DNA of 64,000 nt from Candidatus Poribacteria bacterium (GTDB taxonomy: Bacteria > Poribacteria > WGA-4E > PCPOR2b): NCBI GenBank assembly GCA_965208675.1, contig OZ242351.1:2400001-2464000 (forward strand). The letters are read 5' to 3'. Numbering within the stretch: the first letter of the stretch is position 1; each line of letters starts with the position of its first letter. Positions 1-64,000 of the stretch are shown here, piece after piece. The position numbers were made by a program, and so were the translations under genes. The notes under the pieces were generated by a model that worked only from the letters and a program-made list of their open reading frames with translations, had not been told where the DNA came from and did not search any database.

Positions 1-235
1 CGGGGTCGGCAAAGCGCAAGCATTTGCCGCCCTGATAGCCGTCATCTGACCGCTCGGCGGTTTGAATCGTCCCGTCATTACCATTTCCGGTGATATCCAT
101 CAGGACATCGCCATCGCCCTCAAAGTCGAAGTGTGCGAGGAGCCCCGCCTCAAGGTCAGCGGATACCGGCGAAACCATCCCCCACGCCAATACAGTAAGG
201 GCAGAAATCAAACTCAACACCAAGTGACGTTGCAT
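1..235 (-). CDS. Secreted LamG/concanavalin-like domain protein, N-terminal part (runs off the left window edge)
   Basis: Manual translation from ATG 235: MQRHLVLSLISALTVLAWGMVSPVSADLEAGLLAHFDFEGDGDVLMDITGNGNDGTI..., i.e. a signal peptide plus the LamG-type 'HFDFE...DxxGNGNDG' start. GGAGG RBS at about 244-248. Not in the ORF track. Confidence 0.75.
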   Translation of the reverse strand, partial: MQRHLVLSLISALTVLAWGMVSPVSADLEAGLLAHFDFEGDGDVLMDITGNGNDGTIQTAERSDDGYQGGKCLRFADP

Positions 236-345
236 AAAATTTACCTCCAAATGGGTTATTATTCGCTATGTGCCTCAAGATACGTGAAAATAACAGTATA
301 GCATGATTTACTGGATGCTCGCCACAAAAAAACTCTCGCCATATT

Positions 346-1224
346 TCACAGCTTCGTTGCGGCAATACCCACCCAACAGTGTTGCTTCTGAATCTCAATA
401 CATTGAAACCCGTTCGCTCGCAATAGAATTTCAATCTCACCCGCTTCATTCCCCATAATTCCTGACAATACAACTTTCCCTTCACTTTTGAGATATTGCG
501 GACAGTGAGGAATCATGGGGAGAATTACCTCCGAAAGCGTGTTGGATATGATGAGGTGGTATGTACCGCACAGCGCATTCAGCCCGTCGCCCTGCTTCAG
601 ACGAACGATGGGTTCGACGCCATTGCGTAGAACATTTTCCGACGCAATCGGCATCACTGTCTCATCTATATCTGTGGCATCGACCCGCTTGGCGCCGAGC
701 TTGGCTGCCGCAATTGATAAGATGCCAGTTCCGGTGCCAATGTCGGCGGCAATGTCGCCCTTCCTGATTACCCTCTCTAACAGCTCCATTGACACCTGGG
801 TCGTCGGATGATGCCCAGTCCCAAACGCCATTCCCGGATCTAATCGGATTAGGATTTCCAATTCATTGGGCGTAAACTCATGCCATGTTGGGGCGATAAC
901 GAGGCGTTTACCGATGCGGCGAGGGTGGAAGCCGGATCGCCACTTCGCTGACCAATCTTCTTCTTCAACCTCGCTCAACCAAACTTCCGCCGGATGTGGA
1001 TTCATCCCAAATTCGGGAAGCTGCGCTAGATATTTTTGTACCGCCTGTATACGATCACTAACAATATCGTCCGTGCGAAAGTAGGATATTAGCTTCACCG
1101 CGGATTGGGGCGAGGTCGAATCTTCTTTAACCTCAATGCCGCTCGCATTCAACTCAAACAAGTAATTCGAGACAGCGTCAACTGCTTCTTGAGAGGTTAC
1201 CACGGTGACCTGCGTCCATCTCAT
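346..1224 (-). CDS. prmA: Ribosomal protein L11 methyltransferase
   Basis: DW..KWR, IAPTW, LDPGMAFGTGHHPTT and DIGTGTGILSI motifs. Start placed at MRWTQVTV (1224) rather than 1290. Confidence 0.95.
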   Translation of the reverse strand: MRWTQVTVVTSQEAVDAVSNYLFELNASGIEVKEDSTSPQSAVKLISYFRTDDIVSDRIQAVQKYLAQLPEFGMNPHPAEVWLSEVEEEDWSAKWRSGFHPRRIGKRLVIAPTWHEFTPNELEILIRLDPGMAFGTGHHPTTQVSMELLERVIRKGDIAADIGTGTGILSIAAAKLGAKRVDATDIDETVMPIASENVLRNGVEPIVRLKQGDGLNALCGTYHLIISNTLSEVILPMIPHCPQYLKSEGKVVLSGIMGNEAGEIEILLRANGFQCIEIQKQHCWVGIAATKL

Positions 1225-1289
1225 AATACTAACGCCATTTTGGGTTGCGTCCGATAAACTTCCCTCAACGCCGCCGATAGACGAACGCA

Positions 1290-2180
1290 TTAGATGGAGC
1301 CGGGTTGTGATTCCCCTTTGTAATTTGGACCGTAGTGAGGACCGATCAGGTTTTCGCTAACTCCGGGCCCCGACTGGCCGCCTGTGATTAGGAAATCGTC
1401 GCCTATGCCGCACAACCATTTGTACATGTCAGCGACATACTTGGTTAGGTGGCGAGGAATTCGATCAAAAAGCGCCGTCCCCAAATTGAAGTCCGGCTCA
1501 ATAATCCAATCCCTTTCCGGGCTTACTGTACGCCAGTAGTCGTATTTCAGCATGTGCCGCACGCCCGATGCTGTAGCGTCGCTTTTTCGATGCAGAATGC
1601 TTTGGGAATGGACAGCAAGCGTACCAGCCGGTCCGGCGGAGGAAACCCCTTGAGCCAGTTCCGGCGCATAAGGCGGATCAAGGTGCGATGTTGGTACAAT
1701 TTCGGTAGGCCCCATCTCTGGCGGCGTATCCTGCGGAACGTAAAATACCTCAATGAAGTTGATTTTTGGTCCACTCACGAATCCACCGTCATGATGCCAT
1801 CCCTGTGAGGGGGACGGACAGTTTGTGGAATGCCGGCTCATGAGGACAGGCAGCCCGACATTTCTGCCCAGCAGCGATCGTAATACACCGGTCACTTGCG
1901 GATTGAGAACCACATTGTCAACGAACCATTCCTCTAGGAAGAGCGTGCTCGGTTCATGAGAGTTGCGGATTCTCTCTAAATCCCGGCGGTTGCGTCCCTC
2001 GGGAATATAACTCGGGTTCGATGGAAGTTCTCCATTTAGATAGGCGCACGTGCGTTGATTCGTTTCATCATCAATCACACCTTCCAGGATTAGGTACCCA
2101 TCTCGGCAGAAATCCAAAATCTGTGTGTCGGTTAGGGTCGGTTCACAGTCAAAGGTTCTATTGATTTTGTCATATTTCAT
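1290..2180 (-). CDS. Phytanoyl-CoA dioxygenase (PhyH) family Fe(II)/2OG oxygenase
   Basis: LTD.QILDF.RDGYLILEGVI start, WHHD (HxD), QDTP.EMGPTEIVP.SH and distal ILHR. Confidence 0.8.
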   Translation of the reverse strand: MKYDKINRTFDCEPTLTDTQILDFCRDGYLILEGVIDDETNQRTCAYLNGELPSNPSYIPEGRNRRDLERIRNSHEPSTLFLEEWFVDNVVLNPQVTGVLRSLLGRNVGLPVLMSRHSTNCPSPSQGWHHDGGFVSGPKINFIEVFYVPQDTPPEMGPTEIVPTSHLDPPYAPELAQGVSSAGPAGTLAVHSQSILHRKSDATASGVRHMLKYDYWRTVSPERDWIIEPDFNLGTALFDRIPRHLTKYVADMYKWLCGIGDDFLITGGQSGPGVSENLIGPHYGPNYKGESQPGSI

Positions 2181-2308
2181 CGTGGATCACCCCAATCAAG
2201 TTTGAAGTCTCTTCGTTCTTCTGCATGCCAGCCGAAACTCAAACCAGCGGTATTAGTTATTATTACGTATTGGCGATTCTCCGTCAACCCAAAATTACGC
2301 ATATGTCA

Positions 2309-3289
2309 TTATGCCGCGTCCCAATCGAGCAGTACCCCCATGGCTTCGTTCATCCGGTTGTAGAGTAAATCAAACGCGTCCGCGGCCTGGCTAAATGAAA
2401 ATCGGTGAGTTGTCATCTGCTCTGTCCGGATGATTCCGGATCCGAGAAGTCCCATTGCGCGGCGAGAAATCCCCGCTCCAACCGTCTGGCCGTAGTAACC
2501 TCCGAGTATCTGCCGCCGCTGAATTTTGCCGCTCCACAGCGGCAGCGGCGAATCTTCGTACAGTCCAATCAAATGCAATAAACCCCCAACAGCGAGCATA
2601 TCTAACCCTTGGTCGAATGCGTCGGGGCCCCCAGGTCCGCCGACGGCGTACACAACAATATCGGCGCCAATACCGTTGGTTAGCCGGCGGACAGCTCGAA
2701 CTGCATCTTCATCAGACGCGTTGATGACAACGTCGGCGCCCAAACCTTCAGCTAACCGACACCGGTTGTCCAATGTGTCAATTGCAATTACACGCCCATT
2801 GCCGTTGGCTTTTGCGACCTGCATGATTAGGCTGCCGACCAGTCCTTGCCCCACTATGGCAACCGTGTCATTCGGTTGAATGTTTTCAATGTCCACCCAT
2901 GCTACCGCGCCCGACACCAGGGGATAGTAGGGAGCCTGATCAAAATTGACAGCCGATAGCATGGGAACCACTTGCGCGTGCTCCTGCGGAGAACTTACAC
3001 GCGCGGGTCGAACAACATATTGAGCGTGCGGCGCCGAAGCAACCACCCGATCGCCTACCGAGAAGTGCTCAACGCCCGAACCGACAGCGTCAACAACTCC
3101 CGCCAGCGAGTATCCCATCCGTTCCGGGTCAATCGCTGATGCTCGTGTATACCGTCCACCCATCTCCGATCCCCGGCTGATAAGGCTCCGTACCGCTTTG
3201 ACACGAACCTCGCCGCGGCCCGGTTCAGGCGTAGGAACCTCCTCTAAGACGATATTAAACTTCCCTTCCGGTTTGCAAACCCGTTTCAC
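2309..3289 (-). CDS. Medium-chain (zinc-type) alcohol dehydrogenase family protein
   Basis: GroES-like N-terminus (SLISRGSE, GYSLAGVV..VG..V..F.VGDRV) and Rossmann motif GQGLVG. Confidence 0.85.
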   Translation of the reverse strand: MKRVCKPEGKFNIVLEEVPTPEPGRGEVRVKAVRSLISRGSEMGGRYTRASAIDPERMGYSLAGVVDAVGSGVEHFSVGDRVVASAPHAQYVVRPARVSSPQEHAQVVPMLSAVNFDQAPYYPLVSGAVAWVDIENIQPNDTVAIVGQGLVGSLIMQVAKANGNGRVIAIDTLDNRCRLAEGLGADVVINASDEDAVRAVRRLTNGIGADIVVYAVGGPGGPDAFDQGLDMLAVGGLLHLIGLYEDSPLPLWSGKIQRRQILGGYYGQTVGAGISRRAMGLLGSGIIRTEQMTTHRFSFSQAADAFDLLYNRMNEAMGVLLDWDAA

Positions 3290-3524
3290 AGTCCGTCCTT
3301 TCTACCACGGACTTTTGACGAACATTGCTTACAAACGGTTGAATTGATGTTACATGCCGCGCCGTGGTTCTAGGTCGTTTTTAAGGTATACTCACTCGTC
3401 GTGTGCGTTCACGCAGTTCGCAATTTAGCAAAGACCATATATGATGTCAACCCAAAAATCGAGATTTTGCCGTTTAATCTATGCCGCCCAAAAGACTTTA
3501 GCGACAGATTGAGTTTCTTTCAAC

Positions 3525-3553
3525 TTGACAACGCAATCCAGTTATGATATTAT
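3525..3553 (+). promoter_or_regulatory. Sigma70-type promoter of rplM-rpsI
   Basis: TTGACA (3525-3530), 17-nt spacer, TGn-TATTAT (3548-3553). Confidence 0.7.
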
Positions 3554-3653
3554 TTCGGGCTGTGCTCAACATCAATGGTGCTTCATCTATAGAAGTTGGA
3601 TCGCTAGTAAAGTGCAGGGCACACATTCTTGTGATTACGCGTAGGAGCAGATT

Positions 3654-4091
3654 ATGCTTACAATGAAATCATACGTTTTTAAAGAATCAGATTGGGAAAT
3701 CAAGTGGTATGTCGTAGACGCGAATGGAAAAGTGCTCGGGCGGTTGGCGACTCAAATTGCGACGATTCTACGGGGAAAGCACCGTCCGACTTTTACCCCG
3801 CATGCCGATATGGGGTACCGCGTCGCCGTAGTTAATGCCGAGAAGGTCATCGTCACGGGAAAGAAATCGGAACAGAAAACCTACTTTCGTTACAGCGGTT
3901 ATCCAAGCGGGGACAAATACACCACCTTCAAAGAACAGATGCAGAAAAAACCTGAAGAAATCATACGGCATGCGGTGAAGGGAATGCTGCCGAAAAATCG
4001 CTTGGGACGTAAACTGATAGGAAAGTTAAAGGTTTACGCCGGACCGAATCATCCGCACGATGCGCAGCAACCCGAAATAGTGGAGATATAA
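3654..4091 (+). CDS. rplM: 50S ribosomal protein L13
   Basis: [43 protein letters not shown] and HPH.AQQP. Confidence 0.99.
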
Positions 4092-4434
4092 CCCTTAGTA
4101 AGGGCTTTGTGGTGGTTTCAACTGGAAATTCGCTTATGAAATTAACGGGTTTTAGAATCTGTTGAAAATCCATTTTTTTATTAGAGCGTCAGTTGATTTA
4201 AGCCTAAGCCCCAGATGGGATCTTCGATCATCAAATCGAAGATAGTTTTTTCAGTAAAATAGTAAGGTCAATTTACGATACATCGAAAGCCCCAGCGGGG
4301 CGACAGATTATTGCAACTCAAACACCCAAGAATGGCATTGTCACCTATTATTCAAACAGGTTTGTAACCGCAATTGGAATTTATCTATCAGTAGTTTTAT
4401 GACTAGACAACGGATTTGAAACTGAGGAGATGGT

Positions 4435-4830
4435 ATGGCAGCGGAACAATATTGGGGAACAGGGCGGCGTAAAACCTCCGTGGCACGCGTTAGGTTAGTC
4501 GAGGATGGATCTGGACAGTTCGTAGTCAATAGAAAACCGATTGAGGAATACTTTGATCGGGCCGACCACGTTCAGATTGCGAAACAACCGTTTGGAGTTA
4601 TTGAAAGAAGCAGCGAATATGATGTCTTCGTGAACGCACATGGCGGCGGTATCTCGGGGCAAGCGGGAGCGATTCTGCACGGACTTGCCCGCGCCCTCGT
4701 TAAGGCGGATGAGTCTTTCAAACCCACCCTGAAAAAAGCAGGATTCTTGACCCGGGATGCGCGAATGGTTGAACGCAAAAAATATGGACAGAAAGGCGCG
4801 CGCGCACGGTTCCAATTCTCCAAACGCTAG
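4435..4830 (+). CDS. rpsI: 30S ribosomal protein S9
   Basis: [21 protein letters not shown] and [28 protein letters not shown]. Confidence 0.99.
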
Positions 4831-4870
4831 ATTCTTCTTATTGTAGGGAATCTCATCGAGGATGTAAATC

Positions 4871-6163
4871 ATGCCAAATATCGCTATATTGGGTGCCCAA
4901 TGGGGCGATGAAAGCAAAGGCAAAACCACGGATTTTCTCGCTGAAAAAGCCGACATTGTTGCAAGGTATCAAGGCGGTGATAACGCGGGGCATACTATCG
5001 TTATCGGTGACGAGAAATACATTCTTCATCTGCTTCCGTCCGGTATTCTTCACCCCCATACCGTAAATGTGATTGGCAACGGTGTGGTCATTAATCTGGA
5101 AACGCTTTTCGCTGAAATCAATGAGCTAGTTGCACGTGGGATTGAGGTTGGCGGCCGCCTGAAGATTAGTTCCCGAGCCCACTTAATCCTCCCTTACCAC
5201 AAGATAATGGAATCGTGGGACGACTTGGGAAGCGGGTTAAAGATAGGCACCACCTCGCGCGGAATTGGACCAACATACGTCGATAAGATGAACCGCCATT
5301 CGGGGATAAGGGTCGCGGATCTGCTTGAGTTCGACCTCTTCCAGAAGAAATTTGACTTCAACCTTGAAGCCAAAGATTACGTCCTCAATCAGATCGGCGG
5401 CGAGATTGATAGAAACGCCTTGCTTGAGAAATACTACGAATACGCTCAGCAACTTGCGCCCTATGTCATTGATACCCCTGAATTTATGCACCGAGAGATG
5501 AAAGCTGGGAAGCAGGTGCTCTTTGAAGGTGCGCAGGGGACGATGCTCGATATCGATTTTGGAACATATCCGTATGTCACGTCGTCCAATACTACCGTCG
5601 GTGCGGTATGTACAGGGCTGGGCGTCGCACCCAAAGCGATAGGTCACGTTTTGGGGGTCTCAAAAGCCTACGTGACACGTGTCGGGGGCGGCCCATTCCC
5701 GACAGAGATGCCGCCAGATTTGGATGAAGAGATACGCCGTATCGGCGAAGAATATGGCGCAACGACCCAGCGGCCGCGCCGGTGCGGCTGGCTAGATCTT
5801 GTCGCACTGCGCTATGCAACGCAAATTAACGGCTTTACCGGTATTGTTCTGACGAAATTTGATGTCTTAGACTGCCTTGATGAAATCCAAATCTGCGTTG
5901 CGTATCAGCGTGATGGCGAGGAAGTATCGGCGTTTCCGGCGAACTTACGGACTCTCGCTGAATGTGAGCCTGTTTACGAAACACTGCCCGGCTGGAAACA
6001 GTCAACCGCCGATGTTCGCCGATACGAAGATTTGCCAACGACCGCAAAGCGATACATCTCGTACGTCGCTGAATTCTTAGACGTGCCCATTGTTATGGCT
6101 TCCGTAGGTAAAGATCGGGCACAAACGGTAATTTGCGATTCAGATTTTCTCTCATCTGATTGA
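4871..6163 (+). CDS. purA: Adenylosuccinate synthetase
   Basis: GAQWGDE.KGK, RYQGG.NAGHT, IGTT.RGIGP.Y.DK, EGAQG.MLDIDFGTYPYVTSS and RPRRCGWLD. Confidence 0.99.
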   Translation: MPNIAILGAQWGDESKGKTTDFLAEKADIVARYQGGDNAGHTIVIGDEKYILHLLPSGILHPHTVNVIGNGVVINLETLFAEINELVARGIEVGGRLKISSRAHLILPYHKIMESWDDLGSGLKIGTTSRGIGPTYVDKMNRHSGIRVADLLEFDLFQKKFDFNLEAKDYVLNQIGGEIDRNALLEKYYEYAQQLAPYVIDTPEFMHREMKAGKQVLFEGAQGTMLDIDFGTYPYVTSSNTTVGAVCTGLGVAPKAIGHVLGVSKAYVTRVGGGPFPTEMPPDLDEEIRRIGEEYGATTQRPRRCGWLDLVALRYATQINGFTGIVLTKFDVLDCLDEIQICVAYQRDGEEVSAFPANLRTLAECEPVYETLPGWKQSTADVRRYEDLPTTAKRYISYVAEFLDVPIVMASVGKDRAQTVICDSDFLSSD

Positions 6164-6209
6164 TCGCCCGCTGGTTGAGATGCGGCCACACCGATGTCAA
6201 TACGCTGCC

Positions 6210-6239
6210 TTGACATTTTGGGTCACAATTCGGTATCAT
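6210..6239 (+). promoter_or_regulatory. Sigma70-type promoter of the tRNA pair
   Basis: TTGACA (6210-6215), 18-nt spacer, TATCAT (6234-6239). Confidence 0.55.
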
Positions 6240-6274
6240 TTATCGCTATCTACAATAGCGGCACCGCCAACTTA

Positions 6275-6347
6275 GGGCCGTTAGCTCAGTTGGTAGAGCA
6301 TCTGACTTTTAATCAGGTGGTCACAGGTTCGACCCCTGTACGGCCCA
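6275..6347 (+). tRNA. tRNA-Lys (anticodon TTT)
   Basis: Acceptor stem GGGCCGT/ACGGCCC, D-arm AGCTCAGTTGGTAGAGC, anticodon loop CTTTTAA, T-loop GGTTCGA. CCA is not encoded. Confidence 0.97.
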
Positions 6348-6353
6348 CCTATC

Positions 6354-6428
6354 GTCCCCGTCGTCTAGCCTGGCCAAGGACACCAGCCTTTCACGCTGGC
6401 GACACGGGTTCAAATCCCGTCGGGGACG
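6354..6428 (+). tRNA. tRNA-Glu (anticodon TTC)
   Basis: Acceptor stem GTCCCCG/CGGGGAC, anticodon arm CCAGC-CTTTCAC-GCTGG, T-loop GGTTCAA. Confidence 0.97.
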
Positions 6429-6438
6429 TCCAATCTTT

Positions 6439-6473
6439 AGCCCCTTCCACGCCATGTGGTAGGGGCTTTTTTT
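6439..6473 (+). terminator. Rho-independent terminator after the tRNAs
   Basis: AGCCCCTTCCAC-GCCAT-GTGGTAGGGGCT hairpin followed by a T run. Confidence 0.85.
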
Positions 6474-6749
6474 CTCAATGGGTAAATGAACATTCTTCTC
6501 ACATGACAATGCGGCTGTAACAAGATTAGTCTGTTTTCCGCTAATAGTTATAACGCACCTACACATACATCACATTAATGGCTGCGGCTTGGCGGCAAAT
6601 CCGTTTGAAAATTGCCGCCACCTCAAACCCGTGGGTCGGGCTTCCTAGCCCCGCATCACCTAAGTGCATCCAAGCGGGGCACGTTGCCCCGTCTACGTGG
6701 ACCGGACTTACAATCCGCACTCCTGAAGCGAAAGAAAGCGAGCTGTCAA

Positions 6750-8228
6750 TTGAACGAAGACCAAAAACCAGGCAGGGTAGACATCCCACCAATCAGCGGT
6801 GTCTTTGGTGAATCGTGGTCGCTCAAGAAACTGATCGGACTGCTCGCCGTTTTTGGCCCCGCAGCAATTGTGGCGTCGGTCAGCATCGGCGCGGGTGAGA
6901 CCATTGTCGTCGTACGCGCCGGAGCTTGGGCTGGCTATAGATTGCTTTGGCTCGTGCTGCTCAGTTGCGTAGTCAAGGGCGTATTTGTCACCTATCTGCT
7001 GGGCCGCTACACTGCCGTCAGCGGTGAACACATCGGGCACCGCTTAGCTCGGTTGCCCGGTCCCCGCGGTTGGCTGCCGCTGTCGATCGTGGCGATGGAA
7101 ATGCTCGGCGCGCCGCTCGCTTGGGTACCGATTGCCAAACCGTGCGGCGATCTGTTTCATTTTTTATTTCAAAGTTCGCTGTCACAGTCTATCACTGAAC
7201 CCATCTGGGAGAATATTTTCACGTCCTGCTTTATCACGCTTGCGCTTGCGTTCGGTTTGCGGCTCTCGTTTGAAAGGCTAGAAAAGCAGCAAATAATCAT
7301 CTGCCTTATCCTCGTCACCGGTACACTTATCGGCACGCTAATTGTCCGTCCCAATTTTAGGGAAGCAATCATCGGCAGCATTAGTTTCGGACACATCCCG
7401 CCGTTTCCCGCATGGGCGCCGCAGGATGCTATAAAAAATCCGCTGCTGACGATGGCAACAGCCTTCGGATACGTCGGCGGTTCCGTCATGGGGTACGTTG
7501 TCTATGCCAACTGGGTTGGGATGCACAGATGGGGTTTGACGGGTCACCAGAACATTGACACCATCCGCCAGCACGCGTTCACACGCGATAAAATCGACTA
7601 CCTGCCCGACTCGCCGGAGCAAGTGAGCCAGTTACGAAAGCTGGTAGCGCCGCTGCGGTGGGATGCCGGCATCGGAGCGGTCGTGCTTTTCATTGTGACG
7701 GGCGCGTTTATGTTATCCGGCGCCGCGGTGCTGTATCCCCTCCAAACCACGTTTGAAGGGTGGGGGCTGCTGACCAACCAAGCCCACGTCTGGAGCAACA
7801 TTCATGACTCGCTCGTCTGGGTGTACTACATCTGCATCATCGTAGCGCTTTGGGGTACTCTGCAAGCACTGCCCGAAATCTACGCACGCGTAATTCAGGA
7901 GTTCTTTCAGGCCGTCTGGCACCGACGCGACTGGGATTATCATAAAATCCGGCATGTCGTTTGCGTCTACATCTTCGTCGCCACAATCGTCCTCGTTTGG
8001 CTAAACGTCCCATTCGACATTCTGACCCAAATCGCAGGCTTCATTCTCGCAAACTTCTCAATCGCAGTGATGATGCTCGCCGCGCTGTATCTGAACTTCA
8101 AACTGCCCGCCGCCTACCGTACACACCCGCTCATGCTAATCGGCGCCATCGTATCGGCAGGCGTACTCATCATCTCCGCCGGGAGCAGCGGCTGGGGCTT
8201 GGCGGTAAAACTGTTCGGCGGTGCGTAA
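6750..8228 (+). CDS. Nramp/MntH-like (APC superfamily) membrane transporter
   Basis: FGPAAIVASVSIGAGE...RAGA..GY.LLW..LL motif and about 11 TM helices. Start uncertain (TTG 6750 chosen; ORF open from 6612). Confidence 0.8.
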   Translation: MNEDQKPGRVDIPPISGVFGESWSLKKLIGLLAVFGPAAIVASVSIGAGETIVVVRAGAWAGYRLLWLVLLSCVVKGVFVTYLLGRYTAVSGEHIGHRLARLPGPRGWLPLSIVAMEMLGAPLAWVPIAKPCGDLFHFLFQSSLSQSITEPIWENIFTSCFITLALAFGLRLSFERLEKQQIIICLILVTGTLIGTLIVRPNFREAIIGSISFGHIPPFPAWAPQDAIKNPLLTMATAFGYVGGSVMGYVVYANWVGMHRWGLTGHQNIDTIRQHAFTRDKIDYLPDSPEQVSQLRKLVAPLRWDAGIGAVVLFIVTGAFMLSGAAVLYPLQTTFEGWGLLTNQAHVWSNIHDSLVWVYYICIIVALWGTLQALPEIYARVIQEFFQAVWHRRDWDYHKIRHVVCVYIFVATIVLVWLNVPFDILTQIAGFILANFSIAVMMLAALYLNFKLPAAYRTHPLMLIGAIVSAGVLIISAGSSGWGLAVKLFGGA

Positions 8229-8249
8229 AATATAGCATAACGATGAAAA

Positions 8250-8321
8250 GAAACCGAGTTTTTTGAAAAAACTCGGTTTCTCCTATCTCACACGCAAAAG
8301 TCCTCTCCTTTACTAAGGGGC
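8250..8321. repeat. Palindrome plus CCCCCTT..AAGGGG hairpin repeat, left copy
   Basis: GAAACCGAGTTTTTT-G-AAAAAACTCGGTTTC (8250-8280) followed by a degenerate AAAA.TCCTC.CCTT.AC.AAGGGG. Direct repeat of 10027-10098. Confidence 0.85.
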
Positions 8322-8415
8322 ATCAACTGTGCGGATAGCGAAGGCGATAGTCACCTTGTGTAATTTGAAACTATTTCGTCAAAACTCGGCTTCTGGTACT
8401 CGCTTACGAATACGA

Positions 8416-8453
8416 AAATCCTCCCCCTTACCAAGGGGGAGCTAGAGGGGGTT
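8416..8453. repeat. AAAATCCTCCCCCTTACCAAGGGGGAG.TAGAGGGGGTT repeat
   Basis: Near-identical copy at 10075-10112. Confidence 0.85.
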
Positions 8454-8462
8454 CACCAAAAA

Positions 8463-10016
8463 TTGAAACAATTTCCCGCCGCATTTTCAATTCTAATAAC
8501 CATAGCTGCCTTAGCTTGTTTCGCGCTGAATCCCCCAACCTACGCATCTGAAAAATCTGAGTTAGAGAGCAAAGTAGATGCCTTACTTAAGGTAGACGAC
8601 TATGACCGAGCCTTCAAATTGGTTGATAGTTTTCTTGAGGAACATGCGGACAACCCAATAGGGTACGCCATGTTGGAGCGGGTGATTACTGCAGGAAGCG
8701 GCTTCCTCAACGCGGCGGACCGAAAGCAAGCGCTCAAAATAATCGATGGTTACATTCAAGAACACCCAGCGAAACCGATTGGGCGCGCCATGATGGTGAG
8801 GGTGCTCGCCGCAGACGGACAAACCGATCGTGCGTACACGGAGTATTATAGATATTTTAAGCTAAGTGAAGCAATCTCACCCCAGTTGCTAATAGAGATT
8901 GTGAGGGGTGCACTCAGCCACAGCGATAATCGTGTAGTTATCGCCGCCGCAGAAACTGCAGAAAATTTAGGTGATACAGGCGCTGTACCCGCTTTAATAA
9001 ATGTTTTCAACGAAATGAGGTATTCCATCTCCGGCTGGGATGTGATGCAGATTATTAGTGTTACAAGTGCATTGGGGTCTTTAGGGGATAAACGTGCTAC
9101 ACCTGCTTTGATAAAGGGCTTCAAGCTTTACACAGGTGATGACGAAAAAAATGTCTATGTTTGGGGACCTGCAGCCAGGGCGTTGGGCAAGTTGGGCGAT
9201 AAAAGCGTTGTTCCTTACCTGATAGAAGCCCTGAATAATGGGAATGTCGAAAATCCACGCAACATCGTGGAAGCGTTGGGAAAATTGGAGGATGGGCGAG
9301 CTAGCTTCATCTTGTACCAAATTCTGAAAGATAGCGAAAGTTATGAACAAGTACGTGCTGCGCTAGCGCTAGCGAGGGTGGGAGACGAGTTTTATAAAGA
9401 ATATGGCGTCAGTGCCTTGATTAAGATTCTCAATGACGACAGTAATAGAGCGCAGCGACGTGCCGCGGGAGCGTTGGTCGAGTTGGGAGATGAGCGCGGC
9501 GTCTCTGTCGTGTTAGATGCTCTCAAGAATAACATCAACGTGTCGCGAGGTAGTGATGCTCAGATACGGTTAGGAGAAAAAGGCGATACGCGCGCCGTTC
9601 CCTATTTGATTGATATTCTCAACAGCCGATATCGCAACGAGGTGCAATGGCAGGTTGCACAGGTGTTGGGAGAGTTAGGGGATAGGCGTGCAGTCCCCGC
9701 ATTAATAAGCGCTCTTAGCAGTGACGGCGGCTTTATTTCCGATAAAAATATGAATCAGATACACATGATGACGAGGTGGGTGGTGCAATTGCACGCTGCA
9801 GAAGCATTGGCGAAGTTGGGTGACGAACGCGGCGTACCTCACTTGATGACCGCCCTCGCGGACGGTAATGACGATGAACGAGGAAATGCCGCAGTCGCAT
9901 TGGCAGAGTTGGGTGAGACAAGCATTGCTCCAAAACTAGTCGAAATCCTCCGCGGCAACGAACGCATTGAACTGAAATTCTGGGCGGCAGAGGCATTGGT
10001 TAAGCTAAGCCGATAA
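8463..10016 (+). CDS. Secreted HEAT-repeat (PBS-lyase-like) protein
   Basis: Signal peptide and repeated AA.ALG.LGD.RAVP.LI.AL units. Confidence 0.85.
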   Translation: MKQFPAAFSILITIAALACFALNPPTYASEKSELESKVDALLKVDDYDRAFKLVDSFLEEHADNPIGYAMLERVITAGSGFLNAADRKQALKIIDGYIQEHPAKPIGRAMMVRVLAADGQTDRAYTEYYRYFKLSEAISPQLLIEIVRGALSHSDNRVVIAAAETAENLGDTGAVPALINVFNEMRYSISGWDVMQIISVTSALGSLGDKRATPALIKGFKLYTGDDEKNVYVWGPAARALGKLGDKSVVPYLIEALNNGNVENPRNIVEALGKLEDGRASFILYQILKDSESYEQVRAALALARVGDEFYKEYGVSALIKILNDDSNRAQRRAAGALVELGDERGVSVVLDALKNNINVSRGSDAQIRLGEKGDTRAVPYLIDILNSRYRNEVQWQVAQVLGELGDRRAVPALISALSSDGGFISDKNMNQIHMMTRWVVQLHAAEALAKLGDERGVPHLMTALADGNDDERGNAAVALAELGETSIAPKLVEILRGNERIELKFWAAEALVKLSR

Positions 10017-10026
10017 AAAACGGTCA

Positions 10027-10112
10027 GAAACCGAGTTTTTTCAAAAAACTCGGTTTCTCCTGTCCTAACATCCAAAAATCCTCCCCCTTACCAAGGGGGA
10101 GTTAGAGGGGGT
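10027..10112. repeat. Palindrome plus CCCCCTTACCAAGGGGG repeat, right copy (may act as a bidirectional terminator)
   Basis: GAAACCGAGTTTTTT-C-AAAAAACTCGGTTTC then AAAATCCTCCCCCTTACCAAGGGGGAG. Lies between convergent genes. Confidence 0.85.
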
Positions 10113-10119
10113 TTTAAAA

Positions 10120-11898
10120 CTACTCACCCCCCTTCTCCACCACAACAATCTCCCGATTCACCTCAAGATTTTCTAACACCTGCACAATCCCGCTTGGCCA
10201 GCGAATCTCAAGGCGGTCAATACGAGTATGATCGCCTAGACCAAAGAGTATCCGCGGATCGTTGCTGCTCAGATAACTCAAGCCGGTGCGCACCTCTTGC
10301 ATCTGCGATTCGGAACCTGCTGTCACCGTCACCCGCGCGCCGATACCGTCGCGATTGCTAATCGTCCCTACCAACTTAATCCGAACCCAGTTGCGCCGAT
10401 TACCACCGTCGTTTCGCAGCAACTCTGCCGGCTGGTTCGACTGCGTCACGACGATGTCGGTGTCTCCGTCGTTGTCATAGTCCCCAAATACCGCCCCGCG
10501 GCTGACGCCTTCGCGGCGGAAATACGGTCCGGTTTCAAATGACACCTCCGTAAAGGTGCCGTCGCCGTTGTTATGAAACAGTTGGTTGCGCTGCGCATAG
10601 GTGAGAACGTCCGTTACTTGGGCGATAGCCTCGATAATATGCCCGTTGGCGATGAAGATGTCGGAGTAACCATCATTGTCGTAATCGAAGAAGCGCGTGC
10701 CGAAACCCACGTATAGGTAGCTCTCCTTTCCCAAGTTCGCCTCGTAAACGATATCAGAAAACGTCCCGTCGCCGTTGTTGCGGTAGAGCGCGTTCGTCTC
10801 ATGTGACAGGTTGGTGACAAAAATATCAAGATTGCCGTCACCGTCGAAATCCCCGGCATCAACCCCCATTCCCGCTTGAGCCACACCGTCGAAGCTAAAG
10901 GCGCAGCCCGCTAGAAGTCCCGTTTCTGTAAACGTGCCATCCCCGTTGTTGTAGAAAAGGAAGTTTGGCGTGTCATCGTTCGCGACATACACATCCGGCT
11001 CGCCGTCATTGTTGAAATCCGCCGCGGCAACACCCAAACCCTTTCCGCTATGCGGACCGCCGATGCCGCCGAATCCCGCTGCTTGAGTGGCATCTGTAAA
11101 CGTTCCGTCCCCATTGTTGCGGTAAAGGCGGTCCGGCGCGCCGTCAAAGTTTTTCGGGTGGCAGTGCGTACGGATGCCGTGAACTCCGCAGGGACGATAG
11201 TTAATGTTCAGCGAATAAAGCACATAATTGGCGACGTATAGGTCGAGATAACTGTCGCGGTCATAATCAAAAAAGGTTGCGCTAGTGCCCCACAGCGCGT
11301 CTCCCACGCCCGCAGCCTCGGTGACGTCCGTAAACGTACCGTCTCCATTGTTTCGATAGAACACATTTGCGCCGAAATTCGTCACGTAAAGGTCGGGATC
11401 GCTGTCGTTGTCGTAATCGCCGCACGCAGCGCCCATCCCGTAATTGCCGGAGTTTCCCACCCCAGCCGCGTCGGTCACGTCCGTGAACGTCCCGTCGCCG
11501 TTGTTACGGTAAAGGATGCTAGTATACGTACCGTCCGAGTCGGTGCCGGTTAAGTCCCCGCTGTTCACCAGATATAGGTCCAGGTCGCCGTCAGTATCGT
11601 AGTCAAAGAATGCCCCGCCGGAACCGATTGTCTCGGGCAAATGGTAGTCGCCCTTAGCGCCGTTCACATGCCGAAAACGGATTCCCGCTTCAGCGGTGAC
11701 ATCAACGAACTGGATTTCGTGATTGTCCGCGTTAAGGCTGGCGCATTGCAGCAAAAGTATAAAGAACGAATACAGCGTAATGTACGTCTTCAACCGCCTG
11801 TATGATGGCCACAACTTTCCGCCATTTTTAGAAATCGCGCAAACTTCGTTGCCCCAATGACACTGAATTGACATGGACGGGATAACCTCTTTCTTCAC
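10120..11898 (-). CDS. CRTAC1-family protein (FG-GAP/VCBS repeats plus ASPIC/UnbV domain)
   Basis: Repeated DYDNDG..DLYV.N / LYRNNGDGTF.DVT units and C-terminal SNRDGIGARV...SYLS...FGLG...IRWPSG. Start uncertain. Confidence 0.92.
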   Translation of the reverse strand: MKKEVIPSMSIQCHWGNEVCAISKNGGKLWPSYRRLKTYITLYSFFILLLQCASLNADNHEIQFVDVTAEAGIRFRHVNGAKGDYHLPETIGSGGAFFDYDTDGDLDLYLVNSGDLTGTDSDGTYTSILYRNNGDGTFTDVTDAAGVGNSGNYGMGAACGDYDNDSDPDLYVTNFGANVFYRNNGDGTFTDVTEAAGVGDALWGTSATFFDYDRDSYLDLYVANYVLYSLNINYRPCGVHGIRTHCHPKNFDGAPDRLYRNNGDGTFTDATQAAGFGGIGGPHSGKGLGVAAADFNNDGEPDVYVANDDTPNFLFYNNGDGTFTETGLLAGCAFSFDGVAQAGMGVDAGDFDGDGNLDIFVTNLSHETNALYRNNGDGTFSDIVYEANLGKESYLYVGFGTRFFDYDNDGYSDIFIANGHIIEAIAQVTDVLTYAQRNQLFHNNGDGTFTEVSFETGPYFRREGVSRGAVFGDYDNDGDTDIVVTQSNQPAELLRNDGGNRRNWVRIKLVGTISNRDGIGARVTVTAGSESQMQEVRTGLSYLSSNDPRILFGLGDHTRIDRLEIRWPSGIVQVLENLEVNREIVVVEKGGE

Positions 11899-11950
11899 TC
11901 CGAACCCGTATTCTTCCGACTCACCTAGTTACTTTATCACTTCCTGCCCG

Positions 11951-13165
11951 TTATTCTTTTTGGGACTTGAGCTGCTGATAGGTGTGAAACGCTTCTTCCG
12001 CTTTCGCGGTGTAACCCGCGCGTTTGTAGATTTGCGCCAGATTTAGGTGGAAGGCAGGCTCGGATGGACTCAACTGGACCGCTGCTTCTAGTTGCTCAAT
12101 TGCCTTGGGATAGTTCCCTATCGTCATATAAACCGTGCCGAGGCTGTTTCGATACTGCGGAATATCGGGGTGCCGCTTAACGACATCCTCATATATCTGC
12201 ATCGCTTTCCGATAGGCTTTTAGTTGGAAATATAGGTAACCGAGCGCATCATATCCCCGCGCTTCATTGGGTCTGAGTGTGATGCACTTCCTGAACGCAC
12301 CCGCGGCGGTTTCCCAGTGGCGCCGCGCCAATTGAAGCCGTCCCAACTGATACCATGCCTCAACATCCGTATCGTCGTGGCGAACCGCACGCTCAAGGCG
12401 CGCTATCTGTTCCTCATCATTGCTAAGCCTTGCAAACGTCTCTAACGCCTTGCGGCTGTTTTCAGCCTGCCCCATTCGGCGATAACAGTTCCCGAGGTTC
12501 AGGTACGCCTTCGCGTAGAAGGGGTCTAGTTCGATAATCTTTTTGAAGTGCAAACTCGCAGCCTCGTTTTCGCCGCTTCGAAAGCGCGCCAGTCCAAGTG
12601 TATATAAGGCGTCGGTACTGGAAGGATCCAGTTCAACAGCGTGCTGCAGCTCACGGATTGCTTCTTCGACGCGGTTCTGGCGAAAGTAAGCTGTGCCCAA
12701 AAGCGAACGCACCTGGGCATGGTGGGGGTCCATCTGAAGGGCACGCTCAAGCGGTTCAACTGCCTCGTTCACGCGCGCCAGTTCTACAAGGTAAGTCTCA
12801 CCCATTCTGCAGTAGGCTTCAATATAAGCCGGGGCTGCTGCCGTAGCGTTTTGGAATGCAGCCAACGCCTTGATCCATCCGTCCCGTGCACCGTAAAGTA
12901 TGCCTAGATAATAGTGCGCGTCCGCCAATGATGAATCGAGTCTGATCGCTCGATTCAGCGATTTAAGCGCCTGTTGATGCTCCTGGCGGAAAGCCGCGCG
13001 CAAGCCCTCGTCGTAGGCGCGCGCTGCTTGCTCATCGCCAGCATCTACCGACATTGCGACCAGTAAACCCAATGAAATCATCATCCCAATAACACTCGGC
13101 TGTAAGTGCGTATACTCAATTGCTCTCTTGCTTTTACTAATCACTCTCCACTCTCCACTCTCCAC
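11951..13165 (-). CDS. Tetratricopeptide repeat protein, probably secreted; partner of the CRTAC1 gene
   Basis: Multiple A.Y.LG...Y..A...LDP TPR units. The true start is probably near 13084. Confidence 0.9.
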   Translation of the reverse strand: MESGEWRVISKSKRAIEYTHLQPSVIGMMISLGLLVAMSVDAGDEQAARAYDEGLRAAFRQEHQQALKSLNRAIRLDSSLADAHYYLGILYGARDGWIKALAAFQNATAAAPAYIEAYCRMGETYLVELARVNEAVEPLERALQMDPHHAQVRSLLGTAYFRQNRVEEAIRELQHAVELDPSSTDALYTLGLARFRSGENEAASLHFKKIIELDPFYAKAYLNLGNCYRRMGQAENSRKALETFARLSNDEEQIARLERAVRHDDTDVEAWYQLGRLQLARRHWETAAGAFRKCITLRPNEARGYDALGYLYFQLKAYRKAMQIYEDVVKRHPDIPQYRNSLGTVYMTIGNYPKAIEQLEAAVQLSPSEPAFHLNLAQIYKRAGYTAKAEEAFHTYQQLKSQKE

Positions 13166-13327
13166 TAATTACTGCTTCTATCACCCTCCACTTACCACTA
13201 TTCCTATCGCTCTCCACCGTGTTTCCGCCCGCAAAAAGTATAGATTGAATTCAGAATATATTGCAAGGGAAAACCTGTCCTGCTGCCAAATGCCAAACCC
13301 GACACTGAAGCTAGCGTATAGTCATGC

Positions 13328-13356
13328 TTGACACGATTGCGCCGCTTCGACATAAT
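13328..13356 (+). promoter_or_regulatory. Sigma70-type promoter upstream of the thermonuclease
   Basis: TTGACA, 17-nt spacer, CATAAT. Confidence 0.5.
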
Positions 13357-13382
13357 TACTGTGAACACAAATGTCCGCACGG

Positions 13383-13482
13383 TGTAGGTTGGGTTTTACT
13401 GTAGGAGAGGCATCTAAAACTATCGCACTCCCTATTCGGTCGCTTGATTCTCGACAATCGGGAGAAGGATCTCCCTCCCACA
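13383..13482. repeat. GTAG-type REP-like palindromic element (variant)
   Basis: TGTAGGTTGGGTT start, then TGTAGGAGAG...CTCCC.ATT / AATCGGGAG...CTCCCACA nested inverted repeats. Confidence 0.55.
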
Positions 13483-13687
13483 GCGTGGCTCCGTGCGAAT
13501 TTCTAGACTTGTGGGTAATAGTAAACCTGATAAGGGATCAACTGGGCGAATAGTGAAGGATCAACCGAATGAATAGTGAGGGCGATAGTTCTGGGGTCAC
13601 TGCCGAGATCCCTTTTAAATCGAATTACTATATGCAATTTCTAGTTGCAACGACTATAAATGGCATTTGTACGCATAGTGAGGACGC

Positions 13688-14173
13688 ATGAAAAAGGTAT
13701 GCGGTTGGCTCCTATTTGTGGCGTTCGTCGCCGCCGTCGGGATAGGCATCAGACTGCGCTGCGATTACAAAGCGCCGGGACACGTCGTTCTGGGTGTGGT
13801 CGATGGCGACACAATAAAGATTCGATACGGCGGGGTAGAAGAATCGGTACGGCTCCTCGGCGTCGACACGCCGGAGACGGTACACCCGGACATACCGCCG
13901 GAGCCTTACGGCGCAGAGGCTACGGCGTTTACGAAGCGGCTTCTGCAGGGAGAAAAGGTCGTCCTCCGCTTTGGGCGTAAGCAGCGTGATCGGTACGGGC
14001 GCCTGCTTGCATTTGTCTATCGTACGTCCGATAATCAGCTCGTCAATCTCGAAATCATACGGTGCGGATTCGGGCGTGTATACGGTGTCGACTTTCCTAA
14101 ACGCGGGCAATTCATCAAAGCGCAACGAGAAGCTCAAGCCGCGAAAAAGGGGATATGGGGATCAAGCGACTGA
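13688..14173 (+). CDS. Thermonuclease (SNase-like) family protein
   Basis: VVDGDTI, VRLLGVDTPET, DRYGRLLAFVY, A..AKKGIW and an N-terminal anchor. Confidence 0.95.
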   Translation: MKKVCGWLLFVAFVAAVGIGIRLRCDYKAPGHVVLGVVDGDTIKIRYGGVEESVRLLGVDTPETVHPDIPPEPYGAEATAFTKRLLQGEKVVLRFGRKQRDRYGRLLAFVYRTSDNQLVNLEIIRCGFGRVYGVDFPKRGQFIKAQREAQAAKKGIWGSSD

Positions 14174-14403
14174 TCAGGGAGCGATCAAAGGAGCGAACAG
14201 CGACTGCGATAGGTTTTTAGCATCTTCTCTCGCCTTCGCGGTAACTCAACTCTTTTGAAACCTCCCGACATCAGACAGGCATTCGGTGTCGTTATGTTTT
14301 CCCCAACTGCCAAGAGCGCTTTTTTGCCTTTACTGGCATCTGTCCGCAAGCCACTGGTCACTGGCCGTAATCTACCACTACAGAACAAGGAACAACGACT
14401 GAG

Positions 14404-15171
14404 ATGCAACTGGTTTGGCAGATTCCCTTAATTTTAATCGCCGGAATCACTGCAGGCTTCATTAACGTTATGGCAGGCGGCGGTTCGTTACTTACGCTAC
14501 CCATGCTAATCTTCCTCGGCTTGCCCGCCGCGAAAGCGAACGGCACCAATCGAATAGCTATCGCCATTCAGTGTGCAAGCGGCGTCGCGGGATTTCATCG
14601 CAAAGGGTTTTCCGACTTTCGCTTTAGCGCATTGCTGGTGCTGCCAGCAACCGCTGGCGCCTTAATCGGGGCGAATATCGCGGTTGACATGCCGGACGTT
14701 ATATTCAAAAGGGTGTTGGCGGCAATCATGGTAGGGGTGTTGGGTTTAATACTCTTCAGTTCGGCGAGACAATTGCAAGGCGAACGTGTGATTCCGCGCG
14801 TAAGTTGGAACCGCAAGATTGCCGCAATGGTTGTTTACTTTTTTATTGGTATTTACGGCGGTTTTATCCAAGCGGGCGTGGGTTTTATGATCATTGCTGC
14901 ACTGACATCAATAAACGGTTATGACCTCGTGCGTGCAAATGCGATTAAGCTGTTTGTCAGCATCTTTTACAACGTTGTTGCGCTTGGGGTCTTCATTAAG
15001 AGCGGCAATGCCGATCTGTTTTTTGGGTTAACACTTGCGCTTGGTAACGCCACTGGCGCCTGGTTCGGCAGCCATTGGGCGGTTGACAGAGGAGAAAAAT
15101 GGATTAAAGTTGTGCTTGTTGTCACCTCGTTGGCTTTTGCAATTCGCCTCGTCTGGCAAACCTTTGAGTAG
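14404..15171 (+). CDS. Sulfite exporter TauE/SafE family membrane protein
   Basis: AGFIN.MAGGGSLLTLP.L...GLP...ANGTNR and G.YGGFIQAGVG. Confidence 0.92.
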   Translation: MQLVWQIPLILIAGITAGFINVMAGGGSLLTLPMLIFLGLPAAKANGTNRIAIAIQCASGVAGFHRKGFSDFRFSALLVLPATAGALIGANIAVDMPDVIFKRVLAAIMVGVLGLILFSSARQLQGERVIPRVSWNRKIAAMVVYFFIGIYGGFIQAGVGFMIIAALTSINGYDLVRANAIKLFVSIFYNVVALGVFIKSGNADLFFGLTLALGNATGAWFGSHWAVDRGEKWIKVVLVVTSLAFAIRLVWQTFE

Positions 15172-15385
15172 CCGAATGACCGTAACCAACTGATTCGCTG
15201 CCGCTGGTCGCCGCTTTTGAATTTTGGTGAAGCGATTATTTGAGTAACGGGACTAGCCCGAATACCCCGGTATGCGGCAACTCCTATACTTCCAATGCTA
15301 AAACAATTGCCCTCGACATTTGACCGAATCCCTTTTTATTGCTTGCCGCCATCGCTAAATCAGACCACACATGACAGAAGTCTTT

Positions 15386-15635
15386 TGTAGGTTGGGTTAA
15401 GCGGTGATGACGAAAGAGAGTTTATGCGGTGCGTGCGTTTCGAGGTTAGAAAGCGTTAGAAATTTTGATAAATGGTAGCGAACCCAACGCTTTAGGATAT
15501 TGGGGAACGTATGATTTATCGGAAGCGATACGCTCAAGACTATAGTCTTCACAATTCGCTCAGTGAATCGTTGGGTTTCGCGCTATCATCGTAATCTTCA
15601 CTGGAGATAAGAACTATCGCACTACCCAACCTACA
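15386..15635. repeat. REPIN/MITE-like element (TGTAGGTTGGGTT...CCCAACCTACA)
   Basis: Terminal inverted repeats plus the internal inverted pair AGCGAACCCAACG / CGTTGGGTTTCGC. Confidence 0.85.
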
Positions 15636-15869
15636 GATACTTACATACAAAGTTTCAAGATCCTTAAACCGAATGCATCCCACGCTCATGTCGCTATGTT
15701 TGCGCCGAGAATACCGCCGCTTAGGTTTCCGCTTTACAACGCGGTGAAATTGTGGCTACAATCTCATATAGAATTAAATTTTGCACACGTCGGGGCTATC
15801 GCATTTGCTCATTGTAAAATCCTACCTGTAACCTATTGTCGGTCTGAAGGAAGGGGGTAAGTTCAAGCA

Positions 15870-16325
15870 ATGTATTTTGTTCAATACGGTCCGCTCAAAG
15901 AAAAATTGAGCAACAGATCCCTCAGAGATGACGAGGCACTGCCCTATTTGATTCTTGAAAGCGTGGTTTTAACAATCTTTTCACTAGATATATCATCGGA
16001 TGGATTGGACGCGTTCGAAATGGCAACAGTATGTCTGAGCGTTATTATCGTAATCGGGGGCCTGTATCATGTGTATGAGCAGAATGGCGGGAGAGAAGGT
16101 TACGATTTCGTCCAAAAGTATTTCATTCTGGGTTGGATAGTAGGCGTTCGAATTTTCCTAGCCTTTATTCCAGTATTCATTGTGTCTTTCGTCGTTGCCG
16201 TAAATTTGTCGCGTGCAGGTGGGGACCTGTTGGGTGTTATTTTGTACGCCATATATGATATTGTCTATTTTCAACGCCTCGGAAGGCACATCCGAGACAC
16301 GACAGGCGTTGCCACGGCAGATTGA
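15870..16325 (+). CDS. Hypothetical 4-TM membrane protein
   Basis: ORF with RBS-like AAGGGGG and four hydrophobic segments. Confidence 0.7.
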   Translation: MYFVQYGPLKEKLSNRSLRDDEALPYLILESVVLTIFSLDISSDGLDAFEMATVCLSVIIVIGGLYHVYEQNGGREGYDFVQKYFILGWIVGVRIFLAFIPVFIVSFVVAVNLSRAGGDLLGVILYAIYDIVYFQRLGRHIRDTTGVATAD

Positions 16326-16667
16326 CCACAATAAATTGCTGCCCGGTCGCGACGCGGCTGTCTGCTTGCACGGAGCGCTGTCGTCGGGCGGATTCGCCGC
16401 ATACGAGAGGATAACAAAGATTTGGACCCATTCGGAACATTTCCCTGTATCGCGGCGCAGCGGGTATGATTCGGGAGGCGGGGATTAACTTTCAATCGCA
16501 AAAGAAAGCCCTAATAAACCAACACATACGGCTTAATCGCAGGATTTACACTTAGCGCTCAAACCCGGCCGAAGATGTATCTCCTTTACCGTCTTGAGGT
16601 GTTTTAGAGCCGGAACCGGCTTGTCGTTTATCTGAAGACTGGCGTCACTCGCCGCTAATGCAGCTTT

Positions 16668-16775
16668 TGTAGGTTGGGTTAAGCGGTGATGACGAAAGAG
16701 AGTTAATGCGCTGCATGCGTTTCGATGTTAGAAAGCATTTGACATTTTGATAAGAGGTAGCGAACCCAACGCTTT
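16668..16775. repeat. Half REPIN element, close copy of 15386-15493
   Basis: TGTAGGTTGGGTTAAGCGGTGATGACGAAAGAGAG...GGTAGCGAACCCAACGCTTT shared with the 15386 copy. Confidence 0.85.
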
Positions 16776-17054
16776 TGAAAACTCCGAACGTTAGCGAAAA
16801 ATGCGTTTTGCTGAGTTTTAACCAAGCAAAAAAGCGTTACATTCGTTTTATCAGTATTCGCCGGTTGGGGGAAGGAATCCAACAACGACCGCGATAGTTT
16901 TTTAGCTCTTGCTAGGGGCTTTGGTCGAATGAACCCCAAATCAAATCCACATTTTCATCGTAAAGATTCGCGCTCGGGGTCCTAGAATTTCTCGGTACCG
17001 GGCCTTGCAAACGATAAAGACCAAGTACAACGGCTCCGCTCATTAACATATACC

Positions 17055-17306
17055 CTATCGCTCCTGCTGTTCTAAAAGGCGGTTTAATTTTTCATCTAGA
17101 GTGTCGAGCTTCTTGTTTCGGGCGGCGGTGCTGGACCAGAATACAAAGGCCCAATTGATAGAAGACCAAACGCCTATCATTACAATTACCGCTAATCCAG
17201 ACGTGCGCATAGTGGATGAGTGGAAATACGCCACAACGTTGTACACAAAAAGAAAACCCAGGAACACACCAATACCTACACAAACACTCCGAATATTTCG
17301 TTTCAC
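17055..17306 (-). CDS. Small 2-TM protein with C-terminal coiled coil
   Basis: AAAGGAG RBS upstream, hydrophobic helices and LDTLDEKLNRLL tail. Confidence 0.6.
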   Translation of the reverse strand: MKRNIRSVCVGIGVFLGFLFVYNVVAYFHSSTMRTSGLAVIVMIGVWSSINWAFVFWSSTAARNKKLDTLDEKLNRLLEQQER

Positions 17307-17482
17307 AGATTGGCTCCTTTCATTTCGTGGCGGGCAGGATTGAGGTTTTGACTGCTATGCTGTTTTCCATGAGAGACTACGGAGATATTAAAGCACGACA
17401 GCAGTTGCCGTCAACATGTCTTCGTGTTTCAGTCGGGGAATTGGAATGCGTAATCAGGTACAGGAAAAACGTTTGACGATAC

Positions 17483-17686
17483 TCACTTTGCCTCCTCGTG
17501 GTCTTTCCGCGCCTCAGTGTCTTGCTCTCGCAGACGAGATTCCAGGTCTCCCAACTCTTTCTTGAGCATGTCCTCCGTTACGAGCCCTTTTCGAATTTTG
17601 CGGACGAATGGTCTAATGACCATGAGGTCAAGTAACAAATAGCCCGCCACTATAAAGCCCAAATACCAAAAAAAATCCCAATCCAT
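17483..17686 (-). CDS. Small single-TM protein with coiled-coil tail
   Basis: MDWDFFWYLGFIVAGYLLL...LKKELGDLESRL. Start moved to the MDWD ATG. Confidence 0.6.
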   Translation of the reverse strand: MDWDFFWYLGFIVAGYLLLDLMVIRPFVRKIRKGLVTEDMLKKELGDLESRLREQDTEARKDHEEAK

Positions 17687-17693
17687 GTTATCA

Positions 17694-17903
17694 CTATTTC
17701 CTTCGCCCCATATATACAATGCCGTGATGCACTAACAAACCCACCCCGCACAGCAGCCCAACCACGGCTAACCAACGCCCAAAAACATTCATCGGCTCGT
17801 CGTACTGCCAGCTTTCAACACGAAACAACTGATACAAAAGCACAAATGTGTTGACCGCCGTGGCGACCACCGCCGCATAAATAGAATCAAACGTGTCTTT
17901 CAT
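17694..17903 (-). CDS. Small 2-TM membrane protein
   Basis: Two hydrophobic helices; co-oriented and abutting the next gene. Confidence 0.55.
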   Translation of the reverse strand: MKDTFDSIYAAVVATAVNTFVLLYQLFRVESWQYDEPMNVFGRWLAVVGLLCGVGLLVHHGIVYMGRRK

Positions 17904-18007
17904 TGGTCTGTTTTATACCAAAAAATTCACAAGCCAAAATTCGCTATTACAAGATAAGAAAATCAGGAAAACCATTCCTCTACAATGAGGACGTGATTAC
18001 GACATGG

Positions 18008-18418
18008 TTACTCATTAGCATTTGCACTGGGTTGTTTGTCTTTTATGGCAGCCTCCAGTCTGGCTAGAAGGTTGGCGGTGTCCTTAAGAGTCTCTTCAAG
18101 CTGTTGGCCTGCTTCCTTGAGCCCGTCGGCGCTGATGCCGACGGATTCAAGCTGTTTTATCATGTCTTCATTCATTCTAACGCTAGACTCACCCATAGAA
18201 ACCACTTTGGCAGTCATGTCGCGCAATTCGATTAATTCTGCGAGAGACTCGCCCGCAAATGGGACCTCGGAAACTTCCTTCGGATTACTTGCACTGCAGC
18301 CAACAATCATTACAACCGCAACGATTATAGCTGGAATGACATTAAGCAATGCAGAATTCCCTAGGAGAATTCGCATCGTCCTGTTTGTTGTGCTAAATGC
18401 GGTTTTACGGTTGGTCAT
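18008..18418 (-). CDS. Putative lipoprotein with coiled-coil body
   Basis: AAGGAGG RBS, IVGC lipobox-like motif and helical C-terminus. Confidence 0.65.
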   Translation of the reverse strand: MTNRKTAFSTTNRTMRILLGNSALLNVIPAIIVAVVMIVGCSASNPKEVSEVPFAGESLAELIELRDMTAKVVSMGESSVRMNEDMIKQLESVGISADGLKEAGQQLEETLKDTANLLARLEAAIKDKQPSANANE

Positions 18419-18618
18419 GGACACGACCTCCTTATTCTATCCGTAACTGGATTTTGTCAGTTGAATCTCTGGTTTCCTCTACAGGGCACCCTTTCTCAGT
18501 CCGAATACACCGTGCGGGCAACGGTCAACCGCAAAGGAATGATGCTGATTGGGTGTAGAGATACGTCAATATCGACGACAGAATTACCGAAAATTTCCAA
18601 TATGGCACTGAATGTAAA

Positions 18619-18647
18619 ATCGTATCACGCAATCCAGAACGTGTCAA
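18619..18647 (-). promoter_or_regulatory. Sigma70-type promoter (minus strand)
   Basis: TTGACA, 17-nt spacer, TGn-TACGAT on the minus strand. Confidence 0.5.
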
Positions 18648-18759
18648 GTTATTGCAGGGTTGGACGTGCAATCAACAGAGCAGGGGGATTAAGGGCACCA
18701 TCGGCGACTGCGATGGAAATTCCATGGGCATCGTGCGCAATCCAAACGCGAATAACTTG

Positions 18760-18990
18760 AAAAAAGGGTTGCGAAAGCGCAAGTTGCAATGGTACATTTT
18801 AACAATTGGGAAATTGTAACTTTACAGATTCTCAAAAATTTCATAGTTTTCATAGTTTCGCGCCGTTCCGATGCAGATTGGATGCGGCGCGGAAACGGGC
18901 GGCAGTCCAGTCGTGGTCAGATCTCCGCGCGGTTTTTATCGGTTCGGACGCGGCACCCTACTATAAAAACTATGAAAATTTCAAACCTTA
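18760..18990 (+). repeat. Promoter plus leader element with TTTCATAG/CTATGAAA inverted repeats (copy A)
   Basis: Homologous to the reverse complement of 32104-32345 and 32717-32959. Confidence 0.7.
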
Positions 18991-19010
18991 CTAAAATATG
19001 AGGTGAAACA

Positions 19011-19964
19011 ATGGCGACGGAAAAGTCGAAGACTACACTAAAGGCGGCGCTTCTTGGGGATGCCGAGAAGATAGGACTTTCAGAACTTAGGTCAGATGTA
19101 AGAGAGTTGTTTAAAACTACCAGCGATCGAAAGCTTGCTAATGCAGTTGTTGAACGGGTTCAGCGTTATGCGTTGGAGACAATAGTGGAAAAATATGGGG
19201 AGGACGATGACGAAGATTTTGACGATTTTAGCGAGTTGGATTCGTATTATCTGGATGAAATAAGAGAAATGGTGCGTGATGAGATGGTTTGGTACGTTTC
19301 GTCTTTTATTTCTGATTCGCACCGTGAGTTTTTTGTTCGCGCGCATGCGCAAGGCATTTCCACCTCTGATGCAGCCACAGAGTTGATGATGTCAGACGAT
19401 ACGATGAATCGATTAGCGCATGAGGACGCTATGGGGATGCAGGGACTACGGGATGCGCTGATTCCGCGTGTAGCGTATCTGAAGCCGGGGTCGGCACGGT
19501 GGCCCGAGAAGAAATACGGAGCGGTATGGCGTGAAGCGCGTGAGTCACATAGGCAGACAGTGAGCGACATTCCTTTAACCTCTAAAGAAGAGCAGATGGC
19601 GCTTCTAGCCAAACACGCTGAGCGGACAATCCGGATATTGGAGAAGAAATCGCTTGACGCGAAAGAATATCAACTGCTCACAAATTCGTTGACGCAAACT
19701 TTGAAGAACCTGCGGGAGCTATCGCAAGTGGAGGTGCCGGTTACCGAAAACCTGTCTCCGCCGCAGCTTGTTGCCGTATTGGAGCGGCTAACGCTTGCGC
19801 TGAGAGCACCAGATCAAAAGGCGATTGGAAGCGACGCTGAAGAACTTGTTGCGGCTCTGCAGAAATTAACCCTTGCACTTAAAGCGCCCGAACAGAAAAC
19901 GGACGGCAATGGTGCAAAAGCGCTGCCCGCGCCGAATGGTAATGGCGGGGATAATGCCGGCTGA
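19011..19964 (+). CDS. DUF2280-like (phage-related) helical protein
   Basis: GAGGTG RBS. Segment KKYGAVWREARESHRQTVSDIPLTSKEEQ resembles the DUF2280 'KKW..LF...R..F......IPIA.K' core (recognised by eye). Confidence 0.6.
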   Translation: MATEKSKTTLKAALLGDAEKIGLSELRSDVRELFKTTSDRKLANAVVERVQRYALETIVEKYGEDDDEDFDDFSELDSYYLDEIREMVRDEMVWYVSSFISDSHREFFVRAHAQGISTSDAATELMMSDDTMNRLAHEDAMGMQGLRDALIPRVAYLKPGSARWPEKKYGAVWREARESHRQTVSDIPLTSKEEQMALLAKHAERTIRILEKKSLDAKEYQLLTNSLTQTLKNLRELSQVEVPVTENLSPPQLVAVLERLTLALRAPDQKAIGSDAEELVAALQKLTLALKAPEQKTDGNGAKALPAPNGNGGDNAG

Positions 19965-20053
19965 ATCGAACCCGTGGCGGATTGGGAATTTGGGCGTTGG
20001 GAGAGTAGCTGAAGGGCAATTCCGTCCTAAATACATTACGCGGATTTAGTATT

Positions 20054-20433
20054 TGTAGGTTGGGCAGAGCGGAATTGATGAAACATACGTGTTATTAGTT
20101 AAACAGTGCGTACATTGAAATTGATTGGCACTGAAATGGCGGAGCGAAACCCAACGTGTTTAAAAGTCTTGATAACCGACCGACAGACGCTAACACCAGT
20201 ATGATTGGAACAGGATAAGAAATCGAGAGTATTTGGATTTCGGAGCGGTGTTTTGTAATCGGAATTTGAGAGTTTTCTGGAGGTTTTTAATTCTGAAGAC
20301 TATCGCCTTCGGTATTCGCTCAGATAATCGTTGGGTTTCGCTCTGCGTGCATTGACACCACCATCATTAGAAATTCGAAACTGTTTATTACTTCTGGAAC
20401 CGTATTGGAATTATCCGCTCTACCCAACTTACA
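20054..20433. repeat. REPIN/MITE-like element
   Basis: TGTAGGTTGGGCAGAGCGG...CCGCTCTACCCAACTTACA with internal AGCGAAACCCAACG / CGTTGGGTTTCGCT. Confidence 0.85.
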
Positions 20434-20746
20434 GAAACTTTGGAGTACCCTCGACACGAGAAGTGTGGTTTATAGCCGACATAGTCACCATCGGTTTGGC
20501 AATAGTATCCATTTACGTTCTGAAATTTAACGAAACGTGCGGTTGAAAATACTATAGCTACGCCATAATCTAAACACCCCTTCGGCAACGTCGCAATGAC
20601 TCCTGAATAGAAACCTTCCCATTCTCGGCAACACTCCTGATTGGGCATGCAAAACAACTAATTTTTCGCCGCTTAATTTCCAAATAATATGTTACCATTT
20701 CGCGCAATAAGATATTATGTATCACTGTCGTGGAAGCGGTTTAATT

Positions 20747-21109
20747 TTGACTTTGAACCAGTTGTGTTTTTCATTCAAAGGGAGAATCAACCGACGAATA
20801 TTTTGGATTTGCTCGGCAGCTATCTCTTTTGCGATTCTAGTCTCTTGCGCCGTCGGAATTTTGACGGATGGTTATGATCAATCGGATACATTGATTTTTG
20901 TGTTCATTTTGTTCCCAATTTTGGCTTCATTATTCATTGGTCTCACTGTAACCGTTAAACGACTACATGACACGAATCGATCCGGTAAGAATGCGCTCAT
21001 GGTATTTATTCCCTTTATCGGGTTCGTATATCTTCTTTTTGCTTGTGGTCTGCTCAAAGGTACAGACGGCGAGAATGATTATGGTCCTCCAGGCGATAAA
21101 ATCACTTGA
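20747..21109 (+). CDS. DUF805 family membrane protein
   Basis: FSFKGRINRR.FW, VKRLHDTNRSG, IP.IG and G..GENDYGPP. Confidence 0.9.
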   Translation: MTLNQLCFSFKGRINRRIFWICSAAISFAILVSCAVGILTDGYDQSDTLIFVFILFPILASLFIGLTVTVKRLHDTNRSGKNALMVFIPFIGFVYLLFACGLLKGTDGENDYGPPGDKIT

Positions 21110-21185
21110 ACTTCTTATGCTGCGTCTGCCGAAAATATAATCTACAAAACCTGAGGCGACCTCGTACTGTTGCACCCAGTTTTTT

Positions 21186-21473
21186 CGGGTTGGGTTGAGC
21201 AGGTAAATCCAATAGCAGTCGTGCTTCAAGAACCTATCCGAATTTTATACCAGGTAGCTCGCATATAATGCGCGGTGCGTAACCCAACAATCAACAGAGC
21301 CAATAGCGATGGCGATAGTTTTCACTGCAACCACTACCGGTCAACGACACACGTCGCATATAACAAAAAACGTTGGATTACGCTTAATCGGTAAAAATTT
21401 CAATGGAATCAAAACACGTAACATTCGCGACATGCATACGTTGGTTCGTCAACACCACTTAACTCAACCTACA
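21186..21473. repeat. Degenerate REPIN element
   Basis: GGTTGGGTTGAGC...GCGTAACCCAAC / GTTGGATTACGC...CAACCTACA. Confidence 0.75.
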
Positions 21474-21646
21474 GGTGTTTTGCCTATGGCTCTCTCTATC
21501 ACGTAACTTTCACACAACTCATAAGGAATTTTAGCATTGATTTCAGCTTTATAACCTGACCAAATTGCCAAGGATTTGCACCCTAAATCGCATTCATCGC
21601 CGTCCATGGAATGGGGGTAATCTTACAAACCGTCCACTGCTCGCCG

Positions 21647-21835
21647 TTATTTCTCGGGTGAGGGCTTATCCCACGTTAGTTGTTTTTGTTGTGCTTCTCT
21701 GATGTCGCGTACTATTCGTGCGATGTATTCTAATCTAGCTTCAATGTGGCTACACTGCGTTTCAATCTGCATCACAAGTTCCGGTAAAATTTTAGGATCG
21801 ACAGGTTCTTTTTAAGGCATGGCAGGTATTGTCAT
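21647..21835 (-). pseudogene. Small coiled-coil peptide gene with an in-frame TAA at codon 8; paralog of 21959-22150
   Basis: MTIPAMP*KEPVDPKILPELVMQIETQCSHIEARLEYIARIVRDIREAQQKQLTW..., with a GAAAGGA RBS. Confidence 0.65.
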
Positions 21836-21958
21836 TGAAATAATCCTTTCTGGTAGTCCTTACGGTGTGTCACCCTTTACCCCGCCTATCCATTCAATTT
21901 CCTTCTTCGATGGGTTCCGAGTCTCTCTTTATGTCGCGTGGTACCAGCCGCCAACAAC

Positions 21959-22150
21959 TTATCCACAATCGCAATCGTCCTCCCGGACGACGGCTAGTTG
22001 CTTTTTCTGCAACTCTTTTATATCAACTAGAAGTTCGCACATGAATCGCATAGTTGTGAGCATATGATCTGTCGTGCGTTCTAATCGCACCACTGCCTCC
22101 TGGAACGCATGTGGGGCAAGAGGTTCTCGGGGTTGTACGGGAATAGTCAT
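21959..22150 (-). CDS. Small coiled-coil peptide (63 aa)
   Basis: GAAAGGA RBS; MTIP...DIKELQKKQL aligns with the neighbouring pseudogene. Confidence 0.65.
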   Translation of the reverse strand: MTIPVQPREPLAPHAFQEAVVRLERTTDHMLTTMRFMCELLVDIKELQKKQLAVVREDDCDCG

Positions 22151-22214
22151 AGTGCTTTCCTTTCATTGGGGCGGGACACGGAACTGCTGGGCACAAATGC
22201 AACTCCTTTGCAAT

Positions 22215-22292
22215 GTGTTAGTTGCGCCGGACCTACCAGTGCCCTCCATGTCCCATAAGTTTATTTCAGAATGCCGAAAACAACAAACTCGG
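22215..22292. repeat. 78-bp direct repeat, copy 1
   Basis: GTGTTAGTTGC.CCGG.C.TACCAGTGCCCTCCATGTCCCATAAGTTTAT.TCAGAAT.CC.AAAACAACAAACTCGG, repeated at 22604-22681. Confidence 0.9.
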
Positions 22293-22299
22293 CGGACTA

Positions 22300-22533
22300 A
22301 TGACAAGAGAAGAATATAAAAAGCAACTAGAACACTTACAAAATCCACGCACATGGACAGAATTGCGCGATGGTCTCATTGACTCCCTAAAACTTGCAGT
22401 CTGGGACGAAGGATTTACTGACGATCCTGTCGAAGAATCTCAAGAACCCGTTCTAAATCCTGTGATATGCGAGAAATACGGACAGCTGGTAACATGGAAA
22501 GACGAGTCTCAATCTTCTCAAGTTCCTGCTTAA
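22300..22533 (+). CDS. Possible small hypothetical protein (competes with antisense ORF 22415-22582)
   Basis: MTREEYKKQLEHLQNPRTW... looks protein-like, but has no clear RBS and lies opposite its neighbours. Confidence 0.3.
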   Translation: MTREEYKKQLEHLQNPRTWTELRDGLIDSLKLAVWDEGFTDDPVEESQEPVLNPVICEKYGQLVTWKDESQSSQVPA

Positions 22534-22603
22534 TGAGAGATATTGTGTACTCCAGTTTTTTACTGGCGTGTCTATGATCGATTGCGATGTCCTTTCTTAG
22601 TGG

Positions 22604-22681
22604 GTGTTAGTTGCTCCGGGCTTACCAGTGCCCTCCATGTCCCATAAGTTTATATCAGAATACCAAAAACAACAAACTCGG
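22604..22681. repeat. 78-bp direct repeat, copy 2
   Basis: Matches 22215-22292 and overlaps the 3' end of ORF 22655-22924. Confidence 0.9.
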
Positions 22682-22924
22682 TATCATGACGAACACCAGA
22701 TCGGCGAGTGCTAGGGCACCTATGCAAACAGTACTTATGACCACCCAATAAACGCAACTGCCAAGATTGCGGTTATTAAACCGGGTTCGGAGTTGTTGCT
22801 CGCCTTTCTTGGTGGCATATTTCTTCAAACAGAGAGCAGACGCGGAAAGCAATAGTATGATAATCCAAGTGCTAGTTTTCCACATTTGAATTAAGGGTGA
22901 TGTTCGTGTTCTGGCACATTCCAA
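22655..22924 (-). CDS. Small 2-TM hypothetical protein
   Basis: Two hydrophobic helices; start uncertain. Confidence 0.45.
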   Translation of the reverse strand: MECARTRTSPLIQMWKTSTWIIILLLSASALCLKKYATKKGEQQLRTRFNNRNLGSCVYWVVISTVCIGALALADLVFVMIPSLLFLVF

Positions 22925-23280
22925 GGTTCAGGCGGCGGTCCATATTTGTTGGGACCCGAATCGCCTTTCATGAAACCAGTTATAACACACAGTATGATGG
23001 CACCGAGGATCGGAATTAACAACAACAGCATTGTCCAACCGGTAGCACCAACATCGTGTAGACGTTTTACTGATACAGGTATTCCCATGTAGAAGATTAA
23101 AAACGCGCTGATACCACACAACATGACCATTATGAGCGAGGACAAAGAGGAAGAGTAAGTAAGATAATTCACCATGGCGTAAAGAATCAGTAATAAAATC
23201 GCGATTATACCGCCAAACGCCCAAAACTGGGCGCGATTGATTCGCCCGCGATATGAAAAACACAACTGTTTTAATGACAT
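22891..23280 (-). CDS. DUF805 family membrane protein
   Basis: MSLKQLCFSYRGRINR.QFW, VKRLHD.G and GD.GPNKYGPPP; AAAGGAG RBS before ATG 23280. Confidence 0.9.
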   Translation of the reverse strand: MSLKQLCFSYRGRINRAQFWAFGGIIAILLLILYAMVNYLTYSSSLSSLIMVMLCGISAFLIFYMGIPVSVKRLHDVGATGWTMLLLLIPILGAIILCVITGFMKGDSGPNKYGPPPEPWNVPEHEHHP

Positions 23281-23482
23281 CAAACTCCTTTCAAGAATGG
23301 GGAAGGTTATTCTGGAAAAATTAATTTGCCAATGATTGTTGCCAACACTACCAATATGTTGCGACACATAGCGCGGGCGGCATCGTTGAATAGAGGAATG
23401 CCTATACTTAAAGCAACACATACAATAGCCACGAAAATGAAAGTAAATAATGTTGAGAGATGTTCTTTCAAATCAATCAATT

Positions 23483-23857
23483 TCATACGGACTCCGATTT
23501 AAATAGTTGAGGGGGCGAACCATATTGGTTATCAAGCGCATAACTGCGCCGGATACCACAAAAGTAAAGAGTACCTATCCAACCGGAAATATATACGACA
23601 GGGATATCAATAGAGCGAAGACCCACCAACAATACCACAAACCACGCGCTCATATTGATATCGTGCACACGCTTTACTGCGAGGGCAAAGTCAACATAGA
23701 CTAAAGGTAAATACATTAGAAGCCACAAGAAAATAGGAAATGACTCAATTGTGACAGCCATTATAAGTTGAGTTATTAGGACGGGAATTATGGCGTTCCA
23801 ATATTGAGAACGACATATTCGCCCGCGCAACGAGAAGCACAACTGTTTTAATGACAT
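23483..23857 (-). CDS. DUF805 family membrane protein (divergent)
   Basis: MSLKQLCFSLRGRI.R.QYW, VKRVHD and NQYG.PP; AAGGAGG RBS. Confidence 0.85.
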   Translation of the reverse strand: MSLKQLCFSLRGRICRSQYWNAIIPVLITQLIMAVTIESFPIFLWLLMYLPLVYVDFALAVKRVHDINMSAWFVVLLVGLRSIDIPVVYISGWIGTLYFCGIRRSYALDNQYGSPPQLFKSESV

Positions 23858-23886
23858 GTAACCTCCTTTAGTTTATGTGTGTTGAA

Positions 23887-23935
23887 CAAAAAAGAACGCG
23901 GGGAATGGCGGACTCAACGTCACGCCGACTCCCGC
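23887..23935 (-). terminator. Probable intrinsic terminator (minus strand)
   Basis: GCGGGAGT.GGCG...CGCCATTCCCCGC hairpin followed by TTCTTTTTT on the minus strand. Confidence 0.5.
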
Positions 23936-23994
23936 TTGCGTCTCGCCTACCAATACCCCTCATTCCCAATAATGCAGTGCGCCGCCGCTACTAA

Positions 23995-24822
23995 TTACCA
24001 GTGACATCGGTTAGCTTGGATTACAAGTTCTTCTACCGAAGCATCATCAAGTATCCCTTTGAATAACCCTTGTTCCACCCCAGTGTAAACATTGGAGCGG
24101 AAAAAACGGAGGCTTGACTTCAATTCGTCCACGTCTCCGCCCAGAGACTTGCAACTCTTCAGAGCAAGTCTCGCGTTGACTCTGCCCGATATGATTTGAT
24201 CGAACAACGATTCTTCAATCGTATCCGTAGGTAATGTTTCTTGACTAATGCGGTATGGATTAACGGCACGGCGTTTAACAGTTGGTTTTTGTACAACTAT
24301 AACTTGTGGACGTTGCCGAACTGTTTGCACTTGGCTCGGCTGTTTTTCCAATTCAGCTATCTCCTGCTTAATTAAAGCCGTGCGCTGTTTAGTCGCCGCT
24401 ATCTCTTCCCGCAACAATGCGGCTTGCGTTTTGAAAAGTCGGGCTTGGGCGTTATAAAATCGTGTTGTGGCATCGTTGGTTGCAATTTGGGAATTGACAA
24501 TCCCTTGTCGCTCTTTCTTGCGTACCCATCTTGCTACAGCTCGGTTTGCAATGCCGGGCACGTTAGCAACATGTATTCCAGAACCTGAACAACGCGTTAA
24601 TACTTCGCTGGATTCAACACAGCCGTAACGACAGGGATTGTAACTACTTTTATCTCGGATTTTAATGTCATAGGAAGTCCGACCGGGCCAAAAGTTGTAG
24701 TCGTACTAATCGACATCAATACTGTATTCATAGGATTGATATTGAGCATCGGCATTGGAATAGCTAAACAACATGAATCCAACTACTAACGAAGCAAGTA
24801 AATTCTGCGTAACCTTTAACAT
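23995..24822 (-). pseudogene. Secreted coiled-coil protein interrupted by a single in-frame TAG (24706-24708)
   Basis: AAGGAGG RBS and ATG 24822: MLKVTQNLLASLVVGFMLFSYSNADAQ...IDVD*YDYNF..., continuing in frame into ORF 23995-24561. Confidence 0.7.
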
Positions 24823-24846
24823 TGTTGCCTCCTTAAAGAGTCAATT

Positions 24847-24999
24847 TTAATAGCGTTCAAGAAATCTAAAGCCTGAACCTGCTAACGCCGTAATCAACAC
24901 GGCTAACCCAAGCCATAACGCTTTGCAATCCCTCCATTCGCGTTTCAACCACTCCATTGGGCCGCCCGCTGCCACATGCAACCGTTCTTTTCCCGTCAT
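24847..24999 (-). CDS. Small single-TM peptide (50 aa)
   Basis: MTGKERLHVAAGGPMEWLKREWRDCKALWLGLAVLITALAGSGFRFLERY, with an AAAGGA RBS; below the ORF-track cutoff. Confidence 0.4.
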   Translation of the reverse strand: MTGKERLHVAAGGPMEWLKREWRDCKALWLGLAVLITALAGSGFRFLERY

Positions 25000-25022
25000 A
25001 GCACCATCCTTTATGTTTAAAG

Positions 25023-25280
25023 TTAGAATCCGTTATTTCTCAATGTCGAATCGACATCGTTAGCCTCGGCTTTTGTAACGCGATTAGACTTGGCTCTTCT
25101 AACAATCCAACGTATCAAATAGAGAATGCCTAGCCAAAACGCCGCTGTCATTACGTACAGAAGGACATTTCCTTTAGCGAGCGAGTGTATTAGCCCAAGT
25201 ACCCAAACACACCAAGCAGTGGCGCGCAACCATGCCCTTTTTGTAAAAACAATTACGAACAGCGCGGGCAATGTTAACAT
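25023..25280 (-). CDS. Small membrane protein
   Basis: GGGAG RBS, hydrophobic helices, directly downstream of the recombinase. Confidence 0.55.
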   Translation of the reverse strand: MLTLPALFVIVFTKRAWLRATAWCVWVLGLIHSLAKGNVLLYVMTAAFWLGILYLIRWIVRRAKSNRVTKAEANDVDSTLRNNGF

Positions 25281-25310
25281 TTTATTCTCCCTTCACCGCC
25301 AGAATGTAGT

Positions 25311-26216
25311 TCACTTCCCATCTTTATACTTCTCCACCGGATTCTGTTCCGGCGGCGCCTCTCTCACATACCGCGCCGGCATCGCGGGGTCAAGCCAACG
25401 CCCCGCGCGCTGCATCTCCTTCACGCTCGCCCCAGCTTCAGCGAGCGAAAGCGCGGAACCGATGCGAAGCGACTGACCGCTAATCGCTCCTTCAATCCCC
25501 GCTGCTTTCGCCCACCGCTGTATCGCTTCACGAGCCCCTTTAACACCCAGCCGGTCAGCCGTCACATGCTTGTGGTAGCGTATCCTCCGGAACAACGCAC
25601 CCGACGTAATCCCTGCCCTCTGCTGATACTGTTCTATCAAATGCCGTGTAGGTTCGCAAATATACAGCGCGTCATCCGCCTGCTCGCCTTCGTCTCTGTG
25701 AACCAGAAGTCCCTCACGCTTCACATCCGCCGCGTTGACGGCGACCGCCTCAGAGATGCGCAGCAGACAATCGCTCATCAGGCTAATCATGGCGGCGTCC
25801 CGTAATCCCGAAGTTGTGTCTGACGATTCCGCCGCCGCACACATCCGCTCGACATCTTCCCACGTGAGCCCGTCAGCCTGTCGGCGCCTACGTTGTTTGC
25901 CTTCCATGCGAATTTCAGAATGCGTGCTAGCTGTGACCGGTCCAACTTCGTAGTCCGCGCCCTGATGTGCCGCCATCCACTTAACCGCGGCGACGACCAA
26001 ATTGATTGTTGCTGCAGACTTCCCTTCTGCATCCAGATATCGAATATACTCGGCTAACACCGCGTCCGTTGGCTTACGACCCTCCAGCCACGCTTGCAGC
26101 TTCTGTTTTGCGTGCTCATACGCCTTAAGCGTATTGTCAGACGCGTTCGACTTAGCTTCAGTTCTCGTGACTTTATCGCTTTGGAAACTCCTATCTGATT
26201 CCTTCTCTTGATTCAA
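25311..26216 (-). CDS. Cre-like tyrosine recombinase/integrase with atypical catalytic residues
   Basis: NT..AY...., RDAA.I.L....LLRISE, SGQSLR.GSA, AGRW...M..RY. Confidence 0.85.
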   Translation of the reverse strand: MNQEKESDRSFQSDKVTRTEAKSNASDNTLKAYEHAKQKLQAWLEGRKPTDAVLAEYIRYLDAEGKSAATINLVVAAVKWMAAHQGADYEVGPVTASTHSEIRMEGKQRRRRQADGLTWEDVERMCAAAESSDTTSGLRDAAMISLMSDCLLRISEAVAVNAADVKREGLLVHRDEGEQADDALYICEPTRHLIEQYQQRAGITSGALFRRIRYHKHVTADRLGVKGAREAIQRWAKAAGIEGAISGQSLRIGSALSLAEAGASVKEMQRAGRWLDPAMPARYVREAPPEQNPVEKYKDGK

Positions 26217-26235
26217 AACACAATCCTCATCTGGC

Positions 26236-27240
26236 TTAGAATACGCCCTCTCTAACTATTGAGCGGTTCAACTTCTTCACCACCTTCGGAGTTACGGGGT
26301 CGTTGTCCAGGAGAAACCCTTCGCCCTTCTTCAGTTTAACGGAAGCGACACTGTCCAGCCCCGCCAGTTTCTTCGCTCCTTTCAGAGCTTTCAGGTCTCC
26401 GCCGTAGTATCTGAACCAAGGCAGCCCGGCATCAGTGTAATCCCGCGCCGTCGGCGGCACGGTTGGGGGTTTGCATCCAGTCAGATGCAAGAACTGTACG
26501 CTATTGGCGATATGCACGAAGCAGCGGGAGCAATTTGACGTATCCCACGCATCAATTCCGATTTCGTCCTCGTAAATCTCTTGGTGCATCAATCCGCCCG
26601 GCGCCAATCCCATCTCGTCAGGTAGAGCCTCACACACCGGCATTGCCCTATTTCGCCAGATTGGCCCCACCCGCTCAAACATCTCCCGCTTCATCGGATA
26701 GACCGCAATCTGAATCCCGCCGTGTTCAGCTTCGCCTGTCAGTTGTTCCTCCGCTGTGTACCCCTTTCCCAACGGCATCGCCACGAACTGCCGTATCAAG
26801 CCCTTCTCAACACAGAACCCGTCCAACCAGGGCTGATCCGGTACAACGACGTAGTCTTGCGGTTCCGCGCTCAGTCCCTCGTTCCACGCCTCACCCGTCA
26901 CGGCGTTGACCTTGCCCGCCGCAATCTTTACAGCCATCCCGTAATGGGACTGACTTCTGAAATTAACCCAGAGCGCCTCCGATTGGTACATCGGCAAGAA
27001 CGCGCCGCCGTGTTGCTGCCACCTTTCCGGCAAGTTATCCGGGTAGTCGTCTACACGGTTAAGCGGAAATCTCCCCAACCCCGGCGGCAAATCGTATGCG
27101 CGGTTGTCGTCCGGAATCCGCAGCGTTTGCTGGAATTCGATTGCGACTTCCGCATCACTGTGTACCCCCGGGAATCGAAATACAAGTCGATCGTCGTTAA
27201 GTTCGATACTCTTATTGCCGTTCCTTGCTCTTTGCTCCAT
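26236..27240 (-). CDS. Conserved hypothetical protein (F.RTLRIPDD / LPPGLG.FPL / Q.WLDGF / IRQFVAM family), paralog 2
   Basis: High similarity to 27343-28392 along its full length. Confidence 0.85.
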   Translation of the reverse strand: MEQRARNGNKSIELNDDRLVFRFPGVHSDAEVAIEFQQTLRIPDDNRAYDLPPGLGRFPLNRVDDYPDNLPERWQQHGGAFLPMYQSEALWVNFRSQSHYGMAVKIAAGKVNAVTGEAWNEGLSAEPQDYVVVPDQPWLDGFCVEKGLIRQFVAMPLGKGYTAEEQLTGEAEHGGIQIAVYPMKREMFERVGPIWRNRAMPVCEALPDEMGLAPGGLMHQEIYEDEIGIDAWDTSNCSRCFVHIANSVQFLHLTGCKPPTVPPTARDYTDAGLPWFRYYGGDLKALKGAKKLAGLDSVASVKLKKGEGFLLDNDPVTPKVVKKLNRSIVREGVF

Positions 27241-27342
27241 GATTATGGACCTCTCCTTACTGAGTTATTGGGTTGAGTCGGCAACTTACACATCATACAT
27301 TGAAATACGGCAATCGGGTTATGTAGAAAAATTTCCCCTTGC

Positions 27343-28392
27343 TTAGAATACTCCTTCCCTCACCATTGTTTGGTCTAGCTTCTTCACCACCGCCGGCGTC
27401 ACCGGATCGTTGTCCGAGAGGAAACCCTCTCCCTTTTTAAGACTGACAGAAGCGACGCTGTCCAATTGTACTAAATCAATTGACCCTTCTAATGCCTCCA
27501 CGTCTCCACCGTAGTAGTCGAACCAAGGGAGCCCCATGTCAGTGTAATACCTTGCTGTCGGCGCCATACTTGGAGGCTCGCAACCCGTTAGGTGCAAGAG
27601 CTGAACGCTATTGAGAATATGCACGTAGCAACGGGAACATAGCGACGTGTCCCACGCATCGATGCCGTGTTCGTCCTCGTAAATTTCTTGCCGCATCAAG
27701 CCGCCCGGCGCAAAACCCATCTCCGGTTCGTCCCGCATGGGTTGCGCACACACGAAAATCCTGTCCCCTCTAGGCTGCGGCACGGGGAACCCGTACTTTT
27801 CCGCGTAGACAGACCGTTTCATCGGATAAACTGCAATTTGTAGTCCGCCGTGCTCCGCTTCGCCCGTCAACTGCTCCTCTGCAGTGTATCCTTCACCCAA
27901 CGCCATCGCCACGAACTGGCGAATTAAGCCCTTCTGTACGCAGAACCCGTCCAACCACCGCTGACCCGGAACCACGGCGTAATCCTGCGGTTCGTCACTG
28001 AGTTCTTCATTCCAAGGTTTGCCGGTTATAGCGTTAATCTTTCCCGCCGCAATCTTAACCGCCATCGGATAATCTCCGCGAAAATTAATCCACATCGCCT
28101 CCGATTGATACATAGGGAAAAACACGCCGCCATGTTCGTTCCATCTCTCGGGCAAGTTATCCGAATAATCGTCCACCCGGCTTAGCGGAAATTTTCCGAG
28201 CCCCGGGGGCAAATAATGTTCGCGGTTGTCGTCTGGAATCCGCAGTGTCCGCTGAAACTCAATCTTCAGGTTCGCTATCATGTGTATTCCAAGGAATCGA
28301 AAGAAAAGCTGATCGTCTGTAAGCATGATGGTCTTCCGCCCTTTTCTACTCCCTTTCTTAGTCCGTTCCGCCATAGTCATTGCCCTTTCCAT
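27343..28392 (-). CDS. Conserved hypothetical protein, paralog 1
   Basis: FQRTLRIPDD, LPPGLGKFPL, PMYQSEAMW, WLDGFC, EEQLTGEAEHGG.QI and MG.APGGLM.QEIYED shared with the downstream paralog. Confidence 0.85.
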   Translation of the reverse strand: MERAMTMAERTKKGSRKGRKTIMLTDDQLFFRFLGIHMIANLKIEFQRTLRIPDDNREHYLPPGLGKFPLSRVDDYSDNLPERWNEHGGVFFPMYQSEAMWINFRGDYPMAVKIAAGKINAITGKPWNEELSDEPQDYAVVPGQRWLDGFCVQKGLIRQFVAMALGEGYTAEEQLTGEAEHGGLQIAVYPMKRSVYAEKYGFPVPQPRGDRIFVCAQPMRDEPEMGFAPGGLMRQEIYEDEHGIDAWDTSLCSRCYVHILNSVQLLHLTGCEPPSMAPTARYYTDMGLPWFDYYGGDVEALEGSIDLVQLDSVASVSLKKGEGFLSDNDPVTPAVVKKLDQTMVREGVF

Positions 28393-28452
28393 TTTAATTT
28401 GTAATTTGATTCAAATAAACCACATCATGGCAATATATGCCTCATAATCTGA

Positions 28453-28481
28453 ATTATACTACCTAACACATCACATGTCAA
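28453..28481 (-). promoter_or_regulatory. Consensus sigma70 promoter driving the paralog-paralog-recombinase operon
   Basis: TTGACA (28481-28476), 17-nt spacer, TATAAT (28458-28453). Confidence 0.75.
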
Positions 28482-29127
28482 GCATTTTTTTGATTCTCTG
28501 ACCACGAAGGTTAAACTCGCTCCAATCCTCTTCCTGTCCGCATCCCCTACGACATCTGAAAGTAAAAGGCTAACTCGCCGCTAAATTTCTGAATCTAAAT
28601 TCCCTCGCTTGGCAAGGGTTAAAATCCATGTTATACTAAAATAGCGAATTTTGGCGAAGACAAAGCCAGACGTGTCATCTAGGATTTGTGCGAGTATTTT
28701 GGGTTAGAGTAAAAACTTTGCTACCAATTTCGCACTTCTAATCTCAAACGAAAGAACCGCACCTAGCACAATCGAACCTGACGCTACTAACCCGTCAGGC
28801 CTCTCAAAAATGAGCATTCTCAACTTATTTTTTCAAATGCTCACGAATGCTCAACCCCACTAACCCGCTCTCCGTCTAGCCTAAAGCCCATTTTCGCCAA
28901 TTTTCGCATAATCCAAATGCTCACATAATAAGCAAATCAAAATCGCAATTCTACTTCCCGTCAACCCAACCAAACAGGAGCGTTTTTGATTCGTTCGAAC
29001 AACACATACTCCAAAATTTCCCCCTTTTTTTATGGACTGTAAAAACTGTAATTTTGGCTGAAATGTGCGGTTTTGGATTTCGTGCTGTTGATATTTGCCT
29101 CTCGGCGTCATACGGGTTACTGGTTTT

Positions 29128-29390
29128 TGTAGGTTGGGTTAAGCTGAGCAATCGAAAGACGCTAGACATATCGAACGGATGTCGGTATTTGAACATGATT
29201 GGAGGTCGTTAAGATTCAGCGAACCCAACGCTTTTGGACATTACGGCGCGTTTGATTTATCGGAGACGGTTCGGAAATACGAAAAGCGTTGGGTTACGCT
29301 TGATGCCTCGAATCTTGGACGGCGTTAGGCTTCCAGAGCGCAACGTAAAATGGTACATCAATTGGTGAAATCCGCTCAACCCAACCTACA
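29128..29390. repeat. REPIN/MITE-like element
   Basis: TGTAGGTTGGGTTAAGC...GCTCAACCCAACCTACA with internal AGCGAACCCAACGCTTTT / AAAAGCGTTGGGTTACGCT. Confidence 0.9.
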
Positions 29391-29506
29391 AAAACTGAAT
29401 TGCGACCAAAAAAAAAGGCGGAGTCCAACCAACCGGATGTATTACCGCGACCCGTTCGGGCTGAACTCCGCGATTCCGTTACCGCCTAGCACTTGCAGCC
29501 GGGCAT

Positions 29507-30178
29507 TTAGTGATAGCGATGGAAATGAAAAAGATGTGGAGGTGGGGGTGCATGGGGACCAAACCCCCAGGCTTTGAATTCCTTCACACCACGTCCAGGC
29601 AATACACCAAACTGCATATGCTCACCAAACAGGACATGCCCAGTTTGATTGCCGATAACGCCGGAAAGCGTCAATATGGCCTCCTGCCGTACCGTCAAAC
29701 CTTCAAGCAGTGATGTCTCCAACGCCTTTAGTTCTGTATCTGACGCGGACTGCTTCGATTTGTATTCCTCAAGCGCCGACTGAACCTCCGCGTCATCTGC
29801 CGCTGCCATCGTTTTTCTGAGGTCTTTCAACATCGACGCTAATGTTTCGGCACGCTCCTTCTGATGCTGCAACACGGCTTTTACCTTTGGCTCAAGGTGC
29901 TCTGCCTCCTCGTCCGAGAGATTCAGACGTTCAATTATACCTTTCGTTTTCCGTTCGATAAGCTATTCGGGCGCGACATGCGCTGTCTTGGCTATGCCCT
30001 CTGCTATCTCCGCCATTCGATCCATCATCTTCTCGTGATCAAACTCCTCGTGTTCCGAATGTGCTTTGGCACCGAGAGCGTAAACCCCGGTGAGAATTAC
30101 CGTCAGTGCGATGGCAAGCACAATTGGACGATTCAACTTTAATCTGGACAGTTGCCGTTTGTGTAACAATTTCGACAT
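29507..30178 (-). pseudogene. Secreted helical (Spy/CpxP-like architecture), His-rich protein with a single in-frame TAG (29963-29965)
   Basis: MSKLLHKRQ...HVAPE*LIERKTKGIIERLNLSDEE...KAVLQHQKER joins ORFs 29963-30217 and 29507-29875 in one frame; GGAGG RBS. Confidence 0.7.
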
Positions 30179-30330
30179 TCTCTTTTCCTCCGTAGTGTAG
30201 TGATTTAATTGATACAAACAGTGTCACTGTCGTTTTACACAAAGGGCGTCATAAAAAGTTCGCTTTTTCTGCTTTCATTAAGTGAGTGCACGTCAGTAAA
30301 GGCTACGTAAGTCATTGCTTTTTACTGCCG

Positions 30331-30813
30331 TTACCCGTTCTTGTCCCACGTAGACACCACACCGTTACCGTATTCATTGATTCCGATTGCAACTTTGCCT
30401 TCGCCCTTGCCATGTAAATCGACACGCCCGCCATGTTCATCAATACTAAGCCACGACGCCTGCGCTTTCCCGCCTTTGCCACGGACACCGACAACCCCGC
30501 CGTGCTCATCAATTCCGAGCGATGCCCACGATAACCTGTCATTACCGTGGATACTGATAGCTCCGCCATGGTCACTAGCTGTGATAATCACTGTCACTTT
30601 TCCGTCCGCATCAACGACCCTCAAACGTGTACACTCAATATCCCTAAACTTATCGCGCTCTGCCGTGCTGGACGACACCAGCCCAATTCCAAACAGCATC
30701 CCAATAATAGCTATCATCTCGCCAAAAACCATATAGACCAACTTAACCTTCAAGTCTTTGCTGCTAAAAATTGCGTTACCGCCCCAGTGTTTTTTAGTCA
30801 AGGATTTTTGCAT
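30331..30813 (-). CDS. Membrane-anchored beta-repeat protein, paralog 3 (terminal Tyr codon changed to TAA)
   Basis: DKF..IECT.L.VVD, DEHGG repeats and GINEYGNG.VSTWDKNG*RQ versus WEKNGYRQ in the paralog. Confidence 0.75.
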   Translation of the reverse strand: MQKSLTKKHWGGNAIFSSKDLKVKLVYMVFGEMIAIIGMLFGIGLVSSSTAERDKFRDIECTRLRVVDADGKVTVIITASDHGGAISIHGNDRLSWASLGIDEHGGVVGVRGKGGKAQASWLSIDEHGGRVDLHGKGEGKVAIGINEYGNGVVSTWDKNG

Positions 30814-31309
30814 TGCCTAATTTATCAGAAGTGATGACCCGCCCGCCGTTTTCCTCTATACTGAGCACCGCCCGCGATTCCCCGTCTTTGCCAAAGACAC
30901 CGACTTCCCCGCCATGTTTATCCACATTGAGCGACGCACCCGATTCCCCGTCCTTGCCCCTAGCCACGACAAGCCCACCGTATTCATTGATACCAACGGA
31001 CGCCCACGATTCTCTGTCCTTGTTGCCATACACACCGACAAAACCGCCGTCTTTATTGGTGCCAAGCGACGCCCACGATTGTTCGCCCTTGCCATAGACC
31101 GCGACAAGCCCGCCGTCATTATTGGTACCGACCACCACCGCCACTTCGCCTTTCGCATCAACAACCTCTAACCGAGAACACTGAATAGTGTCAAACTTAT
31201 CTCTCTGCTCCGTGACCGGCTGCTCCGTGACCGGTGAAACCAACAACGCCGTCAACACACTGCCTACAATGCCGCCAACAATACCGCTTAGAATCACACA
31301 GATTTTCAT
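30794..31309 (-). CDS. Membrane-anchored beta-repeat protein, paralog 2
   Basis: MKICVILSG TM segment, DKFDTIQCSRLEVVD and about 23-aa GG.V.V.GK.GES.ASL repeats; 15-bp duplication giving PVTEQPVTEQ. Confidence 0.8.
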   Translation of the reverse strand: MKICVILSGIVGGIVGSVLTALLVSPVTEQPVTEQRDKFDTIQCSRLEVVDAKGEVAVVVGTNNDGGLVAVYGKGEQSWASLGTNKDGGFVGVYGNKDRESWASVGINEYGGLVVARGKDGESGASLNVDKHGGEVGVFGKDGESRAVLSIEENGGRVITSDKLGNAKILD

Positions 31310-31335
31310 TACAAATCCCCCTTTGTAGTTTAGAC

Positions 31336-32022
31336 CTACTGCCGATAGCCATTTTTTTCCCAAGTAGACACAAAGCCGTTTCCATATTCATTAATACCAA
31401 CTACAACACGGCTTTTTTCATCTGTTTTGCCGTAGATAGATACAGCGCCTCCGTTATTATTTGCCAAAAGTTGTACTACGCCATTTTCCTTCCCGTGTTT
31501 ATATCTAGAGACCGTTATCAAACCGCTTTCCCCGTCGTCACTTGCGCCTATTGATGCCAGACTGTTATCATGGTTCGCCCCTTTTGTGTGCAAGAAACCG
31601 CCGCCGCGTTTGGTCGCGGAGATGAAAACTCCGCCACCGTTTTTGTGATTGATTGAAACTACGCCCGTGCCCTCCTTTGATGTTCCCATCGAAGCGCTTA
31701 CGTGGGCACTACTTATTTTCAAGTTACTAAACATGGTTAAGCCCCCGCCATGATTATCCACCCCGAGTCTGACGCCACCTCGGTTTTCGTTCGAGCCGAA
31801 TAGGTATAGTAGACCACCGTGTTCGTCGGTCCTGAGTTCGGCGGTTGTATTCCCGGTAATGGGATCAATCAGCGTCAGCTTGGTGCACTCAATCTCTCCG
31901 AACTTGTCCTTCTGCGCCGTGGCTGGCGACGCTAACATCCCTATTATTGTGCAAAGACACCCTAATAAACTACCAAACCCAATATAGACCAACTTAATTT
32001 TCCAATGCTGGCTGTTAAACAC
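31336..32022 (-). CDS. Membrane-anchored beta-repeat protein, paralog 1
   Basis: AGGAGG RBS before GTG 32022; KLVYIGFG TM segment, DKFGEIECTKL and GINEYGNGFVSTWEKNGYRQ. Confidence 0.8.
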   Translation of the reverse strand: MFNSQHWKIKLVYIGFGSLLGCLCTIIGMLASPATAQKDKFGEIECTKLTLIDPITGNTTAELRTDEHGGLLYLFGSNENRGGVRLGVDNHGGGLTMFSNLKISSAHVSASMGTSKEGTGVVSINHKNGGGVFISATKRGGGFLHTKGANHDNSLASIGASDDGESGLITVSRYKHGKENGVVQLLANNNGGAVSIYGKTDEKSRVVVGINEYGNGFVSTWEKNGYRQ

Positions 32023-32103
32023 TATGAGACCCTCCTTTTTTGTGTTGCGGATTAAACCCCTATACAATTCACGCATTCGAACACTCCCAAACAAATCGAT
32101 AGT

Positions 32104-32345
32104 CCCTATGTGCCCGGTGTGTCAGTTCCACAAATCGCCAAAATTTCATAGAAAACTTCCGAGCCATATCCAGCGCAACCTTCTCGAAAACCAGTGCTAG
32201 ACTCGATTCACGCCCTTTTTCGCCGCCATCAAATCGTTGTGTTGCGTCGGAAAACTATGAAAACTATGAAATTTTTACAGAATCACTCATTCAATTTAAC
32301 CATAACCGAATGAATCTGCGCAACGATTTTCTCAGGGGAATCCCT
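32104..32345 (-). repeat. Promoter plus leader element, copy B
   Basis: About 240-bp direct repeat of 32717-32959; contains AAAACTATGAAAACTATGAAATTTT. Confidence 0.9.
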
Positions 32346-32357
32346 GTTAGAGTTATC

Positions 32358-32619
32358 GTAGGTTGGGTTAAGCGGATTATATGAAAGGCGCGAAAAATGT
32401 TGAATGGATTTCGATATTTGAATATGTGTGGTAATTGTTAAAGGTAGCGAACCCAACGTTTTTCGTTAATTGCGAGGCGTTCCGGTCACCGGGCGACGTG
32501 CGTAAATGCGAAAAGCGTTGGGTTACGCTTCATAATTTCAAAATTTGAACGCCCTCAAATCACGCAACGCACACGGCATACATGCGTCGGTTCGTTAAAA
32601 CCGCTCAACCCAACCTACA
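32358..32619. repeat. REPIN/MITE-like element
   Basis: GTAGGTTGGGTTAAGCGG...CCGCTCAACCCAACCTAC with internal AGCGAACCCAACG / CGTTGGGTTACGCT. Confidence 0.9.
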
Positions 32620-32716
32620 AAAGCTGCAAAAAACTGTGTTACCTCCCTTTTTGTATGTTACAAATTAAACCCTTAAAAAATTCACGGCTACTGACACTCC
32701 CAAAAATACCAGTCGC

Positions 32717-32959
32717 CCCGATATGCCCGGTGTGGCAGTTGGAAAAAACGCTAAAGTTTCATAGTTAACTCCCGAGTCCGCTTCAGCGTGAACTACGCGA
32801 AGACCAGTGCTAGACTGAATTTACGCCCCTTTTTCGCCGCAATCATATCGCCGCGCTGACTCGGAAAACTATGAAAACTATGAAATTTTCACAGAATCAC
32901 TCGTTCAATTTAACCATAACCGAATGAATCTGCGCAACGATTTTCTCAGGCGCATCCCT
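32717..32959 (-). repeat. Promoter plus leader element, copy C
   Basis: Direct repeat of 32104-32345. Confidence 0.9.
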
Positions 32960-33020
32960 AACAACCGAATTCAACCCGGATCTATGCCGGACACTTGCAA
33001 CGCTAGGCTTTGTTTGCGTG

Positions 33021-33049
33021 TTGACACGGTATTCGCGATGATTTAAAAT
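33021..33049 (+). promoter_or_regulatory. Sigma70-type promoter of the acyltransferase pair
   Basis: TTGACA, 17-nt spacer, TAAAAT. Confidence 0.55.
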
Positions 33050-33202
33050 ATCGCATATCCCCAGAGAAGTTGAGTTTTGTTCGGCAATGCCGCCCTAAGC
33101 ACGCGAAATTCATTTCCACAATACGGACTAGGCAGTAAGGTAGCAACGCTGTAAACCATGCAGATTTGGGTTTCAGATGTTTCCTGATTTTGGAGTGATT
33201 CG

Positions 33203-34425
33203 ATGCTAGATTTCAAGCCGCCTAAAGAGAATCGAATCGTAATCGGTACCGTCAAGCTAATGTTACCGCTGCTCATGCGGCTTTCCCGAAAGGTTGCACA
33301 TGTAGATATTGACCGCGAATCCCTCAATAGATTGAAATCAATTGAAGGCGTTCCAACGATTCTCGTGCCGAATCATCCAACCTACGCTGACCCGCATGTG
33401 ATGTTTGCGGTGTCACAACGCTGTGGGGAGCGATTTCGCTATATGGCAGCACGAGAGACCTTTGACCGGTTAACTTGGGGAAATGGAGAGGGTTTTTCAT
33501 GGCTCGGCTTGGTGCCTATTCAGTAGCGCGTAGTGCCGTAGACCGCGACTCATTTAGGCTGACACGAGAAACGCTGACCAACGGGAAGCAGAAGTTAGTT
33601 ATCTTCGGCGAAGGGGTAATCTCGCATCAGAACGAGACTATTATGCCGTTTCAAAGTGGGATTGTACAGTTCGGATTCTGGGCGCTCCATGATATGGAAA
33701 AGGCGGGTAACCTCAAACCACTCTACCTTGTACCGGTCGGGCTTAAGTACATCTACAAGAAAGATATGTGGCGTGAAATTGAGCAGGCACTTACGAATCT
33801 GGAACATAACGTCCTATCTGAGCATATCGATCCGCCGACTAAATTGTGCGACCGAGTGAAGCATGTTGGATCGAGACTACTGATGACGCTGGCGAAAAAA
33901 TATCACCTGAATCTAAGCGAGGAAAGTTCACTGAATGAGCGTATCGAACTGATGAGAGAACACATTCTGTCCCAGATGGAGAACTTCATGGCAATCGTTC
34001 CCCAACCCGACTGGCGTCCACTCAGGCGGGTTCGTGCCATTCAGAAACAGATAGATGAAGTAACTTACCGTGATGTGGATGAGATGACCGAATATGAGAA
34101 GGTGATTCACATACAGCGCATTGACAGATTTCGACTATTTTTCAAAGACCTGCGCCGCATTGTGAACTCGATTGCGATTTACGAGGGGTACATCGGCGAA
34201 CAGCCATCTCAAGAACGCTTTCTGGAAGTCATTACACGGCTTGAAATGGAGGTCTTCGGCCGCTCAAAAGTCAAAGGTCCCCTAGATGCTTTCGTTCGGA
34301 TTGGTACGCCCAAAAATCTGCTGGATACCTATGAAGCCTACAAGAAAGAGAAAAGACAAACCACACAGCAAATTACCCTGGAATTAGAAACGGAAGTTCA
34401 AAATATCGTTGCGAGCATGCCGTAG
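33203..34425 (+). pseudogene. PlsC-type lysophospholipid acyltransferase, frameshifted near 33470-33480
   Basis: NHPT.AD motif in ORF 33203-33526 and the IFGEG C-terminal part in ORF 33475-34425; together colinear with the intact paralog. Confidence 0.8.
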
Positions 34426-34452
34426 GTGTGTCCGATTAAATAACCCAAGTGC

Positions 34453-34579
34453 TGTAGGTAGGGTTGAACGGCAATTCATGAAAGATTACATGCAGCAGAG
34501 AATCTCTAGAGCCTCCGCACATGAACAAGTACGATAAACTCCCGTGCGCGCCTGTGATAAGACGCGAAATGCACCTACA
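34453..34579. repeat. Degenerate GTAG-type REP-like element
   Basis: TGTAGGTAGGGTTGAACGG...CACCTACA ends. Confidence 0.5.
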
Positions 34580-34632
34580 CAGTACGTCCCGCATGACCTC
34601 CTTAAAATAGATATTTGATTTGGAGTAATCTG

Positions 34633-35859
34633 ATGCTGGATTTCAAACCGCCGAAAGAGAACCGAGTTTTTATCGGTACCGTCAAGCTAATGTTACCGCT
34701 GCTCATGCGGCTCTCCCAGCGGGTGCAACATGTAGACATTGACCGCGTATCCCTTGATCGCCTCAAATCAACCGACGAATTCCCAACGATCCTGGTGCCT
34801 AACCATCCGAGCCGCGCAGACCCGCATGTGATGTTTGCCCTCTCAAATCGAGGCGGCAAGCCATTTCGGTTTATGTGCGCGCGGGAGACCTTTGACCGCA
34901 AGTTGGCAGGGATGAAATGCCGAGGATTTTTCATGACCCGGCTCGGCAGCTATTCTGTCGTGCGCGGCGCCGTAGACCGCGATTCATTCCGGTTGACTCG
35001 TGCCATGTTATCCAAAGGCGCACAAAAGCTGGTTGTCTTCGGCGAAGGGGAAATCTCGCATCAGAACGAGACCATCATGCCGTTTGAAAGCGGGGTCGCG
35101 CAGTTCGGGTTCTGGGCGCTCCACGATATGGAACGCGCGGACGATCTCAAACCGCTTTACCTCTTACCAATCGGGCTAAAGTACATCTACAAGAAAGACA
35201 TGTGGGGCGAAATTGAGCAGGCGCTGTTAAATCTGGAACACAGCGTTTTGCCTGAAGACGCAGAACCTCCAACAGATTTATATGACCGCGTGAAATATGT
35301 TGGAGGCAGCCTGCTGGGGACACTGGCGAGGGAATACCGCCTGCGTATAAACGAAGGGAGTTCACTGAATGAACGAATCGAACTCATGCGAGAACACATT
35401 CTGTCCCAGATGGAGAGTTTCATGGAACTCGCGCCTCAACCGGACTGGCATCCGCTCAGGCGGGTTCGCGCCATTCAGAACCGAATAGATGGAGAAATTT
35501 ACCGGGAGGTGGAGGAGATGACCGAATATGAGAGAGGCGTTCATGCGCAGCGGGTTGATAAGTTTCGGCAATTTTACACAGATCTGCGCCGCATTGTGAA
35601 CTCGATTGCAATCTACGAGGGGTATATCGGCGAAAATCCGTCTCAAGAACGATTCCTGGAAGTTATCACTCGGCTGGAAGTAGAGGTCTTCGGCCGCTCG
35701 AAAGTCAAAGGCCCGCTAGATGCGTTCGTTCGGATTGGCAACCCCAAAAATCTCCTAGCCTTCTACGAAGCCTACAAGAAGGAAAAGAGGCAGATTACTC
35801 AGCAAGTGACGCTGGAGTTAGAAACAGAAGTTCAGAAAATTGTAGCAGATATGCCGTAG
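34633..35859 (+). CDS. 1-acyl-sn-glycerol-3-phosphate acyltransferase (PlsC) family protein
   Basis: PNHPSRADP (NHxxxxD), G.YSV.RG..DR.S and VFGEG motifs. Confidence 0.9.
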   Translation: MLDFKPPKENRVFIGTVKLMLPLLMRLSQRVQHVDIDRVSLDRLKSTDEFPTILVPNHPSRADPHVMFALSNRGGKPFRFMCARETFDRKLAGMKCRGFFMTRLGSYSVVRGAVDRDSFRLTRAMLSKGAQKLVVFGEGEISHQNETIMPFESGVAQFGFWALHDMERADDLKPLYLLPIGLKYIYKKDMWGEIEQALLNLEHSVLPEDAEPPTDLYDRVKYVGGSLLGTLAREYRLRINEGSSLNERIELMREHILSQMESFMELAPQPDWHPLRRVRAIQNRIDGEIYREVEEMTEYERGVHAQRVDKFRQFYTDLRRIVNSIAIYEGYIGENPSQERFLEVITRLEVEVFGRSKVKGPLDAFVRIGNPKNLLAFYEAYKKEKRQITQQVTLELETEVQKIVADMP

Positions 35860-36034
35860 TCGCGTCCGCGCAGAAAGCACAGCCTGTAGAATGGTCAACA
35901 AGATGTTCTGCGCACGTTGTATTTCCATCGAAGGATTTTCACCCTTGCTAAACGCGAGCTAAAGGAGGGCGGCACGACTGGAGATTTTCCGCTTCGCAAC
36001 TCGAGATTCCGGTTCGTTACGCCGAGTCGTCTGC

Positions 36035-36496
36035 TTATTGATGTGCTCTCAATACCTCGATACGCCGTTCTGCGGCTGGGCTTAGATGATGCATCCGATA
36101 TTGACTTGACAACAATTCAAATACTTCAATCGCTTTTTTTATCTTGCCAATTTTTACATAGGATTCTGCCTGCCAATACATTGACCGCGCAACCACGCTA
36201 CTCGGTTCTTGCAGTTGCTGTTCTACATTCTCTTCAGCCTTCTCAGAGGATTCTTTGGTCGATGGTGTTTCGTTTTCGATTGCATTTTGAAAATGCTTAA
36301 TGGCTTGTTGAAAATTGTAATCGTCGTGGTATGCTTTGAAACCGAGATAAAAACTCTGGTTACGGTCACGAAGAAACATCAATCGATTCTCAACCGCCTC
36401 TAACGGGCTGAGCACGAATTCATCGGCTGGTTCGTCAAATGGTTCCTGAAAAATTGATGTTTCATCAAATTCTTGATTTTCTAGAATGTCATCCAT
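36035..36496 (-). CDS. TPR-containing protein (BamD/YbgF-like C-terminal TPRs)
   Basis: FYLGFKAY...NFQQAI..F and SMYW.AESY..IG...KAI..F; AAGGAG RBS. Confidence 0.7.
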   Translation of the reverse strand: MDDILENQEFDETSIFQEPFDEPADEFVLSPLEAVENRLMFLRDRNQSFYLGFKAYHDDYNFQQAIKHFQNAIENETPSTKESSEKAEENVEQQLQEPSSVVARSMYWQAESYVKIGKIKKAIEVFELLSSQYRMHHLSPAAERRIEVLRAHQ

Positions 36497-36894
36497 GCAA
36501 CGCTCCTTCTGTTATGATTTTCGGTACTCCGAAAAGATTATAGATTACTATGCTATACATGCGTCAAATGTAGATGCTAGGTTTAAAAGGGATATGAACG
36601 GATAGGACATGCGCGCGATTGGCGTTTGGAGAGTACAGAAGATAGGACATGGAGGGTAGAAACCAAGACAAAATTCCGCAGATGTGCTCTGTCTTCCCTC
36701 TTTCACCCGAGTTCTTTCCAGCTTCTACCAGTTCCTTGAATGACGATTCCCGGTTTGGATGTTTTGAGTATTACCGTCGGGCAACTTTTACAGTCCCAAG
36801 AGCACCTCAACACCGATGAAGGACGTGGACAGCCCTGCCCTTCATACCTAGACTGGCAGCCAATCAGTAGCCGTTTACGGAAAAGACATCTCTC

Positions 36895-37308
36895 TCAAGC
36901 ATGCGACTTGAGATACAACGCTAACAAATCGTGCGCAGTAATAACGTTTACTGCGAGCGAGTCTAGCGACAGGAGAAGTTCGTTTGTATCCAAATTCTCT
37001 AATGCTAGGCTATCAACCAATACAATTCGCTTGTCATCCGACTCCGTTGAATCAATCCCGAAGCAGGTTGGAAGGATTTCGGTGTTTTGGTCAAGAATCT
37101 TTTCGTAAATCTCTTCGACGTTCGTCGTATTGAGGTCGTTTACACTGCATAAGTCCACCATAAATTCTATCTGTGATTCATCTACAGCGGCAAAGATATT
37201 CAGTCCGTCCTCATCTTGGATGATAAGAATTGAACCGTCTTCCTCTACACTATAACCTTGGGCGTTCAGAAATGCTGTAATCTCCGCCTGTGTGCTAATC
37301 TTTGACAT
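36895..37308 (-). CDS. YjfI/DUF2170-like protein (type III chaperone-like fold), PspA partner
   Basis: Acidic 137-aa protein with L..N..LP...FGI motif, directly downstream of pspA. Confidence 0.65.
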   Translation of the reverse strand: MSKISTQAEITAFLNAQGYSVEEDGSILIIQDEDGLNIFAAVDESQIEFMVDLCSVNDLNTTNVEEIYEKILDQNTEILPTCFGIDSTESDDKRIVLVDSLALENLDTNELLLSLDSLAVNVITAHDLLALYLKSHA

Positions 37309-37375
37309 TGCTCCACTCCTTTACGCTGCGGGACAAACAGAAACCGTATTCGCATTGCGTCCCAGCTTCCGATGC

Positions 37376-38071
37376 TTAACCGCTGCTGCTAGCACTGCTA
37401 GCGCCTGCACTCATCTTCGCTTTCAACGCCGCCAGATCATCGTCGACACTGCCGTCCTTTTCAAGCGCTGCGAACTCATCTTCAAGTGTGTCGTGCTCAA
37501 GTTCAGCCATTTCTGCCGCTGCGTCTGCACGGGCTTCGATGTCCGAAACTTTGGCTTCCATTCGATCGAAACTCGCAAAAGCGCTATTATCCTTCATACC
37601 CGCCATGGTCTCATGAATGGCTTTTTGAGCTTTGGCTCGCTTCTGTCGAGAGATGAGCAGGTCTTTTTTACGTCTTGCCTCTTCAATTTTTCGTTCAAGC
37701 GTTCGGAGATTCTCTTTTAGCATCTCGACAGCCTGTTTCTGCTTCTCCCACTGTTCCTTGTACCCACTGGCGGTACTCGCATGTTCGTTACGGCGGGAGA
37801 GCGCCTGTCTTGCCAGCTCTTCATTGTCCTTCTGCAGTGCCAAGGTGGCTTTCTGTTCCCACTGCTCTGCCTGACCTTGCTCTTGCTCATAATCTTTTTG
37901 GAGCTGCTTCTCATTAGCAATTGCGGCTGCGACCTGTTGCTTGACTTTCACCAATTGCTCTTGCATCTCCGTTGTAATCTGATTTAGCATCTTTTCCGGA
38001 TCTTCTGCTTTGTCCAATGCAGCGTTTACATTGGATTTGAATATGGTTGAAACCCGATCAAAAAACCCCAT
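37376..38071 (-). CDS. pspA: PspA/IM30 family protein
   Basis: MGFFDR...FKSNVNA.LDKAEDPEKML.Q, A.LAL....E.LAR.AL, FDRME.KV...EA.A.A and VDD.LA.LKAK. Confidence 0.93.
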   Translation of the reverse strand: MGFFDRVSTIFKSNVNAALDKAEDPEKMLNQITTEMQEQLVKVKQQVAAAIANEKQLQKDYEQEQGQAEQWEQKATLALQKDNEELARQALSRRNEHASTASGYKEQWEKQKQAVEMLKENLRTLERKIEEARRKKDLLISRQKRAKAQKAIHETMAGMKDNSAFASFDRMEAKVSDIEARADAAAEMAELEHDTLEDEFAALEKDGSVDDDLAALKAKMSAGASSASSSG

Positions 38072-38362
38072 TATTTGTCTCCTTTTCGCTGACTGGCTTA
38101 GTGGTATCTGCCCAAAGCCTATATAGTAGAATCAGATCAAATTATAGCCGAAAATTTGGCGCGTGCCAACCTAAAAAGTCAATCATTGCTAAACAAGTGC
38201 ATAGCATTAAGTTCGGCAGGTAAATCCCAACCTTTGAAAATGAGCAATCCTAATCTAACCCTCAAAATATGTCCTCCATTGAGCCATCGGGTTCGAGGAT
38301 GTTGCGCACAACAATTAATCTTGTGTTCTCATTGGCGCAGTTCAGGATTAGGGTTTTTCCAA

Positions 38363-38391
38363 TTGACAGTCACCGCTATGCACTATACAAT
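38363..38391 (+). promoter_or_regulatory. Sigma70-type promoter of tgt
   Basis: TTGACA, 17-nt spacer, TACAAT. Confidence 0.65.
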
Positions 38392-38499
38392 ACGCCGTAA
38401 CAACCGAGTTACGCAGCACTTACTCGCCGCGTCAATCGCTACGAATGCCACGCGATAAATACCATCTGTACCTTGAATATATCAGACTGACTGAACTGA

Positions 38500-39696
<1,197 letters not shown>

Positions 39697-39880
39697 AAAT
39701 AGGTGATTCGTTCCTTCCAAGATTGCCGAGAACGACCTCAATGCCGCGGCGAATAATTGTGCTTCAAGTCGGACAATCGGGCGAATCTATATTCAGTCAG
39801 TAGTAAAGGGGCAAAAACTCTCTGCCGATAACCGGTGTTTTCATGAAAAAAGGATAGGCAGAACTTACTTGTGATTTTTT

Positions 39881-40678
39881 ATGAAATTAGGCGCAAATTC
39901 CGTTCTGTTCGGCGGACATGATTTGGAAGCCGCCTTTAAGTATACCGCGCTAGCTGGATACGACGGTATCGAGTTGTCCGCGATTAATGGCATGAGCGAA
40001 CATCTCGTCCTTGACCGCTGGAGAGAACTTGCACCGATAATTAGGCGGCTTTCGCGGGAATATGACCTTGAGCTTCTAGCTATGGAACAGCCTACCCACG
40101 ATCCGGACGTGATGGAACGTGCCTTTCAGGCTGCGGTCGAAATCGGCATTCCAATTGTCAACTGCGGCCCCGGAGGGAAATCCAACGACGAAGAAGCCTG
40201 GCCGAATATTATCGAAGCGCTCGGCAATCTAACGCTGATGGCGGAGCGCTACGGCGTGATATTGTGTGTGAAAGCGCATGTGGGTTGCAGTATTTACAAC
40301 ACGCCAACAACCCTGCGCGCTATGGAAGAGATATCATCACCGGCGTTCGGTATTGATATGGACCCGTCACACATTCATCGCGCCGGAGAGAATCCTGTTG
40401 AAGCCATCGCCGCAGTCATTCCCCGGGTAAAACATGTACATATCCGGGATTGCAAGGGACGGGATCGAAATCCGGGAAAGCCGGAAATGCAAGCAAACGG
40501 TCGAGGCGATATAGATTTGGTCGGATACATCCACGTGCTGCATGAATACGGTTATTCCGGTCCCGTCAACTTAGAGATTATCGGCGCCAAGGACTACGGC
40601 ATTGAGCGTTGCTGCATTATCGCCGCCGAATCGCTAGGGTACATGCAGGCTTGCCTGAAAGCATGCGGTGCACGATAG
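39881..40678 (+). CDS. Sugar phosphate isomerase/epimerase (xylose isomerase-like TIM barrel)
   Basis: AGYDGIEL, D.SH, HVHIRD, G.GDID and GY.G...LE motifs. Confidence 0.88.
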   Translation: MKLGANSVLFGGHDLEAAFKYTALAGYDGIELSAINGMSEHLVLDRWRELAPIIRRLSREYDLELLAMEQPTHDPDVMERAFQAAVEIGIPIVNCGPGGKSNDEEAWPNIIEALGNLTLMAERYGVILCVKAHVGCSIYNTPTTLRAMEEISSPAFGIDMDPSHIHRAGENPVEAIAAVIPRVKHVHIRDCKGRDRNPGKPEMQANGRGDIDLVGYIHVLHEYGYSGPVNLEIIGAKDYGIERCCIIAAESLGYMQACLKACGAR

Positions 40679-40855
40679 AATCGGAGCAAACTCGGCAGGG
40701 CGCTTTCGACATGTAATCGCCGCGGTTAGATGTGCCGATTAATCAAATCGAACAGAGGTGTTTCGAAAATTAAACAGGTTTCACAAGTCTCTAAAACAGC
40801 GGCTTTAAGTGCTGTGAATCTCCGCGGCCACTTTTTACCGCGAACGCTGCCGCGG

Positions 40856-42706
40856 TCAGCCAGCCCTCAACGACACGACAGGCAGATACAACCCTTTCCG
40901 CTCACGCCGCCACCACGCGCCTTCCGCCTGTTTCGTATCGAAATCGGTGAACTGATAATCGTATAGGACAGCGCGGATGTATCGCGGCGGCGCATCGGGG
41001 AATGGGTTCTCTTCGAGCAGACCCAAGACTTCGGGCGACCCTTGCAGCAAACGCTCAATAAATTCTACAAACCAGCGATTCGTCCGATAACTTCCAAGCG
41101 CGGCAAACCACATCTGCCAGTCCAGTCGCGGCTGATGCGGCGCCGCCCAGCGCGGACGACCCGTCAAATCGACCGGTTTCCACTTAAACGAGTATTCGGT
41201 CCATGTCTGGCGGTCGTTGCTCCCTTCGACGACAATCTCCGGTCGAGACGTCGTCATCACAGCAAACAGGCCGTAGGAATTAATGCTCCGGAAGGGTGAA
41301 GCCCAGTTCAGGACATGTTGGGCGGGCTGCGGCAAACTCGATCCCCGCTGGAATAAACGCGCCATCTGAATACCGCTCACCAGAAGCACAACCACTGTTA
41401 GCGCGGCTACCCACACGTTTCGATAGTGTGAGTTCCTCGGCACCGCCTCTGGCGCATTGAACCTTGAGAACAACCGTTTCAGCGGAATGCCCTGAAAAAA
41501 AGTGTCGTCGAGCAACAGGATACATAGCGCGATGGTCAGTAGATTGAAGAAGCAATAGTTGCCTGTCGCTATAATCAGGAGTTGTAAGGCGAGGAATGCT
41601 GCGCATGCTACAAACCGCAGCCGCCGCGGCGCGAAAATCAGGAAGGGCACACCGAGTTCAATGACGAACATCCCCACAACGGATACGGACTGGAACCAGT
41701 CGGGCAGTTGATGGGCATACCAGCTTATCCACGTCGGCAGCGGCTGCGTTTCGTAATGATAATTGAGCGCGGTCAGGTTGCGCCAAGTTTCATCGGCGCT
41801 CACTAATTTCACGGCCCCCGACGCAAACATGAGCCGAAACAATAGCCATCGTAACAACCACAATACCGTCGGCGACGGCGGGGATTTGCGCGAGGACTTC
41901 GGCAGAATCTGCGATGGCGCAAAAAAAATCGCCAGAAAGCCGGTTTCCAACAGTAAAACATCCCACTGAAAACTAAGGAAATCTTGGCCAATCGCTGCCA
42001 GCGAAAGGTAAAATGCCCATAGCCCAATCAGTGCATAAATCGGCGCAAACCCAAAAATGAGCAATATCGACAAAAGCGTTCCGCAGCCACAAAGGAGATG
42101 CAAGAAACCGTCGCTGGTGTTGAGCCAATACAGCGTTGGGATTAACCGATAGCGCTCGTGGCCGCTTTGCGCCCGCACGGCTTCAAGATATTCCTGTGCG
42201 GGCAATATGCCTTTGCTCCCCACCAGTCCGTCAATCTGCGTCCACAACGAGATGAATGCGATGAGGTAAACCGCACCGAGCATTCGGAGGAACAGCCATC
42301 GAGTAAATTGGTATTCGGGGCGCCCCTCATGTTCCCCCCACAACCATCTGGTCAATGCGGAGAAAATGCCCCGATGCTCTGCAATGAATCGGTAAACCCA
42401 CTCGGTTGACGAGGAAAATCCCGGAATCCTACGATACATCCACAGCGGCCATCCCATGCGCGGCGCGTGACCGAGTGTGCGAAAAACCGCTTCAGCGCCG
42501 CCGTACACTTCTCCATTCGGTTCAACGAATAGTACCGCGGTTTCGAACCGTTCCGGCGAAATTTCAGGAAATCGGCTAGCAACTTGGGATGACGGCGCAT
42601 ATCTAACAAGATTACCCGTTAAGTGCCGCCACCGGGCAACCCAAAAACGGCAGAATTTACATTCGCCGTCGTAAACTAGCAAGGGTATGTCCGTGTTCGT
42701 CCTCAT
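40856..42706 (-). CDS. Lipase maturation factor family protein with an N-terminal DCC1-like (DUF393) thiol-disulfide domain
   Basis: YDGECKFC; F.SFQWD.LLLETGF, HYETQPLP, NSYGLFAVMT..RPE and PHQPRLDWQMWFAAL. Confidence 0.93.
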   Translation of the reverse strand: MRTNTDIPLLVYDGECKFCRFWVARWRHLTGNLVRYAPSSQVASRFPEISPERFETAVLFVEPNGEVYGGAEAVFRTLGHAPRMGWPLWMYRRIPGFSSSTEWVYRFIAEHRGIFSALTRWLWGEHEGRPEYQFTRWLFLRMLGAVYLIAFISLWTQIDGLVGSKGILPAQEYLEAVRAQSGHERYRLIPTLYWLNTSDGFLHLLCGCGTLLSILLIFGFAPIYALIGLWAFYLSLAAIGQDFLSFQWDVLLLETGFLAIFFAPSQILPKSSRKSPPSPTVLWLLRWLLFRLMFASGAVKLVSADETWRNLTALNYHYETQPLPTWISWYAHQLPDWFQSVSVVGMFVIELGVPFLIFAPRRLRFVACAAFLALQLLIIATGNYCFFNLLTIALCILLLDDTFFQGIPLKRLFSRFNAPEAVPRNSHYRNVWVAALTVVVLLVSGIQMARLFQRGSSLPQPAQHVLNWASPFRSINSYGLFAVMTTSRPEIVVEGSNDRQTWTEYSFKWKPVDLTGRPRWAAPHQPRLDWQMWFAALGSYRTNRWFVEFIERLLQGSPEVLGLLEENPFPDAPPRYIRAVLYDYQFTDFDTKQAEGAWWRRERKGLYLPVVSLRAG

Positions 42707-42874
42707 CTATTGATAGCAGATTGCGAATTGACTCCGCATCACACCGCGCTTGGAAAAACCATTCTAATCAGGCCGCAGTAACACGCCATTTATAATCAGC
42801 TGCATCACAACTCTCCCACATTGCCCTGAAAATGGAATGCTGGACCATACGCAGAGTCTATAACCGCCCGCCGG

Positions 42875-44698
42875 TTAAAACATCCCGTTAATCACTAGCA
42901 TAGCGCTGGTCTCGTCGCCCTGCTGAAATCCGGTTGCATACAGAACGTTCGTTTCGTCAATATAGGTATATTCGTTATATCCGAAAAAGTGTATGATTGA
43001 AAAATTTAGCCGAAACGCTCTGTTGAGGTCGTAACGGAACCCAGCGCCCCAATCCGACAAGTGCGCTCTGAAGTCAAACAATCTGAAGTTCTGCGGGTCA
43101 AATGCATCATTAATATAGTCGGTTCGAATGACATTAAAGTAGGCAAATGCTGAGGCTTCCCGGTAGGTGTAAGGGTTATGATTTCGGATGAGCGTAGCGT
43201 CAAATTGGACACGATCCTCCCAAAATACCTCAGTAGATTCGTCGTCCTGATTGAAAGTTCCTCTAAAGTCCTCAAAATCTCTCGCGCGGTAAAAACTCTC
43301 ATCGACAGATTTAAAGTAGGCAAGGTCGTTGGAAACTGCAAAACGCAAGTCTTCATTATAATCATAAGCTAACGTAGCCTTTAGACCGGTGCGATGGAGT
43401 CTGGCACGTCCGTCATAATCGGCTTTGTTGAAGAGATCGGCATCCAGATCGTCCCGATTATCTATTTCAATGTCATCTACATTGACAAGGTATTGCAAGC
43501 TGACTTCTGTCTGGAATGCAGACGAAATCAAGCCGGTTACCGGGGCGAACTGCCGAAACTTTAAAGTTTCGGTATCTATAAAATACAGGTTCCCGCTGTA
43601 ATCGATGCCTTTGAGTTTGAGATGCGCATGCTTCTCATTTTCCCGACTAAAACGAATTAGAATTCTTTCCGCAAATTGACCATCGGGGTGGAATCGTTGT
43701 ACACATCGGTAACGTGCACGAAAGACGCGGTAAGGATACCCGCCAAACTGAAATGGGTCGTACACCCGCCGAGGCAAATCAGACACAAAATCCTTTTTAT
43801 ATTTGGACTTATCTGCAACAAGAACCGACCCATCATCTATCGTTATGAGATGAAAAGGAGAGATAAACTGTCCAGCCCGATCGCCGTATTCTCCGAACGA
43901 CAGCGTATGCTTTCCATTTCCATCAAATTTCAACACAAGATGCGATGCTTCATCAACAATGTAAAGATTTCCCTGGCGGTCTACTGCCATGTCGGCGGCT
44001 TTTAATACCTGTCCCACACGCGGTTGGTCAGTATTAAAAGTCGTCACAGATTTGTCATGCGCCCCTAATTTGTAGATTTTCCCGGCATCGTATATGTATA
44101 AATTCTCGCGATTGTCAACTGCTAGTAGAAAAGAACGCTCTGTATCGCCTTGGGGAATAACTAGCGCGTAGTTCCCGTCGGCGTCAAGTCCCGGCACAGC
44201 CCTTTCGAGCCGCTGTATCCTTTTGCTATAATCTTGGATATGGTAGCTCGCCACGAACTCGCCGCTCGAATCAAATCGGTGGACGCACGGGCCGTAGTTA
44301 AAAATTTTGGGACGTTCCGCACCTCCACTATCATCATGAAGGATTTCACTGTCTACGATTTGCGTTATAGTCCAATCCATGACGTAGATAGATCGGTCTT
44401 CTCCAACTGCAATATCTGTGGGATATATAAAAGTGAATTTTTCCGGATCGGTTGACTTGATTTCAAAGATGAACTGCCCGTTGGCATCAAGCTTTTGAAT
44501 TCTTGCGTTATCGGTGTCAGTAACATAAATGCCCCCGTCCCGATCGAACGCGATGAACACGGTCTCGCCGAATTGACCTGCCTGTTTGCCTTTCCCCCCA
44601 AATCCCTTGACAAACTTAACTTCCTGGTGTGCTGAGACTATGGATTGAACCAACAGGCTCGCAAACAGCACCCAATATACGTTGCGAAATAATGTCAA
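42875..44698 (-). CDS. Secreted NHL-repeat (beta-propeller) protein with a probable C-terminal outer-membrane beta-barrel
   Basis: G...GQF...IA.D..G.IYV.D..N.RIQK repeats; C-terminal alternating aromatic strands ending in Phe. Confidence 0.75.
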   Translation of the reverse strand: MTLFRNVYWVLFASLLVQSIVSAHQEVKFVKGFGGKGKQAGQFGETVFIAFDRDGGIYVTDTDNARIQKLDANGQFIFEIKSTDPEKFTFIYPTDIAVGEDRSIYVMDWTITQIVDSEILHDDSGGAERPKIFNYGPCVHRFDSSGEFVASYHIQDYSKRIQRLERAVPGLDADGNYALVIPQGDTERSFLLAVDNRENLYIYDAGKIYKLGAHDKSVTTFNTDQPRVGQVLKAADMAVDRQGNLYIVDEASHLVLKFDGNGKHTLSFGEYGDRAGQFISPFHLITIDDGSVLVADKSKYKKDFVSDLPRRVYDPFQFGGYPYRVFRARYRCVQRFHPDGQFAERILIRFSRENEKHAHLKLKGIDYSGNLYFIDTETLKFRQFAPVTGLISSAFQTEVSLQYLVNVDDIEIDNRDDLDADLFNKADYDGRARLHRTGLKATLAYDYNEDLRFAVSNDLAYFKSVDESFYRARDFEDFRGTFNQDDESTEVFWEDRVQFDATLIRNHNPYTYREASAFAYFNVIRTDYINDAFDPQNFRLFDFRAHLSDWGAGFRYDLNRAFRLNFSIIHFFGYNEYTYIDETNVLYATGFQQGDETSAMLVINGMF

Positions 44699-45150
44699 CG
44701 CTCACCTCTACTCGTATTAAAATCCTTCATATCAACCGTGTTACATGCCGTGTCTTTAATCTTGTCGAGCACTGCGTTAATGAATTTCGGCGAATCTTCT
44801 GTGCTATATTTTTTGGAAAGTTCAATTGCTTCATTTATGGATACTGTAGCGGGGATGTCAACAAGAAAAAGGATTTCATAGGTTGCACTTCTTAGGAGAC
44901 AGCGATCAACAACGGGCATTCGATGCACAGGCCAACTGCTTGCCGCCGCTTTGCGAATTGCCGGATCGATTTTAGTAAGGGACTTCAGCGTCCCTTCAAC
45001 AAGAAGATTGGCAAAGGTCTTAATCTCTGCCTTCGCCTTCGTTGTTTTCCAGAAACGCTCTTGAACAGCACCAATTGAATCGCTTGTCAAATCTGCCTGG
45101 TACAACATCTGAAGCGCGAATACTCTTGCTTGCCTGCGCGGTCTCATCAC
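44695..45150 (-). CDS. nusB: Transcription antitermination factor NusB
   Basis: RR.AR..ALQ.LYQ, W...RM..VDR..LR...YE and V.INEAIEL.K.Y......KFINAVLD. Confidence 0.97.
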   Translation of the reverse strand: MMRPRRQARVFALQMLYQADLTSDSIGAVQERFWKTTKAKAEIKTFANLLVEGTLKSLTKIDPAIRKAAASSWPVHRMPVVDRCLLRSATYEILFLVDIPATVSINEAIELSKKYSTEDSPKFINAVLDKIKDTACNTVDMKDFNTSRGER

Positions 45151-45309
45151 AATCGCTCACTCAATAGAATGTTCCAAATTTCCTACAATCAAAGTTACAT
45201 TGTAGCAATCCGACGTTGCGATGTCAATCAGTTTTACCTGTGCACAGTTGGGAACAGACGCACTCAAACAGTTTTCCATTCAGAATAACAGCGTCAGTAG
45301 GCGCGGTGA

Positions 45310-45510
45310 AAACCTTCTTGTTATCCGTGTGATTGATGGCGACACAGTTGTAGTGAGAAGCTGAGGTCTTCACACAAAATTATCCAATGGGTTTGCGTGT
45401 GCGGTTAATGTTCGGGCTTTCTCGCAGTGACCGATACGGCAGGCTGAAGGCTAATCTCTACCATGGTTTTGGCTGGAATGAGGATTTGATGCGGTTTGGA
45501 TTCGGCAGAA
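45310..45510 (+). pseudogene. Degraded thermonuclease remnant
   Basis: Fragments VIRVIDGDTVVV, DRYGRLKANLY and RFGFGR match the SNase motifs of 13688-14173, with stops and frameshifts. Confidence 0.55.
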
Positions 45511-45599
45511 CAGCACTAGGTAACATAGGAAGGCTGATGATGGGAGTGCGAATCTGAATGCGTGAGGTCTCCGATTGGGCTTACTTGCTTTTTTGAACA

Positions 45600-45890
45600 T
45601 TTATCACGATGTTTTCATTTAGCGCTTGCTCAAAATCCTCCATGGCTTTCAATGCTAAAGCCGTTTAGCGACTAACGTGCACGTTCTTATCTGCTGATTC
45701 CTGAATCAATGCCGGCACTGCTGCTTCGCCAATTTAGATGAGGGATTCAGCCGCGCTGTCTCGGACATCCGCAGCCGTATGTTCAAGTTTCTGAATTTAT
45801 GATGCGATGTCCTTACCTTGAGCATGAGATACAATGCTCGCCACGCGCCGAATATAGACATATAAGTACACCCCGATTGTGCTTGTTCAT
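45600..45890 (-). pseudogene. Degraded HEAT-repeat secreted protein remnant
   Basis: AAAGGAG RBS and ATG 45890; after a frameshift ...IAS*IQKLE...DVRDSAAESLI*IGEAAVPALIQ. Confidence 0.6.
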
Positions 45891-45909
45891 TGTTATTGAA
45901 CTCCTTTAA

Positions 45910-46983
45910 CTAGAGCGGGGCTGCTCTAGTTGTAAAGGGAAAATTATAGAGTAACTGTTGTCCTACCCTGTCTTCTGCGTCTATCTTAACATCATATTTT
46001 GTTGAATAATCTAATTGCTCAATTCCGACAAACTTCCAAGTAGCAATACCAGAGCAGCCTTTGATTGTTTCATTGTGAATACGAGCGGGACTAAGTGTTA
46101 TTGCAGGGGTAATCTCACAGAAGGCTTCTGCCATTGGTCTGTCAAAAACAACGTGAATTATTCGTGTGTTTTCTGGGTCAACGTCTCGCCCTATTGGGTA
46201 ATGTTCAACGATTCGCGGCGCGGTGATGTCAAAATCCGGCATCCAATACCAACCTACAAAAGAAAGTGGCTGCACATTATAATTTACGTTTAGAAAATCA
46301 CTTATGACTAATGATCCCACATTGATTAGGTTATCTGTGTCGTCGGGTTCAAGAAATCCAAATTGTCGCCGGCATTGATTCCATGTAATGACATCAGTCG
46401 GTTCTGTTTCTTGCAGTTGAATCCGCTAGTTACCAAACAAAATACGGCCAGAGTTTGGGATAATTGGTTCATTGAAGGTGATACGAAACTCTTGCGTAAG
46501 GGCGTCTAGTTCGACCGGTCTCGAGCGCTGAACGCTTGGCTTTGGATAGACTGCTATCACACGCGGGGAGTTACTCTGTAAATCTAAGGTTACTTTAAGC
46601 GTGTCTTTATGGATGCCGGCTTCATCTTCGTAGATTACCATTAAAACCACTTCCCTGTCAGGACTCCTCTCTATTTGAAGATTCCACACGTCTTCTAAGC
46701 GGTTGCTGTCTAGTTTCCAAACCGTTGCCGGCGGTTCTCCACTGGGTCGGGCTTTAGTAGAATGATTGATGTTCACCGCCAGAACAGGCTTATCAAAGTA
46801 AAGTTCAATTATTGTAGAAGTCTTAATTATGCCACTACCATGTAGTGGCAGCCAGTAGTGCTTGAACGTACCCTGATCAAAACCAAGGGCATCTATCAGC
46901 CGTGCAGGTTGCAATTCCTCTTCCGCGGAGCAGCTCATGAGCAGACAAAATACACAAAAGAGCGTTAAACTTTTCAACAGCAT
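45910..46983 (-). pseudogene. Ig-like modular lipoprotein (modules A+B+C) with a single in-frame TAG (46426-46428)
   Basis: LMSC lipobox; ...GRILFGN*RIQLQETEPTDVITWNQC... in frame with ORF 45910-46320; colinear with 47813-48892. Confidence 0.85.
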
Positions 46984-46995
46984 GTCAAAATTCCT

Positions 46996-47793
46996 TTAAT
47001 CCGCCGTTTGGAATGTAATCACAAGAGGAGCATCCCTCTTTGTACCCCCAGCGCTATAAAGAGCCAATAGGTGGATTTCGTATTCACGCCCCGGCAATAA
47101 CCTAGCACCTTTACTTTCGGGCAACAGGATCGCCGTCTCGATTCTATCTGTCCAATACACTTTCCAATTAAGTTTCCATCGACCACTGTAAACTTCTATC
47201 CGGGTTCGGTGAGGATCTATCCGATTGCTGAAGCTAATCCTTATCCCTTCTTGGTTTAATTGATTGGCGTCGGCGTCAATCTGATTATTCGATACATTCG
47301 AGGAATCAATCGTTGGTGGTTCTGGGCCTAGCTCGTAATTGCCTAACGCGACTTTAAACGTTTCTTGATGCAAACCGGTTTTATCTTCATAGATTACCGT
47401 AAAAGGCACATTCTTTTTGGGAGTGCGGAAATAGGGTAAAGATGGCAGATTGAGTTCGCCAACTTTTACTATCCAAATCGTCGTCGGCGGTATGCCGTTA
47501 GGTCTTGCGTAACCAAGCACGTTATCCACATCAATAATCACCTGCGACACAGCTTTGTCAAACACAAGTTCTGCCCAATCTTGAAGCGCAAGTACCTCAT
47601 CCCCCTTGCCGTCGGGAAAATGCCAATCTCTAGTGTCTTGATAGTGATTGTCACTGGTGACTTTCATTAACCGCGCAGGTTGTATTTCAGGCATTACTTG
47701 TATGCCCTCATCTGAACAGCTTAGGAACAAAAACAGCACACAACATGGCATGGTGATTTTCAGTAACAACTCAAAAAACCTTGCGAATTTCAT
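46996..47793 (-). CDS. Modular lipoprotein (modules A+D, Ig-like)
   Basis: FLSC lipobox; QPARL...ELVFDK.V...IYED..G.H.ET; DAN.LN.EGI.I.F...W...WT...AILLPES...LPG.EYE. Confidence 0.8.
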   Translation of the reverse strand: MKFARFFELLLKITMPCCVLFLFLSCSDEGIQVMPEIQPARLMKVTSDNHYQDTRDWHFPDGKGDEVLALQDWAELVFDKAVSQVIIDVDNVLGYARPNGIPPTTIWIVKVGELNLPSLPYFRTPKKNVPFTVIYEDKTGLHQETFKVALGNYELGPEPPTIDSSNVSNNQIDADANQLNQEGIRISFSNRIDPHRTRIEVYSGRWKLNWKVYWTDRIETAILLPESKGARLLPGREYEIHLLALYSAGGTKRDAPLVITFQTAD

Positions 47794-47812
47794 TGTTTTT
47801 TCCCTCCTTTAG

Positions 47813-48892
47813 CTAGAACGGGGCTGCTCTAGTTGTAAAGGAATAATCGAATGCAGACGTACCGGCGAAATCTTCTACTTCAATTTTAACATCATATTTT
47901 GTAGAGTAATTTAACTGCTCAGTGCCGACAAATTCCCAAATAACAACACCAGTGCAGCTTTTGATGCTATCATTTTCAATATGAGCCGGACTCAATGTTA
48001 TTGCGGGGGCAATTTGACAAATCGCTGAGTACACTGACCTGTTGAATACCACGCGAATAAACCGTGTGGTTTCCGGGTCAACGTCCTGTCCTATTGGGTA
48101 GTATTCAAAGACTTTTGCAGGGCCAGGGTCAAAATTTGGCATTCTATACCACCCGACATAAGGGCGAGGCTGGACATCTCCATTTACATTCTGAAAATCA
48201 CGAATGGCCATTGAACCAATATTGTCCAGAAAAAATGGTCGGTAGCATTGATTCCATGTAATGGTATCAGTCGCTTCGGTCTCTTGTAGTTGAATAGTCG
48301 CAATATAAGGACTAGTGCCAAACAGGATACGACCTGAGTTTGGTATGATTGGCTCGTTGAAGGTGATACGAAATTCTTGCCTTGGAACTTCTCGATAGGT
48401 TATGTCAACCGCTTCAGTGCGTTGAGCACCGGGAGGGGGATCGACTGCTATCACACGAGGGGAGTCACTCTGTAAATCTAAGGTAACGTCTAGCGTGTCT
48501 TTATGGATGCCGGTTTCATCTTCGTAAATTATCATCAAGGTCACTTTCTTGTTTCGGCGATTCCACACGCCCTCTAAGCGATTGCTTTCCAGTCTCCAAA
48601 TCGTCGGCGGCGGCATTTCATCGGGTTGGGCTTTAGCCGAATAATTGATGCTTACCTCCAGAACAGGTTTATCAAAGACAAGCTCAATTATTGTAGTAGT
48701 CCCAATTATGCCAGGAAGCGGAAAGGAATCCTGTGGCGTATCTCTGTCATAGCCACGGGCTTCTATCAACCGCGCTGGCTGCAATTCCTCCTCCGTTGAG
48801 CAACCGATGAGCGAACACAAGCAAAGTAAGAGCGTTGTGGCATTTAGCTGGCTTATATCCCCCAAACCACCGATATATCGTGAATTAGCCAA
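47813..48892 (-). CDS. Modular lipoprotein (modules A+B+C, Ig-like); start uncertain
   Basis: LIGC lipobox; module A, QEFRITFNEPIIPNSGRI (B) and YPIGQDVDP...FTTRAAP (C). Confidence 0.8.
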   Translation of the reverse strand: MANSRYIGGLGDISQLNATTLLLCLCSLIGCSTEEELQPARLIEARGYDRDTPQDSFPLPGIIGTTTIIELVFDKPVLEVSINYSAKAQPDEMPPPTIWRLESNRLEGVWNRRNKKVTLMIIYEDETGIHKDTLDVTLDLQSDSPRVIAVDPPPGAQRTEAVDITYREVPRQEFRITFNEPIIPNSGRILFGTSPYIATIQLQETEATDTITWNQCYRPFFLDNIGSMAIRDFQNVNGDVQPRPYVGWYRMPNFDPGPAKVFEYYPIGQDVDPETTRFIRVVFNRSVYSAICQIAPAITLSPAHIENDSIKSCTGVVIWEFVGTEQLNYSTKYDVKIEVEDFAGTSAFDYSFTTRAAPF

Positions 48893-49494
48893 GAATTATC
48901 CTCTCTAATAAGTAAGACGTAATAACCTGCTCCCGATAAGAGATTGGTACTATTTCCAACGTAAACAAGCGCTTGAGTTCCCCCGGTATCAAAACCGATT
49001 CTCGAAAACTGCATAACCCCTTGAGCACCAGGAAATTTATCATAATAGCGATTCCAGCTATCGTTTATGCTGTCTATTAACTGGTCAATTTCTACATCAT
49101 TGCGAGGAAAGCATTCCCGAAGCTCTTGTTGCCCAAGGATTTTACACGGGACGCTGAGCGCAAGTTGTGCGCAATCAAGTGTTACAGATTGGCGATTGCG
49201 GCTTTCAACACTATTGAATGTCTCTGGAAACACGTTGATGTCGCGCGGTTTATAGAAGTCGGCATCAATAATCAAACTGGAATCAAACACTGTATCGCTT
49301 TCAATGACAATGAGTTTAATATCATCGCGAACATACATGTATTCTATCAATGCTCGGTAGACCGCGTACTCTGTCTCGCTTGTTATTACAAAGGGTTCAC
49401 CGCTGTCATCTGAACAACTTGCTAACGCCAGATAGAACACGAATAACGCGATAGACGACTTTCGAATGATGTAAGTCAGTTGCTGTATCCTCAC
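48853..49494 (-). CDS. Lipoprotein, family F paralog
   Basis: LASC lipobox; ETEYAVYRALIE, PGAQG.MQ.S.IGFDT.G.QALVYVGN and GAG.Y. Confidence 0.8.
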   Translation of the reverse strand: MRIQQLTYIIRKSSIALFVFYLALASCSDDSGEPFVITSETEYAVYRALIEYMYVRDDIKLIVIESDTVFDSSLIIDADFYKPRDINVFPETFNSVESRNRQSVTLDCAQLALSVPCKILGQQELRECFPRNDVEIDQLIDSINDSWNRYYDKFPGAQGVMQFSRIGFDTGGTQALVYVGNSTNLLSGAGYYVLLIREDNSWLIHDISVVWGI

Positions 49495-49508
49495 GTTTCT
49501 CCTTTAAC

Positions 49509-50141
49509 TCATGAAATCCAAAGCTCTGATATGTCGCGGATGACCCAAGTATTATCATCCTTTCTAACTAGCACGATGTAAAATCCTGCACCCGCTGTGT
49601 CAAAAGCTTGGTTGCCCACGTAGACGAGAGCTTGGCGTCCTTCGGTATCGAATCCGATTTTCGAAAGTTGCATAATCCCTTGTGCGCCGGGATAAATTTC
49701 ATAGAAGAGTAACCATTGGGACATCGGAGTCTCAAATTCTCTGTCGCCACGAGAGAAAAATTGTTGAACGTCTTGTCGATCAAGGATTTTACACGGGACG
49801 CTGAGCGCTAGTTTTGTGCAATCGAGCGTTTCAGATTGGCGGTTTCGGTTCTGAAAACTGTTGAATGTATTTAGCGAAACCACAAGATCTAGTGGTTTAT
49901 CCGATGTATTATAAAAGACTGCGCGTGCAGCGGTGTATGGGCGCAATTCAAAATCCAACACGGTTTTACTTTCAATGACAATCAGTTTAATGTCATTGTC
50001 AACGTACAGACCTTCAATCAACGCTCGGTAAACTGCGTACTCGGTCTCGGTAGTAATCATGAAGGGTTCGTCATAGTCTTCCGAGCAATTTGCGAACGCA
50101 AGAACGGCTATAAGAAACAGAAAATTCAACAGTATTTTCAT
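49509..50141 (-). CDS. Lipoprotein, family F paralog
   Basis: FANC lipobox-like motif; closely similar to 48853-49494. Confidence 0.8.
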   Translation of the reverse strand: MKILLNFLFLIAVLAFANCSEDYDEPFMITTETEYAVYRALIEGLYVDNDIKLIVIESKTVLDFELRPYTAARAVFYNTSDKPLDLVVSLNTFNSFQNRNRQSETLDCTKLALSVPCKILDRQDVQQFFSRGDREFETPMSQWLLFYEIYPGAQGIMQLSKIGFDTEGRQALVYVGNQAFDTAGAGFYIVLVRKDDNTWVIRDISELWIS

Positions 50142-50190
50142 CTTTCCTCCATGATATTAGAGATGGGTTTCCGCTGTCCATCACCGCATT

Positions 50191-50961
50191 TTACTGGTTT
50201 GCGGTCCAAAATCGAATCACAAAAGCCCCTTCTGCCGCCCCTCGTCCAAGTCCTGTCATATCATAATGGGAAAGCAGACGGACTTCATAGGGGCGCCCCG
50301 GTAAGAGCCGGTCATCTTCACTTTTAGGAAACAGGATAGCTGTCTCATAATCCTCTGTCCAATTGATTTCCCAACGCAGTATCATTCGACCGCTGTAAAC
50401 GACAATTCGGGTTCGTTGGGTGTCCATCGTCCTGTCGAATCCAATCTTAATCCCTTCTCTGTTCAAGCGCGCGGCGTCCACATTGACCTCACCCACCTGT
50501 GGATCGCCAGATATTATCGCAGAGGGGAACACGTCAACACTGTAAGCCGCTAACGTTACATCTAGCTTTTCTGAATGGACGCCGGCCTCATCTTCGTAAT
50601 TTATGGTCAAAATTACGCTTGCATTGAACCCTGTTTTGCCATCCCACACGTCTAATCGACTGCTGTCCAGCGTCCAAACCGCTGCGGGTGGGGTTTCATC
50701 GGATTCAGCGTTGACGCTATTGATGCTTACGCGACGCACAGGTTCATCAAAAGTAAGCTCGATTATCGAGGAGAACCAAATCGCACCACGACCATTTTCG
50801 TGAAACGGATAAGATCTCAAGGAATCCACATCAAAGGCACGGGCGTTTACCAGATGCGCTGGTTGCTTGTCCTGATCCGCAGAGCAGCCAATGAGCAAAG
50901 ACAGAAAGCAAAAAATCGCCGTACTACCCATCAGGATATCGCCATTTCTTGTGAATTTCAT
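50191..50961 (-). CDS. Modular lipoprotein (modules A+D)
   Basis: LIGC lipobox; paralog of 46996-47793 and 51011-51802; AAGGAGG RBS. Confidence 0.8.
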   Translation of the reverse strand: MKFTRNGDILMGSTAIFCFLSLLIGCSADQDKQPAHLVNARAFDVDSLRSYPFHENGRGAIWFSSIIELTFDEPVRRVSINSVNAESDETPPAAVWTLDSSRLDVWDGKTGFNASVILTINYEDEAGVHSEKLDVTLAAYSVDVFPSAIISGDPQVGEVNVDAARLNREGIKIGFDRTMDTQRTRIVVYSGRMILRWEINWTEDYETAILFPKSEDDRLLPGRPYEVRLLSHYDMTGLGRGAAEGAFVIRFWTANQ

Positions 50962-51010
50962 CGTGTTTGACCTCCTTTAACACTCTCCCAAGTTGCTGCA
51001 CGACCGGTAA

Positions 51011-51802
51011 CTAGCTCGCCATCCTAAATTTGATTACGACAGGCACGTTTCCCCTTGCGCCCCCAGAGCTATAAAATTCTACCAGATAGATTTCATATTC
51101 ATGACCCGGTAGAAACCAATCATCTTCACTTTCAGGCAACAATATAGCCATCCTATTATCCTCCGTCCATTTGATTTCCCAATTCAGTATCACTTGACCG
51201 TTGTACGCGAAAACGACAATTCGGGTTCGTTGGGTATCCATTGTCTTGTCGAAACCAATCTTTATCCCTTCTCTGTTCAGCTTATTGGCATCTAGATCGA
51301 TTCTAGTCTCTGGATTTACAGATTTAATCTCTGGAGGCGGCTTCTCAATACTGTAAGCTCCAATCCTCACATCGATCGTTTCTGTATGGACGCCATCTTC
51401 ATCTTCGTAGTCTATCACCAAGGTCACATTGCGTGACGGATTCCACCCTATTTGGCGTTTCCACACGTTCAGTTGGGCGGTGTCCAGCGTCCAAACAAAC
51501 GCAGGCGACAATCCATCGGATTCAGCGTTGACACTATTGATGCTCACTTGATGAACGGGTTTATCAAAGAGAAGCTCTATCATCATGAAATACCAAAGTA
51601 CGCCACGGCGGTTTAGTGGAAGCGAAGAGGAATGCCCCGTATTCCTATCATACGCACGGGCTCTAATAAGCTCGGCTGGTATAATATCTTCAGTCTCATC
51701 ATTCGTTGGAGCCGTTGAGCAGGCCATGAGCAAACACAGCCCATAAACCAGCATTAAACCTTTCAACAGCATTGAGTCAAACCTTGTTACCTTCATTGTC
51801 AC
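51011..51802 (-). CDS. Modular lipoprotein (modules A+D)
   Basis: LMAC lipobox; LNREGIKIGFD.TMDTQRTRIVV shared with 50191-50961. Confidence 0.8.
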   Translation of the reverse strand: MTMKVTRFDSMLLKGLMLVYGLCLLMACSTAPTNDETEDIIPAELIRARAYDRNTGHSSSLPLNRRGVLWYFMMIELLFDKPVHQVSINSVNAESDGLSPAFVWTLDTAQLNVWKRQIGWNPSRNVTLVIDYEDEDGVHTETIDVRIGAYSIEKPPPEIKSVNPETRIDLDANKLNREGIKIGFDKTMDTQRTRIVVFAYNGQVILNWEIKWTEDNRMAILLPESEDDWFLPGHEYEIYLVEFYSSGGARGNVPVVIKFRMAS

Positions 51803-52252
51803 CCTTTAATGCCGTCCATACCGGTTGCACTATTTGAGAGTTGAGAATCATCATTTCAGCTCATTTACGTATGTTTTCATCGGTTATTGTGACAATCAAA
51901 TCATCGGTCGAAATGTGGTCAAGCGCAATGAGGGCTTGAAGCGCTGATTCACGTATGGATTCATCGTCGTCAGACAATAGCTCCTTAATTATTGGAATCG
52001 CACCGTCTACCTTAACATTCTTTATATAGCCATCCAATCCAATTACCAAAGAGCTGTTGTCTGACGACGATGAATTCATACCAAATTTTGCGATGGTAGA
52101 AAGAACGCGATTTTGAACATAATGATGTTCAGACCGAAGCAGTGCGGATATTGCGGGCGGATTTATGTGTGACAGCCTGGAAATAATGTTGCCATGAAAC
52201 GTCGAATCAAAATTGATTTCATCTGGATACCATGTTGTTTCTAACACCTTTA

Positions 52253-53139
52253 GAGCCTGTTTGAAAAGTCATTTGATTCGATTTTGCATTAAGTAAATGG
52301 AAGCGATGTACACCATAGTCTCAGCAGTCCTAGGATAGCGTTCATAATCCAAAGTCAATCGACGAAACCAACCAAGCCAAGAAAATGTGCGCTCAACAAT
52401 CCATCGTAACGGGATAACTTCAAACTTCTCCCGTCCTAGCGTAGATGCAATCTCCAGTTGACATTGATGAGCAAAATATAACCAGTCTTCCAATTCTCCA
52501 CGATAGGCGGCATCGGCACACACCAACTGAATGGTTATGTACCAGCTAAACACTTCTGTTAGTAACTCGATAGCAATCTGATTATCACTGACATTCGCGT
52601 CAGTGACTTTGACCATCAATGGAATACCCGTCGTATCCGTTACTAGATGTCGTTTGCGTCCTTTGACCTTCTTGTGACCATCAAAACCGCGAGTCGTCGC
52701 CAGTTCAGTTGTCTTAATGGATTGGCTGTCAATGATAGCTGCTGTCGGTGATGGTTCTTTGCCACCATCACAGCGTGATTGTTCGTGAAGTGCCTGATGA
52801 ATCAAGAGCCATGTATTGTCGGCTTCCCACTTCCTAAAATGGTAATAGACGGTTTGCCACGGTGGCATATCGTATGGTAGCATTCGCCACTGGCAACCGG
52901 ACTTGACGACATAAAAGATGGCATGGACAATTAAGTACATCTCCCATTTTAGAGGTCTACCTAATGGTTGAGGGGTTGGCAGAAACGCTGACAGTTTCTG
53001 CCATTGTACATCGGTCAAATCACTAGGATAACGTTTTCGGTTCATGTTTACTCCCTTCATTGGTTCGGAATCAACTGCTCCAGTGAGTAAACGTAAACAT
53101 CAACCGTTCAGACATCTTTTTTCTTTTTCAAACAGGCTC
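52253..53139 (-). mobile_element. IS5-family insertion sequence (IS1031-like group), 887 bp
   Basis: Terminal inverted repeats GAGCCTGTTTGAAAA at both ends; 3-bp TTA target duplication (52250-52252 and 53140-53142). Confidence 0.95.
52269..53045 (-). CDS. IS5-family DDE transposase
   Basis: YPSDLTD.QW, GCQWRMLP.D.PPWQTVYYHF, IDSQS.K, GFDGHKKVKGRKRH, ADAAY and RWIVERTFSWL..FRRL. Confidence 0.96.
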   Translation of the reverse strand: MNRKRYPSDLTDVQWQKLSAFLPTPQPLGRPLKWEMYLIVHAIFYVVKSGCQWRMLPYDMPPWQTVYYHFRKWEADNTWLLIHQALHEQSRCDGGKEPSPTAAIIDSQSIKTTELATTRGFDGHKKVKGRKRHLVTDTTGIPLMVKVTDANVSDNQIAIELLTEVFSWYITIQLVCADAAYRGELEDWLYFAHQCQLEIASTLGREKFEVIPLRWIVERTFSWLGWFRRLTLDYERYPRTAETMVYIASIYLMQNRIK

Positions 53140-55055
53140 TTACCAAAATTGGAGTAATCTCATCGACAAGTGATGCTCCCTCCGCCAACCCGGCTAATGC
53201 GGAGAGGGCCGTATGCCGTGTATGAAAATGCGGAGAAGCCAATGCCTCAGTCAGAATCGGAATGGTCGCTTTGTCGTGCCCCGAACCCATCCATGCCAAT
53301 GCGATTGCCGCATGTTGCCGCACTCCTGCGTCCGTTGCGTTCATAGCCTCCGCTAATAACGGCACTGCGGCAGCACCAATTGACTGAAGACACCACGCCA
53401 CTCGAACGTGAAAGTTGCTCAAGCCTTCCATACAGGACAGAACGTCTCCTCCACGCTGGAAATGCCCGGTCGCAAAGTTCGGCGTGTTAAGTGTTGCAAT
53501 CAGTTTATCGGCAATTTCCAGTTTTTTCTTCAGAGTCAGGATTGAGGAAGTAATTACCGCATCTAATGTTAAAACCGCCGTAGGTCGGGCAACCCGATTA
53601 TTGACCGTATCGTCCGTCGATTCTAACACCTGCACTAAGGCTTGTAGCACCGGATTAACGAGCCGAGGCCGATCCGCCAAGTCTACGAATCTGTAGGTAG
53701 CAAACTTCCGCGTAACGCTGTAAGGCGAAGCCAATGCCTGAGTCAGAATCGGAATGGTTGCATCGTCGTGTTCCGACCCAATCTCCGCCAATGCTATAGC
53801 TGCATGATGGCGCACTCCTGCGTCGGTTGCGTTCATAGCCTCCACTAACAATGGCACCGCGGCAGCACCAATTGACTGAAGACACTCCGCGACTCGAACG
53901 TGAAAGTTACCATCGCGACGATGACCAGGGATGTCAAAGTTTGGCGCGTTTAGCATATCAATCAGTTTGTTGGCAATTTCAAGTTGAACCTCCGGAATCG
54001 CCATCGCAATGTCTCCCAATACGTCAACCACAGCGGTTTGCACATCGTGGCTGTCGTCGGTCAATCTCATCAGCGTCTTGAGAAATTCAGGCTGAACTGC
54101 TGGAATTCCCGCTGCAATCTCCCCTAATGTGGAAACGGTAGTGGCACGGACTTTTTGATTCTCATCGTTCAACGCATTGATTAACCCCGGAACGGCGGCT
54201 TCGGCATGGGACGGGATAATCCCTAATAGACGGGACGCAGTTTCACGGACTTCCGCCACCGAGTCGTTGAATGACTCTGCGATTAGGGTGGCGGTGCCGG
54301 GAAGCGGTTTTATATTAGCGTTCCTCAGTTTATGGGCAATCCGCTCAATCATATACCGCGTCAGTATGGATTCATCTTTGTTGTCGCTTTTCAACAAAGG
54401 CAGCAAGCCGCCCAAAGCCTTATCAAGGTCAATTAAACGAAAAACCGCATCTTCAATTTGACGCCAAGATTCGCTTATCCCACCGCCGCTCAACAACCTC
54501 AAGACTTTTGCCCAAGCGAGGAGTATCTGATCATGGCTCACATTCGTGTCTTTAATGGCTGCGGCTGCATCTTGCTTCACTTGCGGATTTTCGTCACCGA
54601 GCTGAAGGATTAAACTATCCAGACCTAGGGCGGATTCATCTCTGTTGTCGCTTTTCAAGGTATCTAGCACGCCAGCCGAAGTCTTATCAATGTCAATTAA
54701 ACCAAAAACTGCATCTGTCGTTCGTACCCAATGATCGGTGTTGTCTTCAAGCATCCGGCTCCGACTTAATAACAGCGAGAGCTTTGCCCATGCGAGCAGT
54801 ATCTTATCATCAGTCACGTTCATCTTTTTAATATTCGCGGCGGCATCTTGCCGAACCTGTGGACGTTCATGACCGAGTTCGATGATAGAGATTTCCAGAG
54901 ATTCACTCATGCCCTTGAAAGGACTAGTTACTAAAGAAGTGTTGTGGGCGGCGGCTCTCGAACAGATGATGATACCGATTAAAAAGAACAAGCGTCTATA
55001 ATTTTGCATTTTGACCGCCTTTCATGTCATTGGGTTGCGTTCGATGCAGTACGGG

Positions 55056-55943
55056 TTAGTTATGTCTCGGCTCGCTGAACAGTTTCTTTAGGTCTGTGAC
55101 GGTATATTTCTGGGTATACGAATCGGCGTAAGGTTCTGGTAGTAACGGATCCGCCCACTTTCTAAGCTGGCAAAAGTGATGATTGACATTCCAATCAGAC
55201 GCGGCATCGCTGCCGAACTGTTCTTCATAGGTTGCATAGAATGGCTCCGTCCGAAGATGTTGCGGCACTTGCAGCATCTCCAGAGCTGTCTGTATTTGCT
55301 TCAATTGCTTGAGTGCGTTCGTCGGATCCTTCCCATCCTCGACTGCAATTTCGATATGAGTCAATGCCCGTATCTCCGATTGCATTAAGTAGTAGGCACT
55401 TCTACCAAGCAAAAATGACTCCAGGTTCGTTCCTACCACATCCATACAACCTTCCTCGTGTATAGCCCCGACTTCGATGATTGGTTGCCTGAAAACTTCA
55501 CTGTTAGTTTCTGGCAACCAGATGCCATACACATCAGAAGCCCCCTCATCAGCGAACAACAGAACTTCTTGAGGATTGCACCAACCCCACTCAATGTACA
55601 TCTGGGTGGCGTTGGTCAGTCCTAGTAAATCGTCGGGGGTGGGCTGGAGTCGGTAAAAAAACAGTTGCCCCAAAGTGTCATTACCACCATTGAAGAACCC
55701 ATAGAGTTCGCGCAGAGATGACGGAAGGGGCGAACCGATTTTTTCTTCCGCGGCGCGAATTTCAGCTTCAATCGCTGGTGGACTCCAAGTGTGAGACGGG
55801 TCTGATGCCGCCCAAGAATCAATCAGCTTTTGTATCGTCATTGGATGTATTCCTTCATGTGTTGAGCTGCCAATGAGCAAACACAGCCCACAAAACAACA
55901 CTGTATTTCTCATCAGTAAATCATAATTGCATGCGAATTTCAT
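55056..55943 (-). CDS. SMI1/KNR4 (SUKH) family immunity-like protein with an N-terminal leader
   Basis: PA.EAEI.AAE.KIG.PLP.SLRELY.FFNG, LLFADEG..D.Y and ...NLESFL. Confidence 0.85.
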   Translation of the reverse strand: MKFACNYDLLMRNTVLFCGLCLLIGSSTHEGIHPMTIQKLIDSWAASDPSHTWSPPAIEAEIRAAEEKIGSPLPSSLRELYGFFNGGNDTLGQLFFYRLQPTPDDLLGLTNATQMYIEWGWCNPQEVLLFADEGASDVYGIWLPETNSEVFRQPIIEVGAIHEEGCMDVVGTNLESFLLGRSAYYLMQSEIRALTHIEIAVEDGKDPTNALKQLKQIQTALEMLQVPQHLRTEPFYATYEEQFGSDAASDWNVNHHFCQLRKWADPLLPEPYADSYTQKYTVTDLKKLFSEPRHN

Positions 55944-56023
55944 TTTTGTTGCCCTCAGATTATTGTTAAAGGCGAATATGTCCTAGTCCTTTGTTGATGG
56001 AATCCGTGAGCTCCCCTCGTCCT

Positions 56024-56908
56024 CTAAAACCGCACATTGACCAATCGTACCAAGTAGTCCATTTCGAGGCGATGATAAGGTAATTGTGAACTCTGTATCG
56101 CTATTGTCGGTGGTAGGAGTGTGCGCATTCTGCCGCCCGATGAGGTATTAGACAGCTTCGCTGGTTTTGAATGTTGATAGCCGATAGTGCCGCCGATAGG
56201 CGTCAATATTGACCATTTTAAGGTCTCCTTAAAAGAGCCGCCGCCGCTGCCATATAACTCTCCTATCGCATAGGCGCTTACAGCGGAAAGAAATATTCCG
56301 CCTATCGCGCCTCCATAAAATGATGCGGGCGGGAAAGGCTCCCCATCTTCAGTGAAAATAGAACTAACAGTGCCGCCTATACCTATTCCCCAATTGTAGC
56401 CTGTGATCAGCCCCAAAATCCCAACGTTCACTTGACCAGCCATGACGAGCAGCCCATCCCTTTGACGCCGATCTTGAGGCAAATCTGTTTCGGCAAATTG
56501 GTTCTTTGACCGTTGATAGGCAATGGTGGCACCGATAGGCGTCAACGGCGCCCATCGTAAGGTCTGCTTAAAAGAGCCGCCGCCGCTGCCGAAGGTTTCT
56601 CCAATCAGATAGACGGTCGCAGCACTCGAAACGTATGCGCCCGCCAGTCCGCCGAACGCGACTTTAGGAGAGACGTGAATGACCTAAGAAGAACTATAAA
56701 ACTCATCGCCGAATAACAGGTTCTCAGCATAAAGTAAAGAAACTATACAAGCCAGGAAGCCCGCGGACTCACCGACAAAACCAGCCCCCACTTGACCCGC
56801 GATGACGAATGGGCCGTCGCGTTGACTCAAGTCTGTTTCGGCGAATAGCCCTTGCTTGATAAAGAGCGAAAAGCAACAGATAAGCACAAGCCGCTTTTGC
56901 GTATTCAT
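56024..56908 (-). pseudogene. Gly-rich membrane protein with an internal tandem duplication and a single in-frame TAG (56684-56686)
   Basis: Two copies of FAETDL..RDG..V.AGQV...IGE..GSGGGSFK.TL.W..LTPIG.TI.YQ.SK; both ORF pieces are in one frame across the TAG. Confidence 0.75.
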
Positions 56909-56944
56909 TGTTTTTCAAAGGATCCGGATTGTTCAACAATTGAA

Positions 56945-57832
56945 TCAAAACGGCCACCAGCGACGTTTTTCAAACTCCTTGACGGCGTCCAATGCTTCAG
57001 GCGTGCCAATGTCCTTTAATGCGCGGGCGGCGCGTAAACGTGCCCAAGCCGTTCGAGAACCCAACCGTTGAATATAATAGGCAACCACGGCGTCCAATGC
57101 TTCAGGCGTGCCGATGTCCTGTAATGCTGCAGTGGCATGATGACGTTCCTTATAAGCCTCTGGATCGTTCAAAATTTGAATCAAAACGGGAACCAGAAAC
57201 TCATCATCCGCTAATGCCACTAACGGTCACACTGCCCGTCTTTCAATTAGCTCCTCTATCACGATGCCGCGCATAGAAGGGTCGATTTTGACAATTGCCA
57301 ACCCTGCGCCGTTCCTAACATACCGCAGATACCGCTTATCATCACTACGAAAAAGCTCTGTCAAGGCAGGTATGGCTTCCGCGGCGTCAGGCCCCATTTT
57401 TCCCAATGACATTAACGCCGTCCAGTGAACGCTAGGCCATTCATCATTGAGTACTGATGTTCGTCCCGTATTTTCATCCCGCAATGTTTCTATCAGTGCG
57501 GGGATGGCTGAGACGGCAGGCGGTTCTATACTACCTAACACGTCTGCGGCAGCTTCTCGAACATAGGCATATTCATCAAACAAAGCGTGCGTCAAGGCGG
57601 GAATGACTTTATCGCGCTCTTGTTGAGCCTTGCTCGCCAACAGGTAGACTGCCTTTTCTCGTAAGTTATAAAATCGATTGTTTTTGAGTTGAGTTATCAG
57701 GAAATCTACATCCTTATCCGACCAATCCGGATTGTGACACCCCATCGGGTAACACCCCATCACAGTTAAACAGCTGATGAGAAGCATGAACACATGGATG
57801 GAAAAAAAACGACGCCCATTCCTTTTGTCCAT
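56945..57832 (-). pseudogene. HEAT-repeat lipoprotein with an in-frame TGA (57227-57229)
   Basis: VMGC lipobox; ...IERRAV*PLVALADDEF... joins 57227-57832 and 56945-57220 in frame; repeated AL.DIGTPEALDAV. Confidence 0.75.
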
Positions 57833-57864
57833 TGGTATCCTCTAACTCGCCGTAGGGTATTTCC

Positions 57865-58443
57865 TCACTGCTCCTTTGGTTGCCGTTCAATCACAATGGG
57901 GTTATACTGTGATTCAGGCAGATAATCCTCAATAGCGTATTCTAACCGCACTGGAGTCCCGGACGAATCGGGACGGAGAATAAATCGCATAGCTAGTGAT
58001 GGATGGCCGTCAACACCGTAAAGATATACCTTGTACACCCGATTCACTTCCAACGGTTTGGCGGGCACCAATTCTTTGTAACCGGGCGGCACCGCCCCAT
58101 ACTGTATACAGTGCAATGGATGGCTCGCCCGTTTCTCTGTCGGTCGATACTGCATTCGCCAGAAACACTTGTCATGACCCCGCCAAGGGGTTTTGACGCC
58201 CAAATCCTGTTGATTGTGTTTCTCCGATTCCCAAAAACGAAATACAGCGATTTCACCAATATACAGGGGATCCGCAATTTGATGCAGATGTTCGGATTTT
58301 TCAGATTTATCATGTAAACAGAACGTGGGGCGGGAAACCTCCGAGTAGGGCGGCACCGTTGTCCAACTTAGTAATCCGTTGCCGCAACCACTCAAGATTG
58401 CCGCTCCAGTTATTAAGCAGAAAATCAAAACAAGCCGTCTCAT
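57865..58443 (-). CDS. Lipoprotein, family E paralog
   Basis: AAGGAG RBS; LSGC lipobox; I.YG.VPPGYKE..PA.PL and RF..R.D..GTPV.LEY. Confidence 0.8.
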   Translation of the reverse strand: MRRLVLIFCLITGAAILSGCGNGLLSWTTVPPYSEVSRPTFCLHDKSEKSEHLHQIADPLYIGEIAVFRFWESEKHNQQDLGVKTPWRGHDKCFWRMQYRPTEKRASHPLHCIQYGAVPPGYKELVPAKPLEVNRVYKVYLYGVDGHPSLAMRFILRPDSSGTPVRLEYAIEDYLPESQYNPIVIERQPKEQ

Positions 58444-58453
58444 AATTCTCCTT

Positions 58454-58996
58454 TTAATCACGATCACGATGGAGGAAGTGCCTTGAAAAGACGTATTCCA
58501 ATTTCACGGGTGTCCCGTTCTCGTCCGACCGGATAACAAAACGAATCGGACGTGATGGATAAGTATAGCTCATCCCCGAAACGTCAGCGACATAGATTTT
58601 TTCAGGTATCAAGGGCAAAGCGGGATGTTCCTCCTTGTACCCCGGCGGTACTGTTCCGTACTCGATGGTGGTTACAGGACTCGCCGTGTGTGCCGAGGAA
58701 TCAGGCTTATATTCAATAAACCAATCTATCACATCCTTGCTTCGTCCGGGTGGAAGTTCTGAATACCCCGTATCGAGATAAACTTTAATGCGTCGGATAT
58801 GGTCTAGATCGTCGGTGTCACTTGCTGTATCTTTATAGTCACTGTTGTGTTTGTAAACGCAAAATACTGGGGTTGTCACTGGTGTTTCCAGTGCTGGATG
58901 CAAGCCATACACCCCGCTAGAACCCCCGTATGACACACAGCTACTCTGAAAACAACAACCAATACTGACAGCAAGCACCACAATGAAGCGTATCAT
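58454..58996 (-). CDS. Lipoprotein, family E paralog
   Basis: AGGAGG RBS; signal peptide with Cys; same motifs as 57865-58443. Confidence 0.8.
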   Translation of the reverse strand: MIRFIVVLAVSIGCCFQSSCVSYGGSSGVYGLHPALETPVTTPVFCVYKHNSDYKDTASDTDDLDHIRRIKVYLDTGYSELPPGRSKDVIDWFIEYKPDSSAHTASPVTTIEYGTVPPGYKEEHPALPLIPEKIYVADVSGMSYTYPSRPIRFVIRSDENGTPVKLEYVFSRHFLHRDRD

Positions 58997-59143
58997 TTGG
59001 AAAGCCTCCTCTAAGGTTGAGTATCCGAGCTATTCAATTCATCATGCCATTGTTTGAACTCATCTAGGAGAAATTGATAATGCTCTCTCATCTCATCGGT
59101 CACTTTTTGACTGCCGTAATTGAAAATTTTAGCTGTCTAAAAT

Positions 59144-59944
59144 CTAATCACTAGCAGGTGCGGCTCTAGTTGTAAAGGAAAAATCAACAACTCCGAGATT
59201 CCCCATATCATCGGTTATTGCTATGCTGACACTATATTTTGTTGCATAATTTAATTCCTGCATGTAGCCAAACTCCCAAGTAGCGATACCAGTACAGGCT
59301 CGCATACTTTCATTGTCAATACGCAGAGCAGCAACTTTTATCGGGGGACTGATCTCAAAAGATGTTGAGCCTCGCATGGCCTGTATGGGGCGGTCAAATA
59401 CAACTCGCACCCCGCGTGTGGTTTTTGGGTCAACATCTTGCCCAATTGGGTGATATTCAAGGACTATCGGCGCAGCGATGTCAAATGGTGCTATCCGAAA
59501 CCATCCTACATAAGGATGGGCCTGGACATCGCCATTGACGTTCTGGAAATCACGAATGACAATCGAACTTATATTGTCGTCCGGTGCAACATACGCAAAT
59601 GTTCGAAAGCATTGATTCCATGTAATGGTATCGGTCGCTTCGGTCTCTTGAAGTTGATAAGGTGTGACGCCAAACACAATACGACCTGAATTTGGTATGA
59701 TTGGCTGGCTGAAACTGATACGAAATTCTTGCGTAGCGGTGTTCAGTTCAGCGGGTGCAGAGTGCTGAGCGCCGGGTTTTGGGCTGAATGCTATCACCCG
59801 CGGGGGATTCATCGGTTGTTCTGGTCGTATGCTATCATCCGTTGGCTCTGATGAGCAGCCAATGACCAAAAACCACCCTAAAACAAGACAAACTATAAGA
59901 AACGGCAAAATGATTTGTAGTTTCATATTTTCCACCATACGCAA
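59144..59944 (-). CDS. Modular lipoprotein (modules B+C); candidate cognate immunity protein of the Rhs tip
   Basis: VIGC lipobox; QEFRISF..PIIPNSGRI, QLQETEATDTITWNQC, YHPIGQDVDP and FTTRAAP; first gene downstream of Rhs. Confidence 0.8.
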   Translation of the reverse strand: MRMVENMKLQIILPFLIVCLVLGWFLVIGCSSEPTDDSIRPEQPMNPPRVIAFSPKPGAQHSAPAELNTATQEFRISFSQPIIPNSGRIVFGVTPYQLQETEATDTITWNQCFRTFAYVAPDDNISSIVIRDFQNVNGDVQAHPYVGWFRIAPFDIAAPIVLEYHPIGQDVDPKTTRGVRVVFDRPIQAMRGSTSFEISPPIKVAALRIDNESMRACTGIATWEFGYMQELNYATKYSVSIAITDDMGNLGVVDFSFTTRAAPASD

Positions 59945-59955
59945 TTACGTTTAGG

Positions 59956-62900
59956 TTACTGAATTTTTATACTGCCCCACGTAACTAGATTATACTGAGT
60001 AATCAGAGGTTGAAACCAAGATAAAGCTGAGTGTGCGTCTTGAACACTTATAACTTGCCTGCGATACTCCTCAAACCTCATATCCATACGTAAATCAACC
60101 ACCGTTCTTCCCCAAGAAAGTTGCCAGGCGATATGGAAGTAGGACTGGGTTGCCGAAGCATGTTGTTCCATGCCTAAGTTCAGGGTCGTTAATTCATGCC
60201 TATTGAACGCATAAAACGATTTGTCCGGAGGCGGATCTCGCCAAGGTGAACGTCCGCGAAAACGATTGTACTTCCGCTGCCACGCATGAGTTACTTCGTG
60301 AATCAAAATACCCAATGCGTTTGTGACATCGGCGGTAAGTGAACCGTTGCTACCAAAAGCATCGGATGTTGTCGATCCTGCATTGAGACCGGCATAGAAG
60401 TCCGGATTAACTGCGATTCTGTGCTTACCGTCTCGAAATTCTAGATACTTTCCTCTTACGGGCTTTCCTCGACTGTCAAAAAGAGGCTTTATAGTTATAT
60501 CCAACTCATCCGCAGATATGGATCCGTTAAATACCATATCCACAGCATACGACTCCAATGCACTTAGGGCTCTCAACCCCGTCGGGTCGATAAACGCCAA
60601 CGGATTGTTATTCGCATAGGCATACCAGTTGATGCCATCTCCGGCGGGATCTCGCTGATTAAACCTGCCAGTGTAGGGGTCATAGCCGACGGGACGCCCG
60701 GGGAAATGGTATAATTTTACATCACTTTCATACTCTTTACCCGTGAACTTGCGCGCGTTGTCGGTCGTGCCGACTTCAGAGCGCACTGCGCCGAACACGT
60801 CGTACTCATACCGCACAAGCACATTCTTGTTATCGTCCGTTAAGACGATGTTGCTGCCCAAAGCGTTGGGGTGGTGGTATTCATAGCGTCCCATCTGATT
60901 GTTTGACAACTTAGTTATCTCAGCGTCGCTTAGCGCAGCGTCGTAGATGGATACATCGTCGAGATAACCGTTGAGGTGGTGGTTAGTCGCATCATAAAAT
61001 CCCATCCACAACGCCTTGGTCGTTGCCGCCAACGACGCTGTTGATGCCGTTGAAGCCGTGTCTTTGGTGCCGCCGATAAAGACGCGGAGTTCGCTGCCGT
61101 CATACCGAGCCGCCACATGCTTCCATGTGTTTAAGGGGATGGTCGTTGCACTGGTGACGGTCTTGGTTGTCCCGCTGAACAGCACCTCGAACTGAACCGC
61201 GCCGGTGCTAGTTATCCAGAGCCGATACCCGTTAGAGGCGTTTGCCTTTTTGACCAGATTCCCGCTCGCCACAGTGGACCGCTTCACCCAACAACTGATG
61301 GTTAGTGTATTGCCAACAAGGTCTAAGGCATCACTGTCTGCGACTTTTACGACATCGTTAGTGCCGTCAAAAAGGAGGCTACCCCCGTTTTCAGTGCTCC
61401 AAGCAGGCTTTTTGTTTTCAGTGCCGCCGCCCAGCGTGCCGTTCTGGCTGCCGTCAACGTCATGCGCCACAGTGCCGGTGCCTTCATCAAAGTGCCAATG
61501 CGCAACGGCATTGTGTTTCCGGCGATATACAACGCCGTTGCCGCCATAGAGATAGCTGGCCGTGATGTTCTTGCTTGAATCCAATTCTAGCACCGGCATC
61601 AAGCCGTCGTAAAGAAAATACCTTGTGCCCTGGCTGTCCGAGACTTTCACCCGTTTGCCCCCGCCGTCGTAGGCGTATGTGAGCGTCTGTGTCACCGTGT
61701 TGTTTCGGGTCTTCTGAATCTGTTTCAACTGCGAACCGAATCCGTAGGTAAATGCGTCCGAATCCGTGCCTTCGCTCCGTTGCGTCAGCTTCCCTTCAGC
61801 ATCGTAGGTGTAATTCATCGTCGAGAAGTCGGTATCTTCAGGCACTAGTGAACGGTAGGTCAATTGGTTGCTGTTGGTGGCAACCGTGTAGGTCGTCGTG
61901 CCATCAACGCTGCTCACCTGTGTGAGCCGGTTGCCGGACTTGTCGTAGGTGTAGCTGACGGTCTCGTTCCCGTAGTTGGCGCTAGTCAAGCGTGAGATAT
62001 TATCGTAACCGAATGTGAACGTCTTGCTTGACCCGCCGGCGCCGGTATCGTCTCTCACCAACTGCGTCACATTCGATTTGTCGTCGTAGGTGTAGGTTAA
62101 GGAACTGAGCGTAGTGGAAGCGTCCTTCTTGTACGTCAGCGTGCTTAAGCGGTTGACGTTATCAAGCGTTCGATGCGCGGTGATGCCGTTTGGAACCGTG
62201 ACTTTCTTCAACGCCCCGATGTCGAAGTAACCGTAGCTTTCGGTCTTGTTAGCAAGCACGTCCTTAACCGTCAGCAGCCGGTTGGCTTCGTCGTAGGTAT
62301 ACTGGACATCGTATAACTTTGTGGTTGTGCTGCCGGTAGTTGGATTGACGTACATGCGCGTCCGCATCGAAGAATCGTCGTATTCGTAGACGGTCTTATA
62401 ACCCAAGAGCGAATCGGTGCGGTTCTTGATGCGGTTGAGTTGGTCGTGCGTGAAGGTATAGGTGTAAGTATTCGCGCCGTCGTTGGTCTTTTGGGTAAGC
62501 ACGTTGTCGCCCAAGTCGTAGGTGTAGTCTACGACCTCGCCCGTCTTGTAGCTGACTTTCGAGAGGCGGTTGAGGTTGTCGTAGGTATTGCTGACGGCGG
62601 GGCTGGTTTCAGTGCCGGTTTGGCTCGTCCACGCCTTCGTAACCTGATTCAGGGTATTGTAGCGCGTCTCCACCCAATCGCCGTCGGGCAAGGTCTGCTT
62701 AGTCACTCTGCCGAGTTCATCGACGGTATAGTTGGTTATCAAGCCGCGGGGGTCTTTGGTCTGGGAAATGTCGCCGGCAATGTTGTAGACCGTTTCGGCT
62801 GTAGCGTATGGAGTCGTCCAGTTATCCTTGAAGCTGTGGGCTTTGACGGCGCGGTTCATGGCGTCGTATTCGGTTTTGGTCTGGGCTATTAGCGTGCCGG

Positions 62901-64000
62901 TCTGCCAGTTGTTCTTGCGGACTTGGGTCTGGGTGACGTTGCCGTTCTTGTCGTAGGTTGGGATGGTGTGCATGTTATCGGCAACGCGCCGGGTGTATTT
63001 TAGCTTTCTATCTTTCCAGTAGGCGTATTCGGTGCGTCTGCCCTGCGCGTCAATGTCTGCCGTTTTCAACCCGCGGTTGACATCCCACTCGGATTTGGTC
63101 TTGATGATATGGTCTGCACCGTTTACTGTGACGGTGGTCTTGACCTCGATTGGATACGTGTGATGGGTCGCATCATAGACAGTCTCCACAACCTTCTCTT
63201 GCGTTGTCCCCGGCATGAAGGTGGTCTTGGTTCGGTTGCCGTAGGAGTCGTAGGTGTGCTTGGTGATGATGTCGTGGTCGACGGCGTGGGGCTGTGTGCC
63301 GGTATTGGCTTTGCTGCGCTGCTCGGTGAGATTTCCCTTCGAGTCGTAGGTGAACGTCGTCTTATGCCCCATCGGGTCTATCTGCCAGAGGGGGCGGTTA
63401 AACTTTGTCTCGTAGTCCGCCGTCCATTTGCGGAAAACAGAGCCATTCGTGGTATCTATCTGTTCCCAATTCGTGGCGTTGCCCATCTGACTGTTGTGGG
63501 TGGCATTTGTGCCCGCATAGTAGATTTTGTACAGAAAATCCAGGCTGGAAGAAGCACCGCCATGTTGCGATCTAATAAGATTTCTATTGGAGTATACCCA
63601 ACGCGAATCGGCATAAGACGCCCGCGGCATTTTCACACCTTTTACATATATCCAGCGTCTGCTTCCCAAACCGTGGTGTTTAGCAATGACGGCGCTTGAG
63701 GTGACAGTATAGCCGGCGTAATGCCGGTCGCTTCCGCTTTCTATGGCATGACGGCGGTTGTTATGTCTACTAGTAATAAAATAGTACCGGCGATATACTA
63801 TGTCCCCGTGAATGCTGCCTGCCTTGGGAAGATTTCTGACGTACACAGTTGACACCTGGAGGTGCTTGAGTCCATAGTTATATAAATAGCTAATTGTGGT
63901 TCGAGAGCCCAACGGAGAGACGATTGCTGAGAGATAGCGATAGTTATTCTTGTAGTAGGTTTCGTATTCGTATTGAGTCTTTAACTCACTGCCGCGGGGG
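59956..64000 (-). CDS. Rhs/YD-repeat polymorphic toxin with an inserted LamG domain and an HExxH metallopeptidase-like C-terminal tip (5' end outside the window)
   Basis: YD repeats; core motifs YEYDVFG, FTGKE, YDP..GRF...DP and YA.NNP..FIDPTG; tip with IHEVTHAWQ and MEQHA. The frame stays open to the window edge. Confidence 0.93.
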   Translation of the reverse strand, partial: PRGSELKTQYEYETYYKNNYRYLSAIVSPLGSRTTISYLYNYGLKHLQVSTVYVRNLPKAGSIHGDIVYRRYYFITSRHNNRRHAIESGSDRHYAGYTVTSSAVIAKHHGLGSRRWIYVKGVKMPRASYADSRWVYSNRNLIRSQHGGASSSLDFLYKIYYAGTNATHNSQMGNATNWEQIDTTNGSVFRKWTADYETKFNRPLWQIDPMGHKTTFTYDSKGNLTEQRSKANTGTQPHAVDHDIITKHTYDSYGNRTKTTFMPGTTQEKVVETVYDATHHTYPIEVKTTVTVNGADHIIKTKSEWDVNRGLKTADIDAQGRRTEYAYWKDRKLKYTRRVADNMHTIPTYDKNGNVTQTQVRKNNWQTGTLIAQTKTEYDAMNRAVKAHSFKDNWTTPYATAETVYNIAGDISQTKDPRGLITNYTVDELGRVTKQTLPDGDWVETRYNTLNQVTKAWTSQTGTETSPAVSNTYDNLNRLSKVSYKTGEVVDYTYDLGDNVLTQKTNDGANTYTYTFTHDQLNRIKNRTDSLLGYKTVYEYDDSSMRTRMYVNPTTGSTTTKLYDVQYTYDEANRLLTVKDVLANKTESYGYFDIGALKKVTVPNGITAHRTLDNVNRLSTLTYKKDASTTLSSLTYTYDDKSNVTQLVRDDTGAGGSSKTFTFGYDNISRLTSANYGNETVSYTYDKSGNRLTQVSSVDGTTTYTVATNSNQLTYRSLVPEDTDFSTMNYTYDAEGKLTQRSEGTDSDAFTYGFGSQLKQIQKTRNNTVTQTLTYAYDGGGKRVKVSDSQGTRYFLYDGLMPVLELDSSKNITASYLYGGNGVVYRRKHNAVAHWHFDEGTGTVAHDVDGSQNGTLGGGTENKKPAWSTENGGSLLFDGTNDVVKVADSDALDLVGNTLTISCWVKRSTVASGNLVKKANASNGYRLWITSTGAVQFEVLFSGTTKTVTSATTIPLNTWKHVAARYDGSELRVFIGGTKDTASTASTASLAATTKALWMGFYDATNHHLNGYLDDVSIYDAALSDAEITKLSNNQMGRYEYHHPNALGSNIVLTDDNKNVLVRYEYDVFGAVRSEVGTTDNARKFTGKEYESDVKLYHFPGRPVGYDPYTGRFNQRDPAGDGINWYAYANNNPLAFIDPTGLRALSALESYAVDMVFNGSISADELDITIKPLFDSRGKPVRGKYLEFRDGKHRIAVNPDFYAGLNAGSTTSDAFGSNGSLTADVTNALGILIHEVTHAWQRKYNRFRGRSPWRDPPPDKSFYAFNRHELTTLNLGMEQHASATQSYFHIAWQLSWGRTVVDLRMDMRFEEYRRQVISVQDAHSALSWFQPLITQYNLVTWGSIKIQ

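What the first reader, a model, noticed from the sequence alone, without database searches (positions are those of the whole stretch)
45600..64000. Rhs metallopeptidase-type toxin followed by a 14-kb array of about 15 secreted/lipoprotein immunity-like genes: a candidate new polymorphic-toxin system
Seen: an Rhs protein ending DPTG-[tip with HEVTH...EQHA], then an unbroken co-oriented run of genes down to nusB, almost all with signal peptides or lipoboxes. They comprise six Ig-like modular lipoproteins, two pairs of novel lipoprotein paralogs, three HEAT-repeat genes, one SMI1/KNR4 protein and one Gly-rich membrane protein. Established: Rhs toxins autocleave at DPxG, are followed by cognate immunity genes, and SUKH (SMI1/KNR4) and HEAT proteins are known immunity classes. 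Inference: this is an extracytoplasmic toxin/poly-immunity locus whose defences are mostly surface or periplasmic lipoproteins of families I cannot assign. Unlike classical Rhs orphan arrays it has no intact orphan core+tip cassettes.
Basis: partly seen in the sequence, partly recalled or inferred. Interest (0 to 1): 0.85.

Follow-up and report, generated by a model that had tools for sequence, protein, structure and literature searches.

The report
Protease-tipped Rhs toxin with immunity array
In a Poribacteria genome (a group known as sponge symbionts), a large protein predicted to be secreted ends in a domain modelled as a zinc protease like a known antibacterial toxin, and is followed by 15 genes, mostly for predicted surface lipoproteins, that likely act as antidotes to its own tip and to the different tips of related strains.

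Summary
This is the 3' half of a Poribacteria Rhs locus. Its 206-aa tip resembles the P. aeruginosa VgrG2b-C/Tpe1 periplasmic metallopeptidase toxin: the tip profile hits only 6H56 (E 1.6e-13) and the model aligns at Z 10.3. All 5 Rhs tips in the genome, and 27 of 35 tips of at least 140 aa across 16 genomes, carry HExxH.

Tip clade predicts the next gene: P1 lipoprotein 11 of 11, HEAT-Big5 5 of 5, Ig lipoproteins for the window clade. So the array is likely one cognate plus orphan immunity genes.

Upstream lie a second full Rhs and a shell-less mini-Rhs (signal peptide, 38-aa core end, tip). No T6SS markers were found.

The toxin-plus-immunity-string layout and the peptidase family are known. 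New are the Rhs carrier with a Sec-type leader, the bias towards peptidase tips, several unnamed extracytoplasmic immunity families and the mini-Rhs. Toxicity and binding are untested.

The parts
59956..64000 (-). 3' part of Rhs1 (whole gene 1643 aa, G000:2459956-2464887, with an N-terminal Sec-type leader): YD shell, LamG insert, core end
60916..61368 (-). Laminin_G_3 domain inserted before the Rhs core end
   Evidence: E 3.2e-25
60577..60588 (-). DPTG, predicted autocleavage site
   Evidence: motif role from PMC8636562 passages
59956..60576 (-). 206-aa tip, predicted VgrG2b-C/Tpe1-like zinc peptidase (H93 E94 H97 E137), ending in a TWGxIK motif
59144..59944 (-). C-D two-Ig-domain lipoprotein (Big_5/CopC-like D domain); likely cognate immunity protein
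   Evidence: tip and this gene lie on one contig of another run (record 30)
58454..58996 (-). P1 lipoprotein, likely orphan immunity (its tip clade is not among the five G000 tips)
57865..58467 (-). P1 lipoprotein paralog, likely orphan immunity
56945..57832 (-). HEAT lipoprotein gene split by an in-frame TGA; intact homologs follow a non-HExxH tip clade in G002 and G017
56024..56908 (-). two-repeat Gly-rich membrane-protein gene with an in-frame TAG; a homolog follows an HExxH tip in G013
55056..55943 (-). SMI1/KNR4 (SUKH) protein; its leader resembles the A-B lipoprotein leader but lacks the Cys
53140..55009 (-). 5' piece of a HEAT gene with a signal-like leader; a 50% identical homolog follows an HExxH tip in G013
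52253..53139 (-). IS5-family element with transposase (52269-53060) and TAA target duplication
51861..52252 (-). 3' piece of the same HEAT gene
51011..51802 (-). A-B two-domain Ig-like lipoprotein
50191..50961 (-). A-B two-domain Ig-like lipoprotein
49509..50141 (-). P2 lipoprotein, no family match, cognate tip not identified
48853..49494 (-). P2 lipoprotein paralog
47813..48892 (-). A-C-D three-domain Ig-like lipoprotein
46996..47793 (-). A-B two-domain Ig-like lipoprotein
45910..46983 (-). A-C-D lipoprotein gene with an in-frame TAG at 46426-46428
45580..45890 (-). decayed remnant of a HEAT-Big5 gene (several stops)

Best explanation
This is likely an antibacterial Rhs polymorphic-toxin locus of Poribacteria whose tip is a predicted VgrG2b-C/Tpe1-like zinc peptidase, followed by one likely cognate and many likely orphan envelope-located immunity genes. 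SHOWN: the gene order; the HExxH+E motif; the profile and fold match to 6H56; the coupling of tip clade and next gene; exchange of tips between full-length and mini chassis; and decay of the array. INFERRED: the Rhs leaves by Sec and then crosses the outer membrane, perhaps with help from the adjacent secretin/PilM-like/PilO-like genes. It cuts itself at DPTG. The freed peptidase cleaves envelope proteins of neighbouring cells, by analogy with VgrG2b-C possibly lipoproteins. Because the peptidase acts outside the cytoplasm, the producer keeps its inhibitors there as lipoproteins or secreted HEAT proteins. Each tip swap inserts a new tip+immunity pair at the 5' end and pushes older immunity genes downstream, where they protect against relatives' tips until they decay.
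For: FOLD: the profile of 15 tips matches one of 177,635 PDB sequences, 6H56 (E 1.6e-13). The model (pLDDT 92) ranks 6H56 first (Z 10.3, rmsd 3.2, 138 aligned; next Z 7.1). The ligand spacing H93/E94/H97/E137 parallels H935/E936/H939/E983. VgrG2b-C is toxic in the periplasm and its immunity proteins are periplasmic, lipoprotein or membrane-anchored (PMC6899460 passages). PAIRING: P1-clade tips are followed by P1 in 11 of 11 cases with a next gene, including one genome of another family; 7 of these neighbours were not in the P1 profile. The HEFSH clade is followed by HEAT-Big5 in 5 of 5. The five Rhs-borne tips of the window clade are all followed by two-domain Ig lipoproteins. On a tree of 36 tips the label needs 2 changes against 16.7 shuffled. 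LINKAGE: domain A 14 of 15 and C-D 8 of 10 matches lie within 15 kb of an Rhs core. The same families form toxin-less mixed arrays in G010, G023, G018 and G007. POLYMORPHISM: the two full Rhs genes are 98% identical over 4302 nt with tips that share only the HExxH helix. Rhs cores are patchy: 1 of 3 same-genus genomes. EXPORT: TssC/VipB and VgrG were not found in G000 (96% complete).
Against: No activity, toxicity or binding was shown. The window tip alone does not hit 6H56 by phmmer, and Foldseek gave only E 0.024, TM 0.39-0.44. Ten of 46 P1 matches lie over 15 kb from any listed core or tip. The Big_5-type domain also occurs in two unlinked G000 lipoproteins. Sister peptidases sit in prophage-like regions beside opposite-strand Big_5 lipoproteins, and some lack HExxH. 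C-D directly follows a tip only in G000 among the GTDB genomes examined; the closest relatives are followed by A-B. No cognate tip was found for P2 or SMI1. Kin share labels, so the tree count overstates, and some family profiles were built from the neighbours they classify. PilM-like homologs flank an Rhs in only 4 of the 6 genomes that have them.
Confidence: 0.72

Rival explanations
1. The peptidase works on the sponge matrix or on the cell's own surface. The Rhs-LamG is an adhesin or presenter, and the Ig-like lipoproteins are adhesins or accessory surface proteins, not antidotes.
For: [quoted passage not shown]
Against: Unrelated folds (P1, HEAT, Gly-rich, SUKH) fill the same slot and each tracks a tip clade. 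Toxin-less mixed arrays exist. Presence is patchy within one genus.
Confidence: 0.12
2. The system mainly concerns phages: the peptidases are prophage cargo or virion-associated enzymes, and the lipoproteins block them or exclude superinfection; the Rhs locus borrowed the modules.
For: Standalone and PKD-fused peptidases of the same clades, with the same partner families, lie among portal, terminase and tail-like genes in G010, with similar blocks in G013, G014, G017, G018 and G023.
Against: In G000 the two tips of this family found by profile search are both on Rhs or mini-Rhs genes. The IMG/VR scan gave only 2 weak matches. The tip matches no PHROG. Prophage carriage of toxin-immunity pairs also fits the main reading.
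Confidence: 0.09
3. The locus is antibacterial as proposed, but the lipoproteins are decoy substrates that soak up a lipoprotein-cleaving peptidase, not tight inhibitors.
For: VgrG2b-C lowers membrane-bound lipoproteins in vitro; the array holds many divergent lipoprotein copies.
Against: Clade-specific pairing fits specific binding better; the VgrG2b immunity protein acts by forming a complex.
Confidence: 0.07

Closest known systems
VgrG2b C-terminal / Tpe1 metallopeptidase (DUF4157-like) with PA0261/Tpi1 immunity (PMC6899460)
   Same: Profile and fold match, HExxH plus a distal Glu, and a small gene downstream predicted to be envelope-located.
   Different: Carried on an Rhs or mini-Rhs with a Sec-type leader instead of VgrG, PAAR or cargo; no T6SS markers found; about 20% identity; several unrelated partner families; I did not compare them with PA0261.
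Rhs polymorphic toxins with Tox-MPTase/HopH1 tips and immunity strings (PMC3482391)
   Same: Constant Rhs body, variable tip, toxin-immunity order, a string of left-over immunity genes, SUKH and HEAT members.
   Different: That paper says nearly all immunity proteins it identified are cytoplasmic and lists no immunity for Tox-MPTase1-5. Here most are lipoproteins, and 27 of 35 tips are peptidase-like.
Salmonella Dublin SED_RS06335 (Rhs with an M91 tip, PMC13556075)
   Same: Rhs with an HExxH tip reported to be antibacterial; the window tip has a weak M91 match (19.6 bits, cut-off 25).
   Different: That protein has a PAAR motif and is a T6SS effector; the M91 match here is below cut-off.
Heterogeneous polyimmunity loci (PMC3482391)
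   Same: Tightly packed, co-oriented, unrelated immunity genes with no toxin cassette inside the 14-kb run.
   Different: Here the run is attached to a toxin gene; detached versions occur in relatives.

Membership tests
Rhs polymorphic toxin | YD-repeat shell and Rhs-associated core | tested here: met
   PF05593 E 2.6e-21; TIGR03696 over cut-off
Rhs polymorphic toxin | PxxxxDPxG boundary before the tip | tested here: met
   DP..DPTG in all 5 G000 genes
Rhs polymorphic toxin | Conserved body with variable tips | tested here: met
   two Rhs genes 98% identical over 4302 nt with different tips; 18 tip clusters among 39 tips
Rhs polymorphic toxin | Adjacent gene family coupled to tip type | tested here: met
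Rhs polymorphic toxin | Autocleavage, toxicity and neutralisation | not testable with these tools
   needs bench work
VgrG2b-C/Tpe1 metallopeptidases | Sequence and fold homology to 6H56 | tested here: met
   profile E 1.6e-13; Z 10.3; single-sequence search negative
VgrG2b-C/Tpe1 metallopeptidases | HExxH plus third Glu ligand | tested here: met
   H93 E94 H97 invariant and E137 at least 90% conserved in 66 sequences
VgrG2b-C/Tpe1 metallopeptidases | T6SS delivery | tested here: not met
   VipB and VgrG not found in G000, 96.4% complete; the Rhs starts with a Sec-type leader
VgrG2b-C/Tpe1 metallopeptidases | Immunity homologous to PA0261/Tpi1 | not tested
   no comparison made
eCIS_core (DUF4157), Peptidase_M91, Tox-MPTase | Pfam match over gathering cut-off | tested here: inconclusive
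   tips give sub-threshold matches only (M91 3 of 15, eCIS_core 3 of 15); 2 of 34 distant relatives pass eCIS_core; no Tox-MPTase model was listed (that Pfam holds such models is recalled)
SUKH immunity | SMI1_KNR4 domain | tested here: met
   38.9 bits over cut-off 25.4
Polyimmunity locus | Co-oriented unrelated immunity genes without toxin cassettes | tested here: inconclusive
   true of 45580-59944 apart from the IS, but the run is attached to a toxin gene and immunity is inferred

The most novel reading that the evidence does not exclude
One Poribacteria family competes mainly with exported envelope-cleaving peptidases instead of injected cytoplasmic toxins. The same tips move among full Rhs-LamG carriers, shell-less mini-Rhs proteins (signal peptide fused exactly at the YYxP start of the 38-aa core end) and prophages. 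They are countered by at least five unnamed families of surface inhibitors, among them Ig/Big_5-fold lipoproteins that would be a new class of metallopeptidase inhibitor.
Probability: 0.35. Interest if true: 0.8.

Novelty: new variant of a known kind. Interest (0 to 1): 0.62.

Why it matters
If true, it gives an uncultured group known as major sponge symbionts a concrete strain-against-strain weapon that needs no T6SS. It supplies candidate immunity families for Rhs metallopeptidase tips, for which PMC3482391 lists none. The tip-clade to partner-family map makes a cognate/non-cognate rescue matrix directly testable in E. coli. The mini-Rhs tests whether the 38-aa core end can process a toxin without the shell. 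Ig-fold lipoprotein inhibitors of zinc peptidases would interest protease specialists.

Tried and rejected
NOT AVAILABLE: complex prediction of the tip with 59144, so binding is neither supported nor contradicted; the ESM Atlas could not be reached.

SEARCHES THAT LED NOWHERE: phmmer of the window tip alone against the PDB gave no meaningful hit. The profile of the second tip group (A11) gave no PDB hit and shares only the HExxH helix with A3. NCBIfam named none of the lipoproteins. P2 occurs in 2 of 176 phylum genomes, the G002 match being a fragment at an Rhs locus. It has 55 database relatives without context, and its alignment was too variable for a locus scan. A DNA pattern for the mini-Rhs junction found 0 matches in JGI metagenomes. 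IMG/VR gave 2 weak tip matches, not followed. No RNA holder was listed. Earlier findings: nothing.

REJECTED: stop-codon recoding, because the stops are mixed TAG, TGA and TAA. Assembly error as the cause of the breaks is unlikely (though X1 may be the source data). Joints suggesting shuffled arrays in runs X6 and X8 were not used, because paralogs can mimic them at 88% likeness; the X1 joint 48820>60623 probably comes from the upstream mini-Rhs paralog. A CopC-like fold is not taken as copper binding.

LITERATURE: Poribacteria + polymorphic toxin gave 0 papers; Poribacteria + Rhs gave 2, on other organisms by their titles; searches listed nothing on mini-Rhs or the TWG motif by title or abstract start. 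Most subscription papers and the supplements of PMC3482391 were not seen and may already hold some of these families.
Full report
SETTING. The window is G000:2400001-2464000 of a single-contig 4.89-Mb genome, 96.4% complete. A same-genus genome is titled Candidatus Poribacteria. The best other holders of the locus are sponge metagenomes.

WHAT IS IN THE WINDOW. The Rhs frame ends in DPTG and a 206-aa tip with HEVTH and EQHA. Below it lie 15 co-oriented genes and one IS. They are six Ig-like lipoprotein genes built from modules A, B, C and D, two P1 and two P2 lipoproteins, two HEAT genes, a Gly-rich gene, a SUKH gene and a HEAT-Big5 remnant. Five of the 15 are broken. The IS5 element (52253-53139) splits one HEAT gene: both pieces align end to end to intact homologs, and the empty site is on contigs of two other runs.

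WHAT LIES OUTSIDE IT. The locus continues upstream: secretin, PilM-like, PilO-like, a 423-aa protein of no family, Rhs2 (1651 aa), HEAT-Big5, a mini-Rhs, two A-B lipoproteins, a transglutaminase-like gene, then Rhs1. Rhs1 and Rhs2 are 98% identical over 4302 nt, and both start with a Sec-type leader (leader judged from the sequence). A second locus at 3.078-3.085 Mb holds a transglutaminase-like gene, two mini-Rhs genes and three HEAT genes. All 5 core-end matches of the genome have HExxH tips. VipB and VgrG were not found; one T2SS-type ATPase lies elsewhere. Strong homologs of the 423-aa gene occur 6 times in 61 genomes, each just upstream of a full Rhs. The PilM-like gene flanks an Rhs in 4 of the 6 genomes that have it.

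THE TIP. Pfam gives only sub-threshold peptidase matches. A profile of 15 related tips matches a single PDB sequence, the VgrG2b effector domain 6H56 (E 1.6e-13), and 2398 database representatives at E up to 0.001. The AlphaFold model (pLDDT 92.1) ranks 6H56 first by Foldseek, weakly (E 0.024), and clearly by VIA-align (Z 10.3 against 7.1 next). The tip alone does not hit 6H56. PMC6899460 (passages and sections 9 and 10) describes VgrG2b-C as a gluzincin toxic in the periplasm, possibly cleaving lipoproteins, with envelope-located immunity. The Rhs2-type tips form a second group with no PDB match.

CENSUS. TIGR03696 matches 18 of 61 related genomes, and 1 of the 3 others in the genus. I extracted 39 tips from 16 genomes, of which 27 carry HExxH; among the 35 tips of at least 140 aa it is 27, against a background of 52 of 4095 windows. 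The pattern missed at least three more C-termini (G051, G030, G004), whose last 120 residues show no HExxH. The A3 profile matches 13 of 28 other genomes of the same family and few others strongly.

PAIRING. With orphan and prophage-borne tips added, 62 tips were classed. P1 clade: P1 next in 11 of 11 with a next gene; one contig-end fragment has none. HEFSH clade: HEAT-Big5 next in 5 of 5. A 17-member clade: a leucine-rich-repeat-like lipoprotein (label by eye) in 8, a second lipoprotein family in 2, another gene in 1, another tip in 3 and none in 3. Window clade on Rhs: A-B next in 4 and C-D in 1. A tree of 36 of the 52 A3-type tips needed 2 label changes against 16.7 shuffled; tips whose neighbour was absent, unclassed or another tip were dropped. 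Kin share labels and some profiles included the neighbours, so this shows clustering, not co-evolution. Homologs of the window's two HEAT genes and its Gly-rich gene directly follow other tip types in G002, G017 and G013. Those tip types are not among the five in G000, so these genes are best read as orphans.

Within 15 kb of an Rhs core lie 14 of 15 domain-A matches (7 of 8 outside G000) and 8 of 10 C-D matches. Of 46 P1 matches, 11 are near a core, 25 near a tip only and 10 near neither. Most sites away from Rhs are toxin-less mixed arrays of the same families, or tip arrays in prophage-like regions. The G020 pair and the G041 sites are unexplained. The C-D model is two Ig-like domains, with D closest to CopC (Z 12.5). 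The same Big_5-type domain ends the A-B and HEAT-Big5 proteins, and also two unlinked G000 lipoproteins.

MINI-RHS. Seven held sequences have a hydrophobic leader ending in xxA (LEA, IEA or AQA) fused exactly at YYxP of the core end: 3 in G000, 2 in G002, 1 in G007 and P0070. A region search returned 8 proteins, 6 with this build, one of them (P0244) apparently the G002 gene. One carries a tip close to the window's, and a core-bearing fragment carries a tip close to the G000 mini's, so tips move between chassis. The fixed junction argues for a selected form over decay (inference). The mini keeps both DP motifs but only about 38 residues of a plug of about 95 (PMC8636562 passages), so self-cleavage is uncertain.

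MECHANISM. Inferred: Sec export, outer-membrane passage by an unproven route, release at DPTG, proteolysis of a neighbour's envelope proteins, and neutralisation by the envelope-located product of the next gene. The downstream string would be left by earlier tip swaps, as described in PMC3482391 (passages and sections 17 and 41). Confidence 0.72. Rivals: host- or self-directed peptidase with adhesins (0.12), phage-centred role (0.09), decoy substrates (0.07).

VERDICT. It works like, and by the tested features is, an Rhs polymorphic-toxin locus. The tip is homologous to Tpe1/VgrG2b-C but fails the T6SS criterion. An Rhs with an antibacterial HExxH tip is in print (PMC13556075; abstract, introduction and part of the methods seen). 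PMC3909097 (passages) notes T9SS-like C-terminal domains in Poribacteria without a known apparatus. New variant of a known kind; interest 0.62.

Noticed in passing
window 59959-59988 and genome-wide: A C-terminal motif like KLxTTWGxIK ends 122 of 5247 ORFs of at least 120 aa, against 10 hits in 57,205 internal windows. Many carriers have signal-like leaders. It looks like a Poribacteria sorting signal and also ends 2 of 39 tips.
   Followed up: partly
L036:13059-13649, L043:6402-7022, L062:2396-3025: Other tips end in xNF/YPNP, resembling the start of a T9SS-type C-terminal domain (resemblance recalled, not tested).
   Followed up: no
L001:3893-4693; L002:4988-5827 and 8714-9541: Three mini-Rhs genes (signal peptide, 38-aa core end, HExxH tip) in this genome.
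   Followed up: partly
L001:1407-2252; L002:4119-4991: A transglutaminase-like gene with a signal-like leader directly precedes Rhs1 and the first mini-Rhs of the second locus; also in G002 (L035).
   Followed up: no
L001:10981-18383: Secretin, PilM-like, PilO-like and a 423-aa unknown gene upstream of the Rhs genes; a possible dedicated export module.
   Followed up: partly
L099-L104, L074, L079, L083: Prophage-like regions in G010, G017, G023 and G013 carry arrays of standalone or PKD-fused peptidases of the same family, some lacking HExxH, interleaved with opposite-strand single-domain Big_5-type lipoproteins or with P1 and LRR-like genes.
   Followed up: partly
L076, L077-L078, L085, L092: Toxin-less mixed arrays of the same immunity-like families, several at one site next to a hisF-like gene (label by eye).
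   Followed up: partly
window 55840-55943; L041:4274-5023: The SUKH gene carries an A-B-type leader, while an A-B gene in G013 starts like the SUKH genes; this suggests recombination at cassette 5' ends.
   Followed up: no
L052:10908-14899: In G051 a non-HExxH Rhs tip is followed by about five tandem paralogous 200-aa genes without leaders.
   Followed up: no
G000:C1:2078788-2088744: A 3318-aa ORF with many weak Ig-like repeats, unlinked to the Rhs loci.
   Followed up: no
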